Below are positions 1-64,000 of a DNA stretch of 64,000 nucleotides, one piece after another. The number at the start of each line of letters is the position of its first letter. Position 1 is the first letter of the stretch. The notes under the pieces are model-generated. The model saw nothing but the letters and a program-made list of their open reading frames with translations, was not told the origin of the DNA and searched no databases. The position numbers and the translations under genes were made by a program. The stretch is taken from IMG/VR virus record IMGVR_UViG_3300020331_000002. One strand, written 5' to 3'. The DNA is from a virus. Taxonomy: Duplodnaviria; Caudoviricetes.

Positions 1-1
1 G

Positions 2-238
2 TTGAGTGATTACGATGTTGATAAGCTTGTACTGGCACTTGTGGCGTTCAGTGCGCAATATGAAACCATGCGATATTTGCCCAGCATGCCTGACTTGAAC
101 TCGCCTCGTTTGACGCGCAAGAATGTCCTGCGCGAATACGAAAAAGTAGGTAACGTGGTTAAGATAGATGCAACTGAAATGGCACTAGCAAGGATCGAGG
201 GCTATACTTACTATCAGCGACTATGGGATAACGTATAA
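2..238 (+). CDS. hypothetical protein, probably 5'-truncated by the window edge
   Basis: ORF at the window edge; stop overlaps the next ATG (TAATG). Confidence 0.6.
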   Translation: MSDYDVDKLVLALVAFSAQYETMRYLPSMPDLNSPRLTRKNVLREYEKVGNVVKIDATEMALARIEGYTYYQRLWDNV

Positions 239-795
239 TGGCAGAACTAGGCAACACCTGGCAAGGAGGGTACTTGGACCACTTCACCCGCGCTGAAGCA
301 TATACCAAACGCGTCATACGCGATATAGGCACTGATACTATTTTCCTTGATAGTAAAACGTTCATGATAATCACGCCCGAATTCGTCTTCGTACAAAAGG
401 CGCACTATCCATGGTACGCAATGCCGTGGCACAAGCCGAAAGTTTATGCAAGTATATGGGATTGTCCTGACACCATCGGCTTGTCGTTTGCATCGGTGTC
501 ATCTAAGCTAACGATGTCTATGCACATGTCAATGCCATCCACTGATTCATCGAATAGTTTCAACGAGTGGTTTAAGTACGCACGTACTGATACTAAAGAG
601 TTGAATGACAACATACGGTTCTTTGACAAATTTTTTAAGCTGGCATCGCCTCATTTTAAACGAATGTCTGAATTCGTTCCTCTTACTGAGGAAGAGCAGA
701 GTATTAATATGCTCTATGCCAGACAAAATGTTCGTCCACCGTGTGTTAGTGAGCTTAGGCCAAAGAAGCGCTGTTGGTACCGGCCTCTAGGATAA
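238..795 (+). CDS. hypothetical protein, paralog of 808..1368
   Basis: 185-aa ORF; shared blocks IFLDSKTF, KVYAS, FFDKFF, PLTEEEQ with the next ORF. Confidence 0.75.
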   Translation: MAELGNTWQGGYLDHFTRAEAYTKRVIRDIGTDTIFLDSKTFMIITPEFVFVQKAHYPWYAMPWHKPKVYASIWDCPDTIGLSFASVSSKLTMSMHMSMPSTDSSNSFNEWFKYARTDTKELNDNIRFFDKFFKLASPHFKRMSEFVPLTEEEQSINMLYARQNVRPPCVSELRPKKRCWYRPLG

Positions 796-807
796 CAGGA
801 TAATATA

Positions 808-1368
808 ATGACTCTTGCAAGTTCGATAGATTTGAATAACGTTCTTGGACACGGCGACGTGATGTACGGCGCTGAGATGGATACTCAATGGGCACTTGCC
901 GATGCAATGAACCGGCCAATATTTCTCAACGAAGTGACGTTTGTGTTCTTTCATGAGGCTGGCGTGTTCATGCAGTACCGTCACGATAGATGGTTTACTA
1001 ACTCGTTTAATAGAGCGAAAGTGTATGCGGCCAGCTATACGGTAGACGACCCGCAGAACCCTCGGCCTGTGAATCTACCCGAAGCAACGTCATACGAGAT
1101 GTCGGATATGACTAGGCAGTTAGACATCAGAAGAATGTTCCTTCGCAGGTCTGAGTTTGCTGAAAGGTGGCGCATACACTTTTTCGACAGACCGGTAGAG
1201 CTTGACAAAGAAGTTAACTTTTTCAACCGCATATTTTTATCCTTGCTGCCTAGATGCGAACTAACGTCTGACCTTCAGCCCCTTACCGAGACAGAGCAAG
1301 CACAAAATGTCTTTTACGCCAAACAGCACTGTGTACCTAGTATAGTGAGTGGTTATGATCGAACATGA
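808..1368 (+). CDS. hypothetical protein, paralog of 238..795
   Basis: SD AGGA; shared blocks IFLNEVTF, KVYAA, FFNRIF, PLTETEQ. Confidence 0.75.
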   Translation: MTLASSIDLNNVLGHGDVMYGAEMDTQWALADAMNRPIFLNEVTFVFFHEAGVFMQYRHDRWFTNSFNRAKVYAASYTVDDPQNPRPVNLPEATSYEMSDMTRQLDIRRMFLRRSEFAERWRIHFFDRPVELDKEVNFFNRIFLSLLPRCELTSDLQPLTETEQAQNVFYAKQHCVPSIVSGYDRT

Positions 1369-1984
1369 TGAGATTTACCTTTCTAACGGATATTTGGAAG
1401 AAGATCCGGGAAACAAGTACAAGTTCTTAGTGCCGTCACCGTATTATACGAGTGGTAGAGAAAAGAACTTTGCATTACTAGGATCCAACGACAGAGAACT
1501 TATTAACCCGAGCAACGGCGACGAGTTTCTTTCTGAGTATAAAATACTAAGCGTTGCTGAGTTTGAGGACGAAGATGGTGACAACGGCTATGTGCCGTAT
1601 ACTGTGATGCTGTACTCAGTCAAGGACACTATCGCAGAAAAGTCTGTATCGAATATGCTTGGTCCGGGCTATTCCCCTGACTTGTTTACAGAGTTTACTA
1701 GGTTAGGCCGTCGCAACCTTTATCCGATTTATGCCTGGGCGCTTTTTAATGATCAGATGCCTGAAGCCAAACGAATAATTGAAATGGTGGAAAGGAAGGA
1801 AATTAACGACGAATTTTTTGACTTTATTGCACAAACGGTATTGACTTTTAACAATAATAAGTTATTATCGTATGAAGAACTACAAACCGCGACATCGGTA
1901 CTCTGCACGTTTGGCACATCACCGGATGTACTAGAGATGCCGAACCAAGTTATACAAAGGGTAAGCAATGTCTTCACGGAGTAA
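1355..1984 (+). CDS. hypothetical protein
   Basis: long ORF overlapping both neighbours; ATG 1355 chosen over GTG 1349. Confidence 0.7.
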   Translation: MIEHDEIYLSNGYLEEDPGNKYKFLVPSPYYTSGREKNFALLGSNDRELINPSNGDEFLSEYKILSVAEFEDEDGDNGYVPYTVMLYSVKDTIAEKSVSNMLGPGYSPDLFTEFTRLGRRNLYPIYAWALFNDQMPEAKRIIEMVERKEINDEFFDFIAQTVLTFNNNKLLSYEELQTATSVLCTFGTSPDVLEMPNQVIQRVSNVFTE

Positions 1985-2702
1985 TATCAAACTGATGCGA
2001 CTAGAACAGGCAAGAACAGGCATGCGTAAGATCCAGGCCGACGCGAAGGAGTTGTTAGGCGGACTCGAGCCTTTTAAAGATTACTATGAGTTTTTTGATT
2101 ACTGGCAATCAATACTTCCGACTGTGCGCACCCTTGCTCTACGACACGCTGCTTATTACCTTTATACAGCTGGCCGCCCGCATTGTGCGCTTAACTGTGT
2201 TGACGATATTATATCCGATCACTATAAAGTAAAAATATCCACATTGAACCGGGTATCATCAAACACAGTCGCGGTAACTACCTCGTCAACCCTAACTGAA
2301 ATTAGCCTTAAAGTCAAAATATCCGATAAACACGATAACAGTGATCTCTTTAACGGGTTGGGCATGTATGGCTATGTACCTGTATTGAAAGCCATGTTCG
2401 GTGAGCTAGGTGATATTGGGCGCTACGGGAACAATGGGGTGGTAGTTACGTTAAATATAGATAAGGATAACCCGATAACCGGCCACGTAGTAGCCATGTC
2501 GGATGACTTTTTTGCTAACAACCTGCTAAATGTAGCGATGGAAAAATTACAAGGGGTCTCTGACAGTCGTCAATTGCGTGAACGACTCGGAATCCCGGCA
2601 AGCACTTCCCGACGACTATACCCGTGGGGAGAAGAATTCAGTTCGAGCATAACTCGCCCGGACGGATACGTCGAAGAGACGCCAACCTATAAGTTGGTTT
2701 AA
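1968..2702 (+). CDS. hypothetical protein
   Basis: 244-aa ORF, SD AAGGG. Confidence 0.7.
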   Translation: MSSRSNIKLMRLEQARTGMRKIQADAKELLGGLEPFKDYYEFFDYWQSILPTVRTLALRHAAYYLYTAGRPHCALNCVDDIISDHYKVKISTLNRVSSNTVAVTTSSTLTEISLKVKISDKHDNSDLFNGLGMYGYVPVLKAMFGELGDIGRYGNNGVVVTLNIDKDNPITGHVVAMSDDFFANNLLNVAMEKLQGVSDSRQLRERLGIPASTSRRLYPWGEEFSSSITRPDGYVEETPTYKLV

Positions 2703-2733
2703 TTAAAACAAAAACCTATCCGTGGAGGATATA

Positions 2734-3789
2734 ATGTCAAGTAAAAAACACAAGTTAGCTGTCGTAATTGGCCGCTTTCAACTGTTCACCCAATCTCATA
2801 TGGCAATGATTGAAGAAGCTTTGGATGTAGCGGATAACGTCATCGTATTAGTTGGGTCCATCAACCGATCCCAAAGTTTGTCTAACCCGTTTAATTACGA
2901 AGAACGCAGAGAAATGATCCGTAAGTCTTTACGAGGTGATTCACTCTACCGTGTCGAAATTAAAGGTGTGAATGACTACATGTACGTAGAGTATGACTGG
3001 GAGTCTGAAGTTCAACGCGTTGTCCACGAGCATGCTCAACGATTACGTATTACGTCGAACAAAGACATTGTCCTTGTGGGTCATATCAAAGATAATACAA
3101 GTTACTACCTGCGCTCGTTCCCTACATGGGATATGCATGATGTCAGTCTTCTTAATAACGGTGAAAATGCTACCGAGCATCGCAACCGTTACTTTAAAGA
3201 AGGCGTGGTAAGTGATTCACTGCCAAGCGGCACGGTCGGCTTTTTGGAAGAGTACAAAGATGGTGAAGGGTTTGAATGGATGCAAGGTCACATCGCTGGC
3301 ATTGAAGAATTTCAAGCACCGTATAAGGACTTGCCTTATGGTATGACATTCCAGACAGGTGACGCGCTAGTAATCAACCGCGGACACATTTTAATGGTAG
3401 AACGCGGTCAACATCCGGGCTATGGTCAATGGGCTTTGCCGGGAGGCTTTAAGCACCCTGGTGAATGGGCACGGGATTGCATTTTGCGTGAGTTGGAAGA
3501 AGAGACTCTAATAAAAGTAGGTCCTAAGGCGCTGAAAGGCGCGTATAAAGGCAAGCGGTTTTTTGAAGGCCCTGGACGTGACGATCGTGGTGACTTAAGT
3601 ACCCATGTTGGTTTGTTCATCCTAGACGAAGACAAGCTGCCAAAAGTGAAAGGTGCCGACGATGCCAAAAAAGCTCGCTGGATACCTTTCGCGCAATATC
3701 GAAGAATGAGCAAAGTCTTGTTCGCTGACCACTATTTCATTATCGATCAGATGTTGAAGAGCGGTTACGGTACAGGCTTTACTTTATAG
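2734..3789 (+). CDS. nadM: bifunctional NMN adenylyltransferase / ADP-ribose pyrophosphatase (NadM-Nudix, NatV-like)
   Basis: N-terminal VIGRFQLFTQSH (cytidylyltransferase-like), VGHIKD..SYYL; C-terminal WALPGGF and Nudix box (RELEEET), GADDA; SD GGAGG before ATG 2734. Confidence 0.93.
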   Translation: MSSKKHKLAVVIGRFQLFTQSHMAMIEEALDVADNVIVLVGSINRSQSLSNPFNYEERREMIRKSLRGDSLYRVEIKGVNDYMYVEYDWESEVQRVVHEHAQRLRITSNKDIVLVGHIKDNTSYYLRSFPTWDMHDVSLLNNGENATEHRNRYFKEGVVSDSLPSGTVGFLEEYKDGEGFEWMQGHIAGIEEFQAPYKDLPYGMTFQTGDALVINRGHILMVERGQHPGYGQWALPGGFKHPGEWARDCILRELEEETLIKVGPKALKGAYKGKRFFEGPGRDDRGDLSTHVGLFILDEDKLPKVKGADDAKKARWIPFAQYRRMSKVLFADHYFIIDQMLKSGYGTGFTL

Positions 3790-3851
3790 GCGCAGAGCCG
3801 GGGCATGGTGCCCTTAATTTAAGAAAACAACAACGATCCGTGGAGGATACT

Positions 3852-4772
3852 ATGAAACAAATACCATTAATTTTTAAAACTGATTCGTATAAAACTGGTC
3901 ACTTTGAACAGATGAACCGTGATGCAGATCGAATTTACATTTATGGCGAAAGCCGTTATGGATTCGATAACCTAGTATGGTACGGCCTGCAAGGTATCAT
4001 AAAACTGCACCTCATGGAAACGATTACTGTCGAATCTGTAGAACAGATGCGCCGCTTTACCGAAGCACACGGCACGTCATTTAACTATGACGGCTGGATG
4101 GACATCGCAGTAAACTTTGAAGGAAAGCTACCGTTTACCATTCGTGCATTGCCCGAGGGTATGGTAGTACCTAGTAGAACGCCTGTATTTGTACTTTACA
4201 ATGAAGGCGGAAAGCGCACTTCGTGGCTCATACCTTATTTTGAAGCATTGCTTCATCGAGTATGGTATCCTACGGTAGTTGCGACTAAGGATCTTGAGAA
4301 GTATGCGATGCTACGCAAATGGGCCGAAAAGTCCGTTGATGATGTTGATGCCTACTTGACATTTGCATTACACGACTTTGGCGCACGCGGTGCAAGCTCT
4401 AGCGAAACGGCAGCAATCGGTGGATCGGCTCACCTCATGGGGATGTTCCGTGGAACTGACACATTAGAAGGTGCTTGGTTTGCCAAAGAAGCATATGGTC
4501 TAAATGACGATGTCGCCGGCTACTCGGTTAACGCTATAGAACACAATGTGGTTCTGTCGCATGGCGTTGAGAATGAGTATAATCTGTTTAAAGATTTGAT
4601 TGACCTGTATTTGCCTGCCGGAAAAATCATCAGTATTGTGAGTGATACTCGTGATATAGATGCTGCGGTTGATTGGTATATTGACAATCAAGACTACATT
4701 GCTGACCAAGCTGCTAAAGGCGGCGAAGGTTCTCGTGTTGTAGTCCGCCCTGACTCGGGCGGACCCGATTGA
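3852..4772 (+). CDS. nadV: nicotinamide phosphoribosyltransferase, N-terminal part (frame broken by 1 extra nt at about 4761)
   Basis: TDSYK, HDFGARG, AIEHN, IVSDT, VVVRPDSG motifs; stops right after RPDSG. Confidence 0.9.
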   Translation: MKQIPLIFKTDSYKTGHFEQMNRDADRIYIYGESRYGFDNLVWYGLQGIIKLHLMETITVESVEQMRRFTEAHGTSFNYDGWMDIAVNFEGKLPFTIRALPEGMVVPSRTPVFVLYNEGGKRTSWLIPYFEALLHRVWYPTVVATKDLEKYAMLRKWAEKSVDDVDAYLTFALHDFGARGASSSETAAIGGSAHLMGMFRGTDTLEGAWFAKEAYGLNDDVAGYSVNAIEHNVVLSHGVENEYNLFKDLIDLYLPAGKIISIVSDTRDIDAAVDWYIDNQDYIADQAAKGGEGSRVVVRPDSGGPD

Positions 4773-4785
4773 GGTTCCGGTAAGA

Positions 4786-5283
4786 GTGGTTAAAAAGCTC
4801 ATTAAAGGCATGAGCAAGTACGTCACTAAGAACAACAAGGGATATCTTGTGTTGCCTAGCTGGATACGTGTTATTCAGGGTGATGGCGTTGAGCTTGAGC
4901 AAATGGATGCGATCCATACTCTGCTTACTGACGCTGGCATCTCTGCTGAAAACATTATATTCGGCCAAGGTGGTTCTATGTTGCAAGCGCACGGTCGTGA
5001 TGACGCGGGCTTTGCAATGAAGATGTCTGCGATGGAAGTTGATGGCCGAATGGTGAAAACATCCAAGAAGCCAAAAACTGACGCTCGCAAGCACAGCCGT
5101 GAAGGTTACTTTAAGGTTGCGCGAGACGAAAACGGTGACATTGTTACACTAGCTACTGATGATCCAGAGAACTCTGGCTTACTAGAAGTGGTGTATTCAA
5201 ATGGCGAATTGATTAGAGATATGACATTCGACCAAGTACGTGCCAACTACGAAATCTTTGTTAATAAGAAATGGAACTGTTAA
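4786..5283 (+). CDS. nadV: nicotinamide phosphoribosyltransferase, C-terminal part (not a separate gene)
   Basis: KGYLVLP, IQGDG, FGQGG.LQ, FAMKMS, K.PKTD..K.S..G, TFDQVR; joins 3852.. in frame if one G is removed. Confidence 0.88.
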   Translation: MVKKLIKGMSKYVTKNNKGYLVLPSWIRVIQGDGVELEQMDAIHTLLTDAGISAENIIFGQGGSMLQAHGRDDAGFAMKMSAMEVDGRMVKTSKKPKTDARKHSREGYFKVARDENGDIVTLATDDPENSGLLEVVYSNGELIRDMTFDQVRANYEIFVNKKWNC

Positions 5284-5300
5284 TTAGTTCAAAACTGTAA

Positions 5301-5333
5301 AAAGGCTGGCCATTGTGCTGGCCTTTTTCTTTT
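5301..5333 (+). terminator. intrinsic terminator after the NAD salvage operon
   Basis: AAAGGCTGGC-cattgt-GCTGGCCTTT stem (with G.U pairs) followed by T-rich tract. Confidence 0.75.
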
Positions 5334-5339
5334 AATGTC

Positions 5340-5367
5340 TTGCTTTGTATTACCCGTGTGCTAGTAT
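5340..5367 (+). promoter_or_regulatory. putative sigma70 promoter
   Basis: TTGCTT-16-TAGTAT with TG upstream of the -10. Confidence 0.45.
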
Positions 5368-5398
5368 GTTCTAGAACAATTCAAAAACAAGGTAAAAG

Positions 5399-5668
5399 AT
5401 GATGCGCAATTTAAAGCCGTATACGTGGAAAATCATTTACGAAAGTGTCGCTGTAGTGGCAGGCTGGATAATACTCGGGCTTTTGAACGCCATTGCTGCT
5501 GACGTGTTCTATTTCAACGAGAGTGTAGCCCGAGAATTACGTGTGGCACTCGGTGTAGTTATTGGCGTAACGATACTGGCCGGTTCGTTTATCGGCTGTA
5601 TGGTACTCGCATCTACTTTCCCGCGCTGGCGTTATTATAAAGAAGTGTTTGAAAAGGGTGAATCATGA
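5399..5668 (+). CDS. small membrane protein (2 TM)
   Basis: two hydrophobic stretches; SD AAGG. Confidence 0.75.
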   Translation: MMRNLKPYTWKIIYESVAVVAGWIILGLLNAIAADVFYFNESVARELRVALGVVIGVTILAGSFIGCMVLASTFPRWRYYKEVFEKGES

Positions 5669-5889
5669 ACCAACAAGAAGTGAATTATACTTTGTTGAAA
5701 CGATCAGCGTGCGTCGCTGCACTCTTAATGTGCGTCGTGTTTTACTGCGCCCTACAATTGGTAATCGATGGAACCGAACCGGTATTCGGTGGCATGATTA
5801 TTGTATTTATAATGTTGGTATTGCCGCCAACCGTACTTGTGATACGATTCGCTCATTACAAGCTTGTAAACTTGAAGAAAGGCGTATGA
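5665..5889 (+). CDS. small membrane protein (2 TM)
   Basis: ATGA overlap; hydrophobic segments. Confidence 0.7.
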   Translation: MNQQEVNYTLLKRSACVAALLMCVVFYCALQLVIDGTEPVFGGMIIVFIMLVLPPTVLVIRFAHYKLVNLKKGV

Positions 5890-5940
5890 TCTAGCGCCAC
5901 AGGCTTCTAATAACAATAAGAACAATAATAGGAGTAACTT

Positions 5941-6231
5941 ATGCAAAATCACGAAGAAGCTGTGCCTACGAAGCACACAGACTTTGTTAAATTATGTCTG
6001 CGAGTCGCTTGGTTCGCAATTTGTAGCCTCACGCTTTATGCGTCGTCTATGTCATTATTGGCGGTGTTGCTGCAAATCGTCAGCGACCAAAGCCTAGACG
6101 CGGTGTTCGTTCGAACATCCGTCGGTATGCTCGTGTCGGTAGTTTTTATTTTTACTGTTTATGTGTTGTTCCAGGCCATAATCGGTAATAGAATGCGAGA
6201 GAAGACCGATGCAACAGAAGACTCTAATTGA
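5941..6231 (+). CDS. small membrane protein (2 TM)
   Basis: SD AGGAG; hydrophobic segments. Confidence 0.75.
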   Translation: MQNHEEAVPTKHTDFVKLCLRVAWFAICSLTLYASSMSLLAVLLQIVSDQSLDAVFVRTSVGMLVSVVFIFTVYVLFQAIIGNRMREKTDATEDSN

Positions 6232-6448
6232 TGTAGTTATTACTCTAACCGGTTATATTTCGTTTATTGTTGCTGAATACTTTTTATCAATGGTGGTGAT
6301 TAACGCGATTGCAACGGTGCCTAACCCTAGCTTGATAATAGTATTCTTACTGGTGCCGTTTGTGTGGTCAACTTATGTTTGTTCGCAATATGCGATTGAT
6401 GTGGTGAAAATTTACTGTAACTCGAGGAAAAGGAATAAGAACCGATGA
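6209..6448 (+). CDS. small membrane protein (2 TM)
   Basis: hydrophobic segments; overlaps neighbours. Confidence 0.7.
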   Translation: MQQKTLIDVVITLTGYISFIVAEYFLSMVVINAIATVPNPSLIIVFLLVPFVWSTYVCSQYAIDVVKIYCNSRKRNKNR

Positions 6449-6699
6449 GTGGAATCACAAGCAACAAAACAGCCATGCTGATAATTCGTCCAGTATCGTT
6501 TATATTGGCGCTAATTGGTATACTTTTATTAGTGATAGGCTTTTTTGCCACGTTAACTGGCATATCTACCTACGCTGATTTACACGGTGTGCATCGTATG
6601 AATATATTGCCGGTAATCATGATCGGTGCGCTGGCACTGACTATGGCGCTTGCTTTAATGTTGTCTGGCTGGACAAGGATTTTTTCAAACAGAAAATAA
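6445..6699 (+). CDS. small membrane protein (2 TM)
   Basis: ATGA overlap; hydrophobic segments. Confidence 0.7.
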   Translation: MSGITSNKTAMLIIRPVSFILALIGILLLVIGFFATLTGISTYADLHGVHRMNILPVIMIGALALTMALALMLSGWTRIFSNRK

Positions 6700-6708
6700 A
6701 GTTGAAAA

Positions 6709-6773
6709 TAAATCTTGATTGCTCTTTGAGTGTTTGCTATATTAATGACACTTAGAGAGCAAAGCGAGATTTA
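6709..6773 (+). promoter_or_regulatory. sigma70 promoter embedded in a long inverted repeat with the 5'UTR
   Basis: TTGATT(6715)-17-TATATT(6738). TTGCTCTTTGAGTGTT(6719-34) pairs GACACTTAGAGAGCAA(6747-62), 16 bp with G.U pairs. Outer TAAATCTTG/CGAGATTTA, 9 bp. Confidence 0.8.
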
Positions 6774-6776
6774 GAA

Positions 6777-7025
6777 ATGGCAGAATTAACTAGAACAGAT
6801 TTCAAAAAAGCTAAAGAAATTTGCAAAGCGCATGGTGTAAAAGGCTTCCGTAAACTTGCGCTGAAACGTCCATTGTATATTGCAGGCAAGCAATGTATTA
6901 AAATCGAAAACGCTCAAAAACTCCTCATTGACTTGCACAGTGCCGGATACGGTATTCGTGACTACCAAACTTGCTTTGAGCTTGCCCAAAAAGGCATGCT
7001 TGATTGTGTAACTATTTCTTTATAA
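6777..7025 (+). CDS. hypothetical protein
   Basis: 82-aa basic ORF directly behind the promoter. Confidence 0.75.
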   Translation: MAELTRTDFKKAKEICKAHGVKGFRKLALKRPLYIAGKQCIKIENAQKLLIDLHSAGYGIRDYQTCFELAQKGMLDCVTISL

Positions 7026-7035
7026 GGTGAATGAC

Positions 7036-7293
7036 ATGACTTCTGTAGCAATTGATCCTAATACACTTGTTGGCAATGATATTTCTCACAACCGCAGCAC
7101 GTGGCGCGTTACTGACTACTCGCCGTACGATGCTGAAAAGCTGCCAAACTTGGTGCGAGTTTGCGAAGAACATGATAAATTTCCAGGCGTGTTTACCTGT
7201 GCGAAAGTTCTAAAAAGCGGTGAAACTTCAAAGAAAGTCGTTAATTTATTTTTGTGCTTTACAGATGGCAAGTCGTTTGTTAAAATGGTTTAA
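7036..7293 (+). CDS. hypothetical protein
   Basis: SD AAGGTG before ATG 7036. Confidence 0.7.
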   Translation: MTSVAIDPNTLVGNDISHNRSTWRVTDYSPYDAEKLPNLVRVCEEHDKFPGVFTCAKVLKSGETSKKVVNLFLCFTDGKSFVKMV

Positions 7294-7317
7294 AATAAAA
7301 AAACCATTAGGACATTT

Positions 7318-7398
7318 ATGACAGCTAACAAAACGGGCACCAATCCACTTAGGCGTCACACTCAAGTATACCTTGACGCTGCAAACTTCAAATGGTGA
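7318..7398 (+). CDS. 26-aa micro-ORF (not in ORF track)
   Basis: SD AGGA, fills the gap: MTANKTGTNPLRRHTQVYLDAANFKW. Confidence 0.35.
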   Translation: MTANKTGTNPLRRHTQVYLDAANFKW

Positions 7399-7404
7399 AA
7401 CACT

Positions 7405-7557
7405 ATGGTTACCTTAGCAGAAGTTAAGCAAATAGCAAAAGAGAAAGGCATCGAAGCTGAATACGTGTACAACAAAGCACGTAGCCGTTACGAGGTTATC
7501 ATGCCTGACGGTTTCAAGTACAAGTCACTGTCAGACTTCAAAAAGGCAATGCTATGA
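7405..7557 (+). CDS. 50-aa hypothetical protein (not in ORF track)
   Basis: MVTLAEVKQIAKEKG...; ATGA overlap with the next gene. Confidence 0.6.
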   Translation: MVTLAEVKQIAKEKGIEAEYVYNKARSRYEVIMPDGFKYKSLSDFKKAML

Positions 7558-8141
7558 TGCTTTGGGGCAAGCCTGCAGGTGTTATGCTGCGTCTGAATAC
7601 TGAGGCTGACTTAATCAAACTGATTAACAAAATGGGCGTTCATGACGAACACACATTAAACATTGCCGGCATTCATCTCAAGTACAGGCAGATGACTCCT
7701 GAGGAACTTGCTGAAGAAAAGCTTACGTATGATCCGGAAATGCCGGAGAACACCGAAGTATTCATGGCTGATTATGGTCGTGGTGACTTTAACATCATTC
7801 CTATGTTTGACAAAAATCAGTTCATGACTTTTGACGAGCAATTAGCAAAGCGCGAGCGTGGGTACGTGTTCAACCTAGCACCGGGCACATACGACCTTGA
7901 CAAGGACACATACCCTAGTTTCCCCGTTGTGCTTTATGCTGTGTTAGACAATAGCTACGGCCGCGGCGGCAGTTTGACTATTGAAATTTGGAACGTGTCA
8001 CCCATTGACAGTATAACAACCGTTGACGACTTGCAGCGCATTGAAGACGAGCACGGTGAAAAGTGGGTCAACAATTTAGACACAGCTATCGAGATGCACA
8101 AGCGTCTAGAGGCAGCAAGGCAAAAAGAACAAAATCAATGA
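7554..8141 (+). CDS. hypothetical protein
   Basis: 195-aa ORF, coupled at both ends. Confidence 0.75.
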   Translation: MMLWGKPAGVMLRLNTEADLIKLINKMGVHDEHTLNIAGIHLKYRQMTPEELAEEKLTYDPEMPENTEVFMADYGRGDFNIIPMFDKNQFMTFDEQLAKRERGYVFNLAPGTYDLDKDTYPSFPVVLYAVLDNSYGRGGSLTIEIWNVSPIDSITTVDDLQRIEDEHGEKWVNNLDTAIEMHKRLEAARQKEQNQ

Positions 8142-8449
8142 CAATATATTCTGATGAAGACATGAAACGTGTCTGCAGTGAAAACAGCCGCTTGCGCAAT
8201 GAGCTCGCAAGCCTTGAACGTTTGGCAGCCAGGGGCGCATATTACACGACGGAAGAATTGCAGCATTCGCGCGACCACTGGGTGGTATCCGAAATTGCGA
8301 ACTACGAAAGTGGTAATGGCCGTCCAATTACTGCCCGTGCACTGAGTGTATTCGCACAAAAAGAAAAGAAGGCATTAGTAATGTCTTTACTTAAGGACGG
8401 CACACTAACTTCCGTCCAAGCCGCTGATATTATTAAGGGGTTAGTATGA
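8138..8449 (+). CDS. hypothetical protein
   Basis: ATGA overlap at 8138. Confidence 0.7.
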   Translation: MTIYSDEDMKRVCSENSRLRNELASLERLAARGAYYTTEELQHSRDHWVVSEIANYESGNGRPITARALSVFAQKEKKALVMSLLKDGTLTSVQAADIIKGLV

Positions 8450-8739
8450 CAGTTTCAATTCAAGACAGACTAGAATATTACCGTGAGCTCAGAGCAAACA
8501 ATGACCCGAGCTTATTGCCTACAGCTGAAGGCTACACTCGTGCATTTGATGGCACCGTTGTTCCTGAACGTGGCGAGCCTGCGCCGTGCGGTAATGAAAC
8601 GTATTTTGACCATGATTCAGGCTATGCGTACCGATGTTCTACTTGTATGGCAGTTGTCGGATCTACGGGCATGCCTCGTGAGTGTTACAACCTCATGAAG
8701 ACTATGGAAATATTACAGTCCGGAAAGAAAGATGTATAA
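8446..8739 (+). CDS. hypothetical protein with Cys cluster (C..YRCSTC..C)
   Basis: ATGA overlap; possible Zn-binding Cys. Confidence 0.7.
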   Translation: MTVSIQDRLEYYRELRANNDPSLLPTAEGYTRAFDGTVVPERGEPAPCGNETYFDHDSGYAYRCSTCMAVVGSTGMPRECYNLMKTMEILQSGKKDV

Positions 8740-8995
8740 CGTATTTATGCCGATGTTCGTGCGCTACGGCCTGCCTGCTGTCTATTCGATAATATCAGCA
8801 CTTGTGGTCGCTTTTATTGTTACCGGTGTGTTGTGGTGTATTACACCTACGGCAACTAAGGTTGAATTTTTCACACACTACAATGACGGACATATTTCGT
8901 ATTTGTTTTTATTCGTATGTGTGTATTGTATGGCCCTGATCGCAGAAGTGTTAGGGTATGTTGGTAAACTAATGGTAAAGGTTATAAAGAAATGA
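8732..8995 (+). CDS. small membrane protein (2 TM)
   Basis: hydrophobic segments. Confidence 0.7.
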   Translation: MYNVFMPMFVRYGLPAVYSIISALVVAFIVTGVLWCITPTATKVEFFTHYNDGHISYLFLFVCVYCMALIAEVLGYVGKLMVKVIKK

Positions 8996-9447
8996 TTGAT
9001 GAAAACGAATTAATTGCGCGCCTATTGCGCCATATATTAGGCGATATGTCTAGTACTACCGTTTATGACATGCGCATGATACTAGAGGACGGTGAAGACC
9101 CTGAAGGGTATGAGGCTATTGTTTTTCAACCCGATGCAATTTTGCTTCCGGTAGATCAACCGTGTCACGACACATTTATTGTTATTTCCTATACTGAGCA
9201 AATTAACCCTAACGAAAAGGTCACTACGTTAACCGTATTAGGTGAAACAGACGACAAACCCGTGCGACATGCCAGTGACATAATGCTTGGATATCCTGAA
9301 CAACTTTTCTCAACTGACAGTACATATGGCGGTTTTTCAGAACTGCACGAGATGTTTGATCAAATATTAATCCAACTACATACTCGTGACGTTTCAGAGC
9401 AAGATGAACGTCGAACCGGTACATTGAAGTTATTTTCAAAGTTCTAG
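8992..9447 (+). CDS. hypothetical acidic protein
   Basis: ATGA overlap; 151 aa. Confidence 0.75.
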   Translation: MIDENELIARLLRHILGDMSSTTVYDMRMILEDGEDPEGYEAIVFQPDAILLPVDQPCHDTFIVISYTEQINPNEKVTTLTVLGETDDKPVRHASDIMLGYPEQLFSTDSTYGGFSELHEMFDQILIQLHTRDVSEQDERRTGTLKLFSKF

Positions 9448-9456
9448 CCAAAAGTC

Positions 9457-9520
9457 TTTACAAAAGATGAAAGGTTGTGTATCTTATAATTAAAACGTTA
9501 ACTTAATAAGGTACACAACT
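9457..9520 (+). promoter_or_regulatory. sigma70 promoter whose -10 region pairs with the downstream RBS
   Basis: TTTACA(9457)-17-TATCTT, plus TATAAT at 9485. GGTTGTGTATCTTAT(9473-87) pairs ATAAGGTACACAACT(9506-20), 15 bp with 2 G.U, ending at ATG 9521. Confidence 0.8.
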
Positions 9521-9895
9521 ATGGCAACAACAAAAGAAATCATCCACTCTATTCTTGATTCAATTACTGCGCCTGGTCCATTAGAGCGCGTATCTAGTGA
9601 CCTTAATAAACTAGTGTTAAAGGTACCTAGTTCTCTGAACCCCGGCACGTATGCGACATTTGAGCTTATCCGCACTAATGTTGAGTTTAACGTAGTCATT
9701 AATGTGCGTTCAACTGTGTTTAATAACGGCGAAGAAGTTCGTAATTGGGTTGTTCATAACGACGTTGACTCGGTTGATAAAAACATCATCGACAAGTGGT
9801 ACGCCGCTGAAATGGCAGCTACTGTCAACGAGATGAATCGACCAACTGACGGCCTGACTGAACTCAAGCGCTTTTACCAATCAAAGCAGGCGTAA
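9521..9895 (+). CDS. hypothetical protein
   Basis: SD AAGG behind the promoter. Confidence 0.75.
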   Translation: MATTKEIIHSILDSITAPGPLERVSSDLNKLVLKVPSSLNPGTYATFELIRTNVEFNVVINVRSTVFNNGEEVRNWVVHNDVDSVDKNIIDKWYAAEMAATVNEMNRPTDGLTELKRFYQSKQA

Positions 9896-9896
9896 T

Positions 9897-10259
9897 ATGA
9901 AAAGAAAATTTACTGAACTAACGTTTGTTGAGCTAGCGGCAATTGCCGCTAGCGTCAGTGTCGCGACTGGCAAAAATGTCCTAACATCTGGCGCTGACGC
10001 GGTATGTGAAAAATACGGCTTGCTATCCGTTTACGAAGCGCGTGCCATTAACCTAATACTCTGCGCACCTGATTCGCTGGAAGTAATGAACAAGCTCGTC
10101 GCGCATATGGGCGACAAAGCAAGCACACTCACACTCGGCTCACCTGACGTGTTGTGTGACATATTTTCGTGCCCGGGCGTTGAGCTCGACTACTTGGGTA
10201 GGTTCCTGTCAAATGTTGCCAACCGTGTTAGGTCTCTTGAGGAGCAATACCGTGACTGA
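9897..10259 (+). CDS. hypothetical protein
   Basis: 120-aa ORF in operon. Confidence 0.7.
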   Translation: MKRKFTELTFVELAAIAASVSVATGKNVLTSGADAVCEKYGLLSVYEARAINLILCAPDSLEVMNKLVAHMGDKASTLTLGSPDVLCDIFSCPGVELDYLGRFLSNVANRVRSLEEQYRD

Positions 10260-10665
10260 AATAACAACGATTCAGGACATCGCACAGCTAAGCGTACATG
10301 ACTATTATATCGTTGTGGAGCGCGAACCGACACCGACTATCCACGTTATTGCCCTGCCGGATGATATAAAGGGCGGCCAGTATTGGCAGTTGCGTTCCTT
10401 GCAATCGTCGCATAAACGCGCACTATCACATTGGTCCAACCGTTATTATAACGCTAGTGATTTTGGGAGAGTTCACCTACGTTTTTCAAACTCGTGTGAG
10501 TATATGAACATCCAATATGCCGTTGAACATGACCATAAAATGTATTCTTTGCACAAAATAGTTGTACATGAGTCAGTTTGGCAGTATTATAAGAATATAG
10601 GGTTTGACTACAAAAACAAAGCAGTCAAGCACCTAGAAGAAGTTTTTATAATTTTTGACAAATAA
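10252..10665 (+). CDS. hypothetical protein
   Basis: SD GAGGAG before GTG 10252. Confidence 0.7.
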   Translation: MTEITTIQDIAQLSVHDYYIVVEREPTPTIHVIALPDDIKGGQYWQLRSLQSSHKRALSHWSNRYYNASDFGRVHLRFSNSCEYMNIQYAVEHDHKMYSLHKIVVHESVWQYYKNIGFDYKNKAVKHLEEVFIIFDK

Positions 10666-10675
10666 GGTAATTACT

Positions 10676-11137
10676 ATGAAGAAATTTATTGTTGATGATG
10701 CGAAGATTGCCCGCGCGATGAACTTTATCAAAACTGTTAAACAAGCTTATGCCGACAACGGTGTAACTGATCAAAACGCGGTACTCGAGATATATGGTCG
10801 TGCTGTGCATATGGTGTTCAGTGATGTAGCGGTTGATGTTTTTGAAACATTGATGGTTGATCCAGCTACACATAATGACCCGAGTAACTTGAGCGATGAG
10901 TCAAACGCACTTGCTAGTTTCTATCACCAACTAGGCACTCACGCCCCGTTTTGTGTGTTCTTTGAGCCGTTTGAAAGCTTTGTGGTAGAGCGCTGCGACA
11001 TGAACGCTGCAACGTTTATCGACACTGTTCGCCTTGACTTAACTGAAGCGAAACTTGACCCTATTAGCTTAGAGGCACAAGCTGCTGAAGAAGCAGAAGC
11101 TGAAACCGAAGAGACTGAACATAGTTTGATGCACTAG
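10676..11137 (+). CDS. hypothetical acidic protein
   Basis: SD AAGG before ATG 10676; acidic C-terminus. Confidence 0.75.
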   Translation: MKKFIVDDAKIARAMNFIKTVKQAYADNGVTDQNAVLEIYGRAVHMVFSDVAVDVFETLMVDPATHNDPSNLSDESNALASFYHQLGTHAPFCVFFEPFESFVVERCDMNAATFIDTVRLDLTEAKLDPISLEAQAAEEAEAETEETEHSLMH

Positions 11138-11151
11138 TCATTTAAGTACTC

Positions 11152-11189
11152 AAAAAGGTAGTGAGATTGAAAAATTTCCTACCTTTTTT
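11152..11189 (+). terminator. intrinsic terminator
   Basis: AAAAAGGTAG..GAGATT-gaaa-AATTTC-CTACCTTTTTT. Confidence 0.75.
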
Positions 11190-11190
11190 C

Positions 11191-11218
11191 TTGGCCTGAA
11201 TTTAAACCTGTGTATAAT
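11191..11218 (+). promoter_or_regulatory. sigma70 promoter
   Basis: TTGGCC-16-TATAAT with TG upstream of the -10. Confidence 0.55.
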
Positions 11219-11253
11219 TAAAAGGGTGATGTTAAACGAAATAGGTAATTATT

Positions 11254-11370
11254 ATGACAGCGAAACAGAGAAAAATAACGGCAGATATTTACGTACCCGC
11301 AATCGTCTCCAGTTCGATTCTAGCAGTAGTGGCGTTTGTTGCGGTGAACGTTAGTTCTATAATTTTTTAA
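11254..11370 (+). CDS. 38-aa single-TM protein (not in ORF track)
   Basis: SD AGG behind the promoter; hydrophobic C-terminal half. Confidence 0.55.
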   Translation: MTAKQRKITADIYVPAIVSSSILAVVAFVAVNVSSIIF

Positions 11371-11384
11371 AAAGGTAATTGACT

Positions 11385-11717
11385 ATGCGAAACCTTTTAG
11401 CCGCTGCCTGTATATTTGCAGCAACCGCACAAGCGGAAGTTATAGAAGTGCCTGCCGACTTTAAGGACGGCACTCCGATCACCACGCATTCGTTTATGCA
11501 ACGCGATCCGTCCATCATAGATAAGTTCCTCCAAGTCCATGGTTACCTATGTATCTATGAATTCGACGGCGGCGCGCCTATGTGTTTCGGCATGCAAGCA
11601 CTTGAACTCAAAGACGGCAAATACCAGTTCAAAGACGATGCACCAGTTTTCAATTTTCCGGAAACTAAAATGACGCCAGGACTGAAAGCAATGTATACAA
11701 GCAAAGTGTGGTCTTAA
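11385..11717 (+). CDS. secreted/periplasmic protein with signal peptide
   Basis: MRNLLAAACIFAATAQA-EV resembles a signal peptidase I signal. Confidence 0.7.
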   Translation: MRNLLAAACIFAATAQAEVIEVPADFKDGTPITTHSFMQRDPSIIDKFLQVHGYLCIYEFDGGAPMCFGMQALELKDGKYQFKDDAPVFNFPETKMTPGLKAMYTSKVWS

Positions 11718-11727
11718 GTTTTAAAAG

Positions 11728-11755
11728 TTGTAATTTTGTGTGATCTGTGTATACT
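11728..11755 (+). promoter_or_regulatory. sigma70 promoter
   Basis: TTGTAA-16-TATACT with TG upstream of the -10. Confidence 0.55.
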
Positions 11756-11784
11756 AATCTTTAATAAACCAGCACGAGATAATT

Positions 11785-12384
11785 ATGAGTGACAAACCAC
11801 AAAACTGTGCCGCCTATTTCGAAATAGGCCGTTCGTATAAAATGGACGGTATGAATTGCGTTCGGATGCGAAACCTTATGTTTCGCTGTACAGGGCATAC
11901 CGAAGCTGGTTCTGCGCTGCTCAGTGTGCTATACGTTAATCCAGAAAATCATTCCGACGGATCTGCTCTCATTACTGTCTTGATTCAGACAGAAAACCAA
12001 ATGAAAATGTTTTCAAGGGTGACACAAAGTGAGCATGAGCATAAAACAGTCTATGGCATGAACCTTGCCGAGCTCCACTCTAATTTACGAAGCATATTGG
12101 GCTATCCTATCACTGAGGTTCTTGAAGTCATGCCTAAGTCAGCGCCGCTTGCTAATTTAAAAACAGGCAGCATGTTATCGGCGGCATACAGGCAACGTCC
12201 TGTCATTATAACATTTGATGTTTCTAAACATGGTCACATAACGCCGTATTACAAGGTTAAAGGCTCACTATTCCGTCGCAAAGTATTTGGTAACATTGCG
12301 CCTATACCAAAGGTACCGCCTTCCACCATGGGCGAAGTTATGTTTTATATCAACAATACTTTCTCAAAGGTAGCAATAGCATAA
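11785..12384 (+). CDS. hypothetical protein
   Basis: 199-aa ORF behind promoter. Confidence 0.75.
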   Translation: MSDKPQNCAAYFEIGRSYKMDGMNCVRMRNLMFRCTGHTEAGSALLSVLYVNPENHSDGSALITVLIQTENQMKMFSRVTQSEHEHKTVYGMNLAELHSNLRSILGYPITEVLEVMPKSAPLANLKTGSMLSAAYRQRPVIITFDVSKHGHITPYYKVKGSLFRRKVFGNIAPIPKVPPSTMGEVMFYINNTFSKVAIA

Positions 12385-12392
12385 GGACACAT

Positions 12393-12875
12393 ATGGAATT
12401 TTATTGTAATACCCCAACATGTAACGCTGGACTTCTTAGTTCAGACCCAATGCAAGCGCTACTTGGCAACATAGTATGCCATGAATGCGGTAACCCTGCC
12501 GAAATAAGTGAGCATGAAAAAGAAACTGCCGCAATTGCGCTAATCAATATGGGCGCCGGGTCATATAAACTTGGACTAGGGTCGCAGGTTGTGTACGTTG
12601 TGGACGACGAGTTTGGCAATCCTGCTATGTCAGAAGGCACATTTGTATGCACTCATGACAATGCGTTTATATTCGCTACGGCGTATGGCGAAATGGATAG
12701 AGTTGACGCCTCCCGGATGGTGTCTATCACGTTGGCTGAAGAAGACTTCAACAAGTGCCTAAACGAGATCACTACGGTACTGTCTAGCTATTTGACAGAA
12801 GCTCCCATTGACTCTATCACAGACTTAGCTCGCGGGATGATACAGGATAAAATTGAGTTCAGGAGAACATTGTGA
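12393..12875 (+). CDS. hypothetical protein with N-terminal Zn ribbon
   Basis: CxxxxC...CxxC; SD AAGGA. Confidence 0.75.
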   Translation: MEFYCNTPTCNAGLLSSDPMQALLGNIVCHECGNPAEISEHEKETAAIALINMGAGSYKLGLGSQVVYVVDDEFGNPAMSEGTFVCTHDNAFIFATAYGEMDRVDASRMVSITLAEEDFNKCLNEITTVLSSYLTEAPIDSITDLARGMIQDKIEFRRTL

Positions 12876-13216
12876 TGGAGTACTACGGCTACCTGGGTTT
12901 GTATTTAATAGGCGTTCTCGCCGCGGGTATCGTCGCTTCTCACCATTTGTACTATAACGTTATGGCATTTGAAGAATGCGTCAACTCAAGCCCGTGGCGC
13001 TATCCGCTTGGATTACAGCCTTTTATTATTATTTGCATATTAGTATGGCCTGCCGGGATGCTGGTGTATCTGGCGCTTAAAGTTGAAAATAGGTCAATGG
13101 CGACTATATTTGATACTGGTGAATCTCATCCTGATTCCACATTGGGTGCTATAGCTATTATATCCGTCATGGTATCAGGGATCATGGCCTCCATATTAGT
13201 TGCCTTCTTCGAGTAA
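12872..13216 (+). CDS. membrane protein (3 TM)
   Basis: SD AGGAG; hydrophobic segments. Confidence 0.75.
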   Translation: MMEYYGYLGLYLIGVLAAGIVASHHLYYNVMAFEECVNSSPWRYPLGLQPFIIICILVWPAGMLVYLALKVENRSMATIFDTGESHPDSTLGAIAIISVMVSGIMASILVAFFE

Positions 13217-13219
13217 AGA

Positions 13220-13498
13220 ATGATGGAACCAATAAAACTCACAAAAGATATTACAGTTGACGCGTTCGAATTGCTAGACAAATTGGACGCCATATGTAAC
13301 ACTACTAATAACGACGAGCTGGTTTCTGAATTGAGACAATTCGCAGCAACCCTTGCAGTCGACGTATCGCGCAAATGTGACGACGTGGTGCGACTATCAG
13401 GTAGATCAACTACTTTTTATGACAAGAAGGCTAGTGAAATGAAGTCGCTATCCGAAAAATTATTATTGGGGCCAAACAATGTTTTTCCGAAATTATAG
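13220..13498 (+). CDS. hypothetical protein
   Basis: 92-aa ORF in operon. Confidence 0.7.
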   Translation: MMEPIKLTKDITVDAFELLDKLDAICNTTNNDELVSELRQFAATLAVDVSRKCDDVVRLSGRSTTFYDKKASEMKSLSEKLLLGPNNVFPKL

Positions 13499-14099
13499 AA
13501 ATGCGCAGCTTGAATTTTCTAGGAGTGTTTCACCAGACACAATGTATGTGCCTTGGCAATTAACTTCACGGACAAGATGGCTAAAGTCCAAACTCAACTG
13601 CACTGTGTATTATGAGGCACGGACGTTCTACTTAAAGGACATCAAACGCCGCCATTTTTGGCTTTCGTACATGATGGACTATATCACGTTTGTCCTTGCA
13701 TGGGGCGACGAGATCGAAACCGGATTCGCATCACACATTAAAATGTTATTGGTGATAATGGGCGGCATAGTAGTCCCGTTTACTGGTATTTTGTACGCTC
13801 GTGAAATGAAACGCGAACTCGCTAAATGGAAAGTGAAGGATGGCGAAGACACCTTTTTTGCAACCCGTACCGTTGAACTATACTGGTTCTCATCCAACTC
13901 ACTTGATATCCCGCCTACCCATGAGTTTAATGTTAAAGAGAAGTACAAGATGGGTACTGTTGGTTGCCGGTATTGTTCTGGTTTGTGTAACAAGGATTTA
14001 TCTGGCACAACGAAGATGATGTGCCGGAACGATAACTGTCATTACGACGAACTATCCCCCAAGAACTATTATAGCACGAATAAAGGGGTCAACACATGA
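13479..14099 (+). CDS. hypothetical protein (TM segment plus C-terminal Cys cluster)
   Basis: CRYC...CRNDNC; hydrophobic central segment. Confidence 0.7.
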   Translation: MFFRNYRNAQLEFSRSVSPDTMYVPWQLTSRTRWLKSKLNCTVYYEARTFYLKDIKRRHFWLSYMMDYITFVLAWGDEIETGFASHIKMLLVIMGGIVVPFTGILYAREMKRELAKWKVKDGEDTFFATRTVELYWFSSNSLDIPPTHEFNVKEKYKMGTVGCRYCSGLCNKDLSGTTKMMCRNDNCHYDELSPKNYYSTNKGVNT

Positions 14100-14977
14100 T
14101 CGCAGCGTATCGGTATTTTAATACTGAGTTGGGCATGTGGCAGTATGTCGACTGTCACCAAGCAGGATCAGTAAAGGGTTATGAAGTTAAGGCTGTGTTC
14201 AGTAATGTTGACGCTTACGGGCTACCAATTATCCAGGGTAACCGCTACGCGTTGATGATACCTGAAATAGGCACGAATGCAGCATACGGTGATGTATACG
14301 AGTGTATTGTACACGAAGAGCCCGTGGATGACATACCTGCTCTAGTACCAGTGGATGGTGACTTTTCTGACACAATTGTCGTACATGTAGATGAACTAAC
14401 GAAAAACTTTGCGTTAGTGCTAGATAGTGATACCAATACCGTACCGCTACGGGTGGTATCAGACATGGCCTCTGCATTAGTGACCGCTTGTGTAGACTTA
14501 ATCAAAGACGATCATTACGATGCTGCTGAATACATGATGAGTGAGTTTCTTGCAGCCGAACCCCAGCGCCGCAAGTATATAGAAGCACAGTTATCAGATG
14601 GTTCTGCAAGTGCGCGTTCTTTTATTGACGAGATCAGCTCACTACGTTACGCACTAACCCAAGCAAAGCTTGCTATCAAAAACAGCAAGTGTCGTGAAGA
14701 GTATCTTAAAGATGAACTTATGCGTGCGTCGCGTGATAATATTGAGCTAGAACACACGCGCATGCGAATGTTCAACGACGAAGAAGTATGGATATATGAT
14801 CCTAAAGGTGAAAACATAATTAGTTCTTTAGTGTGCCCGCTAACAATGCACGCTTCAACCTTACAGGACATTACAAATCTGGCAGTTGATCGCGCACTAG
14901 CGGCAAAGAATGCCAAGGAAATAGAACAATTACGCAACGAAATCGAATCAGGAGTGTTTTATGACAACCATCCTTGA
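14096..14977 (+). CDS. hypothetical protein
   Basis: 293-aa ORF; ATGA overlap. Confidence 0.75.
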   Translation: MIAAYRYFNTELGMWQYVDCHQAGSVKGYEVKAVFSNVDAYGLPIIQGNRYALMIPEIGTNAAYGDVYECIVHEEPVDDIPALVPVDGDFSDTIVVHVDELTKNFALVLDSDTNTVPLRVVSDMASALVTACVDLIKDDHYDAAEYMMSEFLAAEPQRRKYIEAQLSDGSASARSFIDEISSLRYALTQAKLAIKNSKCREEYLKDELMRASRDNIELEHTRMRMFNDEEVWIYDPKGENIISSLVCPLTMHASTLQDITNLAVDRALAAKNAKEIEQLRNEIESGVFYDNHP

Positions 14978-15254
14978 TATGGGAAAGTTAACAAATAGTG
15001 TTGAGGTGGCCAATGATGATCACGGCCCACACAAACATTTAAAAGTGATGATTGGTCTGAATCCGTTTGATTATTCTACCACATCGTTTACTAAGGTGCG
15101 AAGAATTAGAGTACCTGAAGAAAACATACACCAAGTCGCTGACGTACTAGAAGACCTCTTAAACTGTGCCATGAACACCGGCGCAAATGCTGTACAGGAA
15201 CAGGTAAGACTTGCAGAGCTCGAACGCAAGAACGCGCTAGAACGGGGTTGGTGA
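14961..15254 (+). CDS. hypothetical protein
   Basis: SD AGGAG. Confidence 0.7.
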   Translation: MTTILDMGKLTNSVEVANDDHGPHKHLKVMIGLNPFDYSTTSFTKVRRIRVPEENIHQVADVLEDLLNCAMNTGANAVQEQVRLAELERKNALERGW

Positions 15255-15255
15255 T

Positions 15256-15573
15256 ATGTTTCAACGCTATGAGTACGAATACGTACTAGATTTCTTAGCG
15301 ACCCTGAGGCTTGAAGGACACGATGTAGAAGTGCTGAGTTCAGGGTACCTTACCAATATGATATGGATAAGTTTTTCGCTACAGTATTCTGAATCAGGCA
15401 CACTCATTTTTAGTCTTAAAAAGAACAAATACGGTTACGGGTTGTCTGTATCTGACTTTAACGAATCGTCGCTAGTGGCAGTCTCGTCCCCGCCGCCGGG
15501 CATTACTGATGATGTTTCCGGTGTTAATGAGTTGCTTGATGAGGTGAGGAAACGGTTACCCGACCCGCGTTAG
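15256..15573 (+). CDS. hypothetical protein
   Basis: last ORF of the + strand early block. Confidence 0.65.
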   Translation: MFQRYEYEYVLDFLATLRLEGHDVEVLSSGYLTNMIWISFSLQYSESGTLIFSLKKNKYGYGLSVSDFNESSLVAVSSPPPGITDDVSGVNELLDEVRKRLPDPR

Positions 15574-15788
15574 GCCGGAACCTCTGTTTTGAAAAGGTCG
15601 TCTTTACAGTAAGACGACTCTTTCGTCTTCGTATTCAGATAAATGCGCCAAAGCCCGTTTAAAACCATACCAGATATGACGTCACTATTAGGGTAGAGTT
15701 TGTCTACCTGTATGGTGTAAGTGTTAAATTCGAGTATATACGGCAAACGACAATACGGTGTTCCCGCAAATAAGCAAAGTTGTTTCAT
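15570..15788 (-). CDS. hypothetical protein
   Basis: SD AAGGA; own TTTACT-17-TAGACT promoter. Confidence 0.65.
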   Translation of the reverse strand: MKQLCLFAGTPYCRLPYILEFNTYTIQVDKLYPNSDVISGMVLNGLWRIYLNTKTKESSYCKDDLFKTEVPA

Positions 15789-15873
15789 AGTTTGTCCTTT
15801 TTTATTTCTTTTAGTCTACTATTAGTGCAACCCTAAGTAAACCTTTTCTTGAATGTGAAACTTTCTCAGACAG

Positions 15874-15879
15874 TAAATA
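15874..15879 (+). promoter_or_regulatory. T4-type late promoter core TAAATA
   Basis: 27 nt upstream of ATG 15907; same spacing as the other TAAATA sites. Confidence 0.6.
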
Positions 15880-15906
15880 TGATAAAACAACATAACGGGG
15901 CAGAGT

Positions 15907-16224
15907 ATGATTCATAATGTTCGAGTGTATACCTCGCGCGAGCTGGCCGCTGAAGAAATAGACGAGTTGATAGACGCGGTGGATTACGTTGTAGATGTAG
16001 TGCCACGCGATTTCTACGACAACGAACACAACATGCAAGTGAGCTATCTTAACGTATACGATCAAGAAGAAGGTGACTGGGTATATGAGATGTCAGTAGC
16101 GCGTATGCTACAAGACACCGACGCACAAGAAATCATCGAAATACTAAGTGAGTTCCTGGATGTAGACTTTGACTTAGACGCATCCTTTGAAGAAGATGAA
16201 TGTGAGGCGTGTAATGCCAATTAG
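15907..16224 (+). CDS. highly acidic small protein
   Basis: 30 of 105 residues D/E, 4 R, no K. Confidence 0.75.
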   Translation: MIHNVRVYTSRELAAEEIDELIDAVDYVVDVVPRDFYDNEHNMQVSYLNVYDQEEGDWVYEMSVARMLQDTDAQEIIEILSEFLDVDFDLDASFEEDECEACNAN

Positions 16225-17401
16225 ATTTAGAGGCCCGGTGAGGCCACGTAAATTAAAATCACCAGATCCAATTAATATACCAACAGTACGCGACAATAAA
16301 GCATCACGGGTTAGAAGCGATGTCGAGTACTTCAAAGCCAATGGCGAGATGCCGAGCGTAACTTCGAAATGGTCGTCCATGTCTGTATACTTCCAGATTC
16401 CTGGACACACAGCAAACGGCGGTGTCGACTCGGTTGATGTAAACGGCGATGTAATGGCCATAATGTCTTCGGCAACAAACACGATCTATATCTTTAAGAA
16501 AGACGTGAACGGCGAATATCAACAAACCGATACAACCACGCAATCTGGCGGTGATTATTCCGACATTTACCTTATGCCTGCTGTAGGCAAGGTTGTATAC
16601 TCTGCACCGTTGGCCAGTAGCAACGAGGGTCGTTTAGTTGCTATGGACCTTGACTTTGCAACAGGCATCCTGGACCAGGCATCTAGAAACGTTTATCCGT
16701 TAAGTACCGGGAGAGACAACTCGTACGACGGCCGTGGCATAATCGGCATTGGCAATACTATATTCAGTGGCGCGCCGGGGTATTACTTGAGCAGTGCCAG
16801 CGCACGTGGTGGCTTGTTATCGTTCCGTGACACTGCGTCTGGCGCATTAAAGCCCCTTAACGTGTCTTACTTAGGCGGTATAAATGAATCAAATAATCAC
16901 GTCTACGGTAACCGCATATATAACGAAGACGGTTTGTTCGCTAACACGCTAGCAACTGATAGTAGCCGCCTCTTAGTACTTGCGCCTGGTGCTGCGTCAT
17001 TCAATACAGCTGATAACGGTTATATATCTGTATTTGACTATGACGACACGAATCAGTCACTAACAGAGATACAGAAGATAGACAACCCGGCGATGCCGCA
17101 GTATGCAGGAACTCAAGCTTCAATGAGAGCCTTAGCCGCGCTGAATGGCAAAATACTTGCGCTGCTTAATGTCGGCGGACCAGATAACAACTACGACCCC
17201 TTACGAACGTCTTTGGTAGAGTATACATGGGACGGTAGTGCGTATATTCAATCAGGATGGTCGGATGTAGAGTTATCCCCTGATTGGACGGCTAACAGTA
17301 CAGACAGCGTAATAGCCCATATGACTATGCTAAGTGATACTGAACTATTGATACCTGGTACTGGCATATCAGGTGGCAAAATTTATAAGGTGACAAAGTA
17401 A
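16214..17401 (+). CDS. MPIRF-family paralog 1: shared N-module plus beta-propeller-like domain (putative virion/adhesin protein)
   Basis: MPIRFRGPVRPRKLKSPDP module; repeated beta-rich blades (FSGAPG, VLAPGA). Confidence 0.8.
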   Translation: MPIRFRGPVRPRKLKSPDPINIPTVRDNKASRVRSDVEYFKANGEMPSVTSKWSSMSVYFQIPGHTANGGVDSVDVNGDVMAIMSSATNTIYIFKKDVNGEYQQTDTTTQSGGDYSDIYLMPAVGKVVYSAPLASSNEGRLVAMDLDFATGILDQASRNVYPLSTGRDNSYDGRGIIGIGNTIFSGAPGYYLSSASARGGLLSFRDTASGALKPLNVSYLGGINESNNHVYGNRIYNEDGLFANTLATDSSRLLVLAPGAASFNTADNGYISVFDYDDTNQSLTEIQKIDNPAMPQYAGTQASMRALAALNGKILALLNVGGPDNNYDPLRTSLVEYTWDGSAYIQSGWSDVELSPDWTANSTDSVIAHMTMLSDTELLIPGTGISGGKIYKVTK

Positions 17402-18141
17402 TGCCAATTAGATTCAGAGGCCCGGTAAGGCCGAAAAAACTAATATCACCAGACCCAATCAATATTCCGGTTATAAGGAATGATAAAGTACCAAAGATCA
17501 AATCCGAAGTACAGTATTACAAAGAACACGGCGAGATGCCACTAACCGGCGAACGCGTTCCTGAAAGCAGACTATCACGTATTGACTGGAAAGTAGCGGG
17601 CGACAAACTATCTGTACTTGACTACCAAACAGGTATCGAGTACCTTCGTTTATCTGAATCAGTTGGACGATCAATCGATGACGTTAGTGCTAACTTCGGC
17701 ACAGGCGGAGACTTCGAAGGCTGGCGTCTAGCTACTGAAGCAGAGATTAATTCTTTTATGGACTACGTAGTCGCATCAGCCGGCACTGGTCCGGGCTTTA
17801 CTACTGACGGACAGAGCGCGAACGTCAGCACATCCTTACAAGAATGGCAGGACTTTGTTCGTATAATGGGTTATACTTACACCGTTTCGGACAGACTGCA
17901 CTCGTTTGGTATATTCTACGACGGCTCTGAAATACTTAACTCAGGTGTGCTGGGGTACGATAGTGGCGATGCGCGTTTTAGACGTAGTCACAACGATGGT
18001 GGTATTGACAATAACACTTCAAGTTCATTGGCTGCTGCGGGTGTGTGGATAGTAAACGACGGTGGGGTCAGTATCGAGTCCATTGAATATCCTGAACTCA
18101 ATAAAAACAACCCTAACTCGCCATATAACCAAGGAGGTTGA
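17401..18141 (+). CDS. MPIRF-family paralog 2: N-module plus Lcl/DUF1566-like domain
   Basis: DYQTGIEYLRL...GWRLATEAE; ends NNPNSPYNQG. Confidence 0.8.
   Translation: MPIRFRGPVRPKKLISPDPINIPVIRNDKVPKIKSEVQYYKEHGEMPLTGERVPESRLSRIDWKVAGDKLSVLDYQTGIEYLRLSESVGRSIDDVSANFGTGGDFEGWRLATEAEINSFMDYVVASAGTGPGFTTDGQSANVSTSLQEWQDFVRIMGYTYTVSDRLHSFGIFYDGSEILNSGVLGYDSGDARFRRSHNDGGIDNNTSSSLAAAGVWIVNDGGVSIESIEYPELNKNNPNSPYNQGG
18109..18135 (+). repeat. 27-bp exact direct repeat, copy 1 (copy 2 at 18843-18869)
   Basis: AACCCTAACTCGCCATATAACCAAGGA at the 3' ends of paralogs 2 and 3; contains the SD for the next gene. Confidence 0.9.
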
Positions 18142-18143
18142 TT

Positions 18144-18875
18144 ATGCCGATTAGATTTAAAGGTCCAGTAAGGCCACGTAAACTAATATCACCTGATCCG
18201 ATTAATATTCCGGTTGTTCGTGATAATAAGGCATCGCGTGTTAGGCAAGACGTCGAGTACTTCAAAGCCAACGGAGAAATGCCAAGTGTTGAGCCGACAT
18301 TAGGTCCGCCAGAAGGTCAAGCAATAGGCGACGCTGACGTATCGACGGCCGGGGATAATAAAGCATTCATCGATTACCGAACTGGTCTTGAGTGGGTTCG
18401 GCTTGCCCAAACGAATACATTCACTGACACGACTATCCAAAATGAGCTACAAGAAGGCGGCCAATTCGAAGGGTTTAGAATTGCAAATGAGGCTGAAACG
18501 GAATCATTGCTGCACACAATTACACCTAATTATTTCGACCCCGTTCATGTTTATGCAGTCGATACTCACTACATTGTGCCGGCACAATGGCACAACTGGA
18601 ACTCTATAATGGGTATAACAGGCAACAAACACGGAAGGGACTGGTCGTATGGCATATACGACACCGGTTCTGGCTTCAAACACGGCGGAACTGACGCTTG
18701 GGCTGAATCTAATAGGTTGCCTAATAGGCTGATGAAGTTCAATAAAAGTGAGGCCCTTGACTTTGATTTCATGGGCATATTTTTAGTGTCAGACGGCGGC
18801 AACACCTTGTTGAGTCAAGAGTTCCCTCACTACATGGTTAATAACCCTAACTCGCCATATAACCAAGGAACGTAA
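18144..18875 (+). CDS. MPIRF-family paralog 3: N-module plus Lcl/DUF1566-like domain
   Basis: SD AAGGAGG; DYRTGLEWVRL...GFRIANEAE; ends NNPNSPYNQG. Confidence 0.8.
   Translation: MPIRFKGPVRPRKLISPDPINIPVVRDNKASRVRQDVEYFKANGEMPSVEPTLGPPEGQAIGDADVSTAGDNKAFIDYRTGLEWVRLAQTNTFTDTTIQNELQEGGQFEGFRIANEAETESLLHTITPNYFDPVHVYAVDTHYIVPAQWHNWNSIMGITGNKHGRDWSYGIYDTGSGFKHGGTDAWAESNRLPNRLMKFNKSEALDFDFMGIFLVSDGGNTLLSQEFPHYMVNNPNSPYNQGT
18843..18869 (+). repeat. 27-bp exact direct repeat, copy 2
   Basis: identical to 18109-18135. Confidence 0.9.
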
Positions 18876-18877
18876 CA

Positions 18878-20032
18878 ATGCCAATTAGATTTAGAGGGCC
18901 GGTGAGGCCACGTAAATTAAAATCACCTGATCCGATTAATATGCCTGTTGTTAGGGACAACAAAGTCCCTAAAGTCAAAGCAGAGGTAGAGTATTATAAA
19001 GAACATGGCGAGATGCCTAGCATATCAGGACCTTGGTCCTCTGTTACGACTTATTTTGGTCTATCTTCGAATAGCACAGTAGACCCCATTGCTGGTTTTG
19101 ATGTGTACAATGACGATATCATTGTTATAGCAAATAGAGAAACTTCGTCGGCAGAGTCGTATAAACGCAACGGAAGTACCGGTGAGTGGGAATATGTTGA
19201 CGGCAAATATATTGCGAATATTCGCAACGGTGATATTTTAATAAACGCAGACGACAGCAAAGTGTTTATCGGCGCAACGCATGTTTCTAATTCTACTGGT
19301 ACCGTTATTGAGTGTGGTATAGATTTATCTACGGGCACATTGGCCGGGACGCATACTAGTCGCCCGTCTGGTAATTCACAAGACTATGTATACGACGGCT
19401 CCAGAATAGTGGATGTTGGTAACAACCTTATTATATCTTCTGGTCCCGGGTTTACTGCAAACTCTGCCAGAGCGGGCATTATATGGTTCAGAGACAGGAC
19501 AACTGGCGCAGTTTCGCAGATAGTCAGGAACTTCCAAAACGGGTTGACGAATAGCGGTTTCGGAACTAACAGTGGTAATCACCAACTGGGTTTAGGACAC
19601 AGGGATTATTTATGGAGCGCTTCTACCATAGTAGATGATGGTCGACTGGTCGTTGCGGCTTCGCCGTCAGGTGATAGCGATGCGTTGTTGAATAATAGCT
19701 TCGCTACCGTGTTTACTTGGGATGGCACAACAATTGCTGATATACAACAAATACAAGCACCGGGCAACGGCGAGCGCATGATAGCCGTGTTTAATTCGGA
19801 TACATCCGGGAACTTCTACATGGTTTTAGACAACGGCGACAATACTAGGGACCTTATTGAATACTCATGGAATGGTTCAAGTTATGATCAGATTAGCAGA
19901 GCTAAATGGGGCCTTGCATTTGATATGGTGAGCAGGGAAAGTCTTATTCGAACCCGCACGATGCCAGACGGCTCGCTTCTTATTTCGGCGTCAGACAGCT
20001 CTGGCGAAATAAAACGCATCACGAGGAATTAA
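18878..20032 (+). CDS. MPIRF-family paralog 4: N-module plus beta-propeller-like domain
   Basis: first 50 nt match paralog 1 at 49/50; body colinear with paralog 1. Confidence 0.8.
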   Translation: MPIRFRGPVRPRKLKSPDPINMPVVRDNKVPKVKAEVEYYKEHGEMPSISGPWSSVTTYFGLSSNSTVDPIAGFDVYNDDIIVIANRETSSAESYKRNGSTGEWEYVDGKYIANIRNGDILINADDSKVFIGATHVSNSTGTVIECGIDLSTGTLAGTHTSRPSGNSQDYVYDGSRIVDVGNNLIISSGPGFTANSARAGIIWFRDRTTGAVSQIVRNFQNGLTNSGFGTNSGNHQLGLGHRDYLWSASTIVDDGRLVVAASPSGDSDALLNNSFATVFTWDGTTIADIQQIQAPGNGERMIAVFNSDTSGNFYMVLDNGDNTRDLIEYSWNGSSYDQISRAKWGLAFDMVSRESLIRTRTMPDGSLLISASDSSGEIKRITRN

Positions 20033-20035
20033 TCA

Positions 20036-20803
20036 ATGCCAATTAAATTTAGTGGGCCGGTGAAACCACAAAAACTAAAATCACCAGATCCGATTAATAT
20101 GCCGGTTGTTCGCGATAACAGAGCGCCAAAGATCAAGGCCGATGTAGAATACTACAAAGAAAACGGCGAGATGCCGTCTGTATATGACGGTCCTTACATA
20201 GCGCAAACACAGAACCTGCTCGAAAATAACAAGTTTGCCTGGGCTGATAATCCTGACCAATCATCAACGACAGCGACCACAGCCGATACTTGGACGAATT
20301 CAAATGGTCTATTTCGTATTCACACATACTCTGGGCCTGATATAGAGAAACTAGGTTTGGTAGACGGCGAAGTACTGCGCTACGCACGCGGATCAAATAC
20401 ATCGTATGCACAGATATTCAAGACTTTGGATCTGGATTCGTTAGGTATTAATACTGCTTTGGTTGACGCAGGTGCGGTGACGTTGACTATGGCCGCACTT
20501 TTTGGTGAGGACTATAATGACTCGGATGCCGCAAGGTATAGACTTATACTTAGAAGTGCTGATACCACCCAGCTTGCTACATACAATACCGGATATATAA
20601 GTGTTAATCAATGGTCGTATAGAGAGGTAGCCGACTTGGATGTGCCTGTAAACACACGCTTAATTGATGTTATATTAGATTTTGACAGGAATGCAGGATC
20701 CGGCAGTAACGGTAATATCCTTGCCCCGTATTTAGAATTGAATGTCGTGAACAACGGCACTAACTTGTCTGCATACGAGGCAAACGGGTCAGTATTACTT
20801 TAA
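20036..20803 (+). CDS. MPIRF-family paralog 5: N-module plus galactose-binding-like jelly-roll domain
   Basis: MPIKFSGPVKP module; AQIFKTLDL..GI....VDAG pattern. Confidence 0.75.
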   Translation: MPIKFSGPVKPQKLKSPDPINMPVVRDNRAPKIKADVEYYKENGEMPSVYDGPYIAQTQNLLENNKFAWADNPDQSSTTATTADTWTNSNGLFRIHTYSGPDIEKLGLVDGEVLRYARGSNTSYAQIFKTLDLDSLGINTALVDAGAVTLTMAALFGEDYNDSDAARYRLILRSADTTQLATYNTGYISVNQWSYREVADLDVPVNTRLIDVILDFDRNAGSGSNGNILAPYLELNVVNNGTNLSAYEANGSVLL

Positions 20804-21018
20804 GATTCAACTAGGGCAGCAATACCGCGCCAAGATTTGTATTGCTGCTCTACTTGTAAAAGAGTATCGAACTCTTTGAACCCAGGCCTACCGAAGTTAT
20901 ATGCACGAGCCGCAGCATTGTCGGTAACCATAAGCCAACGATCACCTAACTTTTCAAGTGTCATTTTGTTACCGCGCGACTCTGTGTAAAATTTGTTTTT
21001 GCTAAGCATCTGAATCAT
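20800..21018 (-). CDS. hypothetical protein
   Basis: SD AAGG; behind a strong promoter. Confidence 0.75.
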   Translation of the reverse strand: MIQMLSKNKFYTESRGNKMTLEKLGDRWLMVTDNAAARAYNFGRPGFKEFDTLLQVEQQYKSWRGIAALVES

Positions 21019-21078
21019 AACTATACCTTACTTGTTTAAGTTCAAGTAGAGTATAGCAATGAAACAAATTATTGTCAA
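21016..21078 (-). promoter_or_regulatory. sigma70 promoter whose -10 pairs with the RBS and start codon
   Basis: TTGACA-17-TATACT; on the minus strand GCTATACT-c-TACTTG pairs CAAGTA-a-GGTATAGT, and CAT pairs the ATG. Confidence 0.8.
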
Positions 21079-21560
21079 TTAAAATGTGTGATTAATGACT
21101 CCATCACTTCTTTTGCTCTATCAAGTGCGCGTTCACGTGTCATTGAAGCCACTGTATTGTCAAACTTCCTTAGTGGGTTACTCGACTCTATGGATGACTC
21201 GATTCGTTTTTCGATAACTTTTTCGACATCAGCCATCCCGCGGCATATTGCCAAGTCAACCACTGATGCAGCTTGTGAGCGAATGTTTTCCAATATACGA
21301 TTCGACAGTGTGACTTTGGGATTAATTGAATACGTGTTTTCCACTTTGGCAATTTCTTCCTGGATCACTTCTTTCGCTTTTTCGTCAATAACAGCACGCA
21401 AGCCAGACAGCGCTTCGTTTAGCGCTTCTTTCATCGCTTTGTCATACAGGCGCTTAGTCATTTCAGCGATAACTGCGTTCTGTAATTGTACGCGAACCTC
21501 TGAACCCTCAGGGAATAGTGACTCTACGGCGTTGGTATCAAGTTTAAGTTGAATGCTCAT
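21075..21560 (-). CDS. hypothetical helical protein
   Basis: SD AAGGA before MSIQLKL. Confidence 0.75.
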   Translation of the reverse strand: MSIQLKLDTNAVESLFPEGSEVRVQLQNAVIAEMTKRLYDKAMKEALNEALSGLRAVIDEKAKEVIQEEIAKVENTYSINPKVTLSNRILENIRSQAASVVDLAICRGMADVEKVIEKRIESSIESSNPLRKFDNTVASMTRERALDRAKEVMESLITHFN

Positions 21561-21562
21561 AA

Positions 21563-22267
21563 TTAATATTCCTTGTGTTCGTCCCAAAGTTCAGGCAGGT
21601 CACCACCCTCTCGCCACACGTCCTCCATCGTAATATTACGATAAGAAGCATGCGCTCGTGCTCTGCGTCTGCGTGCAGGCGTTGCTTTGTTGTTGAATTT
21701 GTCTTTACAGTTGCCTGGCCCTTTATTAGAACAAAAGCGCTTGTTAGGGTGCGCATCAGGCATTGGCTTTTTACAGCACGCACATTTAGGACCAGTGTAC
21801 TTTTCCATACCGTAACACACTAGCCCAGTACGCTTTTCATTACAGCGTGTTGATGTGCGTTGGTGTTCATGTAGTTGGTTCTTGTTTACCATTTTACGGC
21901 ATGTAGTGCAACCAACTTTGCTTTGCTTCATTCGCTTGCGCAGGTCCAGTTCAAGCTCAATCTCAGCGCTGACAAGCTCTAGCTCTTCGACTTTGGCAAG
22001 GTACTTGGTGTACTTTGGTCCTAGCGCTTCGGCTAAGCCTTTTTCGGTACCCATGCAATCGTCATCGTGCGCTTGCCCTTCGGATACACAACAATGACAG
22101 AAAGTACAGTAAGAATACATACGACCGGCATATTCAGATTCGTATGAGTCGTTGTGTTCGTGCATTTCGATAAGCTTGAGTTCAGCTTTTGAGAACCCGC
22201 TGTGCGACGATTTGGTATCGCGCTCAAGTTGCTCTTTGCGGCGTTTCATATCAGCTAATGTAGTCAT
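21563..22267 (-). CDS. multi-zinc-finger protein
   Basis: CTFC..C, CTTC..H..C, CACC..RFCS..C clusters; SD GAGG; Arg-rich tail. Confidence 0.75.
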   Translation of the reverse strand: MTTLADMKRRKEQLERDTKSSHSGFSKAELKLIEMHEHNDSYESEYAGRMYSYCTFCHCCVSEGQAHDDDCMGTEKGLAEALGPKYTKYLAKVEELELVSAEIELELDLRKRMKQSKVGCTTCRKMVNKNQLHEHQRTSTRCNEKRTGLVCYGMEKYTGPKCACCKKPMPDAHPNKRFCSNKGPGNCKDKFNNKATPARRRRARAHASYRNITMEDVWREGGDLPELWDEHKEY

Positions 22268-22283
22268 GGAATACCTCGCTCGG

Positions 22284-22499
22284 TTATGCGTTTGAACGTT
22301 CAAGCTCTGTTTCGTAACGAGCACACGCTAACGTGTAAGCTTGTTTACGGAACTTGGCGTTTGCAATTTCTTCAAAACCGCTGATTTCGGCCTGTTCTTT
22401 TACCATGTAAAGTGGACTGCCGTTTTTTAACATATCAACGATGTGGATAGCGCGTTTAAGGTTTTGTGTTTTAGCTTCTGTGAATTTTATAGTTTTCAT
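22284..22499 (-). CDS. hypothetical protein
   Basis: 71-aa ORF behind promoter. Confidence 0.7.
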   Translation of the reverse strand: MKTIKFTEAKTQNLKRAIHIVDMLKNGSPLYMVKEQAEISGFEEIANAKFRKQAYTLACARYETELERSNA

Positions 22500-22580
22500 C
22501 TTCTAAACCTGTTTGAGTATCAACTAGACGTTATTGCCTAACTTCTGTGTGTAGTATAATACCTGAGTAGAAGATGTAAA
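22497..22580 (-). promoter_or_regulatory. sigma70 promoter whose spacer pairs with the start codon
   Basis: TTTACA-16-TATACT; CATCTTCTA pairs TAGAAGATG (9 bp including ATG); GGTATTA/TGATACT inner stem. Confidence 0.7.
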
Positions 22581-22584
22581 GGAT

Positions 22585-22848
22585 TTATTTGAAGTTTTTA
22601 TTTATTGAAAAGGCGTGTTGGTAACTATCAACAAATTGTATAGATTTGGCTTCTGATACGTCGACAATTCCCATCTCTGTTAGTTGGAAAAGCCGTTCCA
22701 CATCATCGTCGTCGATCATTTCAGCATATAATACATCAGTGCCGAATTCTTTAAACAGGTTGATACTATGTACCAATAGCTTGACTGTCGGCAATTCTTT
22801 GCCGCAAAATAGCAATTCTGTTTTTATTAGTTCTGTATTAAAACACAT
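22585..22848 (-). CDS. hypothetical protein
   Basis: SD GAGG. Confidence 0.7.
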   Translation of the reverse strand: MCFNTELIKTELLFCGKELPTVKLLVHSINLFKEFGTDVLYAEMIDDDDVERLFQLTEMGIVDVSEAKSIQFVDSYQHAFSINKNFK

Positions 22849-22873
22849 AGTACCACCTCTGTAACATGTCTTA

Positions 22874-22902
22874 AGTCTATATACGTATTATTTATATGTC
22901 AA
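22874..22902 (-). promoter_or_regulatory. sigma70 promoter with TATAAATA in its spacer
   Basis: TTGACA-17-TAGACT; TATAAATA at 22896-22889. Confidence 0.65.
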
Positions 22903-22943
22903 TAAATTTAAAATTGAATTTTTAAAAAAGTAGAAAATAAGTC

Positions 22944-22971
22944 TTGACATTCAATCTTAATACCGTAATAT
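22944..22971 (+). promoter_or_regulatory. sigma70 promoter (divergent)
   Basis: TTGACA-16-TAATAT, AT-rich upstream region. Confidence 0.6.
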
Positions 22972-23010
22972 CGCTGTGAAAGTTGAACACCTAACAAACA
23001 AAAGGAGAGT

Positions 23011-23802
23011 ATGATGTCAACACTTTCAAAAGCTATTCCGGCAAATGCCTCAGCGTTCCTAGCACGTTGGAAGACTAATACAGTAACGGCTACCGTTACT
23101 GCAACGAAGGGATGGGGTGGTCCTAATGATACAACATCAAAAATCACTATCGCTGTTCCTGAAGCCGTGCAGAAATACTTTAACAGAAACGTTATTGTGA
23201 AATGGCAGCGTTGTGGACGTTTACTTATCCTACGCGACTGCGATGGGCTATGGTTGCGCCGCGCTGAAAACGTAGGTGATCAGTGTTTTGGCGTTAGTTT
23301 GACGTATTACTTATACGGGTTCAAGCATTTGCGCCGTGCGGCTGGCGTTGAGCCGTTTAACTTAGATTATACGCTGCCGTCGTTTTCGACTAAGCGTATG
23401 GTTGAAATGGCTGAGTCGCACATCAAATGGCAGCCTGACATTGCTTTTGATAGAATCCAGCGCTTCCCGGCTCAGGAAATTGAAAGCGAGGAGGATCCGC
23501 ACTCGTGTATAAGTAAAGGAATATTTTTCCACGAAATGGAAAAAAGAAGACCCGGTCCACGCTCGTCACTGTATAGTATTGAAACAACACCTGTGACTAA
23601 GGTGCCAACAACACGCAACATGCCGAAGCGTAATACTGTTGACACGATTGCTGTTTACACTGGCGAAGCGGACGACACTGAAGAACGTCTTGACGATCTC
23701 GAAAATGCGATGGTTGAAATGGTTGAATCCAATGATACCGTAACAATACGCGGCATTGAGTTCAGTATCACTGACGCACGTAAACTACTAGGTATCGCTT
23801 AA
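23011..23802 (+). CDS. hypothetical protein
   Basis: SD AAGGAG; 263 aa. Confidence 0.8.
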   Translation: MMSTLSKAIPANASAFLARWKTNTVTATVTATKGWGGPNDTTSKITIAVPEAVQKYFNRNVIVKWQRCGRLLILRDCDGLWLRRAENVGDQCFGVSLTYYLYGFKHLRRAAGVEPFNLDYTLPSFSTKRMVEMAESHIKWQPDIAFDRIQRFPAQEIESEEDPHSCISKGIFFHEMEKRRPGPRSSLYSIETTPVTKVPTTRNMPKRNTVDTIAVYTGEADDTEERLDDLENAMVEMVESNDTVTIRGIEFSITDARKLLGIA

Positions 23803-24173
23803 TGGATGCCGCTAACACTGAGAAAAATAGCGCACAGGGCCTTGTGGTCCTAGGCGCTTACGTAGTTGCATTATGGTCAATTGGGCAGTCGCTACTGTCT
23901 GCGATCGTACATGGCGGTGACTGGATATACATAGCTTGCTATGCTGCGATAATGGCCATTGGTGCTTTTATAGTGGATAAGCGTATGCTATTTGATCACC
24001 TAGTTGTTAGCGCGGTAGGACTCGTGTATATGGTCGCTATTAGCTTCACATCGTTTGATATTTTCGTTGAATACACCTTCTTGTATAGTGTGATGTATGT
24101 TTTCTGGTTGGTTACCGGGCTCTTACACTTTAGGCTACTTGTGCAGAACCATATTATTTCTACTAATGAATAG
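23802..24173 (+). CDS. membrane protein (4 TM)
   Basis: four hydrophobic segments; TAATG overlap. Confidence 0.75.
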   Translation: MDAANTEKNSAQGLVVLGAYVVALWSIGQSLLSAIVHGGDWIYIACYAAIMAIGAFIVDKRMLFDHLVVSAVGLVYMVAISFTSFDIFVEYTFLYSVMYVFWLVTGLLHFRLLVQNHIISTNE

Positions 24174-24192
24174 GGGCTATACCGCCCCTATT
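24169..24192. terminator. hairpin between convergent genes (probable bidirectional terminator)
   Basis: AATAGGGGC-tatacc-GCCCCTATT. Confidence 0.6.
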
Positions 24193-24833
24193 ACCATAAA
24201 ACGTCTATAAACCCCTAAGTCGAGATTGCCTAAATACTCGATCTCTGTTAAGTTGCTTTTTTCGGATAACTCGTCTCTGCTGTTTACGCAATTTATGTGC
24301 CCGGCAATGTTATGTGCGTCGTTATTCTGTAGAATAACCGTAGTTCCCTTTTCTAACATACTCACCCAAGCCGGTATATCAGCTATGTGCTCGGATGAAG
24401 TGTTAATGACTATGTCGTAGCCAGAATAGTCGAAGTCGTACATATCACCTGTTACGGCGTCTAAGTTATCGACTTGGTAATTCATAGCGTCAGCGAACGT
24501 CTTACAGCGTGGATCAATATCCAGCATTGTTACGAACGCATGCGGCATCACTTCTTTAATCATAGCACCCAACAAACCAAACCATGATCCTACAATCAGT
24601 ATGGTAGGCTGATCGTATAAAGGCACTACACGATCAAGAACCCAAAGTTTGCTGACTATTTGTCCTCGACTAAACATGTCACGCACTTCGTCAGGCCTAG
24701 GCTGTAGTTCCGGATCAGTGCCGTATTGCGCGCCGGTGAATCGTATCATTAACCCGGGGTTAATGGACTTTTGCCATGTATGTACTAGGTAATCGATCGA
24801 CGGGGTGCGCGTGTTGGGCTTGATAAATCTCAT
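24177..24833 (-). CDS. class I SAM-dependent methyltransferase
   Basis: ILIVGSWFG, LDIDP, VTGDM, VINTSSEH motifs. Confidence 0.8.
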   Translation of the reverse strand: MRFIKPNTRTPSIDYLVHTWQKSINPGLMIRFTGAQYGTDPELQPRPDEVRDMFSRGQIVSKLWVLDRVVPLYDQPTILIVGSWFGLLGAMIKEVMPHAFVTMLDIDPRCKTFADAMNYQVDNLDAVTGDMYDFDYSGYDIVINTSSEHIADIPAWVSMLEKGTTVILQNNDAHNIAGHINCVNSRDELSEKSNLTEIEYLGNLDLGVYRRFMVIGAV

Positions 24834-25816
24834 GATAAATCCTTAATAAGGCGTTGTGTTGCTTCCTCCGTTGCAGTGTGTGCCAAATTTGGAATATAAG
24901 GCGCAGTTGCCACGTAAAAGCTGCTACTCTGTGCGTCTAATAAATGGAAGTTGAGTGTAACTTCTGCTCGGATAAGTTCGCCTAACTCTTCACACCATTC
25001 ACGCGCAAGGTTTTCGGAAAATTCCAATGAACAGAATTCACTTTTGGGCATAGCGATCCTTGGCACAACTTCCTTCTCCCATAACTCGTGGTTGAGGTAA
25101 GTAAAGTCGCGTACCTGGATAAAGTCCCAGTCAGTTGCTATAGTCTTGTAGAACCCAAGACGTGCGCCAAGTATAGCGAATATACCATTGGCTACGTGTT
25201 GACCGACTGACATCCATACACATAAACGTCTAATGTTGCCGTGCCATACCTGGGATAAGAATTTAGAAGGGTGAACCTTTTCACCACGATCCAGTGCAAG
25301 CTTGCATCCTTCACGGAACCCTGCTCTAAATGCCATGCGCGGACTTGCGTTTTGGTATGTGCGACAATAAGCGTTAGTCATTTGCACGTAGCGGTCCTCC
25401 CAGCAAAAATCAACCTTAGCTCTTGGGTCAGTTGCATTTTCGTGGGTTTTCATATCTTTTACGTACTGCGTAGGCCAGCATTTGAGACCGCCGTTGCCGT
25501 ATTGTAGGCCGTTTATTTCGTTTACCGCTGCCCACGACAGTACCTTGTCTTTAAAACGCGCAGATTCGAAGTCATAAACCATATCAAAGAATTTTTCATC
25601 AACACGGTTATCGGCGTCTACTGTGATAAAGCGCTCAGCATCACCAACTGTTTCGGCTGCTGCTTTGTGTGCATTGTCGGAACCCTCAACCCCGTGAACG
25701 CGGGTTGCCCACGGCACAAGGTTAAGTAAATGATGGAAGTTTTCGTCTGCGTTTTCTTCGTCGTATGACATGAATACGACTGGAAACTCACTCAGTCGTG
25801 TCTTTGATGAATTCAT
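24830..25816 (-). CDS. GT-A fold glycosyltransferase
   Basis: PVVFMSYDE...FITVDADN (DxD). Confidence 0.75.
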   Translation of the reverse strand: MNSSKTRLSEFPVVFMSYDEENADENFHHLLNLVPWATRVHGVEGSDNAHKAAAETVGDAERFITVDADNRVDEKFFDMVYDFESARFKDKVLSWAAVNEINGLQYGNGGLKCWPTQYVKDMKTHENATDPRAKVDFCWEDRYVQMTNAYCRTYQNASPRMAFRAGFREGCKLALDRGEKVHPSKFLSQVWHGNIRRLCVWMSVGQHVANGIFAILGARLGFYKTIATDWDFIQVRDFTYLNHELWEKEVVPRIAMPKSEFCSLEFSENLAREWCEELGELIRAEVTLNFHLLDAQSSSFYVATAPYIPNLAHTATEEATQRLIKDLS

Positions 25817-26297
25817 ATGTTAGTGTTCCTCGGTCGCCTAAAAGCACTGGTTCACAGTACTCATTCATATAAGGCATATCTGTTTCGTGGTATTTACTAA
25901 CAAGAATATCTCGGTTAATAGAAATTGTACCAATTACATAAACAGGATGGCGTCTATCTCTGAAGTATATGGTTGTACCTATGTCTACTGCGCCAGCGAC
26001 GGTAACTGATACGGTTGTGCCCTTCACAGACACTCGTAGGTCTTCGTTGCCGTTATTTGTAGGGAAAGACAACCAAGGTGTAGATGGCCTTGATTGGCGC
26101 TTGACAACGGGTTCTATGGTAGGCTCAGCGCGACTGAGATCAACGTAGAAATTTCTAAGGTCAACCTCGCCGCTATGTACTTTAGACATGTACTCTTCAT
26201 CTACCACGATATACGGCAAGTCGAGCGCTTCGACAGTGCCCGGACTTGTGCCTCTGATCTTACCAGTTGTTGATTCGTAATAAATGTTATAGTGCAT
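25788..26297 (-). CDS. hypothetical protein
   Basis: 169 aa in the glycosyl operon. Confidence 0.7.
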   Translation of the reverse strand: MHYNIYYESTTGKIRGTSPGTVEALDLPYIVVDEEYMSKVHSGEVDLRNFYVDLSRAEPTIEPVVKRQSRPSTPWLSFPTNNGNEDLRVSVKGTTVSVTVAGAVDIGTTIYFRDRRHPVYVIGTISINRDILVSKYHETDMPYMNEYCEPVLLGDRGTLTYEFIKDTTE

Positions 26298-27112
26298 TAC
26301 TTAAACCACTTTTCTGCTTCTGTTATGTCAAAAATAGGATTTCTTCCATAGTGCAACGGCGCATTAAACGAAAAGTCGTTGATGGTATAATCGTCTTCAT
26401 TCAAACAAATACGGTTGCACTGATTCAAGTCCTTTGCGTCAATATAATCCATAGGTCCGTTGTGACTTACTAATGGATGATTATCAAGCCCACTTGCTCG
26501 CAATGCTAGTGATATACATGTCGCGATATGCAGCTCATCCGGACGCGACTGTACCTTTAGCTCGACACGGTAAGCATCTTCGTGATCATGCATATACTGC
26601 CTAAACAAGTCAAAGAACTCAAATACTTCTTTATTCTTAGCAAAGTAAATCATATCTTTACATACCGGTACCAGACCGTTATCACGCATGGGCACAAACT
26701 CAGGCGCTATCTGTTGTGGTTCGTTTAACTTGATTGGTGTAGATAATATGCAATTGTCTAATGCTGCCCAGTCAGAGTCCAAATCAGTAGATGGTGTGAC
26801 TAGCACATCAGCTGACATGAGAATGGTTTTTTCGTACGGGGTGGCATGTACCGCTTTCGGATAGTTAAGGATCCTTGGCAAGCTTTTCACACTACTATCA
26901 TCGCCCCACGGCGCCGCAATTACTTGATCAAAAGCATCGCGGTATTCTTCTTTAATGGTACCATCACCTGTGATAACAGATACTGAGCGGTACTTGTTGC
27001 TCGTAACTGATATACATTTTGCTAGGAGCCAAGCACGGTACTCGTAATCTACGATCACGTTGCCGTTCTCGTCCTCAAGATTTTGGGCGATAACCAAAAA
27101 ACCCCTGTTCAT
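26297..27112 (-). CDS. GT-A-like glycosyltransferase (GT8-like, degenerate DxD)
   Basis: RGFLVIAQN, A..LAKCI, TPYEKTILMSADVL. Confidence 0.65.
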   Translation of the reverse strand: MNRGFLVIAQNLEDENGNVIVDYEYRAWLLAKCISVTSNKYRSVSVITGDGTIKEEYRDAFDQVIAAPWGDDSSVKSLPRILNYPKAVHATPYEKTILMSADVLVTPSTDLDSDWAALDNCILSTPIKLNEPQQIAPEFVPMRDNGLVPVCKDMIYFAKNKEVFEFFDLFRQYMHDHEDAYRVELKVQSRPDELHIATCISLALRASGLDNHPLVSHNGPMDYIDAKDLNQCNRICLNEDDYTINDFSFNAPLHYGRNPIFDITEAEKWFK

Positions 27113-27123
27113 CTTTTAATCCT

Positions 27124-27810
27124 TCATAATATTTTACTGTGTGGATCTTCAATTACAAAGTCTGACAGTATTTTGATGATGATAACGTCGTCGTCATCTT
27201 CCGTTACTAACGCAAAGTCTGAACCGATGTTACTGATAGTAGCACCAGGCTCAACAACTGAAACATCACCTGCGTTGATAAAGCTAGGCGACATCTTGAA
27301 CTCGTCCCATAGAACACTAACTGCGCCACTAAAGTCGGAAACCGTCTTTGGTATTTTAAAGGCACGCCTAATGTACTCGTAATTATTGCATATAGAGAAG
27401 AACGTTAACGCTATTGACGTGTCAATATCGAGTGGCGTTTCTCCCTCGCGGTACTTGAGAATGATGCATTCACCATGTACTCGTCTTAAGTAGGTAGCCG
27501 GCACAGTGTCTTTACCGTTTACGTCGTCTACCCATACTGCGCCTGATACGTCGGTATCCCGTACGAACCTAGCAGTGTCTTCTACCACTTTTGATTGTGG
27601 TATAAAATTAGTTGTAGCGACTACGCACGTTTTCTGAGCGCCGTGCTCAATCACATTTTCTGTTATTTTACGGGTGTCAGATGCCCTTGCGATAACCATG
27701 TTGTCGGCTAGCTCTGGCATATACTTTTGCCATTGTGCTTCGACTAAAGCAGACCTTGCTTCGTCACCTTTAGGCGACATGTCTAGTAACACTAAAACAA
27801 CATTATTCAT
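27124..27810 (-). CDS. hypothetical protein, possibly a degenerate GT-A fold
   Basis: 228 aa; weak beta/alpha pattern only. Confidence 0.6.
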   Translation of the reverse strand: MNNVVLVLLDMSPKGDEARSALVEAQWQKYMPELADNMVIARASDTRKITENVIEHGAQKTCVVATTNFIPQSKVVEDTARFVRDTDVSGAVWVDDVNGKDTVPATYLRRVHGECIILKYREGETPLDIDTSIALTFFSICNNYEYIRRAFKIPKTVSDFSGAVSVLWDEFKMSPSFINAGDVSVVEPGATISNIGSDFALVTEDDDDVIIIKILSDFVIEDPHSKIL

Positions 27811-28151
27811 TTGTTATAAATATCCTCAACTGATTTTGACGATATTACGCGGTTATACGCCACGGTGTATGCGTTAACAGCCTCACGCTCCTTGGCTATC
27901 AAACGCTTGAAAAAGTCTTCGGGGTTATGAATCTCAACCGGACGTTGATGATCATCTAAAATGGTGTATGATTTGTTGCCCAAGTCGTGCATAGCCTTCG
28001 CATAACAAATCAACTCTCTGGTGGCTGCGAAACAACCGTTCCCGTAGTACAACACGCGATCGCGTTCTACTACTTTTTGTAGCTGACGAATTTGTTGATT
28101 GGCTGCTTTTCGTAAATTGGCCTGTTTGAGTAATGTACCTAGCTTATCCAT
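27807..28151 (-). CDS. hypothetical protein
   Basis: SD AAAGG; first gene of the operon. Confidence 0.75.
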   Translation of the reverse strand: MDKLGTLLKQANLRKAANQQIRQLQKVVERDRVLYYGNGCFAATRELICYAKAMHDLGNKSYTILDDHQRPVEIHNPEDFFKRLIAKEREAVNAYTVAYNRVISSKSVEDIYNK

Positions 28152-28180
28152 ACCTTTAACCTCGTTTACACTAAAGTATA
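28149..28180 (-). promoter_or_regulatory. -10-like TATACT pairing with the RBS and start codon
   Basis: minus strand ATAC-TTTAG pairs TTAAA-g-GTAT; -35 poor. Confidence 0.4.
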
Positions 28181-28226
28181 CTTTTATTTATTGTTCGCTA
28201 AATCGCCTGCATTAAATCTTTCCGTG

Positions 28227-28236
28227 CTAAATACCA
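28227..28236 (+). promoter_or_regulatory. late promoter CTAAATACCA
   Basis: identical 10-mer at 36600-36609; TAAATA core ends 31 nt before the ATG. Confidence 0.7.
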
Positions 28237-28264
28237 ATAAACCAAAATCGTGAGGTAATACAAA

Positions 28265-28831
28265 ATGGGTAGACCAGTTAAATCTACATACTTCGGAAAA
28301 CCAACCGGCAAACAGGCACAGATTGCATATACCGTGTCTAGTTCTGGTAAGGTACAGCCAATCATTAAAGAAGCTGGCGAAGGCTACAATAGCAAATTTA
28401 AGCTAGAAATAAAAGCTAAAGATGAAGAAGGCGAAGACGTATTGGCAGAACTTTCTGTTTCTGTTAAAGACGGTGCAGTGTCTGAAGTATCAGTAGCACA
28501 AACAGGTGAGTTTCCTGCTAACAAAAAACACACACCGCTAGGCGGTATTCCCGCGCCTGTTTCTGGCGGCGGCGTTATTGTTGGCAAGGGTGTTATTGAC
28601 GAAAAGATCGGCGTTGAAGATGTATTCATCATCAAGCAACGTGGCCAGCGCAAATATGCAATTGGCGCAGTAGCAGACGAAACCCGTACAGGTGTCGGTA
28701 GTCTAGTAGAAAAGGCTGAGTCACTTGGTGACCTGGAAGTATCTGCAGGCGACGCAAAGGTACATACCATCCAGCAATATCAAGTGAAGACATTCGGTGG
28801 TGAAATCAAACCAATTTCCGATATTCTTTAA
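28265..28831 (+). CDS. putative virion structural protein
   Basis: late promoter; SD GAGG; MGRPVKSTYFG N-terminus, beta-rich. Confidence 0.65.
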   Translation: MGRPVKSTYFGKPTGKQAQIAYTVSSSGKVQPIIKEAGEGYNSKFKLEIKAKDEEGEDVLAELSVSVKDGAVSEVSVAQTGEFPANKKHTPLGGIPAPVSGGGVIVGKGVIDEKIGVEDVFIIKQRGQRKYAIGAVADETRTGVGSLVEKAESLGDLEVSAGDAKVHTIQQYQVKTFGGEIKPISDIL

Positions 28832-28894
28832 TTGACAAAGTTTGCAAGATCTGTTATCGTATTGGTAATTATAATAACGATAATGGATCTTGCA
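28832..28894 (+). promoter_or_regulatory. sigma70 promoter with an 18-bp inverted repeat reaching the start codon
   Basis: TTGACA-17-TATCGT. TGCAAGATCTGTTATCGT(28843-60) pairs ACGATAATGGATCTTGCA(28877-94), 18/18 with 2 G.U. Confidence 0.85.
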
Positions 28895-29181
28895 TGGAAA
28901 CCTTTATAGAAGTTGTACTCCAAGCCTTAGTGGCACTCGCTGCTATTGGCGTCTCAGATGGCGCACGTAGGAAGATGTATGCCTGCGCTCGTGGCATTGA
29001 AACAGACGACCCCGAATTCAACGACGCGTATCATGAATTTCTAGATTATAACAAAGGCGTGGTGTCACGCGACACACTCATTATATTCGTTGCTGCCATA
29101 GTCGCTATTCAATTTATTGGTATGGTACCCACCACCTGTGTTATTGTTGCTTGGTACATGTGGTTTACGAGAAACCTATGA
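28894..29181 (+). CDS. membrane protein
   Basis: hydrophobic segments. Confidence 0.7.
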   Translation: METFIEVVLQALVALAAIGVSDGARRKMYACARGIETDDPEFNDAYHEFLDYNKGVVSRDTLIIFVAAIVAIQFIGMVPTTCVIVAWYMWFTRNL

Positions 29182-29483
29182 TTTCAAAACTACTAGAAGA
29201 ACACGGCCTACTAAATCGTAATGTAGGCGCAGCACGAACCATCAACGACATTCTTATCGAGTACAAGCGTAACCACAAGTATCGTGAACGCTTGCTTCAT
29301 ACTATCATGGCACATGATAAAGAATCAGACCACGAGGGTGATTACCTAAAAGGCTTGAAAGCTGCCCTTGCCATGCTCGACGGCTGTGACGATGTTGAAG
29401 CACCTCCCAGTGATGCTGAGATTGAACACAATGCCGTAATGATAGGAAATAAATTGCTGCCAACTAAGAAGCGCAATAATTAA
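29178..29483 (+). CDS. hypothetical protein
   Basis: ATGA overlap at 29178. Confidence 0.7.
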   Translation: MISKLLEEHGLLNRNVGAARTINDILIEYKRNHKYRERLLHTIMAHDKESDHEGDYLKGLKAALAMLDGCDDVEAPPSDAEIEHNAVMIGNKLLPTKKRNN

Positions 29484-29503
29484 AAACAAAAAGAGATTTA
29501 TCA

Positions 29504-30766
29504 ATGACCGAAATCAATTTGTCAGATATTTCAATCGGGTTCATCGGCCTTGGCAAATTAGGCTTACCGTGCGCTGAAGTATTTGCCCAGCATCATCCAG
29601 TATATGGCTATGATGTAGTCGACTATAACTCATCAGTAATAAACAAGTGCGAAGATATTGAATCTGTAGTTAAGCAGAGCGACTATGTCTTTATCGCAGT
29701 GCCAACCCCGCACGCGCCTGGCTACGGCGGCGAAACACCAACTAGCCACCTCAAACCAACTGACTTTGATTACGGCATTGTGGACAGCGTAATTAAGGAA
29801 GCTGTCAAATATACAGCTGATACTGACACTGTGTTGGTGCTCATCTCTACTGTTTTGCCTGGCACTATTAGTGAACGTTGGCAAGACGATTTAAAGGGTA
29901 CAACATTCATTTACAACCCGTACTTGATTGCTATGGGCACAGTAGCACATGACATGGTTAATCCTGAAATGATTATGATAGGCACAGCTGACGGTGAAAC
30001 TACCGATCAAGCTGAAGTCCTTGCTGCTATGTACAAGAATATGGCCGAAGTAGACAACTTGCGTATCGAATATGGTACACATACTGAGATAGAAGCACTA
30101 AAGGTGTTCTACAATACGTGGATCACAATGAAAGTCACTCTTTGTAATATGGTACAAGACGTGGCTAATGCTGCTGGCAATATGAATGTTGACGTAGTAA
30201 CAGGCGCTCTGGCGCGTTCTGATTTGCGTATCATGTCAGACAAGTACATGACAGCCGGTATGGGTGATGGCGGTGGATGTCACCCTAGAGACAATATTGC
30301 ACTAAGTCAGATGTCATCCAAATACAACCTTGGTTACGATATGTTCGGTGCACTCATTAAAGCACGTGAAGAACAAGCGCGTAATATGGCTGAGTTTCTC
30401 ATGCAATATGATATGCCTGTCGTAATTGTTGGTAAAGCGTACAAGCCAGCTGTGCCTTATTGCGAAGGTTCACCGTCGTTGTTAGTAGGACATTACTTGG
30501 AAGAAAAGGGTACTGAGCTATATTACATAGACAGTTTAGCAAGTAGAACACAGCCTAAAAACTTTCTCAATAAGAAGGTTGTCTACTTACTTGCACACTC
30601 TTACGACGTGACGTACCACAAACAAAAGGCCGCAACGGAAGACTCTGCCCAAGTGCTGTATATATCGCCTGGCTCAGTTGTAGTTGATCCATGGCGCAAA
30701 TTCAAGTCAATCGACGATCGTGTAACAGTAGTTCACTATGGAGACACCCGTGGCAAATCACTATGA
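29504..30766 (+). CDS. ugd: UDP-glucose/GDP-mannose 6-dehydrogenase
   Basis: GFIGLGKLG Rossmann motif, FIAVPTP, STV.PGT, catalytic GGGCHPRD. Confidence 0.9.
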   Translation: MTEINLSDISIGFIGLGKLGLPCAEVFAQHHPVYGYDVVDYNSSVINKCEDIESVVKQSDYVFIAVPTPHAPGYGGETPTSHLKPTDFDYGIVDSVIKEAVKYTADTDTVLVLISTVLPGTISERWQDDLKGTTFIYNPYLIAMGTVAHDMVNPEMIMIGTADGETTDQAEVLAAMYKNMAEVDNLRIEYGTHTEIEALKVFYNTWITMKVTLCNMVQDVANAAGNMNVDVVTGALARSDLRIMSDKYMTAGMGDGGGCHPRDNIALSQMSSKYNLGYDMFGALIKAREEQARNMAEFLMQYDMPVVIVGKAYKPAVPYCEGSPSLLVGHYLEEKGTELYYIDSLASRTQPKNFLNKKVVYLLAHSYDVTYHKQKAATEDSAQVLYISPGSVVVDPWRKFKSIDDRVTVVHYGDTRGKSL

Positions 30767-31808
30767 TTTTAAATATGCGGTTGATATCGAGTCAGTCGGC
30801 CTCGACTATTGGTGCTGGCTCAACAGCTATAAAAACACGCCCGGTCTAATTAGTGAGATAAGAAGCTTTCATCGCGCTCGTAGACCGTTTAATATTGTGT
30901 GTCCGTACGAAGCATATGTTGGTATAGATAACCAATATAAATCGTTGCTTGAAGCAGTTAACGGCGACGCTGATTATATTAAGAACTATGTCACTGTTAT
31001 CGCCGGTTCTGAACCCCGTAAGAATGCAGAGCGCTATAAACGAGTTGTGTATGGTTCTTTTATCTTTGATTGGATGCAACACGATCCGTACAGTGTGCCT
31101 GCATATAACGATAGAATACCAGAACATGACTTCTTGTCGTTTAATCGCATTATACGCCCGCACCGTTTGATGTTAATTGCTGCACTTGCGCATATAGGCC
31201 TACTTGACAAGAACTTAGTGAGTTACACACTAGCTCAGCTAGAACATTTTCCTAAGTTTGCATTAGACGGGATCGCGTGTATACCGGACGAGCGTGCCAA
31301 AAAGATAACAGAAATATTGGCTGAGCTACCTACTGAACAAAAAGCTGACCCGATTGTATGGGATTCTAATTTGTCAGTAATGACAGCACCAAGTGATCTT
31401 TACGAAAATGCTTTTTATAGCCTTGTAACTGAAACCGCTTTCTTTGAAGATGATCCGTTCTTAACTGAAAAGATTATTAAGCCGCTAACATACGGTCATC
31501 CGTTCATTGCATTAGCACCTAAGAACACACTGACGCTTCTACAAGAGTACGGCTTTAAAACCTATTCAAGTATATTCGATGAATCCTACGACACTGTAGA
31601 TGAAGGCTATGTGCGATTTAGGCGCGTGATAAAGGAAGTTGTCCGTATCGCTAACTTGACACAAGAAGACAAGGCACAATTGTTCACAAGTGCACGTGAA
31701 ATAGGTGAACATAACAGTGCTCACTTTAAGAAGAACGTCAAACAGATAATTGAAATGTCTAGCAACATTAATGAGCACTTGGATATCAAGAACAAAGTCT
31801 TGCGTTAG
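30738..31808 (+). CDS. GT10-like (fucosyltransferase-fold) glycosyltransferase
   Basis: FLSFNR...HR; LVTET...FLTEKIIKP...HPFI; GFKTY..IFDESYD. Confidence 0.65.
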   Translation: METPVANHYDFKYAVDIESVGLDYWCWLNSYKNTPGLISEIRSFHRARRPFNIVCPYEAYVGIDNQYKSLLEAVNGDADYIKNYVTVIAGSEPRKNAERYKRVVYGSFIFDWMQHDPYSVPAYNDRIPEHDFLSFNRIIRPHRLMLIAALAHIGLLDKNLVSYTLAQLEHFPKFALDGIACIPDERAKKITEILAELPTEQKADPIVWDSNLSVMTAPSDLYENAFYSLVTETAFFEDDPFLTEKIIKPLTYGHPFIALAPKNTLTLLQEYGFKTYSSIFDESYDTVDEGYVRFRRVIKEVVRIANLTQEDKAQLFTSAREIGEHNSAHFKKNVKQIIEMSSNINEHLDIKNKVLR

Positions 31809-31852
31809 TGAATGAAGCGTGTTTTAATGTCGTAATACATTAGGGAGATAGT

Positions 31853-32668
31853 ATGAAGATTTTATCTAAGTTTTATGATTATTACGACAGTTGCCTTGCA
31901 GCTGGTGTAGACACCACTGTTATCTTCAAACGCGAGCAGGAAACAAGTGACTATCGTGATATCCTTGACGAATATTATCAGTACAGAACTGCTCGTGAAC
32001 AGTTTTTCAGTAAGGATAAAAAACCACACGTTGTTAGCCGCTACGCTACCCGCCTCAAGCACAACAAGAAGCTGATTCTCAGAACCGGTGTTGTTGGCTT
32101 TTGTGGTGAGTTTTATCCCTACGCTTACGCTAACATCATGGACTATTTCGATCACGACTACGAATCCGGCGAGTACTTTTATTCGTACGATGAGTTGGTT
32201 GAATTCATACGTGGTTATTTTCCTGATTATGTTAAGCGCGTCAAGGGAATTGATCTACTAGATATACCGAACGAGATTCATCGCTGGCACGCTGACGAAT
32301 TACATGAACATTTTATCGGAAAATACACCAAGCTTGAGTCGATATTCAGGGATCGTGGAATAGCGTACTTTGATATATCACCTAACCAATCGTACCATTA
32401 CGGTGTTGGGTTCGTTAAGTACCCCGAACTTAAGAAGCTTAATTTTGCACGCGTGGTTGACCCGTTTACTGCGTTCCAGAAGATAGAGCAGTTTATTACC
32501 GGTGTGCTAGGTGTAGGTGAGCCCGAAACTGTAGAAATAGGTGATACATACAAGCGCGACGCAAAAGGCTTTGATGAGTGGAGTTTCAAAAACCAGCCGC
32601 CCATGCCCGGTAAGAGTCGCAAAATACGCAAACAAAAACGTAAACTAAAAGGCCGCAACAATGGGTGA
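31853..32668 (+). CDS. hypothetical protein
   Basis: SD GGGAG; MKILSKFYDYYD. Confidence 0.8.
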   Translation: MKILSKFYDYYDSCLAAGVDTTVIFKREQETSDYRDILDEYYQYRTAREQFFSKDKKPHVVSRYATRLKHNKKLILRTGVVGFCGEFYPYAYANIMDYFDHDYESGEYFYSYDELVEFIRGYFPDYVKRVKGIDLLDIPNEIHRWHADELHEHFIGKYTKLESIFRDRGIAYFDISPNQSYHYGVGFVKYPELKKLNFARVVDPFTAFQKIEQFITGVLGVGEPETVEIGDTYKRDAKGFDEWSFKNQPPMPGKSRKIRKQKRKLKGRNNG

Positions 32669-33035
32669 TTTGATTTACGAGTATGAATTAGGTAAAGCAT
32701 GGGCGAAATGCTACTTGGCTTCCTACTACGGGTGGTCAGACCGTAGCACCGGTGAAGACAAAGAGTTGTTTTTGATTTACAATGCTTTCCGTTCATCGAG
32801 AGTAGTTTCTGTTAGGTTTTCACATGTTGATTGTCCGAATAGCCGCGATAATGCTACCAGTTTGGTATTACATCTTGGCCCGAGAACCGAAGACTTGATA
32901 GAGGCTTTGCAAATAGAAATATTGCAAGGCCGTTGGCCACATGCTGGCATTACCAGCATAATCAAAATGATAAAGGCAGAATATGATAAACAATGTGGCA
33001 CTGAAGCCTGTGCGAGTCATAGTAGAGACGACTAA
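32661..33035 (+). CDS. hypothetical protein
   Basis: overlapping operon gene. Confidence 0.65.
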   Translation: MGDLIYEYELGKAWAKCYLASYYGWSDRSTGEDKELFLIYNAFRSSRVVSVRFSHVDCPNSRDNATSLVLHLGPRTEDLIEALQIEILQGRWPHAGITSIIKMIKAEYDKQCGTEACASHSRDD

Positions 33036-33420
33036 TGATTCTTTTAGTATCGATGCCTATGTCATTTACGAGGATGGCGCCGAGACATTAGCTCTAAGGA
33101 TTGATCGTGTTGAAGAGCGAGTGCTGTATGAGGAACTAGCGCGGTCAGTCGATTTAAGTGGTGACACTTCCTCGCTACTATATGTCGTGAACCACACCGC
33201 AGCTTATTTCGGGGAGGATTACGAGTTGTGGTGTAGTGCCCCGGCCTCTCCTGAACACTTCAGATATGCATCTCGCGGAATGCGTCTGGAACATATGTTG
33301 ATGAAAGCTGGACTAAAGAACCAATACAATAACGGCATAATATTGTTTGAAAACTGGCGCACTCCAGAACAGCGCGACGAGGCAGTGACTCTTTTAAAAT
33401 TACAGCACGGTGGCGTATAA
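32983..33420 (+). CDS. hypothetical protein
   Basis: 145-aa ORF. Confidence 0.7.
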   Translation: MINNVALKPVRVIVETTNDSFSIDAYVIYEDGAETLALRIDRVEERVLYEELARSVDLSGDTSSLLYVVNHTAAYFGEDYELWCSAPASPEHFRYASRGMRLEHMLMKAGLKNQYNNGIILFENWRTPEQRDEAVTLLKLQHGGV

Positions 33421-33455
33421 AGTCTTGCGCTTAACCGACAGACGTGCTGTAATAA

Positions 33456-34229
33456 TTACCAATGTTTCCAGAACTGCCACCAGGGCGCTTTTTTCTTATC
33501 CGGTACACTGTCGGATGGTTCAGAGGGAGCGGGCTTTTCTGGTTCATCGTCTTGTGGCGGTTGTGTTTGCTCGACTATCTTCTCCTTGAAAACGATACTG
33601 TCGCTTTCTTGGTCGACGGCACGATCGCCACAAACCTCAATACCACCCCACCCGTCGTCTTTATACAAGTACTGCAAACTGAATATAATTTTACGCGGGT
33701 AATGACGGTTTTCTTCTTTAGCCCAATCAGCACGCGCACTCACATCCTCAACTGAGTTCCAGTATTGATCCCTGTTACCGCCTTGTTGTTCTACTAAGTT
33801 TTTCTCACGGAATATCCACCCAGCGCCGCCGTTATACGCTGCGAGACTAAAGCCGTAATCGTTACATTCGTCTATGGCAGAAATGCGCCTCTTTAAGTCG
33901 CCCATGTAAAGCGCTTGTGCCTTAATAGCCCATTTAGGGTTCATTACATCGCCGTCATCTAACTCGGGGAACTTGTTGTTGACATAGTCGCGAGTATCGT
34001 CAGTGAACTGTGATAGCCCACATGCATACGGCGAGCACACATCCGGACGCCATGTGCTTTCCTGGTGTATTTGTCCTGCTAGCATGCTGACAGGCGCGTC
34101 TAAGCCAAAGACGTATTGTGCTTCAGCTATCACAGAACGCTTATAACGGTAGGCGTTGTCCGGTATTGACTGTGCGTTTACTGCAAAGCACAGCACCGCC
34201 AGCGCACTAAATGCCCAGCGATACACCAA
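33456..34229 (-). CDS. lytic transglycosylase (SLT domain) with N-terminal signal (endolysin candidate)
   Basis: QIHQES catalytic Glu, GLSQF, AAYNGG; hydrophobic N-terminus; tail KKAPWWQFWK. Confidence 0.88.
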   Translation of the reverse strand: MVYRWAFSALAVLCFAVNAQSIPDNAYRYKRSVIAEAQYVFGLDAPVSMLAGQIHQESTWRPDVCSPYACGLSQFTDDTRDYVNNKFPELDDGDVMNPKWAIKAQALYMGDLKRRISAIDECNDYGFSLAAYNGGAGWIFREKNLVEQQGGNRDQYWNSVEDVSARADWAKEENRHYPRKIIFSLQYLYKDDGWGGIEVCGDRAVDQESDSIVFKEKIVEQTQPPQDDEPEKPAPSEPSDSVPDKKKAPWWQFWKHW

Positions 34230-34524
34230 GTATTACCCCTACAATAATAACAGCTCTACGGATCATAGCGGATCCCGCTAGCTTGCTGAAAGTCGCGTGC
34301 CTATCAGTATCGATTGAGTCGCGCATGTCGGCAGCAATGTTGTGTGGCCTAAAGTTAGGAAACAACATCAAGTCAATGCCGTAGCCTAAGACCGCTGCTA
34401 TCGAAACAAGTGATAATTTATAAAGAACTAAAGGTACTTTGACTGGACTTAGTAATCCTATGGTTACTAATAATAGCAAAGTTACAACGATGAAAGTTAT
34501 TCGTCCTTGGTTAACTGGTCTCAT
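34207..34524 (-). CDS. putative holin (Holin_2-3 type)
   Basis: LYKLSLVSIAAVLGY..D..LFP..RP...IRRA.IV; SD AGGAG before ATG 34524; adjacent to the SLT gene. Confidence 0.8.
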   Translation of the reverse strand: MRPVNQGRITFIVVTLLLLVTIGLLSPVKVPLVLYKLSLVSIAAVLGYGIDLMLFPNFRPHNIAADMRDSIDTDRHATFSKLAGSAMIRRAVIIVGVILGVSLGI

Positions 34525-34552
34525 TATGTTATGCTCCTTTAAAAGACTATAA

Positions 34553-34558
34553 TATTTA
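34553..34558 (-). promoter_or_regulatory. late promoter core TAAATA for the lysis genes
   Basis: CTAAATAT about 29 nt upstream of the holin ATG. Confidence 0.65.
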
Positions 34559-34627
34559 GTCACAAGTGGTTCTTAATATGGCACGCCCTGTGTGTCGCAC
34601 ACTAAGTAACCATTAAAAGAGGTGAAT

Positions 34628-34906
34628 ATGAAACATTTAGGAAGACTTGATCAATGGTTTCGTGTCGGCGTGGACGGCCCGGGAAAATCGGTTATATTCG
34701 GGGTAATCAGCGGTAGTGATGTTGCTGAAGATGGCGTGAGCTATTGCACTGGCGCAATACATATCCTTGATCACACAAAGGATTTAGCAATAACAGCCGA
34801 TGGCCATTTTACACTTGGCGACAAGAACGATGACGAGGCGATTCTTGACGAGATACTCAAGAGTTTTAAAATTTATGAACACAAGGATTCACTAACCTAC
34901 CTATGA
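34628..34906 (+). CDS. hypothetical protein
   Basis: SD GAGG before ATG 34628. Confidence 0.75.
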   Translation: MKHLGRLDQWFRVGVDGPGKSVIFGVISGSDVAEDGVSYCTGAIHILDHTKDLAITADGHFTLGDKNDDEAILDEILKSFKIYEHKDSLTYL

Positions 34907-35259
34907 ACTTGGAACCAAGTAACAGACGTATACTCTTAGAAGACTTAACACCTCCACTAGTGTTCGGATACGCATGGGGATTTTTTGGGTTATATGTCGA
35001 GATGTCTTTCGGCCCGTTTTTCACTGGCATGGGTGCCATAGTACTCGGATGCGTTGAATTGGCAAGGTATAGACGATCACGCCGCAAGCACTTGAAGCAA
35101 ATGCGCGACTTGGCTAATATTGCGAGAAAGTGTCACGGCAACACATCACTCTCGTATTCAGTCGACGACGGACAGTATTACCTGCACTCGCTAGAGTACG
35201 GGACAATATGGTTTGCTGACAGCGAAGGTCAGGGATTCTCTGTTTATAACCGTTTATAA
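34903..35259 (+). CDS. membrane protein
   Basis: ATGA overlap; 2 TM. Confidence 0.7.
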   Translation: MNLEPSNRRILLEDLTPPLVFGYAWGFFGLYVEMSFGPFFTGMGAIVLGCVELARYRRSRRKHLKQMRDLANIARKCHGNTSLSYSVDDGQYYLHSLEYGTIWFADSEGQGFSVYNRL

Positions 35260-35261
35260 AG

Positions 35262-35336
35262 TTTTCATCTTGAACGTTGACTTGGTAAAAACCGGTGTTA
35301 TTATGCGGTTTTTACCGGAGGGAATAAGATGGAAAA
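35262..35336 (+). promoter_or_regulatory. sigma70 promoter inside nested inverted repeats
   Basis: TTGACT(35277)-16-TATTAT; GGTAAAAACCG/CGGTTTTTACC 11-bp perfect IR around the -10; outer TTTTCATCTT pairs AAGATGGAAAA (includes ATG). Confidence 0.8.
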
Positions 35337-35799
35337 GGCTAAGGCACTATTCAAAATTAAAGATCGCAATCTGATTGCCGATCTGGATGATACTGTTAGG
35401 CGCTTTGTGACGCGCAAACAAGATGTCAATATTGATGTGACTTGCTGTGAAGAAGTGGAAAGCATTAAAAAGAAGCTTAAGCCCTATCTTCCAGCAAGCG
35501 CACTTCGTTCACTTTATATGTATAGCCCGATGGATCTATCGCAGGGCGTCATCATACATGAAGACCGCGAGTTCGTCGAAAGCACACATCTAAAACCCAA
35601 CGCGTATGTTATTGTTACGCATGCAAGTGACGCACCATCAGCTGGGCCGGACAGCCCGTCTAGTCAACTAATCATTAATTCTGGCAGGCAGCTCTGTGAA
35701 TTAGCAGAAGGCCTCGCATTCAGGTTCAATGCAACAAAACAACACGGCCTGATCAACAATTCTACCTTACGTATGTTGGTCCTGTGGTTCGCTAAATAG
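35329..35799 (+). CDS. hypothetical protein
   Basis: SD GGAGG. Confidence 0.75.
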   Translation: MEKAKALFKIKDRNLIADLDDTVRRFVTRKQDVNIDVTCCEEVESIKKKLKPYLPASALRSLYMYSPMDLSQGVIIHEDREFVESTHLKPNAYVIVTHASDAPSAGPDSPSSQLIINSGRQLCELAEGLAFRFNATKQHGLINNSTLRMLVLWFAK

Positions 35800-35825
35800 T
35801 CACTAAAGCAGTAAGGTTTGAGTAT

Positions 35826-36074
35826 ATGTCACATTGTTGGATCAAGTCATCTAATATTACAAAAGCGCTCCATAATTTGAACTGGTTTAGAAACACAGGT
35901 AAAGTGCCCGTAATAGCCTGGGCAATTGATATGCCACTCGGTTGCCGCCATGTATTAATATACGAAGAAGGTAGCGACAAAATTAGAAAAGATCCGCATC
36001 GGTCCACACATAGATTTGAATTTGTGTCTGAAGATGAATTCAGGGATATTGTTGAAGAAAAGTTGTTATCCTAA
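35826..36074 (+). CDS. hypothetical protein
   Basis: 82 aa, SD AAGG. Confidence 0.65.
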   Translation: MSHCWIKSSNITKALHNLNWFRNTGKVPVIAWAIDMPLGCRHVLIYEEGSDKIRKDPHRSTHRFEFVSEDEFRDIVEEKLLS

Positions 36075-36118
36075 AATTCAGGTGTTATAGTTTGTTTAAC
36101 CACAAAAAGGATAATACT
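36061..36118 (+). promoter_or_regulatory. sigma70 promoter whose -35 pairs with the RBS
   Basis: TTGTTA-17-TATAGT; AGTTGTTATCCT(36061-72) pairs AGGATAATACT(36108-18), 11 bp with 1 bulge, ending at the ATG. Confidence 0.7.
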
Positions 36119-36247
36119 ATGAAAACTATATTACGATGGCTTGAGAATCTATCACCCTTTGCTTATATTGTATTACTCGCGGCATTAGCGGCCATTGGCA
36201 TGACAATCGGTAGCTTTATTTCGTTTTTTATTGCATCGGGGAATTGA
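36119..36247 (+). CDS. 42-aa membrane peptide (not in ORF track)
   Basis: SD AAGGA; hydrophobic. Confidence 0.6.
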   Translation: MKTILRWLENLSPFAYIVLLAALAAIGMTIGSFISFFIASGN

Positions 36248-36249
36248 GT

Positions 36250-36567
36250 ATGGAACCTGCTGTTATACAAGTACTGTTAATCGCGGCCGGTTTGTTCGTA
36301 GGCTTTGTGTTGGCCATGTCTGCACATCTTTGGCTTCCTAAGCTGTTTTGGGCTGTACTCAAGCGAATGCCTCTTGCTGCCGCCAAAAACACGGTAGTTG
36401 GTAATACCCCGGATCAACGTGCGCGAGAGTTTATTTGTAGAGTCGACGGATGTATAACTGTTGGGTCATACTACGGTATGGCACAAGCAACCTGCAGGCG
36501 CTGCGGGCATAAAAACGCATGTGCTGGCACACACGTTCCTGAATGGCGCGACCCATCACTGGAGTGA
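36250..36567 (+). CDS. TM-anchored protein with Zn ribbon
   Basis: N-terminal TM; CRVDGC...CRRCGH. Confidence 0.7.
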   Translation: MEPAVIQVLLIAAGLFVGFVLAMSAHLWLPKLFWAVLKRMPLAAAKNTVVGNTPDQRAREFICRVDGCITVGSYYGMAQATCRRCGHKNACAGTHVPEWRDPSLE

Positions 36568-36591
36568 TTTAAAAAATACTAATCTTCGCCC

Positions 36592-36627
36592 TGCTCGTAC
36601 TAAATACCACTAAAAATAGTATGAGTA
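36592..36627 (+). promoter_or_regulatory. late promoter CTAAATACCA inside an 11-bp RBS-masking hairpin
   Basis: TGCTCGTACTA(36592-602) pairs TAGTATGAGTA(36617-27), 2 G.U. Confidence 0.7.
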
Positions 36628-36631
36628 TCAC

Positions 36632-39600
36632 ATGCAACGAATTCAAAATGTGGTTGCGCTCGGGACACCGGGCGAGCCTACCCCTATACCTGAAATTACA
36701 ATAGACGACGGCTCTGTCGTTGAAGGCTCCGGCACCGGCTCAACAATGCTAGTGTTTCCTATTCGCCTAACTGCGCCGTCTAATGCGTCAGTGCAAGTAT
36801 CATTTTCTACCGAAGTAACGGGTTCAGCTGCTAATGAAGCAACACCAGGCGACGACTATGATGCTGTATCCGGTGCTGTGTATACTATATCACCTGGACA
36901 AACTCAAGTAAATGCCATGGTCGCAATAAATCGTGACTTTGATGCAGAGTATGACGAATTTGTGCAAGCCCGTATCACATTTGTTTCCGGGCCCGGAAAC
37001 ACCACTATTGCTCGTAGCGTAGCCCGTGGCATTATCACAAATGATGATGGATCGATCGGCAACCCGTATACCGTTTCGCTATCTGGCAGCACAGTTACCG
37101 AGGGCGCACCCGGTGAGCATCCAAAATTAGAGTTTGTGGTTGATTTCGGCGCAGTGACTAACGTGCAGACAAGTTTTGACTTTGAAACACTACCAACCGG
37201 CACGGCTACTGAAGGTGTTGATTATCAGTATACCCAGACTACTGTGATCCACCCAAGCGGGTCTCGCTTTGCTTACGTGTATGTTGATATTATCGGCGAT
37301 GATGTTTTAGAAAGTGACGAGACTGTAGACGCCAGAATTTATAATTTAGTGGCGCCGACCGGTTCTACTATATCAGTAGACACCGCTACAGGTACAATAA
37401 GTGACAATGACGCGCCCTACGCTGTATCATTAGCTACTCACAGACCTTCAGAAACCGACAATGGCGCCGGGGTGTCTACTGCGATGTTCAGATTGATAGT
37501 ATCAGCACCAAACTACATCAGCGCGCCGAGGCGCTCGGGTGGCACGGTCAAATTTAGAACTCTGGATTCTGGCACAGCTACGCCGGGCGTTGACTTTGAG
37601 CCAGTCGATAATTATGTGGTGACTATCCCTGACGGATCAGTATATGCGTCTGATAGTATACCCGTTCGAATATACGGGGACTATAGCCCGGAGTCAGACG
37701 AAACGGTGGTTGGTGAAATATATGATTTGGACACTACTGATAACAGAGCGTTTATAGATACGGCACAAGCATCCGCAACTATTGTAGATAATGACCAGTA
37801 TGCGCCTTATCGTGTGGTACGAAGAAGTACATTGTATGATGAAGATGACGGGTCAGCTGTATTTCGCATAGAAAACACTAATCCGACCTCAAAGCCATTC
37901 GACGGTGCTACTGTTCAGATAACGTTTGAAACTTTTGTAAAAGGTGTTGCTAACGAAGCAGTACCGGGCACTGACTATGTGGCCAAGACCCAAACAGTTA
38001 CCTTTACTGATTCTTCTGCTACCTTTTTTGACATACCTGTTTCGCTTATAGACAACGAACAGTTAGATGGCAATAGGCAGTTATACGCAAGAATTAAAGA
38101 TATGGTTACTAACGATCCACGTGCTCAACTAGCATCAACCGAAACATACACGACCATACAAAACGAAGATACTGCATATTTTCCGTTACTGACAGGCTCT
38201 AGTCAGTCTGAGAGTTCGTCTAACTTGGTGTTTACTGTGCGAGCGTACTTCGAAGACGTGAACGGTAATTATGTTGGGTATAGTTCACCGCCTGAGCCTA
38301 TTACGGGTATGTTTAGAACGCTAGTACCAACACAAGCACAGATAGACAATCAGAACTATGCGGAGCCTGGCGTCGACTTTACGCCGGTAAATACCGGGTT
38401 CACTCTATCCGGATCGTCAGTTAACATAATTGTGCCTATTATTTCTGATCTTGACATTGAATCAACTGAATCTGTTATGGGTGAGATTTATAATATCCAG
38501 TCAGACTCACCTCGTGTTATAGTGGATAGAGTAGCAGACCACTCAGCTACTGGTACAATTACAAATGACGATCAACCAATTGTGTTTACTGTTGGTTACA
38601 CGGCATTAAATGTGTCTGAAGGCGATCCGGGCGATAACAGTAAAGCGAGATTCTACGTAACAAGTAACCGCGCTGTGGCGCCCGGTAAAACGATTAATGT
38701 GCGGTTGACTACAACGAGTAACGATCGTGGCTATACATACAGCGCAGGTGAAAGACTAGCAGTCGCAGGCGTTGACTACACTGCTATTGACCAAACACTG
38801 ACTTTTACTAATGCAGACGGTGTAGTAAGCGACTCAAGGAAGTTCGTTGATGTGCCTATTATCGACGACAACATAGAAGAAGAAGATGCGTTGGTGTTTG
38901 TCGAGATAGCAGAGATATCAGGCGACGACCCGCGCGGCGAAACTTCAACTAGTCGTGAATATGCTTGGGTACGTATTACAGACGAAGACTACCCGGCATT
39001 GCAAGTGACATGGCCTTACCCGGCTAATACTGGTGAAGAGTACTCCGCAAATCAACAACGAACGTTTTCTGAAGAAATAACAGTAAGCGGCGGTGACGGC
39101 AATTACTCCCATGTGTGGTATGTCGACAAGCCGTCACTAGTTACCGAGTTTAATGGTAATCTGCTTACTAACTATACCGTTCGTGTTAAAGAGTTCACAG
39201 GTGCAGACGAGCTCATAACAGTAGGGTTAGATGTTAGTTCCACTGACGGTCAAACGGTAACGAACACGACCACTATTACCGCACTATCGCTGGGCGCACC
39301 GATAACATATGATAGAATGACCGTTATAGAGAGCCCATGGGCTCCTGAATATGTGTTTGATATCGGCTCGCCTTATCGAAACACGCGGGTATCTGCAAGT
39401 AAGCCGCCATGGAGTACGCCACCTACGCCGTCTGATCCCAGTGAGGCAGCAACAGGCAGAGGCATAAGTGTTATTGAGTTTGACTCGGCCATTAACTTGC
39501 GTGCTGTCAAGTTCCTAGTAGGCGCCGACGGCGCAGGCGAACCGACTCGTTTCAGAGTAAGGTACTGGACAGGCACTGAATGGGCTATAGCACATGGCGG

Positions 39601-39745
39601 ATATTACTTTTCTCGGAATTCAGGAAATACCGTTCAAATTCTTCCACTTAACTCGGTGACTACTACTAAGATAGAGATAGCTACCGGCAACGTGCCATCA
39701 GGTACAGTTTTATATATGACATATATTGACATATATGGTACTTGA
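36632..39745 (+). CDS. Calx-beta repeat protein (6 repeats) with C-terminal F5/8C-like domain; putative virion adhesin
   Basis: repeated V.EG...TAT.G.DY...TI.NDD units; late promoter. Confidence 0.85.
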   Translation: MQRIQNVVALGTPGEPTPIPEITIDDGSVVEGSGTGSTMLVFPIRLTAPSNASVQVSFSTEVTGSAANEATPGDDYDAVSGAVYTISPGQTQVNAMVAINRDFDAEYDEFVQARITFVSGPGNTTIARSVARGIITNDDGSIGNPYTVSLSGSTVTEGAPGEHPKLEFVVDFGAVTNVQTSFDFETLPTGTATEGVDYQYTQTTVIHPSGSRFAYVYVDIIGDDVLESDETVDARIYNLVAPTGSTISVDTATGTISDNDAPYAVSLATHRPSETDNGAGVSTAMFRLIVSAPNYISAPRRSGGTVKFRTLDSGTATPGVDFEPVDNYVVTIPDGSVYASDSIPVRIYGDYSPESDETVVGEIYDLDTTDNRAFIDTAQASATIVDNDQYAPYRVVRRSTLYDEDDGSAVFRIENTNPTSKPFDGATVQITFETFVKGVANEAVPGTDYVAKTQTVTFTDSSATFFDIPVSLIDNEQLDGNRQLYARIKDMVTNDPRAQLASTETYTTIQNEDTAYFPLLTGSSQSESSSNLVFTVRAYFEDVNGNYVGYSSPPEPITGMFRTLVPTQAQIDNQNYAEPGVDFTPVNTGFTLSGSSVNIIVPIISDLDIESTESVMGEIYNIQSDSPRVIVDRVADHSATGTITNDDQPIVFTVGYTALNVSEGDPGDNSKARFYVTSNRAVAPGKTINVRLTTTSNDRGYTYSAGERLAVAGVDYTAIDQTLTFTNADGVVSDSRKFVDVPIIDDNIEEEDALVFVEIAEISGDDPRGETSTSREYAWVRITDEDYPALQVTWPYPANTGEEYSANQQRTFSEEITVSGGDGNYSHVWYVDKPSLVTEFNGNLLTNYTVRVKEFTGADELITVGLDVSSTDGQTVTNTTTITALSLGAPITYDRMTVIESPWAPEYVFDIGSPYRNTRVSASKPPWSTPPTPSDPSEAATGRGISVIEFDSAINLRAVKFLVGADGAGEPTRFRVRYWTGTEWAIAHGGYYFSRNSGNTVQILPLNSVTTTKIEIATGNVPSGTVLYMTYIDIYGT

Positions 39746-39875
39746 TTTATGAATGAAAATGCCTTATTATAGATTCTAACAACAAGATTGGATAAAAAGT
39801 AAAAATTATCCAACGACAAAACAGAAAGCAAGTCCTAAGAGACTGCCAATAATAATAACAATAATAAGGCATTTT
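39742..39875 (+). promoter_or_regulatory. sigma70 promoter plus 15-bp long-range IR masking the nuclease RBS
   Basis: TTGATT-17-TATTAT; AAAATGCCTTATTAT(39756-70) is the exact reverse complement of ATAATAAGGCATTTT(39861-75); inner TTGGATAA/TTATCCAA hairpin. Confidence 0.85.
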
Positions 39876-39879
39876 GCAC

Positions 39880-41157
39880 ATGACTGACAATACACCATAC
39901 GTACCCGATCCATCTGAGTTTGCATCCATGTTTTTAGGTGTGGCGATGAATTTAAAAGAGCGCCAAAAACAACAAGAGGCCGACTATGTTGATGTGTCTA
40001 AATTCATTACCATGAATGATCGTGATAATGATTTTGACATAACAAAACGATCGTCCATGCACTTCTTAGGACACGATGCCCCGAACGGTTATGATATCCT
40101 CCCGGCTGTTGATTTAGGCGGCCTAGCCAACACAGATAAAAACGGGTACGATATGTTTATGCAGGTAGATGGCAGAATTGTCCCGGCCGAATTAAAATCC
40201 ACATCACTTAGTCCGACTGACCGTAATAACGAATATTGCTTAGACGTAATGTCGCGACTATGCAAGCGTGTGGCATCCGGTGATTCATTTACGTTAGTGC
40301 CGCTTGAACAAGCACTAACTATCAGTTTTAAAATTAAAACCCACTCAACCATGATGCTGAAACACTGCGACTGTTACTTGTACTTATTTGACGGTGACGC
40401 TCGTTCAGATGTTATCCAAATTTGGAAAGTCGCTGGTGACCGCATCCTGGCATTCTTAGAAGAAAGACTTAACTTTGACAGCAAAGGACGTTTAAGAGGC
40501 GGATCCGGCGCGGTGAGTGTTCCTTTACAATTCTTCATAGACAACGGGTATGTAGTTCCGCCAATGTCAAGCAAGCAGTACGGTTGGGAGAATGCTCTTA
40601 GAGTATTACGCGAGCACTGTGACTATGACTTTAGAACAGACCAGCCAGGCCAGAAAAATGGCGAACAATTTATCAAGTATTTGTCACCGGCACTAGATAA
40701 AGAAACAAACGAAACATTTAAACAACTACTAGAGCACCGCGGTCCTACCGACTCCGAAACTAAGTTTGCAATTAACAAGCTACTTACTGAACGTGGTCTA
40801 GACACTAGTCGTGTAATTATGACGGTGGTTAACAAAACCAAAGACGGCAAACGTATGTACTTTATGTCCGGGGCACTACAAAAGAAAGGCAAGCCCGGCG
40901 ACGTGTTAATGATGCTTATGTACGAAGACATCTCCCAAAAAACATATATGGCGGTTGTACCACACCACGAGTATGTCACTACGTATAACGGCCGCTTGTA
41001 CCTTAATCAAGCCGACGGTACTTATGCACCTCGCCCAAGACAGTCTAAAAGGGGCGATACTCTTGAAATGTATAACTTTCTTGTAAAAGATGTACATGAC
41101 GCACTTGAAACAATTGAAGTGTATTTGAACGAAGAAGCGCCTGCTTCTGATAAATAA
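39880..41157 (+). CDS. PD-(D/E)XK superfamily endonuclease-like protein
   Basis: GYDMF......VPAELKST (D...ExK) core. Confidence 0.6.
   Translation: MTDNTPYVPDPSEFASMFLGVAMNLKERQKQQEADYVDVSKFITMNDRDNDFDITKRSSMHFLGHDAPNGYDILPAVDLGGLANTDKNGYDMFMQVDGRIVPAELKSTSLSPTDRNNEYCLDVMSRLCKRVASGDSFTLVPLEQALTISFKIKTHSTMMLKHCDCYLYLFDGDARSDVIQIWKVAGDRILAFLEERLNFDSKGRLRGGSGAVSVPLQFFIDNGYVVPPMSSKQYGWENALRVLREHCDYDFRTDQPGQKNGEQFIKYLSPALDKETNETFKQLLEHRGPTDSETKFAINKLLTERGLDTSRVIMTVVNKTKDGKRMYFMSGALQKKGKPGDVLMMLMYEDISQKTYMAVVPHHEYVTTYNGRLYLNQADGTYAPRPRQSKRGDTLEMYNFLVKDVHDALETIEVYLNEEAPASDK
41151..41156 (+). promoter_or_regulatory. late promoter core TAAATA
   Basis: 27 nt upstream of ATG 41184. Confidence 0.5.
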
Positions 41158-41183
41158 AAACTATAAAAAGAAGGAAACTGAAA

Positions 41184-41456
41184 ATGTCAGACGAAAGACC
41201 AAATGTACGCCACTATAACCAGGAAGACAAGGAGCGCCTCAAAAAGCTGGTTAGAGAAGGGGTAGCGGTGAAACAAGAAGTTAAGGACCTTAACGACGGT
41301 TTAGCCGACGCGGTGAAGGCAGTTGCTGAGGAACTAGACATTCCTGCATCGCAGCTGAAGAAAGCGATTACTATTGCGCACAAACAGAACCTAAGTGATG
41401 AGCGTGCTAAGTTTGAAGAAGTCGAAGACATCTTAGAAACTATAGGATTCAAGTAA
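41184..41456 (+). CDS. dsbA: T4 DsbA-like / GapR-like double-stranded DNA-binding protein
   Basis: helical 90 aa: LKKLVREG..VKQEVKDLND.L.D.VKAVAEELDIPASQLKKAI. Confidence 0.7.
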   Translation: MSDERPNVRHYNQEDKERLKKLVREGVAVKQEVKDLNDGLADAVKAVAEELDIPASQLKKAITIAHKQNLSDERAKFEEVEDILETIGFK

Positions 41457-41457
41457 A

Positions 41458-41793
41458 ATGAGCCAAGACACACAACACACTCTTATCAGTACTGCTGAAG
41501 AAATTGAATCGAACCAAGAAGCTGCGGCATTTGCGAGCAAGCTTTACAGCGACAACGATGACTCTACTGTTGATATTGACTTAACTTTCGATACTCAACG
41601 AGTTCTTATCGCGACAAAGCTGAGCGAATTAATTAGTGAGACATCACGGCGACATTTCGTTAGCCAGCTACAGAAACATGGTGATGTGTGTCTTGCAGCC
41701 GGTGAAGCCATACTAAACGAAGGCATCATCGACACACTACAAGCCGCAATTGACCACGGTGTATTTGACACAGACGAAGGCAGCGAAGAATGA
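41458..41793 (+). CDS. acidic hypothetical protein
   Basis: 111 aa in operon. Confidence 0.7.
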   Translation: MSQDTQHTLISTAEEIESNQEAAAFASKLYSDNDDSTVDIDLTFDTQRVLIATKLSELISETSRRHFVSQLQKHGDVCLAAGEAILNEGIIDTLQAAIDHGVFDTDEGSEE

Positions 41794-42758
41794 GAAAGAA
41801 CGTACTTGTGCTGGGCTTAGGAATAGGCTCAGTTTATGTTGACGAATTGTCCAAGACCCATGATGTGGACACTCTTGACAATAATCCGGAGTTAGACACG
41901 ACATACAATGAGTTATCTGATCTTGAGGTCATTGATCGCAAGAAGATGTACGACATTGCTATTGTGTGTTTGCCTAATTTCCTACACGAACCAGCAATCG
42001 AAGCGCTGCGAGATTTGGCTGATATCATCCTTGTAGAAAAGCCAGGCTTACCATCTCTTCCTGAATGGCAACGCATGCGCACTGAATGTGAAGTTGAAGG
42101 CACACGACTAGTGATGGCCAAGAACAACATGTACAGAAAAGGTTTAGGTGAGTTCTTTGACTTGGTTGATGTAATGATCGATCATGGCAGCGTCAAAAAG
42201 GTCTGTATTAGTTGGGTCAACAACGCCCGTATTCCTAATCCCGGATCATGGTTTACTGACAAAGACAAAGCCTGGGGCGGCGTTGGCCGCGATCTTATGC
42301 CGCACTTGTTAAACGAACTATTCATGACAATGTACACCGATCCTGCAGATGAGCCATGCGACTGGATCAAGTCCGCAAAACTCACACAACGCTACGATAT
42401 AGACAGCGCATCAAAGTTATGTGGTGATCCGGAATACGCGAATGGTGATGCCACAGGCGTTTATAACGTAGACGATCGAGCTGTGATAGTTGCAGAAGAC
42501 GACGGTGTGGAATACCATCTCACTGCTGACTGGGCACACGACTATGGCGCCGAAGATGTAGGCATATCAGTTGAGCTTACCGAAGGTTATATGCTGTATC
42601 GTTTAGGCTTATGTCCTAACGAGTGCTACGGTGATATGGTAAACACGATGCTCGCGTTTGTTGACGATCAAACATTCTGGGAAGAACAAGCCGAGATTGA
42701 CGATTTCACGCTAGGTGCAATCGACTATTTGTATGAAAATGGAGGCGAAAATGTCTGA
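41790..42758 (+). CDS. Gfo/Idh/MocA-family oxidoreductase
   Basis: VLGLGIG Rossmann motif, CLPNFLH, ILVEKPG, GGVGRDLMPH. Confidence 0.85.
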   Translation: MRKNVLVLGLGIGSVYVDELSKTHDVDTLDNNPELDTTYNELSDLEVIDRKKMYDIAIVCLPNFLHEPAIEALRDLADIILVEKPGLPSLPEWQRMRTECEVEGTRLVMAKNNMYRKGLGEFFDLVDVMIDHGSVKKVCISWVNNARIPNPGSWFTDKDKAWGGVGRDLMPHLLNELFMTMYTDPADEPCDWIKSAKLTQRYDIDSASKLCGDPEYANGDATGVYNVDDRAVIVAEDDGVEYHLTADWAHDYGAEDVGISVELTEGYMLYRLGLCPNECYGDMVNTMLAFVDDQTFWEEQAEIDDFTLGAIDYLYENGGENV

Positions 42759-43713
42759 GAAGATTAGATACCTGCACGCCTATGGCGACAGAAAGATTGT
42801 GTTTAGTGAAATAGACAAACCTTCTTGTCCTGATAACGGCGTATTAGTAAAAACTATTATGACTGGTGTATGTCGTTCAGACGTAGCACAGTACCTTGGT
42901 GATGAAAAAGGCGTGCCGTTTGGTATGTTCGGTCACGAAGGTCTTGGCGAAGTAGTTGAGATTGGTAAAGATTGCCATAAACCGGGACTAAAAATCGGTT
43001 CTATAGTCAGCACTTGGAGCGACCCCGCGTATGCTGATTACTATCCGGCCAAGATGAATGAGTTTGTTATTGTCCCGGAAGCTGATCCTAAGTATATCTT
43101 GCAGCCGGTGGCATGTGCGATCAACATTCTCATGCAGACTATTAAATTCATGGAGCGCATGAATTTAGAAGGCGAAGAAATCCTGCTTCTTGGCACTGGC
43201 TTTATGAGTACTATCATCGGTGACGCTGCTAAAGCCCGCGGGATTGACATGACTGTCGTCGGTCGCGCTAATACCGAGAAGTGGGATTCGCTTGGTTTTA
43301 AACGTTACGACACCAGTGCTGAATTGTGTGACGAAATAAAAAATAAAACGCGTAAAAATTTTAGTGTAGTCATAGACTTATCGTCAAAAGAAGAAAACTT
43401 TTACGCCATTTCTGAAACCCTTGCTGGTGACGAAGCGTTAATATGTTATGCAGGCACTCCTATGAGTGATGTGAAAACAAACTTCTTTGCCAACTGCTGG
43501 AAATGTCATACGTTAATTATGCCTAGCCCCAGAAACCGTGACTTTAATGATAGTATGGCAGAGTCTGCGAAACTTATTGAAGAAGGTGTTCTTGACACAG
43601 AAAAGCTTTGGACTTGCGGTTATACCCGTGATGTTGAAGCTGACGTGATTCAAGCATTTGAAGACGGGTCTGAAAGGACACCGGATTATATCCGGGGCTA
43701 CATTGTCTGGTAA
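42751..43713 (+). CDS. Zn-dependent medium-chain dehydrogenase (GroES-like ADH)
   Basis: GVCRSD, GHEGLG, QPVAC, LGTGFM; lacks the structural-Zn loop; SD GGAGG before ATG 42751. Confidence 0.85.
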   Translation: MSEKIRYLHAYGDRKIVFSEIDKPSCPDNGVLVKTIMTGVCRSDVAQYLGDEKGVPFGMFGHEGLGEVVEIGKDCHKPGLKIGSIVSTWSDPAYADYYPAKMNEFVIVPEADPKYILQPVACAINILMQTIKFMERMNLEGEEILLLGTGFMSTIIGDAAKARGIDMTVVGRANTEKWDSLGFKRYDTSAELCDEIKNKTRKNFSVVIDLSSKEENFYAISETLAGDEALICYAGTPMSDVKTNFFANCWKCHTLIMPSPRNRDFNDSMAESAKLIEEGVLDTEKLWTCGYTRDVEADVIQAFEDGSERTPDYIRGYIVW

Positions 43714-43721
43714 GGTAACTA

Positions 43722-46655
43722 ATGTATATTGACGCAATAAAAGACGCTAAGAATAATAAAATACACACGGTCAACAGGGTTAACGGCGAACGAATTTATA
43801 AGTCGTACCCGATCGACTGGTCTTTTTATTACGACGATTCAACCGGCGAACACATGAGTTGGTATAATACACCAGTCAAGAAAGTGGAGCCGACAAGTGC
43901 CGCTGACTTTAAAAAGTTGGTGGGGTCTTTTGGTAATCGTAGACTTTACGAGTCTGACGTTAACCACGTGTTTAGATGCTTAGAGCAGCATTACCCTGAT
44001 ACGAGTCAGAGTCCCGACTTGCATGTTGCTTTTTTCGATATCGAGACTGACTTTGACGAAGAAATGGGATATTCGTCACCGACAGAAGCATTTAATCCTA
44101 TTACGTCAATTGCTGTATACTTGCAATGGTGTAATACTATGGTGTGTTTGGCAGTGCCGCCTCCTACGTTATCGTGGGAAGAGGCAAAAGCCATTGCAGC
44201 GCAGGTCCCTGATGTCATACTGTGCGCCACCGAGAAAGAAATGCTACAAGATTTCTTGAGCATTATTGAAGATGCTGACGTATTGTCTGGCTGGAACAGT
44301 GCAATGTACGATATTCCGTACACTATTCACCGCTTGCAGAAAACTATAGGCGGCGAAGCTGCACGACAAATGTGCCTTTGGGGACACATGCCACAGCGCA
44401 AGAAAGTGAATCACTTCGGTAAAGAAGAAGTGACATATTCGCTTATAGGACGACAGCATTTGGATTATCTTGATCTGTACAAGAAGTACACGTATGAAGA
44501 GAAACAAAGTTACAAGCTGAACTCAATTGCTGAAGCCGAGTTAGGCGAGCAGAAAGTCGAGTACCAAGGCACGCTTGATGACCTGTACAAGAAAGACTTT
44601 AAAAAGTTTTTAGAGTACAACATTCAAGATACCAAGCTACTTGATAGCCTAGACGAAAAGCTCAAGTATATTGACCTGGTTAACACCATTGCACACAACA
44701 ACCAGGTGCCGATCCAAACAGCACTGGGCACAGTGTCTATGATGGAACAGGTCATCACTGTTGAAGCACATAACAACGGGTTTATAGTTCCGGACAAACG
44801 TAAAGATATTACGGACGACGGGCAAGCCGCAGGCGGATGGGTTAGTAGGCCTAAAAAGGGATTACACCGCTGGGTAGGCAGCTCGGATTTGAACTCACTT
44901 TATCCGTCAGTTATCCGTGCATTTAACATGAGTCCTGAAACGATTGTTGGGCAAGTAGATATGTCTTACACTCGTAGTTGTGTTGAAGAATATATCGCTA
45001 AAGGATCCAAGTATACATTCTCCGGCTGGTGGAATGATCGTTTCAATATTCTTGAAATGGAAGCGTTTTATGACGGCAGCAAGACTACGCCTGTTAAACT
45101 ACACATTGAAGACAACGGCAAGAAGGGGCCTATACTTGATATAACAGGGCGTGAATTACGTGATGTTATTTTCAGTGAAGATCATGACTGGTGTATAAGT
45201 GCTAACGGGACTATATTTGATAATAGTCGTCAAGGTACTGTGCCCAGCTTGCTTTCAAGATGGTATAACGAACGTAAACAATTACAGAAAGTAATGAAAC
45301 GTCTAAAGTTCCTTGCAGCGGCCAACTATGAAGTGCCCAGCGATCTAGTTGCGCACTTTGCAGCTGATGAAGAAAAAGAACTTACCAAGAACGACGTTTA
45401 CGACTTTCCGCTTGATGCGTTTGACGAGATGGTCAACAACAAAGACGTTGAGACACTTAAAAGCTTTATGGACACATGGGGCTTGACTGTACACAACGGC
45501 CACTTTGCACCTTGTCCTGCTTGGAAGACTGCGTACACGTATGCCTGTGACTATTGGGATAAACAACAATTAGTTCGTAAGATTAACCTGAACTCGTGTT
45601 ACGGCGGACTATTGAACGCGCACATGAAGTTCTACGATCAGCGAATTGGTCAGAGTACTACGCTAAGTGGCCGTTCAATCACACGTCACATGACTGCTAA
45701 GACTGCTGAATTGCTTGAAGGCAAATACGACATAGAAGACGTGAAGTCTATTATCTACAACGATACTGACTCTGTGTATTTCTCAGTATGGCCTGTAATC
45801 AAAGACAAGGTAGAAGCGGGTGAAATGGAATGGAACAAAGACATAGCTGTGAAGCTGTATGACGATGTATCCGATCAGGTGAGCGATACTTTCCCTGAGT
45901 TCCTTAAAACGAAGTTTAATGTACCCGAACACCGCGGTTCTATTATTGCAAGTGGGCGTGAAATTGTTGCTGAGTCTGGATTGTATATTACCAAGAAACG
46001 TTATGCTGCTCTAGTGTATGACGATGAAGGTGTTAGACGCGATACAGACGGCAAGCCCGGTAAACTAAAAGCCATGGGTCTTGACTTGCGACGAAGCGAC
46101 ACCCCTGTTTATATCCAGGAATTTTTAAAAGAGATTCTGTTGGATACGCTACAGAACAAAGGTGAAAGCTATGTCGTTGACAAGATACTTGACTTTAAGA
46201 AAAACGTACAAGGCAAGCTCAAGCCGTGGCAGCGAGGAGTACCGAAAGCTGTAAACGGCATGTACAAGTATACCAAAAAGAAAGAACAACACATCGAGAA
46301 TCTGATGCGCGGTGTGAAGTCATCCTTGGCTATCCCGGGTCACGTACAAGCTAGTTTCAACTGGAACGAGTTGCTTGAATCCAATGGCGACATGGAGTCT
46401 ACTAAGATAACAGACGGCACGAAAGTTATTGTATGTTACTTAAAGACTAACGAGCGCAACTATACGTCTGTTGCGTACCCGGTGGACCAGTCACGTTTAC
46501 CTACTTGGTTTACTGATTTGCCATTTGACGTTGATGACATGGAAGAACGTGTTCTTGACAAGAAAGTAAGTAACTTACTTTCGGTGCTTAAGTGGGACTT
46601 AAGCATGGCTAGTAAACAAGGCGAGGTATTTGGTAACTTGTTTACTTTTAATTAA
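43722..46655 (+). CDS. polB: family B DNA polymerase
   Basis: FFDIET exonuclease motif, DLNSLYPS, KINLNSCYG, YNDTDS, KKRYA. Confidence 0.95.
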   Translation: MYIDAIKDAKNNKIHTVNRVNGERIYKSYPIDWSFYYDDSTGEHMSWYNTPVKKVEPTSAADFKKLVGSFGNRRLYESDVNHVFRCLEQHYPDTSQSPDLHVAFFDIETDFDEEMGYSSPTEAFNPITSIAVYLQWCNTMVCLAVPPPTLSWEEAKAIAAQVPDVILCATEKEMLQDFLSIIEDADVLSGWNSAMYDIPYTIHRLQKTIGGEAARQMCLWGHMPQRKKVNHFGKEEVTYSLIGRQHLDYLDLYKKYTYEEKQSYKLNSIAEAELGEQKVEYQGTLDDLYKKDFKKFLEYNIQDTKLLDSLDEKLKYIDLVNTIAHNNQVPIQTALGTVSMMEQVITVEAHNNGFIVPDKRKDITDDGQAAGGWVSRPKKGLHRWVGSSDLNSLYPSVIRAFNMSPETIVGQVDMSYTRSCVEEYIAKGSKYTFSGWWNDRFNILEMEAFYDGSKTTPVKLHIEDNGKKGPILDITGRELRDVIFSEDHDWCISANGTIFDNSRQGTVPSLLSRWYNERKQLQKVMKRLKFLAAANYEVPSDLVAHFAADEEKELTKNDVYDFPLDAFDEMVNNKDVETLKSFMDTWGLTVHNGHFAPCPAWKTAYTYACDYWDKQQLVRKINLNSCYGGLLNAHMKFYDQRIGQSTTLSGRSITRHMTAKTAELLEGKYDIEDVKSIIYNDTDSVYFSVWPVIKDKVEAGEMEWNKDIAVKLYDDVSDQVSDTFPEFLKTKFNVPEHRGSIIASGREIVAESGLYITKKRYAALVYDDEGVRRDTDGKPGKLKAMGLDLRRSDTPVYIQEFLKEILLDTLQNKGESYVVDKILDFKKNVQGKLKPWQRGVPKAVNGMYKYTKKKEQHIENLMRGVKSSLAIPGHVQASFNWNELLESNGDMESTKITDGTKVIVCYLKTNERNYTSVAYPVDQSRLPTWFTDLPFDVDDMEERVLDKKVSNLLSVLKWDLSMASKQGEVFGNLFTFN

Positions 46656-46664
46656 AACGGAATC

Positions 46665-46697
46665 CGACTTGACAAAAACTGTCAAGTCGCGTATAAT
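46665..46697 (+). promoter_or_regulatory. consensus sigma70 promoter with a 10-bp perfect palindrome over the -35
   Basis: TTGACA(46669)-17-TATAAT(46692); CGACTTGACA-aaaac-TGTCAAGTCG. Confidence 0.85.
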
Positions 46698-46740
46698 ACA
46701 TCAGATAATAATAAGAAGAAGCCTAGGAGCTCACACACAT

Positions 46741-47511
46741 ATGTCTAAAGTAACCTACGAAGGTCTAAACGATCTTCTTCAATTCACTCACCGTCTTGGT
46801 TTCATCCCTGCTGTTAAGCTAACAGGTACAGCGGAAGAGACTCAGGCAGCGTCTATCCTGGAAGACAAGTCTGTTGTCTTTTTTGGTAAACTGCGCACAC
46901 CAATCAGCGAACTACAGGGGCAAGTAGTAGGCCTTTCTCGTATGAACGTACTTGACGGCTTTATGCGTTATCCCGACTTTACACCGACTAAAAACGGTAC
47001 TATCTCGTTCAAGAAAGAAAACCACCCATCTCATGGTGATGTTGTTAGTGAAGTGCACTTTGAAAGTAAAGCTGGTACGACTGGTAGCTATCGTTTCGTA
47101 GGCCGTACTACAATCGAAGAACAGATTCGTGTACCGGAGTTCCGTGGCGTTAACTGGGACATTACCTACGTACCTACTAAAGAAGACTACGAAGACTTAA
47201 AATACCTAGCTGGTATCTTCGCAGCGCAAGAAGCTGTATTCATTCCTGAAATTGCAGGCGATGAACTTGTATTCAGCATCGGTACCCAAGCAAGTGACCG
47301 CACACAAATTCACCTAAACACTGGTGAACTCACTGTGGAAAACACGTTGAAAGGTAATTTGAGCTGGCCGCTAGATAAGGTACTAACTATTCTAGCTAAA
47401 GGCATGGACGCAGAGTGTAAGATGTTTATTTCTTCAGCCGGTGCGCTTAAGATTGAGATCGACACTGGTGTTGGCCTTTACGAGTACATCCTGACAGCGA
47501 AGCCTGTTTAA
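46741..47511 (+). CDS. sliding clamp-like DNA polymerase accessory protein
   Basis: position after the polymerase, 256 aa beta-rich; SD AGGAG before ATG 46741; family assignment from memory. Confidence 0.6.
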   Translation: MSKVTYEGLNDLLQFTHRLGFIPAVKLTGTAEETQAASILEDKSVVFFGKLRTPISELQGQVVGLSRMNVLDGFMRYPDFTPTKNGTISFKKENHPSHGDVVSEVHFESKAGTTGSYRFVGRTTIEEQIRVPEFRGVNWDITYVPTKEDYEDLKYLAGIFAAQEAVFIPEIAGDELVFSIGTQASDRTQIHLNTGELTVENTLKGNLSWPLDKVLTILAKGMDAECKMFISSAGALKIEIDTGVGLYEYILTAKPV

Positions 47512-47540
47512 AACAACAATAACAAACACACGAGGCTCGA

Positions 47541-49280
47541 ATGAGTAGAGAAAATCACGATTTGAGTGCCGAGTTTGATGAGCAGAATTACGCGGTCTAC
47601 TTGCCCGCGTTATCTGGCTTTTATACTCAGTCACTTGCTAAGGTTAAAGACAAACCTGAAACTATGCGTAAAGACGGTCCGCCTAAGGGATTCGAATACG
47701 GCTTTGAAGGCTTAGACTTCTTGAGAAAAGAAGACAATTACTTTAGGTACCGTTATGCGCTATACTCTGCAGGTCACGCGCAACTGGACTTAGAAAAAGC
47801 TAACGCTGATTCACCTATGGTGCACGAACGTCCAGACGATACTATTATTGTTGGCGACTCGGGCGGGTTCCAGCTTGCAACTGGCGTAATTAAAATGAAC
47901 TGGGAAAATGCGAAGTCTGCAAATGACCCAGAGCGTGAAAAGTTGTGTGAGAAAATCCTGCGTTGGCTAGAGCATACTGCTGACTGGTCAATGACGCTGG
48001 ATGTGCCGGCCCTAGCGGCAGCGCCACCACTAAACAAAAAGACTGGTTTAACAAGTTTCCAAGATACACTAGATATTACTCTGCTGAATCTTGATTACTT
48101 TATGAAGAATCGTGTACCCGGTGCGACTAAGTTCCTGAACGTGCTTTCTGGCTCCACACAAACCGATCTTAAGCGTTGGTACGACGCGGTAATAAAGTAT
48201 TCAGATCCAGAGCAGGTAAAAGCTATGGGCTATACAGAAGACCGCACACTGGAAGGCTTTGCATACGCTGGTATTAACGCACTTAATATTGGCTCTGCGC
48301 TTGAGACAACGTGTCGACTAATTGACGACGGCATGCTTAAAGAGTGTGAGTGGATTCACATACTAGGTATTGGCCGCACTGACTACGCGTGTTATATCAA
48401 CTCACTACAACGTGAACTGAATAAACACCATGCGCCTAAACTTAAGATTAGTTACGATGCGGCAAGCCCGTTTGTATCTACTGCGTATGGGCAGTTTTAC
48501 GGTGACGGCACGTACACCAAACACCGCATTGGTTACAACATGGGCAAGGCACCAGACGACAAGCGCTTAGCGTTCTGTGAAGATCGCATGCCGTGGAACA
48601 ATCCTATTATGAACCGTTGTCGTATTAATGACATCTGTGTTCGTAAGCCGGCGTATGCTGAGGTCAACGGTGAACTACTATTCCCGCGACAAAGCAAGTT
48701 TAAAGACAAGAAGAAAGCTGAGGCTGAAAACGAAGTGTTCCTAGCTGAGTTTGAAGATCAGATTAATGACTTGCGCGAAGCAGGGGTAGAAGCAACGTTT
48801 TATCCGCCAGAGCTTAATCGCCAGGATAAAGAAACACGTACTTCATGGGACATTGGTTCTTACATGATTATGATGGGTCACAACGTGTGGACACACATTG
48901 ACTCAGTAACACAAGCGATCCGCTTAGGCAAGCTTGAAGCACATAACTACCGTGATGTGTCGTGGCGCGACTGGATGCCCGGAAAGGGCAAGAGTTCAAC
49001 TAACGCTTTCGCTGAATATGTGCCCGGCTCTGTTATCTACTTTGATAGCTTGTGTCGCGACTTGTTTGATCCAGCGCGTACTAGCGAAGAACGCATGCAA
49101 ATTCTTAAAGAAGCGCAACCGTTCCTCAACACTATTAACGCACGTAACTTGGGATCGGGCAATGTGTTCGACAGCTTATTTGATATAGGCGACGAAGGCG
49201 CGACTGACCCTGAAAGCTCTTATGCTAGCCTCGATGATGAAAAGATGGTAAATCTGGAACAGCATCAAGACGACTTGTAA
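47541..49280 (+). CDS. dpdA: TGT-fold transglycosylase, DpdA-like (7-deazaguanine insertion into DNA)
   Basis: GDSGGFQ, MTLDVP, HILGIG, SYDAASPF, GHN; next to queE and the polymerase. Confidence 0.8.
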   Translation: MSRENHDLSAEFDEQNYAVYLPALSGFYTQSLAKVKDKPETMRKDGPPKGFEYGFEGLDFLRKEDNYFRYRYALYSAGHAQLDLEKANADSPMVHERPDDTIIVGDSGGFQLATGVIKMNWENAKSANDPEREKLCEKILRWLEHTADWSMTLDVPALAAAPPLNKKTGLTSFQDTLDITLLNLDYFMKNRVPGATKFLNVLSGSTQTDLKRWYDAVIKYSDPEQVKAMGYTEDRTLEGFAYAGINALNIGSALETTCRLIDDGMLKECEWIHILGIGRTDYACYINSLQRELNKHHAPKLKISYDAASPFVSTAYGQFYGDGTYTKHRIGYNMGKAPDDKRLAFCEDRMPWNNPIMNRCRINDICVRKPAYAEVNGELLFPRQSKFKDKKKAEAENEVFLAEFEDQINDLREAGVEATFYPPELNRQDKETRTSWDIGSYMIMMGHNVWTHIDSVTQAIRLGKLEAHNYRDVSWRDWMPGKGKSSTNAFAEYVPGSVIYFDSLCRDLFDPARTSEERMQILKEAQPFLNTINARNLGSGNVFDSLFDIGDEGATDPESSYASLDDEKMVNLEQHQDDL

Positions 49281-49295
49281 GAATAAAATATATTT

Positions 49296-49322
49296 AAAAA
49301 GCGCCAAACAGGCGCTTTTTTG
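49296..49322 (+). terminator. intrinsic terminator
   Basis: AAAAAGCGCC-aaaca-GGCGCTTTTTT. Confidence 0.8.
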
Positions 49323-49388
49323 TTGCAATTTTTGGTAGTTCTGCTATACTACTTAAAACCGTAGAATAAAAATTATAAGGTTGTGTAA
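49323..49388 (+). promoter_or_regulatory. sigma70 promoter with an imperfect IR to the 5'UTR
   Basis: TTGCAA-16-TATACT (TGn); AATTTTT..GTTCTGC pairs GTAGAAT-AAAAATT. Confidence 0.65.
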
Positions 49389-50294
49389 ATGTCTAAAGAA
49401 TATAGATATACTGAAATTTTTAGAAGTTTGCAGGGTGAAGGCATGTACACCGGCGCTAACACCGCTTGGTTACGTTTCTTTATGTGTAACTTGGAGTGCC
49501 GTGGTTTCGGACAACCGGAGCCAGCTAATCCAGAGTCTTACTACCCTGTGGGCCAGACTATTGATATCACTGATATCACTAGCTTAGATGATGTACCGGT
49601 ACATGAGTACGGTTGCGACAGTGCTTACTCTGTTGCCAAGCAGTACAGAAACCTTGCTATGAAAGGTACTGCTGCTGAAATTGCGGACAAGATAACTGCG
49701 ATGCTGGCCAATGACTTTAATCCAGATGGGTTGTTTTTAAATCCGCATACTGGCTTAGACACGCATATGGCATTTACTGGTGGCGAGCCCATGATGCAAC
49801 AACCAGCCATAATCGAGATTATGGAAGAGTTTAATCGCAGAAGTAATCCTATCCGTTACATGACTATTGAGACCAATGGTACACGTAACTTGAACGGGAA
49901 GTTTGGGTCTTATATTGCGGAGCAACTTCTCTGTTCAGAATTACAAGAAGTGTTCTGGTCAATTAGTCCTAAACTAAAGCACGTATCGGGCGAGGATCTT
50001 GAAAAAGCGATCAAGCCAGCAGTGTTGGCAGCTTACGCTGATACGTACGATCACGGACAATTAAAGTTCGTGTTAAACAACGATCCCACAGCATGGCGTG
50101 AGTTGCACTCGGCAATTAAAAAGTTCCGTGATGTTGGTGTCGATTGGCCTGTATACATTATGCCGGTTGGTGGTCTTAAAGAAGATCAAGAATGTGACGC
50201 AACACGTAGAGTAGTTGAACGCGCATTATACGAAGGGTTCCATGTCAGTGGGCGCTTGCATGCGCACATCTTTGGTAATGAACACAACACGTAA
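49389..50294 (+). CDS. queE: 7-carboxy-7-deazaguanine synthase (radical SAM)
   Basis: EIFRSLQGEG, WLRF..CNLEC...GCDS, FTGGEP, IETNGT, SPKL, LHAHIFGN. Confidence 0.92.
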   Translation: MSKEYRYTEIFRSLQGEGMYTGANTAWLRFFMCNLECRGFGQPEPANPESYYPVGQTIDITDITSLDDVPVHEYGCDSAYSVAKQYRNLAMKGTAAEIADKITAMLANDFNPDGLFLNPHTGLDTHMAFTGGEPMMQQPAIIEIMEEFNRRSNPIRYMTIETNGTRNLNGKFGSYIAEQLLCSELQEVFWSISPKLKHVSGEDLEKAIKPAVLAAYADTYDHGQLKFVLNNDPTAWRELHSAIKKFRDVGVDWPVYIMPVGGLKEDQECDATRRVVERALYEGFHVSGRLHAHIFGNEHNT

Positions 50295-50307
50295 TAAGGA
50301 CGAGGAC

Positions 50308-50514
50308 ATGGCCATGTTTTACGACGATGTTAGCTATGATGTGCTTAGCGAGTCAGGCGGCAGAATTGACTGGCTCGAGGAAGACTTAGAAAAAGCAGAG
50401 GAGCGAAATAAAAAGCTCTTGGAAAAATTAGAGTTTATATTGGAGAACTCTGAAGAAGCCCGCGGCCTGGCAAACGTCTGGGACGCCTCGATCAAAATAC
50501 AGAAAGGTGGTTAA
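50308..50514 (+). CDS. hypothetical coiled-coil protein
   Basis: SD GAGGA before ATG 50308. Confidence 0.7.
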   Translation: MAMFYDDVSYDVLSESGGRIDWLEEDLEKAEERNKKLLEKLEFILENSEEARGLANVWDASIKIQKGG

Positions 50515-50515
50515 C

Positions 50516-50668
50516 ATGATGTTCGAAGAAGATGGTCCTGACACTGTTTTTAAAGGTAGTAAATCAAATCACGACCTTGAAGAAGAGAACCGGGAGTTGA
50601 AAGCACAACTCGACGCACTTACTGAGAGACTCGATAAGCTCGAAGAGAGGATTCAAAATGAACGATGA
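50516..50668 (+). CDS. 50-aa coiled-coil protein (not in ORF track)
   Basis: SD AAGG; LEEENRELKAQLDALTERLDKLEE. Confidence 0.65.
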   Translation: MMFEEDGPDTVFKGSKSNHDLEEENRELKAQLDALTERLDKLEERIQNER

Positions 50669-51023
50669 TGACGTTTTCAAACCCGGTGATATCTGGAAAA
50701 GATCACTGCAAAAAGCAAGTGATAAGTATGACCCGTGGGCGGACCAGCGTGCCGCCGACTATATGTCAGAAACCATAAGAAAACAGCGAGATAACGATTT
50801 TAGGGATTTCCTGTTACACGGTTTATACAAGTCTGAGGAAAGCGCTGCTACCAAACGCGTCAAAGAAGCAGAAGAGCGCTACCAACGCCTGCACCGTGAT
50901 TTAAAAGACCTTCTGGATATGTGCCCAGAAGCGCAGGACGCTTGGAATAAGCTAATGGGAATCAGACGTTTACAAGGCGAGGACGAGTACAATGACAGTA
51001 TATCCAAAAGATCCGGAGGTTAA
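50658..51023 (+). CDS. hypothetical protein
   Basis: SD GAGGA. Confidence 0.75.
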   Translation: MNDDDVFKPGDIWKRSLQKASDKYDPWADQRAADYMSETIRKQRDNDFRDFLLHGLYKSEESAATKRVKEAEERYQRLHRDLKDLLDMCPEAQDAWNKLMGIRRLQGEDEYNDSISKRSGG

Positions 51024-51312
51024 GCCGGGCCCAAGTATCGGAGGCTACATTAACGTGCTCGGCTTCATTAAAAGTTACGGTAATGAATTCGGCATTGCTG
51101 ATTACATAAAATCCGTAGAAGATCAACAAAAGCCTGCTATGATAGCAATCAAAAAGGCTTGCGCCAAGTTTATCCCTGTTCTTAAAAACGAAAACCGTTT
51201 TTACACAGACTGGGCAGCTTACGTGATTGGTAAGAAACAACACATTCGGACTGTATCAACTGATAAAGCTCTTCAATCAGCGTTTCAGTACATGGATAGT
51301 TTTGATGGATGA
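50992..51312 (+). CDS. hypothetical protein
   Basis: SD GAGGA..GAG. Confidence 0.7.
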   Translation: MTVYPKDPEVKPGPSIGGYINVLGFIKSYGNEFGIADYIKSVEDQQKPAMIAIKKACAKFIPVLKNENRFYTDWAAYVIGKKQHIRTVSTDKALQSAFQYMDSFDG

Positions 51313-51595
51313 TAAACATGTAGAGCGATATACTCGTTTAGTCGAATGGTTTGCGAGTCGCTACCGTATTTGCCAGTATAACCGCAACAACCTTATAGCC
51401 TTTCAGATATGGTCGTTGTCGCACCTAGAGCACGAACAATGTCTTACTAATGCTGTGGCTGTATCACGCGAAGCTAGTGTTTTAGAGAAACAAGCTAAGA
51501 AGACTAAATGCGAAAGAGTATCTCCCTTTTGGGCAGAAAGACGTGTTCTTACCGCACTATTCAGGAGGTTTTTAGAAAAGTATGGCAACAAATAA
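51305..51595 (+). CDS. hypothetical protein
   Basis: start at MDDKHVE, overlaps the upstream stop. Confidence 0.65.
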   Translation: MDDKHVERYTRLVEWFASRYRICQYNRNNLIAFQIWSLSHLEHEQCLTNAVAVSREASVLEKQAKKTKCERVSPFWAERRVLTALFRRFLEKYGNK

Positions 51596-51788
51596 TATAG
51601 GCGAGGCCCAACGTATCCGACATGAAAAAGCCATCTTTGACACTGCGCGTGAGCTGCTAATCGGTTACACCCGAAGCGGTAAGATTGCTGTTCCGATGCA
51701 GGTCGAAGAGATTTACGATAGTGCGGTAGTGCTGCACAAAAAATTCCAAGATAAATTGGAAGAAAGTGAGGACTGGAGAGATGACTAA
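51582..51788 (+). CDS. hypothetical protein
   Basis: SD GGAGG. Confidence 0.7.
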   Translation: MATNNIGEAQRIRHEKAIFDTARELLIGYTRSGKIAVPMQVEEIYDSAVVLHKKFQDKLEESEDWRDD

Positions 51789-52011
51789 GAAAGCATTCCA
51801 ACCGGCTGCGCCAATAATGAGTGTTGATATGGCGCTAGGCGAAGCACCGGGCCTAAATAAATTAGAGATATTTACTCTTCACATTGCTAGTGGATTGACT
51901 TCTGCGAACCAGCAAGCAATCAATAACATGGCAGCTAGGCAAATAGTAGCCAGCGCGGTTAATTTATTAAATGCTGTAGAAGAAAAAGAAAAAGAACTAC
52001 GAGGCGAATAA
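51781..52011 (+). CDS. hypothetical protein
   Basis: SD GGAG; GLNKLEIF motif. Confidence 0.7.
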   Translation: MTKKAFQPAAPIMSVDMALGEAPGLNKLEIFTLHIASGLTSANQQAINNMAARQIVASAVNLLNAVEEKEKELRGE

Positions 52012-52012
52012 C

Positions 52013-52546
52013 ATGGGATTATTTTGGCTGTGGCCAAGACATTGGGGATTGCGCGGCCGCGACAGAAAAGAAGCACGTATTAGATACAATGCTAAGTCTG
52101 ACTACGATGCTGAACTGGAAATCATTAAATTGGATTTCCCGCAATTGTTTGATGAGAATCTCGAACAAGACGAGGACGAAGACTTCATCGCAGCTGAACA
52201 ACGTGCGTATGACGAAGCTGTTCTTGACGTGCAACTGAAGCACGGCAAGATACGCAAGAAGGAATACGACGAAAAAATGAAAGACATGTCGGGTGAAGGC
52301 TGGGTTAAAGTAGTCGGGGTAGAGTATAACCCTGATAAACCCGAGCAAGCAGGCATGGTGCTGGACTATAACGAGCAGTTTGTTATAGACTTACGGGCAG
52401 CCGGTTACGAAGGCCAAACAGATGACGATGTAGTGTCACAATGGCTGGACCATTTATTCCTTAGTTCTCTTGTAGAGGACGTTGATTTGGAAATCGCAAG
52501 CGACATAAAAACACAACTAGAAGCCGCTAGACGGGGGAAACGATGA
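52013..52546 (+). CDS. acidic hypothetical protein
   Basis: 177 aa; SD GAGG. Confidence 0.75.
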   Translation: MGLFWLWPRHWGLRGRDRKEARIRYNAKSDYDAELEIIKLDFPQLFDENLEQDEDEDFIAAEQRAYDEAVLDVQLKHGKIRKKEYDEKMKDMSGEGWVKVVGVEYNPDKPEQAGMVLDYNEQFVIDLRAAGYEGQTDDDVVSQWLDHLFLSSLVEDVDLEIASDIKTQLEAARRGKR

Positions 52547-53547
52547 GCAAAAAGAGACTTTACATACTCGTAGACACTATGAACATGGCGTTCAGGGCAC
52601 GACACGGTGGTAGCAAAGCTGCCGACATTGATCAACAAATCGGTATGAGCATGCATATTATGCTGACTTCTATCGCGTCCTGTGTGCACCGCTTCGGGCA
52701 AGACACAGAAGCAAGGGTAGTGTTCAACTTCGAGGGGAAGTCCTGGCGTAAGAAGGTTAGTGCGCAATACAAAGCAAACCGTGACTTAAAGAAACTAGAA
52801 CGTACACCGCGTGAAGTGGAAGAAGACGAATTGTTTATCGAAGCAGTAGAAAGCTTCAAGGAGTTTGTCACCGAAAAGACTAACGCGATTTGTCTTCAAC
52901 ACGACGAGCTAGAAGCCGATGACTTTATTGCATTCTGGATTCAGCACCACCCGGATGATGATCACATCATAGTAAGTACCGATTCTGACTATAAACAGCT
53001 TATTGCCGAGAATGTTGATTTGTTCGACGGTGTTCGTGACTATTTGTACACAATAGACGGCGTGTTTGACAACAAGGGCCGACCGGTAGAAAAGAAAGGT
53101 GTGCCACTTACTGTTGAACCCGAATACGAATTGTTTATGAAGTGCATACGCGGCGACAAGTCAGACAATATCTTTTCTGCATACCCGGGCGTCAGAGAAA
53201 AAGGCACCAAGAACAAAGTGGGTATCCGTGAGGCTTTTGAAGACCGTCACGACAAGGGTTACAACTATAACAACTTCATGTTACAACGTTGGACAAATCA
53301 CGAGGGCGAGGAAGTAAGAGTAAAAGACGCTTACGCCATGAACCGTCTTTTAATTGACCTAACTGCGCAGCCTGAAGAGTACAAAGTCAAAGGCGCGATT
53401 ACCATTGAAAATGCCAAGAATGCCGAGCCAATCCCGGCTGCATCAATTGGTTTTAACTTCATGAAGTTCTGTCAAATGTGGGCACTAAACCGCATTGGTG
53501 AGAAAACAGACTTCTTTGCTGGATTGCTGAGCAAAGGCTACCAGTAA
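52543..53547 (+). CDS. rnh: 5'-3' exonuclease / T4-type RNase H (PIN + H3TH)
   Basis: ILVDTMN, EADD, VSTDSD, GDKSDNI. Confidence 0.9.
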   Translation: MSKKRLYILVDTMNMAFRARHGGSKAADIDQQIGMSMHIMLTSIASCVHRFGQDTEARVVFNFEGKSWRKKVSAQYKANRDLKKLERTPREVEEDELFIEAVESFKEFVTEKTNAICLQHDELEADDFIAFWIQHHPDDDHIIVSTDSDYKQLIAENVDLFDGVRDYLYTIDGVFDNKGRPVEKKGVPLTVEPEYELFMKCIRGDKSDNIFSAYPGVREKGTKNKVGIREAFEDRHDKGYNYNNFMLQRWTNHEGEEVRVKDAYAMNRLLIDLTAQPEEYKVKGAITIENAKNAEPIPAASIGFNFMKFCQMWALNRIGEKTDFFAGLLSKGYQ

Positions 53548-53557
53548 ACTTTTCCAT

Positions 53558-53563
53558 TAAATA
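53558..53563 (+). promoter_or_regulatory. late promoter core TAAATA
   Basis: 32 nt upstream of ATG 53596. Confidence 0.5.
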
Positions 53564-53595
53564 CATACCTATAATAAAAACAATAAAGGTACACA

Positions 53596-54108
53596 ATGAC
53601 AAGCAAGTTTTATCAAGTTGAAGAAAATGCGTTAATGGTTGTTGACGGTGAAGAAACCCGTCTTATTGTCGAAAACCCAGGCATCGGTCTCGTGTTTATG
53701 GGCAATGACTCTGTTGAGATGTACAACGACCGAACATCCTTTACAAAGGCAACTGGTGTGGAACTAAACAACGTTCGCACTAAAACGCTTCCTGAAAAGT
53801 CTCAGCTGTATATTCGCGGCGTTAAAATGCCTGCTACTGGCGAATTTTATCTACCAACGCCTGAATATGCAAATAAATATAACTTGCCGTTATTTAGGAA
53901 AAACGAAGTTACCGACATCCACTTTGTTGCGGGTATCTACTTGCTTAAAGAAGGTGAGGGCAAAGTAACGCCTAAAGATACCCCGAAATTAGACACGCTA
54001 CTTGACGCGGCTGAAGGATACGAAGGCCCGTTTAAAGATATGCGCAAAGCTCGTGATAGAGCGATGGTTCTACGAAAAGAATACAAAAAAAGGACTAGAA
54101 ACACATGA
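53596..54108 (+). CDS. hypothetical protein
   Basis: SD AAAGG. Confidence 0.75.
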   Translation: MTSKFYQVEENALMVVDGEETRLIVENPGIGLVFMGNDSVEMYNDRTSFTKATGVELNNVRTKTLPEKSQLYIRGVKMPATGEFYLPTPEYANKYNLPLFRKNEVTDIHFVAGIYLLKEGEGKVTPKDTPKLDTLLDAAEGYEGPFKDMRKARDRAMVLRKEYKKRTRNT

Positions 54109-54329
54109 ATAAGATTGTAGTATATACCAAAGACAACTGTAAATTCTGCACCAGAGCCAAAGAGCTACTGGAGTCACGTGGATTAGAATATGATGAAATC
54201 AGTTTTAATGATCCAGACGTGTTAGCAGAGTTCAAAGAAAAGTATCCAATGGCGCGTACTGCACCTCAGATCCTTATCGACGGTGAGCGCATCGGCGGAC
54301 ACACTGAACTGGTTCAGCTATTGGGCTAA
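54105..54329 (+). CDS. grxC: glutaredoxin
   Basis: CKFC, TAPQI, IGGHTEL. Confidence 0.92.
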   Translation: MNKIVVYTKDNCKFCTRAKELLESRGLEYDEISFNDPDVLAEFKEKYPMARTAPQILIDGERIGGHTELVQLLG

Positions 54330-54332
54330 TTA

Positions 54333-56006
54333 ATGACAATACGTGATGCTATAACAACGCATACGAGCAAGCCGGGCGATGCGTGGGCGAGATCTAATAT
54401 CTTACCTACGAAGCCTGGCTTCGTTCTTTTTATGCACGACTCAAAACCAGACCTCGAACACCTTGACTTCAGACATGCCAATGTAACACTGAAGGCAGGT
54501 CACCACCTTAAACCAGACAAACATGGCCACCGAGCTTTATCCGCCGCCTGCGGACAGTACGGCACAGCTTGTGATATAGACGTTGACTTCTACGCATTTG
54601 ACCGTAACAGTATTACTGAACTGATCGCGTCGTTTGAGATGTTAGTTCGTGATGCGGTGAGCGACCCAAGACGAGTTGCGGTTTCTGTTAACTGGCAAAT
54701 CACCGACGCAGTGTACGCAGAAAATGCAGATCGTTTAGACTACTGTTTTCGCACGCTTGCTGACGCCAATGTACCTGTATTTGTCGCAGCCGGTAACATG
54801 GGGACTGACCTTGTCATATACCCGTGTAACCACAAATCAGTAATAATCACAGGCTCTCATGACAAAGACGGTATGATAAGCCTGTTTAATAACACGCCTG
54901 AATTAATACGAGTGTTTGCGCTAGGCAAGGATGTTCGTGTCGCGTCCTTAGACAGCCGTACAGGGTACACAACTGATAGTGGTACTAGCTTTAGTAATTC
55001 AGCAGTGGCTGCGGCTATGGCTTACTACGATACCGTAGACGAGTTGTTGGCTGCATCGATACAAAATACGTTGAACTGGAAACGAGCTAGCCTTAACAAA
55101 CTAACATCCAGAGCATTGTTTTGTGGTGATCTTGATAGAACACGATCAGTCAATAACGTAACACATGGCAACACTGAACTCAAATACGAGGACGGCCTGC
55201 AGATTATCGTACACGACTTCAACACACGTAACTATTCAAGTGATAAGACGCATGTTGAATACTGTGTTGAACACATAAACGAAAAGCTTGCTGGCGAAAA
55301 CGTTTGGATACCTATGTCTGGCGGCCTTGATAGTGAGTATGTGATGCACTGTGCTCTGCAATCAGAAGCAAGAGTGCGCCCTGTAATTATGCGGTACATG
55401 TCTGATTTCGGTAAGCCGCTTAATGAATACGACTACAAGAACGCCATAGCCTACTGTGAAGCAAACAACTTAGAACCACGATTTATTGATGCAAAGATAC
55501 GTGAATTGTTTGATAACGGTGAGTACTGGTATTTTGTTAAGAAGTTTATTACCCGTAGCCCGCAACTCGCAGCGCACCTGTGGATGATCAATCAACTAGA
55601 TGCCAACTGTATATTACCGGGCGACCCACTAACGTTACACGGTTCTGGCAACATAGGCATACAACCGTATGACTATTACTGCTATGACAGGATGTTTCAT
55701 AGTAAGCATATGACGAGCAGTATAGCTAGGCTACACACTGCATCGGGCAACATAGTTAAAAAGAGTTTAGAAATTACGGCAAGCTTGGATCCTGCAATGG
55801 CGCCTGCAGAAAGAAAGCATGCGTTCTATTCTCGTTGTGGTATGCCTGATACCGCGCCACGGATTAAGTACACTGGCTTCGAAAAAGTGCGTGAGGAGTA
55901 CGACAAAAAGTACAGCGCAATAGATTATTTTAATCGCAAGTTTAGGATGCCAGCAAAGCACCTTCACACCTACGGGAGTAAGTTTTTCTATGACGGACTT
56001 GACTAA
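54333..56006 (+). CDS. fusion: N-terminal subtilisin-like S8 peptidase plus C-terminal PP-loop (adenine nucleotide alpha-hydrolase-like) domain
   Basis: HDS / HGH / VAAGN / SGTSFS triad elements; then PMSGGLDSE. Confidence 0.75.
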   Translation: MTIRDAITTHTSKPGDAWARSNILPTKPGFVLFMHDSKPDLEHLDFRHANVTLKAGHHLKPDKHGHRALSAACGQYGTACDIDVDFYAFDRNSITELIASFEMLVRDAVSDPRRVAVSVNWQITDAVYAENADRLDYCFRTLADANVPVFVAAGNMGTDLVIYPCNHKSVIITGSHDKDGMISLFNNTPELIRVFALGKDVRVASLDSRTGYTTDSGTSFSNSAVAAAMAYYDTVDELLAASIQNTLNWKRASLNKLTSRALFCGDLDRTRSVNNVTHGNTELKYEDGLQIIVHDFNTRNYSSDKTHVEYCVEHINEKLAGENVWIPMSGGLDSEYVMHCALQSEARVRPVIMRYMSDFGKPLNEYDYKNAIAYCEANNLEPRFIDAKIRELFDNGEYWYFVKKFITRSPQLAAHLWMINQLDANCILPGDPLTLHGSGNIGIQPYDYYCYDRMFHSKHMTSSIARLHTASGNIVKKSLEITASLDPAMAPAERKHAFYSRCGMPDTAPRIKYTGFEKVREEYDKKYSAIDYFNRKFRMPAKHLHTYGSKFFYDGLD

Positions 56007-56397
56007 AGAAAAGGTATACGAGTTACTAAGCGGAGAAAACGATTTCAGTATTTTTGCCAGTCAGGATTCTTGGTTATTAACACCCGCAGCGTTTCGTGCG
56101 TTGCGGGAGAAGATAACAGCATATAAGCTGGAGTCAGATCCTAGTATGATGCTGATTAATCGTGATGTGATACGCTTATCGCGCACAATGCGCGAGCCGT
56201 ATTATATCCAGTACCCTAATGACAAGCGTAGAACAGTGTCATATGGCAGACGCAACGGCAAATTAGCTAGGATATATTCTGGTGTTGATGATAATGAAAA
56301 GCAAAGCGCCGTGGTGTGGGTGTTCAACTTTAATATGGCAGCAACGGCAAAAGTAATGGGCGATTTCCGCCCATTACTTGATCAATTAGACTATTGA
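55990..56397 (+). CDS. hypothetical protein
   Basis: 135 aa; last + strand gene before the strand switch. Confidence 0.65.
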   Translation: MTDLTKEKVYELLSGENDFSIFASQDSWLLTPAAFRALREKITAYKLESDPSMMLINRDVIRLSRTMREPYYIQYPNDKRRTVSYGRRNGKLARIYSGVDDNEKQSAVVWVFNFNMAATAKVMGDFRPLLDQLDY

Positions 56398-57444
56398 TAA
56401 TATTAGTGTTTCTCTTGTAAGCTTGCCGTTCATTCTAGCGTCAAGCTTATCTACTCCCTTGTAGTACTTCTTTAATTCCTTAGCATCAGTGACCCCAGAC
56501 ATCTTTTTCTTATAGTCTTTTAAGTCAACACGCTTACTTCTTGAATCAGTACTAAAGCTGATTAGACTAGAGCCTTTTACGCTTAAGCCATTCGCATCTT
56601 CAGCATAGTACACGCCTAGTTTATTGAGACGAGTATCAAATACCCATACTTCCTTGGAACCGATAAGTGTTTTTAGGTCTGCGCTTTTAACGCCGATCTC
56701 ACTCCATCCAGGCCTAACTTTAAGTGATTTTATTAGCTGAGCAGGATCCTTGGGCGTTACTTGTTTGCTGTACAAGTATCTAACGTCAGTTAACAACTTG
56801 TCGTAAACCTTAGCCAAGCGTTTGGCGTTCATGCGAGTAAAGTTATCACCTATAAGTTCATAGTCGCTATCGGCTTCTATGGCGTTATTAACATTAGCAA
56901 GTTCTTCGCCGTAAACTGCGATTAGCATCTCTAGGGCTTTTGCTTTAGGATCATGTGGTGCAAGAATAGTAACAAAGTCGTACTTGGGGTCAAGTAAAGT
57001 CGTATCAATGATCATACCATCAATGATATTGTCAATCTCGCCCGAAATTTGTTCTACTTGCTTTTGAGCAATTTGCTCAGCTGAAGGCTTTTTTACTTTT
57101 GGTTTGCTGTCCTCCTCGACAGCGACTATGGACTGTGACTTTTCGATAACTTGATCAACGTATTTCCACAGGGAGCCGTATTTGTCGGGAAGTTCTGCGC
57201 CGCTATTAAGTGCGTAAAGGTATTTGCCTATTACTGCGAATTCGTAATCGGGCAGCTGGTCCAAGTCTTTGGTTACAGACGTGCCTTTATTCTCTCTGGC
57301 CCAGCGAAGGGTTTCGGTTTTGAGTTTCTTTTCCAGCACTTCGGACTGAGCCCAGTGTAGCCAATGTCGCCATTGTTTAAGGCATTCAGGGCTATTAAGC
57401 TCAGTCTTGGTGAAGCGCGGTTTAGTTTGTAATACTTTTGCCAT
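56386..57444 (-). CDS. conserved large-phage hypothetical protein
   Basis: C-terminal VWVFDTRLNKLGVY...LSVKGS motif; TAAATA upstream. Confidence 0.75.
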   Translation of the reverse strand: MAKVLQTKPRFTKTELNSPECLKQWRHWLHWAQSEVLEKKLKTETLRWARENKGTSVTKDLDQLPDYEFAVIGKYLYALNSGAELPDKYGSLWKYVDQVIEKSQSIVAVEEDSKPKVKKPSAEQIAQKQVEQISGEIDNIIDGMIIDTTLLDPKYDFVTILAPHDPKAKALEMLIAVYGEELANVNNAIEADSDYELIGDNFTRMNAKRLAKVYDKLLTDVRYLYSKQVTPKDPAQLIKSLKVRPGWSEIGVKSADLKTLIGSKEVWVFDTRLNKLGVYYAEDANGLSVKGSSLISFSTDSRSKRVDLKDYKKKMSGVTDAKELKKYYKGVDKLDARMNGKLTRETLILSIV

Positions 57445-57473
57445 AATTTCCGTCTGTGTGTTTTAATTATAGT

Positions 57474-57479
57474 TATTTA
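57474..57479 (-). promoter_or_regulatory. late promoter core TAAATA
   Basis: 29 nt upstream of ATG 57444. Confidence 0.55.
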
Positions 57480-57482
57480 CGA

Positions 57483-57618
57483 TGTGCTATGATGCTCGTT
57501 CTCTAATCATAGTCACATAAGCAAACAATAATCTCCAGTCATTGCCTGACTCGCTGTGCTAGCAGACATGTACTATCGCAGATACTGAAGAGTCGCTTTA
57601 AGCGACTCTTCAAACATC
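57483..57618 (-). ncRNA. candidate structured RNA or cis-element (3 hairpins)
   Basis: 12-bp perfect IR 57586-57612 extended by G.U pairs on the minus strand; 5-bp hairpin 57537-57551; 11-bp hairpin 57483-57517. Confidence 0.4.
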
Positions 57619-57652
57619 AGAATAGAACCATACCTCTTTATATATTTCAAGG

Positions 57653-58321
57653 CTAGGTGCCTGTCCCGGTGTTTATTCTCCATATGTAAAGTGAATAATT
57701 CCATATCGAGGCCTTAGAACCGGATAAACCGGCTTTCAGTTGTACATCGATTGTATGCGTGCCTTCAGCCAATGTTAGGATAGAAAAGTCATTGTAGCCG
57801 CGTTTGATTGGAGTTCCGGTAGACATGTAGTCGCCTGTAACAAGGTCGTCATTGGTGTCGGCGATTTCGTTTAAGTCTGTGGATGAATCTAACCGTACTT
57901 TCCAGCCGGCTACATTTTGCGAATCGCTACAATTGTAATTAAACCTATAGCCCACAAAGTAAGTACCGCCACCAACAGGCACACTAAATGTGTTTGACGG
58001 TCCTGTTGTCCACGCATCAGAGGTCACGGTAGTCAGTGTCGGTGCACTGAAATAATTAAAGCCTGTAAGCTCTTGAAACTCGAGTGAGGCGATGGCGGTA
58101 TTGACATATTCTTGTGTGGCGCTCGAGGCACTAGCAAGGTCTAACCAATCGGTGTTAAGCTCGTTCCTGAATTTTATTGCGCGTGTGGTTGAGTTAATCC
58201 AGACACTTCCAGCGATGACACTAGTAGGTTCTACAGGAGTGTGGTAAATTTTCGGGCTTTTAGATCCAATTTGTATTTCGGATTTAACAGTCCCAGTAAA
58301 AGCAAGGAATTTATCACTCAT
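57653..58321 (-). CDS. putative virion/fibre protein
   Basis: late promoter; GSVWINST; beta-sandwich-like C-terminus (AEGTHTIDVQ). Confidence 0.65.
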   Translation of the reverse strand: MSDKFLAFTGTVKSEIQIGSKSPKIYHTPVEPTSVIAGSVWINSTTRAIKFRNELNTDWLDLASASSATQEYVNTAIASLEFQELTGFNYFSAPTLTTVTSDAWTTGPSNTFSVPVGGGTYFVGYRFNYNCSDSQNVAGWKVRLDSSTDLNEIADTNDDLVTGDYMSTGTPIKRGYNDFSILTLAEGTHTIDVQLKAGLSGSKASIWNYSLYIWRINTGTGT

Positions 58322-58346
58322 ATCACATTTATTCTTTTTGTTCTTA

Positions 58347-58352
58347 TATTTA
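58347..58352 (-). promoter_or_regulatory. late promoter core TAAATA
   Basis: 25 nt upstream of ATG 58321. Confidence 0.55.
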
Positions 58353-58396
58353 TCGTGTCCTAAACCTTGAATAGTAAGTATTATACTGGAGTATAA

Positions 58397-58558
58397 TCAA
58401 CTAGGCAAAGGCCGAACAGGAATAGTGTTTTTCGAGAGTTTGTCTTTGAGATTTGTCTTTTTATGTTGTATGCACTTACCACAAGCCGTACCAACCAAAT
58501 CCTTTTTGCTAGGCGGGTCGCTTTCCTTAACTGCATGACAAATACAAAGGTATGCCAT
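58397..58558 (-). CDS. bfd: Bfd-like [2Fe-2S] ferredoxin, 53 aa (not in ORF track)
   Basis: MAYLCICHAV...VGTACGKC; SD GAGGA; TAAATA at 58583-58578. Confidence 0.7.
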   Translation of the reverse strand: MAYLCICHAVKESDPPSKKDLVGTACGKCIQHKKTNLKDKLSKNTIPVRPLPS

Positions 58559-58613
58559 TTTATTCCTCTCTTATTGTTATTTAATACCAGCTCAGATGTA
58601 GCTGTGTCAGAAA

Positions 58614-59414
58614 TTAATCACTTAAGTACAGTTCGTTTTCTAGCTCTGCTCTGTATTCTGGATCTCTAATCGCCCGTGCGTATCTGTCTGGATCATACGA
58701 ACTGACTTTACCTGCCAAATAGTACTGATGGGCTTTTATGTTTGATAACTTGCGAGTAACCTGTCCTTCACTCATTATACCGGTATGGTGATAATGTGAT
58801 TTTTCCATATACCTTAGTACATGGTCAAGTATCATCGGTGTGTACAGTATGCGGTTTCGGGTTGCTGTGTGGATCAAATGTCCGAAACTAACTTCTCGTT
58901 TATGTGCATTTCCGAGTGGTCTTGAAACAGTCACATAGCGCTTTATATAAAAACTCTTGTGTAGACGATCGGTGTTGTTTTTTACTATGGTTTCATATGC
59001 ACATTGCATGAGGTTCGCAAAAAACTTGGCGCGATCGCCGGCCACGCCGTAATACGGGCCGTCAAGTCTTATCACCTTTTTCGACATGAACTGGAAAAAC
59101 TCATGCTCTTCTAGTAATAAGTACTCACCGACGTGACAGTAATATGGTATTCCTATTCCCATCTTCGCTATAGAAGCGAGAGCATTAGCTGTCTTTACCA
59201 TTTCTTTAGGACTAGGAATATAACCGTCACATACGGCGCTAAGGTCTAGGTCCGGTGTACACAATGAAGTGCCTAGCCGCATTGCTTGCCAATGTTGGTG
59301 ATTGCTACCCGACGAATAGTAGTCGAAACCAGTCAGTGATCCAGGCCTACATAACCGAGCTTTCGCTAGGTCTATGTCGATACCGACTTTCTCGAAAAGT
59401 TCACGATATGTCAT
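58614..59414 (-). CDS. hypothetical protein
   Basis: 266-aa ORF. Confidence 0.75.
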   Translation of the reverse strand: MTYRELFEKVGIDIDLAKARLCRPGSLTGFDYYSSGSNHQHWQAMRLGTSLCTPDLDLSAVCDGYIPSPKEMVKTANALASIAKMGIGIPYYCHVGEYLLLEEHEFFQFMSKKVIRLDGPYYGVAGDRAKFFANLMQCAYETIVKNNTDRLHKSFYIKRYVTVSRPLGNAHKREVSFGHLIHTATRNRILYTPMILDHVLRYMEKSHYHHTGIMSEGQVTRKLSNIKAHQYYLAGKVSSYDPDRYARAIRDPEYRAELENELYLSD

Positions 59415-59430
59415 GCATTACACTCTGTTA

Positions 59431-59483
59431 TGAATAGCTTGGCTAAAAACACTTAGCAAAATGCCTTTAGCCAAGAATCTTCA
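59431..59483 (-). promoter_or_regulatory. 17-bp hairpin enclosing the arfA stop codon (candidate RNase III or termination site)
   Basis: minus strand CTTGGCTAAAGGCATTT-TGCT-AAGTGTTTTTAGCCAAG, 17/17 with 3 G.U; outer TGAA/TTCA. Confidence 0.75.
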
Positions 59484-59611
59484 CGACCCTTGTGTTTGCG
59501 CTTTCTGTTATACTTGGTAGCGTCTTCTTCAACACGCTTCCTAAACATCGGAGTTCTTACCACTTGTTTAATGGCGCTTGGTTGGCTATGTTTAACTTTC
59601 TTCTTGCCCAT
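59453..59611 (-). CDS. arfA: alternative ribosome rescue factor ArfA-like, 52 aa (not in ORF track)
   Basis: SAIKQVVRTPMFRKRVE...YNRKRKH..R.DSW versus E. coli NAIEALLHDPLFRQRVE...YMRKGKH..R.NW; SD GGAGG. Confidence 0.75.
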   Translation of the reverse strand: MGKKKVKHSQPSAIKQVVRTPMFRKRVEEDATKYNRKRKHKGREDSWLKAFC

Positions 59612-59634
59612 AATTTCCTCCTGGCGTTAGAAGA

Positions 59635-59653
59635 GGGCATTGTATTAATGCCC
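59635..59653 (-). terminator. hairpin between the upstream gene and arfA (weak terminator or processing site)
   Basis: GGGCATT-N5-AATGCCC followed by CTTCT on the minus strand. Confidence 0.4.
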
Positions 59654-59929
59654 TTACATTAGAACTGGTATGATCATCAAAGTCAACATCAAAGCGTAGA
59701 AAATTATCCGTAGGTAGATATTAGTCTTGTGCTTGAATGCCTCGAACCTTTCCAGATACTCGGCCACTTTGCGTGCTGACGGCAGTGCTAGTAACACCGC
59801 AATAATACCCACAAAAGCTTCTAGATACACCGTTAGCACTACGGCAGCGATACAGAGTACCACAACAATAATGCCGTGGCCTATACAGTCTACGGTTTCT
59901 TCGTCTAAGTCGCTGAATAAATGATTCAT
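59654..59929 (-). CDS. membrane protein (3 TM)
   Basis: hydrophobic segments. Confidence 0.75.
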   Translation of the reverse strand: MNHLFSDLDEETVDCIGHGIIVVVLCIAAVVLTVYLEAFVGIIAVLLALPSARKVAEYLERFEAFKHKTNIYLRIIFYALMLTLMIIPVLM

Positions 59930-59931
59930 AA

Positions 59932-60051
59932 TTAGCCCAGTTCTTCTACTAGGTTGCTGTAATGCATAATTGTTTTTGCATGAAGCAACGCGTTTTCAAT
60001 ACTAAATGAGTAGCATTCCAAAAAGGCCACTGCATATATGTATATATCCAT
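59932..60051 (-). CDS. 39-aa hypothetical protein (not in ORF track)
   Basis: SD GGAG; fills the gap. Confidence 0.45.
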   Translation of the reverse strand: MDIYIYAVAFLECYSFSIENALLHAKTIMHYSNLVEELG

Positions 60052-60058
60052 AACAAGA

Positions 60059-60388
60059 TCACTCCATCGGCGGCACGGTTATTTTTCCTTGAAACGCAAG
60101 TAGAGCAATGGTTTCTGGCTCTATCTTAACAAACGTTTCACGGGTTTTATTAGACGCCCGGTTAGAGTGGCTAGGGGTACCAACTCGCACAGATGATCCT
60201 ATCCACATAGAAGCGCCGGAGGCAGTAGGCTTTTTGATGCGGCCCAGCTTTAAACCCGACGACTTGTAAACACTCACAGCAACTATGTCGCCTGCACGTA
60301 TTTCATTTCCGAGACAGTCAGTCCCTACTTCATCTGATGTATCTGACATAAGTTCCTCAACTTTTTGGCGATATGATTTTTGCGTCAT
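60059..60388 (-). CDS. hypothetical protein (SH3-like)
   Basis: DCLGNEIRAGDIVAV. Confidence 0.7.
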   Translation of the reverse strand: MTQKSYRQKVEELMSDTSDEVGTDCLGNEIRAGDIVAVSVYKSSGLKLGRIKKPTASGASMWIGSSVRVGTPSHSNRASNKTRETFVKIEPETIALLAFQGKITVPPME

Positions 60389-60720
60389 TACTCTTCTTTA
60401 AGATTCAGGAGGACAGGAGTGTCAAACCCGCCTCGTATTTCTCTCTTGTACTTACGCTTATCTTCAATGCCGGTCTCAGAAACCTTACCAATTTTGATAA
60501 TTGCTGCCAAAACTTCAAACACGTCGGCTAGCTCTTCTTCAAGCGCGTCAGTATCACCGCGATAAATTTCAGCCAGAACTTCTTCGACTTCTTCGTGCGC
60601 TTTGTCACATAGTAAGGCAAGGTGATCTTGAGTGGTAAGCTTGTCTACTGGAAGTAGAGGTAGTGGGTCAGATGCAATATCGGGGATTTTATCCCTGATC
60701 AATTTATGCGGGTATTTCAT
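60388..60720 (-). CDS. MazG/HisE-like nucleoside triphosphate pyrophosphohydrolase
   Basis: KLIRDKIP, EEVEE, EELADVFEV. Confidence 0.88.
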   Translation of the reverse strand: MKYPHKLIRDKIPDIASDPLPLLPVDKLTTQDHLALLCDKAHEEVEEVLAEIYRGDTDALEEELADVFEVLAAIIKIGKVSETGIEDKRKYKREIRGGFDTPVLLNLKEE

Positions 60721-60728
60721 CAGATATT

Positions 60729-60777
60729 CCTCTTGTTATTATCTCCTTATTATAAGGCAAGAGGCTGTCAAAATCAA
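60729..60777 (-). promoter_or_regulatory. sigma70 promoter with an IR masking the RBS
   Basis: TTGATT-17-TATAAT; CCTCTTG..TTAT pairs ATAA-CAAGAGG; CCTTAT-A-ATAAGG palindrome over the -10. Confidence 0.75.
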
Positions 60778-61025
60778 GACTTGGTTGAGAACTTTCCGGA
60801 AAATGTGTCTTCGTGTAACGAGTTTGTGAGGTGACTGATATACGCCATATCAGCCGCACGCACTGCGATCATGTTTTCGACATAGTCGCGCATGTCATGG
60901 GCATCGATAGCCTGATCTAAGGTGCCTGCGAAGCTGCTAATCATAGGTATGGTAGACACACCCGTATAGACAGCGACTCTGGCCTGATCTTTAAATTGTT
61001 GAGCTACTTTTATGCCATCAGCCAT
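60774..61025 (-). CDS. hypothetical protein
   Basis: SD AAGGAG. Confidence 0.7.
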   Translation of the reverse strand: MADGIKVAQQFKDQARVAVYTGVSTIPMISSFAGTLDQAIDAHDMRDYVENMIAVRAADMAYISHLTNSLHEDTFSGKFSTKS

Positions 61026-61383
61026 CTTTGTCTCCTTGCTTGTTGGATAAAAACCCGGGTATCAGATCCAAGTATGCGTCGGTGATAGGACACCCTAACA
61101 ACCTCAAACGAGCAACTGTTTCGGTATCCATCTTCATTGCGCCTTTGCCTTTCCAGTTATCGTACTCGTCATCTACCATACAAAACGGCAGATACTTTTT
61201 CCAGCGCATATATTCATCAACATCGTGTCTGATCATCGGGTGCATCAGAGGTTTCAACTCGTCAGCACTCATTTTACCGCGCAATAAGGCTTCCGTAAAA
61301 GATCCCGGACTCACACCGTAAATCCAGAACATTTCAACAGCCGAACAAATGTTTGTGTCTAAGCTAAATTTTAAATCGCCCAT
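61018..61383 (-). CDS. hypothetical protein
   Basis: SD GGAG. Confidence 0.7.
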   Translation of the reverse strand: MGDLKFSLDTNICSAVEMFWIYGVSPGSFTEALLRGKMSADELKPLMHPMIRHDVDEYMRWKKYLPFCMVDDEYDNWKGKGAMKMDTETVARLRLLGCPITDAYLDLIPGFLSNKQGDKDG

Positions 61384-61847
61384 GTGAACTCCAGATCACT
61401 ATCAGAAATCGGCTCGCCGTTCTTGTGCATCATCTTAATAATTTTAACGTAATCCTCGCGCAGCCTCTTCAGTTTATCCTCGCATTCTTCGCGTATAATA
61501 GATATAGTCTCGTCGAGATTAGATTCCAAAACGCCGGTTGCCATAGTCCAATAATTTCTTTCTATAAAACATTCACGTATCCGGCGAAGTGCCTGCGCGT
61601 CTGTCACTTCTACTTTGACATGCTCGACATAATGCGCACGTAATGCGGCTAGGCGTGATGTAAGCGTATCGGCTATGGATTTGTCAATAAACATCATCGC
61701 GTCGGAGACTACTTCTAAATCAAGGATAGATGTGCTTCGGGGATATTCATAATCACCGTCCTTTTCAATCATGCCAAGTATAAAATGCAAGTTATCCATA
61801 TCTTTTTGGATTAGGCTCACATATGGATGTAGTGGATCATTGCTCAT
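61371..61847 (-). CDS. hypothetical protein
   Basis: SD AAGGAG. Confidence 0.75.
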   Translation of the reverse strand: MSNDPLHPYVSLIQKDMDNLHFILGMIEKDGDYEYPRSTSILDLEVVSDAMMFIDKSIADTLTSRLAALRAHYVEHVKVEVTDAQALRRIRECFIERNYWTMATGVLESNLDETISIIREECEDKLKRLREDYVKIIKMMHKNGEPISDSDLEFTWAI

Positions 61848-62283
61848 TGATATGCTCCTTTACACCCTCGGTTAATGTTTGTTTAATTTTGGTAGCCAAG
61901 TTCCAAAATTTCTCTGCTAGTTTTTGTTCCAACGCATTGTGTTTCAACGTGTAGAGGTCTTTTCTTATTACTTGTCTGCGCAATGACTCTATCATCCCGG
62001 TACTTCTTCTGAGATCAAGGTGGTGCTGGCGTGTCACCGCTTCTTGTGAACCATCTAGAACACTGCGTGATGCCAAGGCATGTGAGTATGCATCATACAA
62101 ATCAATATAGGCACGAATCGCGTCAATCGTCTCTTGCCATTTTAGGGTGTAATCGAGGTTTTCAATCAAAGTTAGCCTAAACGGTGCAGACGCGAATATA
62201 CTGTCGCTCTGGTTGACACCGTCAATCTTTGAAACCATAGCGAGTGCATCTATCAGATTAGACCTTAGTTGCTTGGTATTCAT
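61837..62283 (-). CDS. hypothetical protein
   Basis: SD AAGGA; TAATG overlap. Confidence 0.75.
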   Translation of the reverse strand: MNTKQLRSNLIDALAMVSKIDGVNQSDSIFASAPFRLTLIENLDYTLKWQETIDAIRAYIDLYDAYSHALASRSVLDGSQEAVTRQHHLDLRRSTGMIESLRRQVIRKDLYTLKHNALEQKLAEKFWNLATKIKQTLTEGVKEHINEQ

Positions 62284-62957
62284 TATTGTGTCATTCCTTC
62301 TGCTATTTTATCAGCCAACGTTCGTACTTCGTTAGTGAGAACTTCGTGCTTGAGTGTCCATTCACCTGATGTCATGAGTTTCTTTATCGCAATCGCAACC
62401 AGCATATATGCGGTAGTAGGCGATACTCGAGTTTCAAGACGCTTGCATAATAAAGCAGGATCACCTAGTATGCCGTTGTCCATCAAATTCAACTCACCAA
62501 GTAACGCCTTGCACGTTTTGTCAAATTTAGCAACGTCAGTTCCGCGGCCGTGGCGTGCAACGCCCGGGTAGGTTTTAATGATATAATTAACGTAAGGCTG
62601 CACAGCGAATAAGTCATATCCAATCGGATCAGTTGGTCGTGTAAATTTATGACGTGCTAATTGCAACGCGCACAAATCAACCAACATATTAGATGAGTGG
62701 GCACGTACCTTGCGCCGCATTTCGAGGCCAAAGCCGTACAGCTTACCGAGTCTCTCGCATAATCGATCAGCGTTGTAGGCAGCTATACGAAACCGGGCCT
62801 GACCTAATATGAGGTGGCCGTTGTCGCGTCTGACATCGTCGATTAACTCACGGTCGTCAGCTGTGAGTTTTTTATACTCGGCTGGGGTATCATATAACCA
62901 CCCTAACATAGCGTCGACAAACACCAACAAGGTGTGCCGGTATGGCCTTTTAGACAT
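62283..62957 (-). CDS. hypothetical protein
   Basis: SD AAGGA. Confidence 0.75.
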   Translation of the reverse strand: MSKRPYRHTLLVFVDAMLGWLYDTPAEYKKLTADDRELIDDVRRDNGHLILGQARFRIAAYNADRLCERLGKLYGFGLEMRRKVRAHSSNMLVDLCALQLARHKFTRPTDPIGYDLFAVQPYVNYIIKTYPGVARHGRGTDVAKFDKTCKALLGELNLMDNGILGDPALLCKRLETRVSPTTAYMLVAIAIKKLMTSGEWTLKHEVLTNEVRTLADKIAEGMTQ

Positions 62958-63225
62958 TTGCGCATTCCTTCAATACAGAGTCGATGTGTGTCACTGCCTC
63001 TTCAACTTGCTCTTCGACGGAACCGTTGCACTTGCCTTCTTTGCGCAATTCGACAACTAAGTCGTATCGTTCCATAGGTTGAAGATGATTGATCCAAATA
63101 GAATACGCCGGGTCAACTAAATCAACCGGTGTGCCTAACTCTTCAAACAATTTTTGATCAACTGCTTTGCGTGCCTTCTCTGCACTAAGTATTCTGTCTT
63201 TAAAAATCATCTTATCACCTTTCAT
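62950..63225 (-). CDS. hypothetical protein
   Basis: start 63225 or 63210; behind promoter. Confidence 0.7.
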   Translation of the reverse strand: MKGDKMIFKDRILSAEKARKAVDQKLFEELGTPVDLVDPAYSIWINHLQPMERYDLVVELRKEGKCNGSVEEQVEEAVTHIDSVLKECANV

Positions 63226-63240
63226 CTATTAAGCAAGAAT

Positions 63241-63297
63241 TAAGTTTCTCGCTACTGTTAGATATTATAGGGCAACTCAGTCAGAATAGCAAACTTA
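63241..63297 (-). promoter_or_regulatory. sigma70 promoter within the 3' end of the upstream gene, with IR to the 5'UTR
   Basis: TTGCTA-17-TATAAT; TAAGTTT-GCTA..CTG pairs CAG-TAGC..AAACTTA. Confidence 0.65.
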
Positions 63298-63998
63298 TTT
63301 TCAACAAGGTCTTCTATTAGTGCAACTCTTTCTTTTTTAAGTATCAAGATAGCTTCTTCTATCACAGCATCAAGCTTTTGGCGTGCCAACTCCAGCTGTA
63401 TTGTCCAGCCACCGTCAGCGCCGAAGTCAACTATGTCACTGCAAAAGTTACCGGTATACTCTAAACCTGCATCGAATATAAAATCAATAAACTCAGTACA
63501 GCCGCTTATTATATCCGCTGCCAAATGAGCGTGCTTTGTGCGGTTTAAGAAAGTCCATGAACACAAGTCGTAATTGATTTGGTCATAGTCATAGTAGCCG
63601 TTGATTTTGGTTTCGAGTCTGGATATCAACGTGGAATATGCCACCTCTTGACGCGCTATACGACAAGCTCGTTTAAATTGCTGAGAGCCGTATTCTTCAT
63701 CCAGTAACTGTACCGCTTTGATAATAGTCCCGAACGCTAGCTTATTTGAGATACCGATCTCATTCTTGGGCGCCGTCTGTGCTACCGTGCCCCACGTAGG
63801 AAACGAGTCGCCTGACATTCGTGTGTTGGTCATAAGCCGAGAAATCGTATACGCCTTGTTTTCGAAATTGCGCCTGATCACGCTTCCTTGGTCTACCTTA
63901 CCGGCGTAAAAATGCAAGTATCGAATATACCAGAACGTGCGATCACCGGCCCAACAAACCATAGGCGATGGATCGAAATGATTTAAGTTTCCGAGGTT
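63258..63998 (-). CDS. hypothetical protein, 5' end probably beyond the window
   Basis: frame stays open from ATG 63962 to the window edge. Confidence 0.7.
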   Translation of the reverse strand, partial: NLGNLNHFDPSPMVCWAGDRTFWYIRYLHFYAGKVDQGSVIRRNFENKAYTISRLMTNTRMSGDSFPTWGTVAQTAPKNEIGISNKLAFGTIIKAVQLLDEEYGSQQFKRACRIARQEVAYSTLISRLETKINGYYDYDQINYDLCSWTFLNRTKHAHLAADIISGCTEFIDFIFDAGLEYTGNFCSDIVDFGADGGWTIQLELARQKLDAVIEEAILILKKERVALIEDLVENKFAILTELPYNI

Positions 63999-64000
63999 GA

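Follow-up and report, generated by a model that had tools for sequence, protein, structure and literature searches.

Promoter-Associated Hairpins in a Marine Jumbo Phage

In phage T4, transcript-specific occlusion of the ribosome-binding site (RBS) is established for e, soc, 49, and I-TevI; I-TevII/III, segB, and mobE of phage Aeh1 belong to the same group (PMC3014915). The translational silence of the long T4 read-through transcripts was shown as well (PMC3014915). Promoter-early stem-loop (PeSL) cassettes, i.e., early promoters overlapped by stem-loops, were described in the T4-type phages RB49/phi1, PST, and nt-1 (PMC2839356, PMC4122927).

The DNA analyzed here (the window, 64,000 nt) originates from a marine jumbo phage of roughly 306 kb with a DNA polymerase of the T4 family. 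The closest matches of this polymerase in a phage collection are 37-41% identical, indicating a lineage distant from T4. Seven hairpins of the window, designated A to G (Table 1), resemble those of T4 e, soc, 49, and I-TevI: by folding prediction, a segment further upstream pairs with the SD and/or AUG, the predicted promoter is situated within the structure, leaving the own transcript (from its predicted start) without the 5' arm, and long read-through transcripts are predicted to be translationally silent. As in T4, a TAAATA-type late-like promoter is found as well, namely at 36592-36627 and at several sites of a related genome. Unlike in T4, the motifs of the internal promoters of A to G belong to the sigma70 (early) type rather than to the late class (gp55, TATAAATA-like), and a gate at these sites would shut off translation of later or longer transcripts instead of preventing early translation of a late gene. 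Furthermore, many small genes of unknown function would be gated rather than lysis or endonuclease genes.

With the PeSL cassettes, the sites share strong predicted sigma70-like promoters in short intergenic gaps, small ORFan genes downstream, G·T pairs in the stems, and an SD and start codon at the cassette 3' end. The PeSL stem-loop overlaps the promoter, either in the -35/-10 interval or at the -10 box; in the window only the 5' arm occupies this position, its partner being located downstream. PeSL stems are short, carry a shared motif (e.g., GGGG...CCCC), and lie within the promoter, whereas those of the window comprise 12-27 pairs and are unique to each site. PeSL stems were interpreted as terminators or attenuators and also as sites of recombination. 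In the window, the 3' arm is located in the 5'UTR and covers the SD/AUG. Unlike in PeSL regions, the indel examined relative to the related genome G001 (~7326) is not bounded by a cassette; the other two are situated away from cassettes A to G, that at 18862-20803 inside a paralogue array. Only 46665-46689 resembles the textbook PeSL form, fitting the -35/-10 stem position exactly.

Prediction of Promoters

Promoters were predicted as matches to the consensus -35 and -10 boxes, with 9-11 of 12 positions matching at sites A to G, four of which include a TG. Since sigma70-type matches by themselves do not exceed their frequency in shuffles across most of the window, these promoters are regarded as predictions only. 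They are supported mainly by their clustering in short intergenic gaps. Of 15 co-directional gaps measuring 50-130 nt, 12 contain a sense-strand match scoring 9/12 or more (about 0.09 expected per gap), and two of the other three contain a late-like motif.

Hairpins at Promoter-Gene Junctions

An earlier note on this sequence had listed eleven inverted repeats with a promoter in the left arm and the 5'UTR of the next gene as right arm. The coordinates given there were folded and compared to 200 dinucleotide shuffles (tight frame); a neutral frame, not fitted to the stems, extended from 8 nt 5' of the -35 box through ATG+3. In the tight frame, the repeats of A to F clearly exceed the shuffles (z about -5 to -8) and G is marginal. 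No excess over dinucleotide shuffles was observed for 22497-22576 (minus strand, z -2.0 and -1.7), 36061-36118 (z -1.0), 49327-49374 (z -1.2), and 63241-63297 (minus strand, z -0.8). Among the sites described as weaker, 5340 is marginal, and 11195, 11730, and 28149 (minus strand) show no stem above chance (z of at least 0 versus shuffles). The observation of promoter-versus-RBS inverted repeats is thus partly confirmed. The perfect helices of 15 bp in F and 11 bp in E are above Markov expectation, the former being the longest perfect helix of the window (against an expectation of 0.05 per 64 kb). Coding windows frequently fold with raw energies just as low.

Table 1: Hairpins at predicted promoters of the window. 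z values refer to dinucleotide shuffles (tight and neutral frame where indicated); duplex, RBS-versus-upstream duplex; cost, predicted rise of the RBS opening cost on read-through RNA (kcal/mol).
Site	Position	Strand	Folding	5' arm and promoter	3' arm and gene	Cost
A	6709-6773	+	-29.2 kcal/mol (about -30); z -7.0 tight, -7.1 neutral; 25 pairs, 4 G·U	6709-6734 over -35 (TTGATT 6715-6720) and spacer; -10 (TATATT 6738-6743) in loop; predicted start ~6750	6747-6773, 5'UTR of gene 6777-7025	+1.9
B	9473-9520	+	-16.4 kcal/mol; z -5.3 tight, -5.1 neutral; duplex z -6.2	9473-9493 overlapping -10 (TATCTT 9480-9485); -35 TTTACA 9457-9462	9498-9520 over SD (AAGG), to -1 of ATG 9521	+12.3
C	21016-21061	-	-16.2 kcal/mol; z -5.1 tight, -5.3 neutral; duplex z -5.4	21061-21043 including -10 (TATACT 21055-21050); -35 TTGACA 21078-21073	21034-21016 over SD (AAGG) and ATG 21018 of gene 20800-21018	+10.6
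D	28843-28894	+	-25.0 kcal/mol; z -8.0 tight, -7.0 neutral; 22 pairs; duplex z -7.2	28843-28864, spacer and extended -10 (TG-n-TATCGT, 28855-28860); -35 TTGACA 28832-28837	28872-28894, ending on A of ATG 28894	+15.1
E (two-tier)	35262-35336	+	-26.2 kcal/mol; z -5.2 tight, -2.9 neutral	outer 35262-35271; inner 11-bp stem 35284-35294/35306-35316 around -10 (TATTAT 35299-35304); -35 TTGACT 35277-35282	outer 35326-35336 over ATG 35329	+7.1
F (long-range)	39748-39882 (core 39756-39875)	+	-26.9 kcal/mol; z -7.0 tight, -4.2 neutral	39756-39770 (15 bp exact; extended to 39748) overlapping -10 TATTAT 39765-39770; -35 TTGATT 39742-39747	39861-39875 (extended to 39882) over SD (AAGG) and ATG 39880	+11.1
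G (short, marginal)	60729-60764	-	z -3.5 tight, -1.75 neutral (empirical p 0.05)	CCTCTTG 60764-60758 within spacer of TTGATT-17-TATAAT (60777-60749)	CAAGAGG 60735-60729, SD of gene 60388-60720	+6.9
Marginal, after terminator	5337-5400	+	-15 kcal/mol; z -2.5 (empirical p 0.017)	TTGCTT -35 region	SD region (AAGG) of gene 5399-5668	
Late-like promoter	36592-36627	+	z -4.6; 11 pairs	36592-36602, extending into CTAAATAC motif (36600-36607)	36617-36627, -15 to -5 before ATG 36632 (1037-aa gene)	

At all seven sites A to G, the 5' arm stops inside or 5' of the -10 box, and the predicted start is situated downstream of this arm. Instead of flanking the promoter, the stem encloses it, the 5' arm covering the spacer or the -10 region and its partner being situated downstream in the 5'UTR. 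In the real cases, the predicted 3' arm covers the SD or AUG; relative to the ATG it extends to between -1 and +6 at B, C, D, E, and F, and at G it extends to the SD. The right arm had been described as usually covering the SD or ATG, which holds for B to G and is weak at A, where the arm ends at -4. Opening of the RBS of B to G is predicted to cost 2-6 kcal/mol on the locally started RNA versus 9-21 kcal/mol on read-through RNA, a rise of 7-15 kcal/mol at these six sites. As stated in the earlier note, the arms share no sequence: all-versus-all matches do not exceed 12 nt and are chiefly promoter hexamers.

Sense-Strand Bias and Conservation among Strains

With the pairing register taken from the sense-strand fold, opposed bases in the stems comprise 14 G·U compared to 3 A·C, in agreement with the earlier statement that G·U pairs act on the sense strand only. 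In five of the seven hairpins the antisense fold is less stable than the sense fold (only -16.3 kcal/mol in case of A).

Relative to G001, stems diverge by 2.5%, other noncoding DNA by 5.4%, and coding DNA by 8.9%, and the conservation of the stems is in part due to the -35, -10, and SD elements inside the arms. Pairing is retained via G·U or A-U in five of six stem transitions. The sole stem change of C in G001 turns a C-G into a U·G pair, which survives only in the sense RNA. The 15-bp core of B is identical across three strain variants. In one strain the D cassette matches at 97-100% and its flanking genes at 80-93%, and the hairpin itself is identical in a strain whose downstream protein is 80% identical. 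In case of E, G001 and L026 carry an inserted C by which the outer stem pairs perfectly over 11 nt with the AUG region, and for F no changes occur between strains in the 30 arm bases compared to 5-7 in the 90-nt loop. Likewise, about nine substitutions relative to G001 are situated between the arms of 5337-5400 and almost none within, these arms being the -35 and SD themselves. No double compensatory change was found among the relatives, all of which are at least 88% identical.

Cognate Specificity and Frequency

The upstream part of each promoter was paired with its own 5'UTR and with those of the other promoters. In seven cases of the window the cognate pair ranks first of 18 (about 1 expected), and in the whole genome of a 306.5-kb relative the same test reveals clear complementarity in about 8 of 51 pairs. 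Of 105 genes, those located downstream of these cassettes are the only ones with z < -5 for complementarity of the RBS to its upstream region.

A real stem is present at 5-7 of about 20 promoter-gene junctions of the window, i.e., about a quarter to a third, and two thirds lack it. The claim of the earlier note that most sigma70 promoters are part of such repeats is thus not borne out, either here or in the related genome, and the use of such stems is not systematic. Nor is it restricted to sigma70-type promoters, as TAAATA-type, late-like promoters take part as well. Strong stems are restricted to co-directional junctions without a terminator: 7 of 13 such junctions carry a stem, compared to none of the five that are preceded by a terminator (3) or divergent (2) (one-sided Fisher p ~0.05, computed by hand). 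This trend is consistent with the proposal that stems are stronger where no terminator precedes the promoter.

A Proposed Transcript-Specific Translational Gate

We consider it somewhat probable that these sites gate translation in a transcript-specific manner, following the "promoter inside a hairpin" type of T4. This would extend the use of a T4 mechanism and not constitute a new kind of system. Each affected gene would be served by a promoter of its own, which in the spacer or -10 region is complementary to the SD/AUG region of that gene. RNA started locally would begin 3' of the complementary segment and leave the RBS free, whereas read-through RNA from the co-directional upstream gene would carry both arms and fold into a helix of 12-27 pairs (-14 to -30 kcal/mol) sequestering the SD and/or AUG. 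On such RNA the downstream cistron would be poorly translated and possibly open to Rho or decay. The sequence analysis establishes the helices, their non-randomness, their placement relative to promoter motifs and start codons, the sense-strand bias, and the conservation, whereas transcription starts, presence and quantity of read-through RNA, and any effect on translation are inferred. The interpretation in the earlier note of an open local and a hidden read-through RBS is partly supported, as a prediction that agrees with the geometry of 6-7 sites, the opening costs, the G·U bias, and the lack of stems behind terminators or at divergent promoters. Metatranscriptome contigs run across E and F and, although weak evidence, suggest that RNA crossing these junctions probably exists. 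The properties of A appear to count against a gate, as the most stable hairpin has only a small predicted effect on the RBS. If gates operate, expression of a gene would be bound to the active period of its own promoter, and terminators would be dispensable at compact junctions. Examples are the transitions from a late gene to an early promoter at 28.8 kb and 39.8 kb: gene 28265-28831 upstream of D is preceded by a late-like CTAAATAC motif at 28227, and gene 36632-39745 upstream of F has a late-like promoter.

Alternative Roles of the Hairpins

The hairpins may instead act on the upstream transcript as RNase III sites, exonuclease barriers, or attenuators devoid of a U-tract, separating or stabilising the upstream message, a role that we regard as rather unlikely and that may coexist with RBS occlusion. 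Near-continuous dsRNA of at least ~20 bp, sufficient for RNase III, is predicted for A (25 pairs) and D (22); B and E are borderline, and the helices of C, F (15), and G (7+5), with at most 15 bp, are too short. Long imperfect hairpins also serve as RNase III sites between the cistrons of the polycistronic early mRNA of phage T7; A and D have the length required, but most helices of the window fall below it. The T7 sites are not known to surround promoters, nor do they generally mask an RBS. Gene 28265-28831 is highly represented in the metatranscriptome, and one contig covering it terminates at 28842, at the 5' base of D; beyond this point contig depth is about 6-fold lower, although RNA ends cannot be read from contig ends. 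Attenuation of transcription by PeSL stem-loops was observed in reporter assays (PMC2839356), and the palindrome 46665-46689, which follows the DNA polymerase gene and leaves the RBS untouched, would suit such a role. However, no U-run occurs 3' of any hairpin and a terminator scan of the window did not return them. An effect on the upstream transcript also leaves unexplained why the 3' arm often ends exactly at the SD/AUG and why the 5' arm is always upstream of the predicted start.

A role at the DNA level, as cruciforms or single-strand hairpins that modulate the promoter, protein-binding palindromes, or recombination hot spots of modular shuffling (suggested for PeSLs), seems improbable. 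The repeats do overlap promoter elements, one of them (46665-46689) being an operator-like perfect palindrome over the -35 box, and PeSLs have been implicated in recombination (PMC2839356, PMC4122927); the D cassette is better conserved than either flank, as at a mosaic joint. Nevertheless, the excess of G·U over A·C and the weaker antisense folds imply that many pairs are absent in DNA, arms without common sequence offer neither a shared binding protein nor recombination homology, and the 90-nt loop of F is ill-suited to cruciforms. As to the indels relative to G001, that at ~7326 is a deletion within a 169-aa gene and has no cassette at its bounds, and the other two, 18862-20803 and 57559-57618, are located away from cassettes A to G. 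Least credible to us are functionless stems, arising as by-products of AT-rich, motif-laden intergenic DNA or as relics of small-gene acquisition. This would agree with the failure of 4 of the 11 listed sites, and of every "weaker" site except one, to exceed the shuffles, and with the often equally low raw energies of coding windows, but not with z values of -5 to -8 versus dinucleotide shuffles, cognate pairs ranking first of 18 in seven cases, stems less diverged than loops and other noncoding DNA, and a consistent placement relative to predicted start and RBS.

Irrespective of the gate favored for A to G, 46665-46689 is situated just after the DNA polymerase gene and clear of the RBS. RBS occlusion is therefore not the explanation for every promoter-associated stem.

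Late-Like Promoters

Judged by its motifs, the hairpin design is not confined to sigma70-type promoters and extends to putative late-like promoters of the TAAATA type. The hairpin at 36592-36627, absent from the earlier note, has a duplex z of about -3, and the cognate test in G001 yields z -4.0. Its stem is constant in three strain variants, whereas loop and flank vary. Across the related genome the cognate pair is best for 6 of 34 TAAATA-type promoters. A (C/T)TAAATA motif 31-43 nt 5' of the ATG is shared by 36592-36627 and sites elsewhere in G001.

Hairpins at Predicted Promoters

The earlier note had listed inverted repeats in which a sigma70-type promoter pairs with the 5'UTR of the next gene. 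Each of the 11 listed stretches was folded and compared with 200 dinucleotide shuffles. Six stems lie far beyond the shuffles and the one at 60729 (-) is intermediate, while those at 22497 (-), 36061, 49327, and 63241 (-) are at chance level. Because the listed coordinates frame the stems themselves, the test was rerun in a neutral frame reaching from 8 nt before the -35 box to ATG+3, at 23 frames with promoter-like sites. In this frame the signal is strong for hairpins A, B, C, D, and F, moderate for E and for the sites at 5340 and 63292 (-), and marginal for G. No signal was obtained at 11191, 11728, 22902 (-), 22944, 28149 (-), 34845, 36063, 43190, 49323, and 58408 (-). A further hairpin at 36592-36627 had been absent from the list.

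Promoter-associated hairpins, other sites with folding scores, and (C/T)TAAATA(C) motifs (31-43 nt ahead of start codons). z, folding energy relative to shuffles; rise, predicted increase in RBS opening cost (kcal/mol) upon upstream extension of the RNA.
Feature	Position (strand)	z, listed stretch	z, neutral frame	Rise
Hairpin A	6709-6773 (+)	-7.0	-7.1	1.9
Hairpin B	9473-9520 (+)	-5.3	-5.1	12.3
Hairpin C	21016-21061 (-)	-5.1	-5.3	10.6
Hairpin D	28843-28894 (+)	-8.0	-7.0	15.1
Hairpin E	35262-35336 (+)	-5.2	-2.9	7.1
Hairpin F (listed from 39756)	39748-39882 (+)	-7.0	-4.2	11.1
Hairpin G	60729-60764 (-)	-3.5	-1.75	6.9
Additional hairpin	36592-36627		-4.6	
Promoter-like site	5340		-2.5	
Promoter-like site	63292 (-)		-2.6	
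Listed repeat	22497 (-)	-2.0		
Listed repeat	36061	-1.0		
Listed repeat	49327	-1.2		
Listed repeat	63241 (-)	-0.8		
TAAATA-type motif	28227 (+)			
TAAATA-type motif	35792 (+)			
TAAATA-type motif	36600 (+)			
TAAATA-type motif	53558 (+)			
TAAATA-type motif	34559 (-)			

Perfect helices of 15 bp in F and 11 bp in E compare with 0.05 and 1.3 expected per 64 kb, respectively, under a first-order Markov model. As a detector, the count of perfect Watson-Crick helices caught only E and F, since the other stems contain G·U pairs or bulges. Raw minimum free energies in 70-nt sliding windows were not discriminating, GC-richer coding windows folding as well as the hairpin cassettes, and therefore composition-corrected z-scores and helix statistics were used.

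Pairing of Promoters with Ribosome Binding Sites

For all 105 genes, the RBS segment (-18 to +4) was compared with its own upstream 82 nt, against shuffles of the upstream part. Complementarity with z < -5 was found only for the genes behind D, B, and C, and values near -3 for those behind 22500 and 36568; none of the translationally coupled genes scores. In a cognate test, the upstream part of each predicted promoter was paired with the 5'UTR of every promoter, promoter and SD motifs being preserved. The cognate pair ranked top of 18 in seven cases of the window, with about one expected. Across the complete genome of the relative G001, the test singles out only about 8 of 51 candidates, almost all of them within the stretch that is homologous to the window. 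Furthermore, the cost of opening the RBS (-14 to +3) was predicted for RNA from the predicted start and for RNA extended 150 nt upstream; it rises clearly at six hairpins and only slightly at A. The spacer or the -10 box holds the end of the 5' arm in all seven hairpins, and the predicted start is situated in the loop or the 3' arm, near 6750, 9492, 21043, 28867, 35311, 39777, and 60742 for A to G, respectively.

Start-site-gated translation, as proposed in the earlier note, is partly supported, as a prediction, by the opening cost at six sites and by the geometry of the arms, the rise at A being small. The observed pairing of promoter and RBS is confirmed for about one third of the junctions on the shuffle, RBS, cognate, and opening-cost tests; as a statement on "most sigma70 promoters" it does not hold. 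The promoters themselves are predictions; in three of four scans, shuffles contain matches to 9 of 12 sigma70 consensus positions about as often. A sense-strand match of this quality occurs in nearly every co-directional gap of 50-130 nt (approximately 0.09 expected per gap).

An internal promoter-like site at 43190 was dropped, as it reached z -3.2 in the cognate test but 0.0 against shuffles. There (window 43190-43251), TTGGCA-16-TATCAT is located 25 nt ahead of an in-frame internal ATG at 43249 in the gene 42715-43713, and a 10-bp helix (43143-43167) is situated just upstream. This ATG may be an internal start of the gene, for which the shuffles give no support.

Relatives and Conservation of the Stems

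Genes are tightly packed in the window, which has 42-46% G+C, and run in the same direction over long blocks. Its family-B DNA polymerase gene (43722-46655) finds its best tblastn matches in the phage collection among jumbo phages of the Atu_ph07, RaK2, and Vibrio 2.275.O type (37-41% identity). The nearest record is G001, an IMG/VR genome of 306.5 kb that carries terminal repeats and is collinear with the window at approximately 89-92% identity, and the public runs containing the window sequence are marine metagenomes. The source is therefore an uncultured marine jumbo phage, to which the T4 superfamily is a distant relation. Megablast of 8 kb of the window against the phage collection gave no match, and the IMG/VR and JGI metagenomes searched yielded G001-type copies only. 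A protein search returned a single homologue (80% identical) for a 95-aa protein and, for a 425-aa protein, no match beyond its own 90% cluster. Through cluster members, 10 strain contigs were gathered, giving two to four variants per hairpin site; all relatives found are at least 88% identical.

Three differences from G001 were observed. Window 18862-20803 differs, the paralogous-array genes 18878-20032 and 20036-20803 being missing in G001, and approximately 1.5 kb stand in G001 in place of window 57559-57618. Window 7319-7404 is what is left of a 169-aa gene, of which G001 has the complete form (~105.7-106.1 kb); the first 9 and the last ~75 bases are kept, with an internal deletion of ~430 bp.

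As claimed in the earlier note, G·U pairs favour the sense strand: the seven stems hold 14 opposed G·U bases, which pair in sense RNA only, and 3 A·C, which would pair in antisense RNA only (binomial p 0.013, with the register taken from the sense fold, which favours such a result). The sense fold beats the antisense fold in five of seven stems, by up to 13 kcal/mol. Divergence from G001 is 2.5% at stem positions, 5.4% at other non-coding positions, and 8.9% in coding sequence. Five of six stem transitions keep the pair (e.g., C-G to U·G and A-U to G·U). At E, G001 has an inserted C, through which the outer stem pairs with the AUG region as a perfect 11-mer. D is unchanged in a Logan contig in which the protein encoded downstream shows only 80% identity. 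Double compensatory changes were not found in these relatives and strain contigs. The conservation is not covariation in the strict sense and is partly due to the -35, -10, and SD elements within the arms.

Junction Context and Probable Late-Type Promoters

All strong stems are located at junctions with a co-directional upstream gene and no intervening terminator. No strong stem occurs at the three terminator-preceded promoters (5340, 11191, and 49323) or at the two promoters of the divergent gap 22849-23010. The corresponding counts, 7 of 13 versus 0 of 5 (one-sided Fisher p ~0.05, hand-computed), agree with the earlier observation that stems are stronger where no terminator precedes.

The motif (C/T)TAAATA(C), which lies 31-38 nt ahead of genes 28265, 35826, 36632, and 53596 and also precedes many genes elsewhere in G001, is probably the late-type promoter of this phage, judging by its resemblance to the T4 late promoter TATAAATA. 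At the D and F junctions, a gene with a TAAATA-type motif is followed by one with a sigma70-type promoter, and read-through of the "wrong" temporal class would be expected there. For TAAATA-type promoters the cognate pair comes first in 6 of 34 cases genome-wide, and one case is located in the window at 36592-36627; by this pairing, late-type promoters appear to share the RBS-hiding arrangement of the sigma70-type ones.

Metatranscriptome contigs cross E and F. Within the 20 kb examined in one marine metatranscriptome, the greatest depth belongs to the contig covering gene 28265-28831 (window 28243-28842); it stops at the 5' foot of D, beyond which contig depth is about 6-fold lower. Contigs can show neither starts nor ends of RNA; the stop is only a hint, and one that would fit processing or attenuation as much as a translational role.

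Comparison with Known Systems

A promoter inside an RBS-sequestering hairpin, such that only its own transcript is translatable, has been established at the T4 genes e, soc, 49, and I-TevI (PMC3014915), in line with what the earlier note stated for e, soc, and I-TevI. The best-supported model for the present hairpins is this device, with the difference that the internal promoter is here mostly early and of the sigma70 type. In the PeSL cassettes of T4-type phages, stem-loops overlap early promoters; they have been taken for attenuators and sites of recombination (PMC2839356, PMC4122927). Compared to these, the present stems are unique to each site, far longer, and anchored on the SD/AUG. Moreover, no cassette borders the indel at ~7326 between window and G001, and the remaining two indels are located away from A to G. 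An arm-to-arm comparison confirmed that the arms share no sequence, and an Rfam search of the window gave no match; thus an architecture is present and not a repeat family. Apart from the T4 and PeSL papers, nothing relevant was found in the literature on RBS gating at early promoters.

Promoter-associated stems of this genome do not all serve one function. The gap 46656-46745 behind the DNA polymerase gene contains a promoter that matches the consensus perfectly (TTGACA-17-TATAAT, 46669-46697). A perfect palindrome of 10 bp with a loop of 5 nt (46665-46689) covers its -35 box; this palindrome cannot act on an RBS and looks like an operator or a textbook PeSL. The element (46665-46697) is identical in G001, and the gene behind it probably starts at ATG 46741 (SD AGGAG), not at TTG 46630.

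On the T4-type model, the hairpins would represent an early-promoter version of the T4 mechanism in a distant uncultured lineage and not a new principle; the predicted pattern is clean, but would hardly surprise a T4 specialist. It is tempting to speculate, although we consider it somewhat doubtful, that gene-specific promoter-gated translation forms a general insulation grammar at sigma70-type and TAAATA-type promoters. Where co-directional genes meet at a compact junction, a hairpin would take the place of the terminator, each gene would be translatable only from the transcript of its own promoter, and untranslated read-through RNA would be removed by Rho or decay. If so, what T4 does at its late genes would be a single example of a far wider and older principle of design, common to T4-superfamily phages out to marine jumbo phages. 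Should the prediction of the T4-type model hold, it would show how a gene-dense phage separates temporal classes without terminator sequence: where an early gene directly follows a late one, as at 28.8 kb and 39.8 kb, the early gene would be kept silent when late RNA reads through. On the same condition, published PeSL stem-loops would be reinterpreted as partly translational devices, and stem-loops of this type would extend to a phage lineage without a cultured member. The rule for such hairpins is compact, the 5' arm occupying the spacer or -10 and the 3' arm the SD/AUG, and could be applied to uncultured phage genomes for predicting where transcription starts and to which temporal class a gene belongs; the promoter-in-hairpin cassette could offer a small natural insulator design for synthetic operons.

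Further Genes of the Window

A NAMPT-like gene (476 aa, NAMPT_N and NAPRTase) of strain contigs L030 and L031 corresponds to two window ORFs, 3840-4772 and 4786-5283, split by an additional G within a G/C run near 4760, which is either a frameshift or an assembly error. According to Pfam matches of strain contigs, an SLT-type transglycosylase (33456-34229 (-)) and a Holin_2-3 protein (34207-34563 (-)) likely represent a lysis pair. A Phage_DsbA-like gene is located at 41184-41456.

Follow-up and report, generated by a model that had tools for sequence, protein, structure and literature searches.

In bacteria, the arfA message is cut, or its transcription terminated, at a hairpin, which yields a non-stop mRNA whose product receives the tmRNA tag and is degraded as long as trans-translation is not saturated. 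Upon saturation, truncated active ArfA accumulates and recruits RF2 to non-stop ribosomes (PMC8012679). A short unannotated ORF in phage DNA (a stretch of 64,000 nucleotides from IMG/VR record IMGVR_UViG_3300020331_000002, hereafter the window) resembles ArfA and ends inside a strong hairpin. Is this ORF a gene, is its product an ArfA homologue, and is the hairpin a counterpart of the one that controls arfA in bacteria?

Results

A basic 52-residue ORF ends inside the strongest hairpin of the window

The ORF and its hairpin lie on the minus strand of the window, with the following elements.

59617..59622, minus strand: Shine-Dalgarno sequence AGGAGG, read from the sequence, 5 nt upstream of the ATG
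59453..59611, minus strand: ArfA-like ORF of 52 amino acids, ATG start, stop codon included
59453..59455, minus strand: TAA stop, whose T is the last base of the loop and whose AA opens the 3' arm
59438..59475, minus strand: hairpin core with 17 uninterrupted bp (3 G.U) and the 4-nt loop UGCU
59427..59487, minus strand: extended helix of about 24 pairs (the core, a 5-bp GUGAA/UUCAU helix and 2 outer pairs), with no U-tract after it

The first-pass annotation had proposed a 52-residue ORF with a strong Shine-Dalgarno sequence, and the ATG at 59611 with AGGAGG 5 nt upstream agrees with it. The product is strongly basic (17 K/R versus 5 D/E). For comparison, we used five near-identical relatives: a 306.5-kb IMG/VR genome (G001), a 307-kb metagenome contig and three Logan contigs. 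All five retain the Shine-Dalgarno sequence and the ORF, and the substitutions within the 51-codon core are synonymous third-position changes (3/3). The strong Shine-Dalgarno sequence together with this restriction to synonymous changes argues that the ORF is a real gene. A sigma-70 scan found no promoter directly upstream of it. The locus also occurs in contigs of marine metatranscriptome libraries, which shows presence only; in one sample, these contigs (X17 to X20) cover 59493-59848 and 59290-59441 and leave a gap at the hairpin, which is not evidence, as contigs cannot show RNA ends.

The stop codon had been placed in a 17-bp stem with 3 G.U pairs and an outer extension. RNA folding confirmed this and gave an outer helix of 5 bp, separated from the core by an internal loop. 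The 81-nt stretch that contains the hairpin folds at -30 kcal/mol (z = -5.3), and none of 200 shuffles was as stable; among stems of at least 11 bp on both strands of the whole window, this hairpin ranks first. A terminator scan did not pick it, the structure is not terminator-like as the U-tract is missing, and an Rfam search of the 57-62 kb region gave no match. The core begins in codon 46, one base ahead of the W47 codon. In E. coli arfA (L012), the known hairpin begins directly after the codon for W51, the residue aligned with W47. A product cut at codon 46-47 would thus retain the whole aligned core; for the channel segment of ArfA, at least about 47 residues must be retained (PMC8012679). 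The stop codon lies 15-17 nt ahead of the 3' end of the hairpin, so that transcripts of the window allele that end beyond the hairpin would retain it.

Two other hairpins of the window were noted. The second strongest (57585-57613, minus strand) is a 13-bp GC-rich stem located 40 nt downstream of a 222-aa gene (57653..58321). It also has no U-tract, so hairpins of this kind may mark transcript ends in this phage. The other (56351-56379) is a perfect 13-bp palindromic hairpin between convergent genes, inside the last 47 nt of the plus-strand ORF 55990..56397, and is probably a bidirectional terminator.

The protein aligns with ArfA along its core

E. coli ArfA (YhdL; PF03889; PDB 5H5U, 5MDV, 5U4I, 5MGP) is a small basic peptide, and the window protein shares its collinear core of a helix, P-x-F-R-x-R-V-E, Y-x-R-K-x-K-H and W. 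This likeness had been drawn by eye in the first-pass annotation, and HMMER reproduced it over residues 10-47 (FRKRVE against FRQRVE, then Y, RK, KH and W). Against the Pfam models, the single sequence remained under threshold: it scored 17.5 bits with PF03889 (E 0.0029; gathering cutoff 25.5) and 23.8 bits with PF23876, or DUF7230 (E 4.9e-5; cutoff 27 bits), the latter being its best single-sequence Pfam match. Against all sequences of solved structures, phmmer returned six ArfA sequences as sole matches, pairing residues 10-47 with ArfA 12-51; the ORF core SAIKQVVRTPMFRKRVEEDATKYNRKRKHKGREDSW is the part that aligns with these residues of the E. coli protein. An exhaustive phmmer search over 1.84 billion representatives (E <= 1e-3) gave 18 relatives, hence a family of 19 members with the window protein. 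The profile of this family (alignment A6) succeeded where the single sequence had not, as it matched E. coli ArfA in the PDB with an E value of 4.6e-9 and nothing else. Comparison of the family alignment with an enterobacterial ArfA alignment by hhalign gave a 96.5% probability (E 9e-10) over 42 collinear columns. The family-specific alignment was needed, for a mixed alignment rich in DUF7230 reached just 53%. When the 19 members were searched individually at E <= 0.01, 10 matched PF03889 (best 1.5e-12) and 17 matched DUF7230. Because the family's own profile matches only E. coli ArfA among solved structures, we conclude from sequence comparison that the window protein is a divergent ArfA homologue.

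In the alignment, a short helix precedes the strand that pairs with RF2, and window P21-M-F-R-K-R-V-E28 faces E. coli P23-L-F-R-Q-R-V-E30. In the basic segment, Y34-N-R-K-R-K-H40 faces Y39-M-R-K-G-K-H45, and W47 faces W51. K39-H40 thereby falls on the KH motif, which in ArfA binds the mRNA entry channel (PMC8012679), and the C-terminal channel-binding part is the best conserved portion of the family. The window protein differs from E. coli ArfA in being phage borne and only about 30% identical, in having Q at the A18 position and in lacking the GKG insert of enterobacterial ArfA; it has DATK in place of KKGKGS, as the first reading of the sequence had noticed.

DUF7230 groups small phage proteins without an assigned function that have the D-K-T-K-Y-x-R-K motif in common with the window protein. 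The window protein keeps an ArfA-type VRTPMFRKRVE center, whereas AKYARxFNKAxV is typical of DUF7230. A protein of Pseudoalteromonas phage J2-1, annotated as ArfA, is 50% identical to the window protein over 38 residues and scores above both the ArfA and the DUF7230 thresholds. This protein bridges the two families and suggests that DUF7230 is a relative of ArfA.

Other searches returned little. The window protein had no match in NCBIfam and matched only families of unknown function in PHROGs, a word-based protein search found a 64-aa relative as the sole match, and megablast of the locus against GenBank phages gave none. A tblastn search with E. coli ArfA against 50,697 phage records detected few homologues, in Arash, pf16 and Y3. 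The gene of Salmonella phage Arash (OQ632216.1; L077 317-541) is labeled "ribosomal protein L2" and its product shares 63% identity with E. coli ArfA (residues 4-41); judging by this match, it looks like a misnamed ArfA homologue whose start is probably overextended.

In E. coli ArfA, the A18T substitution abolishes RF2 activation (PMC8012679). The window protein has Q16 rather than a small residue at this position, so its ability to activate RF2 cannot be assumed. The small residue is functional in E. coli and is not a family-wide invariant: the equivalent column holds A in 4 members and K, R or Q in most others, bacterial-context members included. Since P0128 and P0129, both from a bacterial context, also carry K, the residue is not diagnostic and cannot decide activity. 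We considered, as the first-pass annotation had, that the protein might be a mimic that fills the empty mRNA channel without activating RF2 and competes with tmRNA-SmpB or host ArfA, with protection of phage products against tagging or a change in host translation as examples of its use. The conservation of the channel-binding part, the bulky residue at a position critical for RF2 activation in E. coli (PMC8012679) and the missing GKG insert would all suit such a mimic. However, the RF2-contacting FRKRVE is nearly identical to its E. coli counterpart, K at the A18 position is shared with members found beside a gene for a hibernation factor, and the arfA-type control hairpin described below suits a rescue factor better than an inhibitor. 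We regard the mimic as improbable. Prediction of a complex between the window protein (with the family alignment) and E. coli RF2 gave a score of 0.00, which speaks neither for nor against binding.

The DUF7230/ArfA-like module also occurs in longer forms in IMG/VR loci. It is fused to an N-terminal zinc-ribbon-like CxxC...CxxC segment in proteins of 64-67 aa (L017 502-702, L039 511-702, L054 and L055) and carries long C-terminal extensions in two others (L056 and L058).

Family members share a hairpin at the same position

The 3' parts of all family members with retrievable DNA were folded. All 8 independent loci (the lineage of the window and G001, and L065 to L071) have a hairpin of -15 to -27 kcal/mol that starts 15-35 nt (5-12 codons) past the K of KYxRK, and in each of them the ORF runs into or across it. 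For L069 and L070, the stop codon is within the 3' arm; for L066, L068 and L071 it lies just past the stem, and for L065 and L067 far downstream. The stems of L066 to L069 are GC-rich with U-tracts and are terminator-like; those of the window, L065, L070 and L071 are long AU-rich helices that resemble RNase III substrates. The stems are unrelated in sequence, and between the window and L065, where homology is visible, two pairs have changed on both sides, as in compensatory exchange.

As a control, 13 of the 93 nonoverlapping gene ends in the window reach -15 kcal/mol; the 8/8 of the family is far above this background, the comparison being approximate as the search range was 60 nt for controls and 90 nt for the family. 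The hairpin occupies the same position in all eight loci although the downstream genes differ, which links it to the arfA-like ORF and not to transcript architecture in general. That the phage might keep the tmRNA-sensing circuit of arfA in compact form, as first suggested, gains from this family-wide hairpin at the arfA position; the stop within the hairpin, from which compactness had been argued, is the norm neither of the family nor of the lineage.

More distant phage relatives are divided. Hairpins that lie in the ORF or bury the stop were found in Acinetobacter phages Morttis and AB1I1M, in IMG/VR loci L013, L014 and L040 and in Pseudomonas phage pf16; in the DUF7230 members among them (L013, L014, L040 and Morttis), the structures are terminators inside the ORF, followed by hydrophobic tails. 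No such hairpin was found in J2-1, whose arfA has an ordinary overlapping stop, or in Acj133, which has a plain stop. Many DUF7230 genes likewise have plain stops and no hairpin, among them a large cluster of 44-45-aa genes on marine IMG/VR contigs (L016 to L053; MRKKKLKIRNPVARYARLFNKATVVPDKTKYNRKKDKK...). The arfA-type control element is thus carried by only part of the superfamily.

These plain stops, and the presence of gene-end hairpins elsewhere in the window, are what one would expect if the protein were an active ArfA-type factor made constitutively from an ordinary stop-containing mRNA, with the hairpin serving RNA stability, processing or termination and no sensing of tmRNA. The position of the stop in the window allele is compatible with this, as termination or 3' trimming at the hairpin end would retain it. 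The constancy of the hairpin in front of different genes runs against it, and so does the comparison of alleles.

Close relatives read through the hairpin

Nearly all that distinguishes the five near-identical relatives from the window is the hairpin loop, which is TGCT in the window and TTATT in the relatives. This difference of one base in loop length shifts the frame, so that the ORF of the relatives continues across the 3' arm for another 12 codons, up to a TAA 1 nt before the ATG of the next gene. The product has 64 aa and a partly hydrophobic tail.

59418..59452, minus strand: tail LLSVFSQAI(H/Y)NRV, translated in the relatives and untranslated in the window

The layout of the relatives, as read from their sequences, is the classical one of arfA, with the hairpin inside the ORF and, behind it, a tail that is partly hydrophobic and poorly conserved. 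The stop within the hairpin is therefore peculiar to the window allele. A short product without the long hydrophobic C-terminal tail, and with its stop in the stem, had been described at first reading; this holds for the window allele and fails for the five 64-aa relatives. ArfA tails have been described as variable and often hydrophobic (PMC8012679), and the same is true of the C-terminal tails of the family. In four members (P0126, P0131, P0133 and P0134), the C terminus is LVA, RAA, VAA or LAA, which recalls the ALAA ending of the ssrA degron; to judge from these endings, the full-length forms may be built for proteolysis.

The allele difference bears on the constitutive factor set out above in two ways. 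The window allele lacks a destabilizing tail, as such a factor would, but all five close relatives read through the hairpin. Together with the conserved hairpin position, this leads us to rate constitutive production from an ordinary mRNA as unlikely, although it is the most serious competitor of arfA-type control.

We also asked whether the 52-aa frame could be a chance ORF, or its stop an assembly error at the loop. The TGCT loop was seen only in the window's own lineage, with only TTATT relatives recovered when public contigs, from which the window's own records may be missing, were searched for it, and one of the differences is a change in the length of a T-run. Against this, the ORF, its Shine-Dalgarno sequence and its core are conserved in five relatives with synonymous changes only, the exhaustive search found 18 homologues, and the loops differ by two substitutions plus an indel, hence by no simple homopolymer error. 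Ten marine DNA runs from three studies contain all sampled words of the stretch; these runs may include the source of the window, and the words may miss the loop. We consider an unreal frame or stop very improbable.

The gene lies among accessory genes of a giant phage that would rely on host factors

The window comes from a marine giant phage that has not been cultured. The phage encodes a 579-aa protein that shares 44% identity with PA5oct-group proteins, and the record closest to it is the 306.5-kb genome G001, which has terminal repeats. The ArfA-like gene belongs to a series of small accessory genes on the minus strand, where its neighbors are a MazG-like gene, a gene for a DUF2975-like membrane protein and several genes without a family. 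Two features flank it.

58614..59414, minus strand: downstream gene of 266 aa, no Pfam family
59635..59653, minus strand: small GGGCAT/ATGCCC hairpin, directly behind the stop codon of the 91-aa membrane-like gene located upstream

The nearest complete relative genome, G001, was found to encode no RNase III, no protein with an RF-1 domain and no true tmRNA, so the circuit would have to use host factors. Weak matches to tmRNA models at about 181-197 kb of G001 C1 are tRNA-like and below cutoff, and suggest a cluster of tRNA genes.

Among the species-representative bacterial genomes scanned, a relative was found in one Gammaproteobacteria MAG only. Locus L069 and the contig of P0129 have a bacterial context, with the arfA-like gene beside a gene for a Ribosomal_S30AE hibernation factor and not far from Tus and an integrase. 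These are probably ArfA genes on the chromosome of a marine bacterium, and this may be the donor lineage.

Discussion

A proposed phage counterpart of the arfA circuit

The explanation that we find best, and hold to be probable though far from certain, is a phage-borne divergent ArfA homologue that acts in RF2-dependent alternative rescue under an arfA-type control hairpin. When ribosomes stall at the 3' ends of broken mRNAs, the K/R-rich C-terminal part with its KH motif would probe their empty mRNA entry channel, and the FRKRVE strand with the preceding helix would recruit host RF2, leading to peptide release. Ribosomes would thereby be freed during infection, when host mRNA decay or RNA-cutting defenses flood the cell with non-stop complexes. 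The hairpin at the end of the ORF would be the counterpart of the arfA hairpin, in that cutting or the end of transcription there would remove the stop codon. With about 22-24 bp and no U-tract, the cut would be of the RNase III type. The peptide made from the non-stop mRNA would receive a tmRNA tag and be destroyed, except when trans-translation is saturated. Cleavage by RNase III, control by tmRNA and recruitment of RF2 for rescue are steps that we infer by analogy with the bacterial circuit.

The two alleles would differ in how such a circuit behaves. In the 64-aa relatives, a cut and termination at the hairpin would both leave a non-stop mRNA, and the full-length product, which would be rare, would bear the partly hydrophobic tail. 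For the window allele, loss of the stop would require a cut in the 5' arm, and the uncut mRNA would give the tail-less 52-aa product. Since transcripts that end beyond the hairpin would retain the stop codon and their product is tail-less, control of the window allele may be looser than in the relatives. If anything, this allele looks like a variant whose uncleaved mRNA would yield a stable tail-less protein.

A cut at the hairpin would also separate the 266-aa gene from the arfA-like message. RefSeq annotates the 3' part of E. coli K-12 arfA (L012 3432-3485) as a small regulatory RNA derived from arfA (yrdG), so the piece set free when the hairpin is cut may itself be functional; its phage equivalent would lead into the 266-aa gene.

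Relation to known systems

The gene resembles E. coli arfA in its layout as well as in its product. The E. coli gene has a hairpin of roughly 21-24 bp right after the aligned W codon, and its ORF, like that of the window's phage relatives, extends across the hairpin and ends in a partly hydrophobic tail of poor conservation; the window allele departs from both in having its stop inside the hairpin and no tail. BrfA of B. subtilis follows the same logic, with a terminator inside the ORF, a KH motif, recruitment of RF2 and a non-stop mRNA (PMC8012679). No sequence relationship between BrfA and the window protein was detected, and BrfA is an analogue only.

ArfA genes have been annotated in other phages that are likewise large or marine: J2-1, pelagiphage HTVC027P (gp30, reported to be highly expressed; PMC12753301) and Citromicrobium phage RXM (g10, annotated as ArfA; PMC8953757). 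These reports stay at the level of annotation and do not mention a control hairpin. Our literature search found no description of such a hairpin, and no functional test, for any phage ArfA.

What the locus means for phage arfA genes

The window gene is a new phage example of the known arfA design and not a new kind of system. What is new is the link between ArfA and DUF7230 and the natural pair of alleles, of 52 and 64 aa, that differ only in the hairpin loop; both advances are modest. By its suggested relationship to ArfA, DUF7230 gains a probable function.

A wider reading, which we offer tentatively and think less likely to be right than wrong, is that ArfA, the subfamily of the window and DUF7230 form one broad, mostly phage-borne superfamily of rescue peptides. 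Many large phages would then keep a self-limiting non-stop circuit by which they sense saturation of the host tmRNA system, and tail-less alleles with the stop in the hairpin would be natural deregulated versions of it. If so, saturation would be sensed as it arises from host mRNA decay or RNA-cutting defenses, and the circuit would be an experimentally unstudied countermeasure to immunity that targets translation.

Phage arfA genes have so far been recorded only as annotations. If the control hairpin travels with arfA into phages, and differs between near-identical strains, rescue capacity would be tied to the state of trans-translation in the host and not merely added to it. This offers a way to test how large phages maintain a supply of ribosomes during the destruction of host mRNA or under RNA-cutting defenses.
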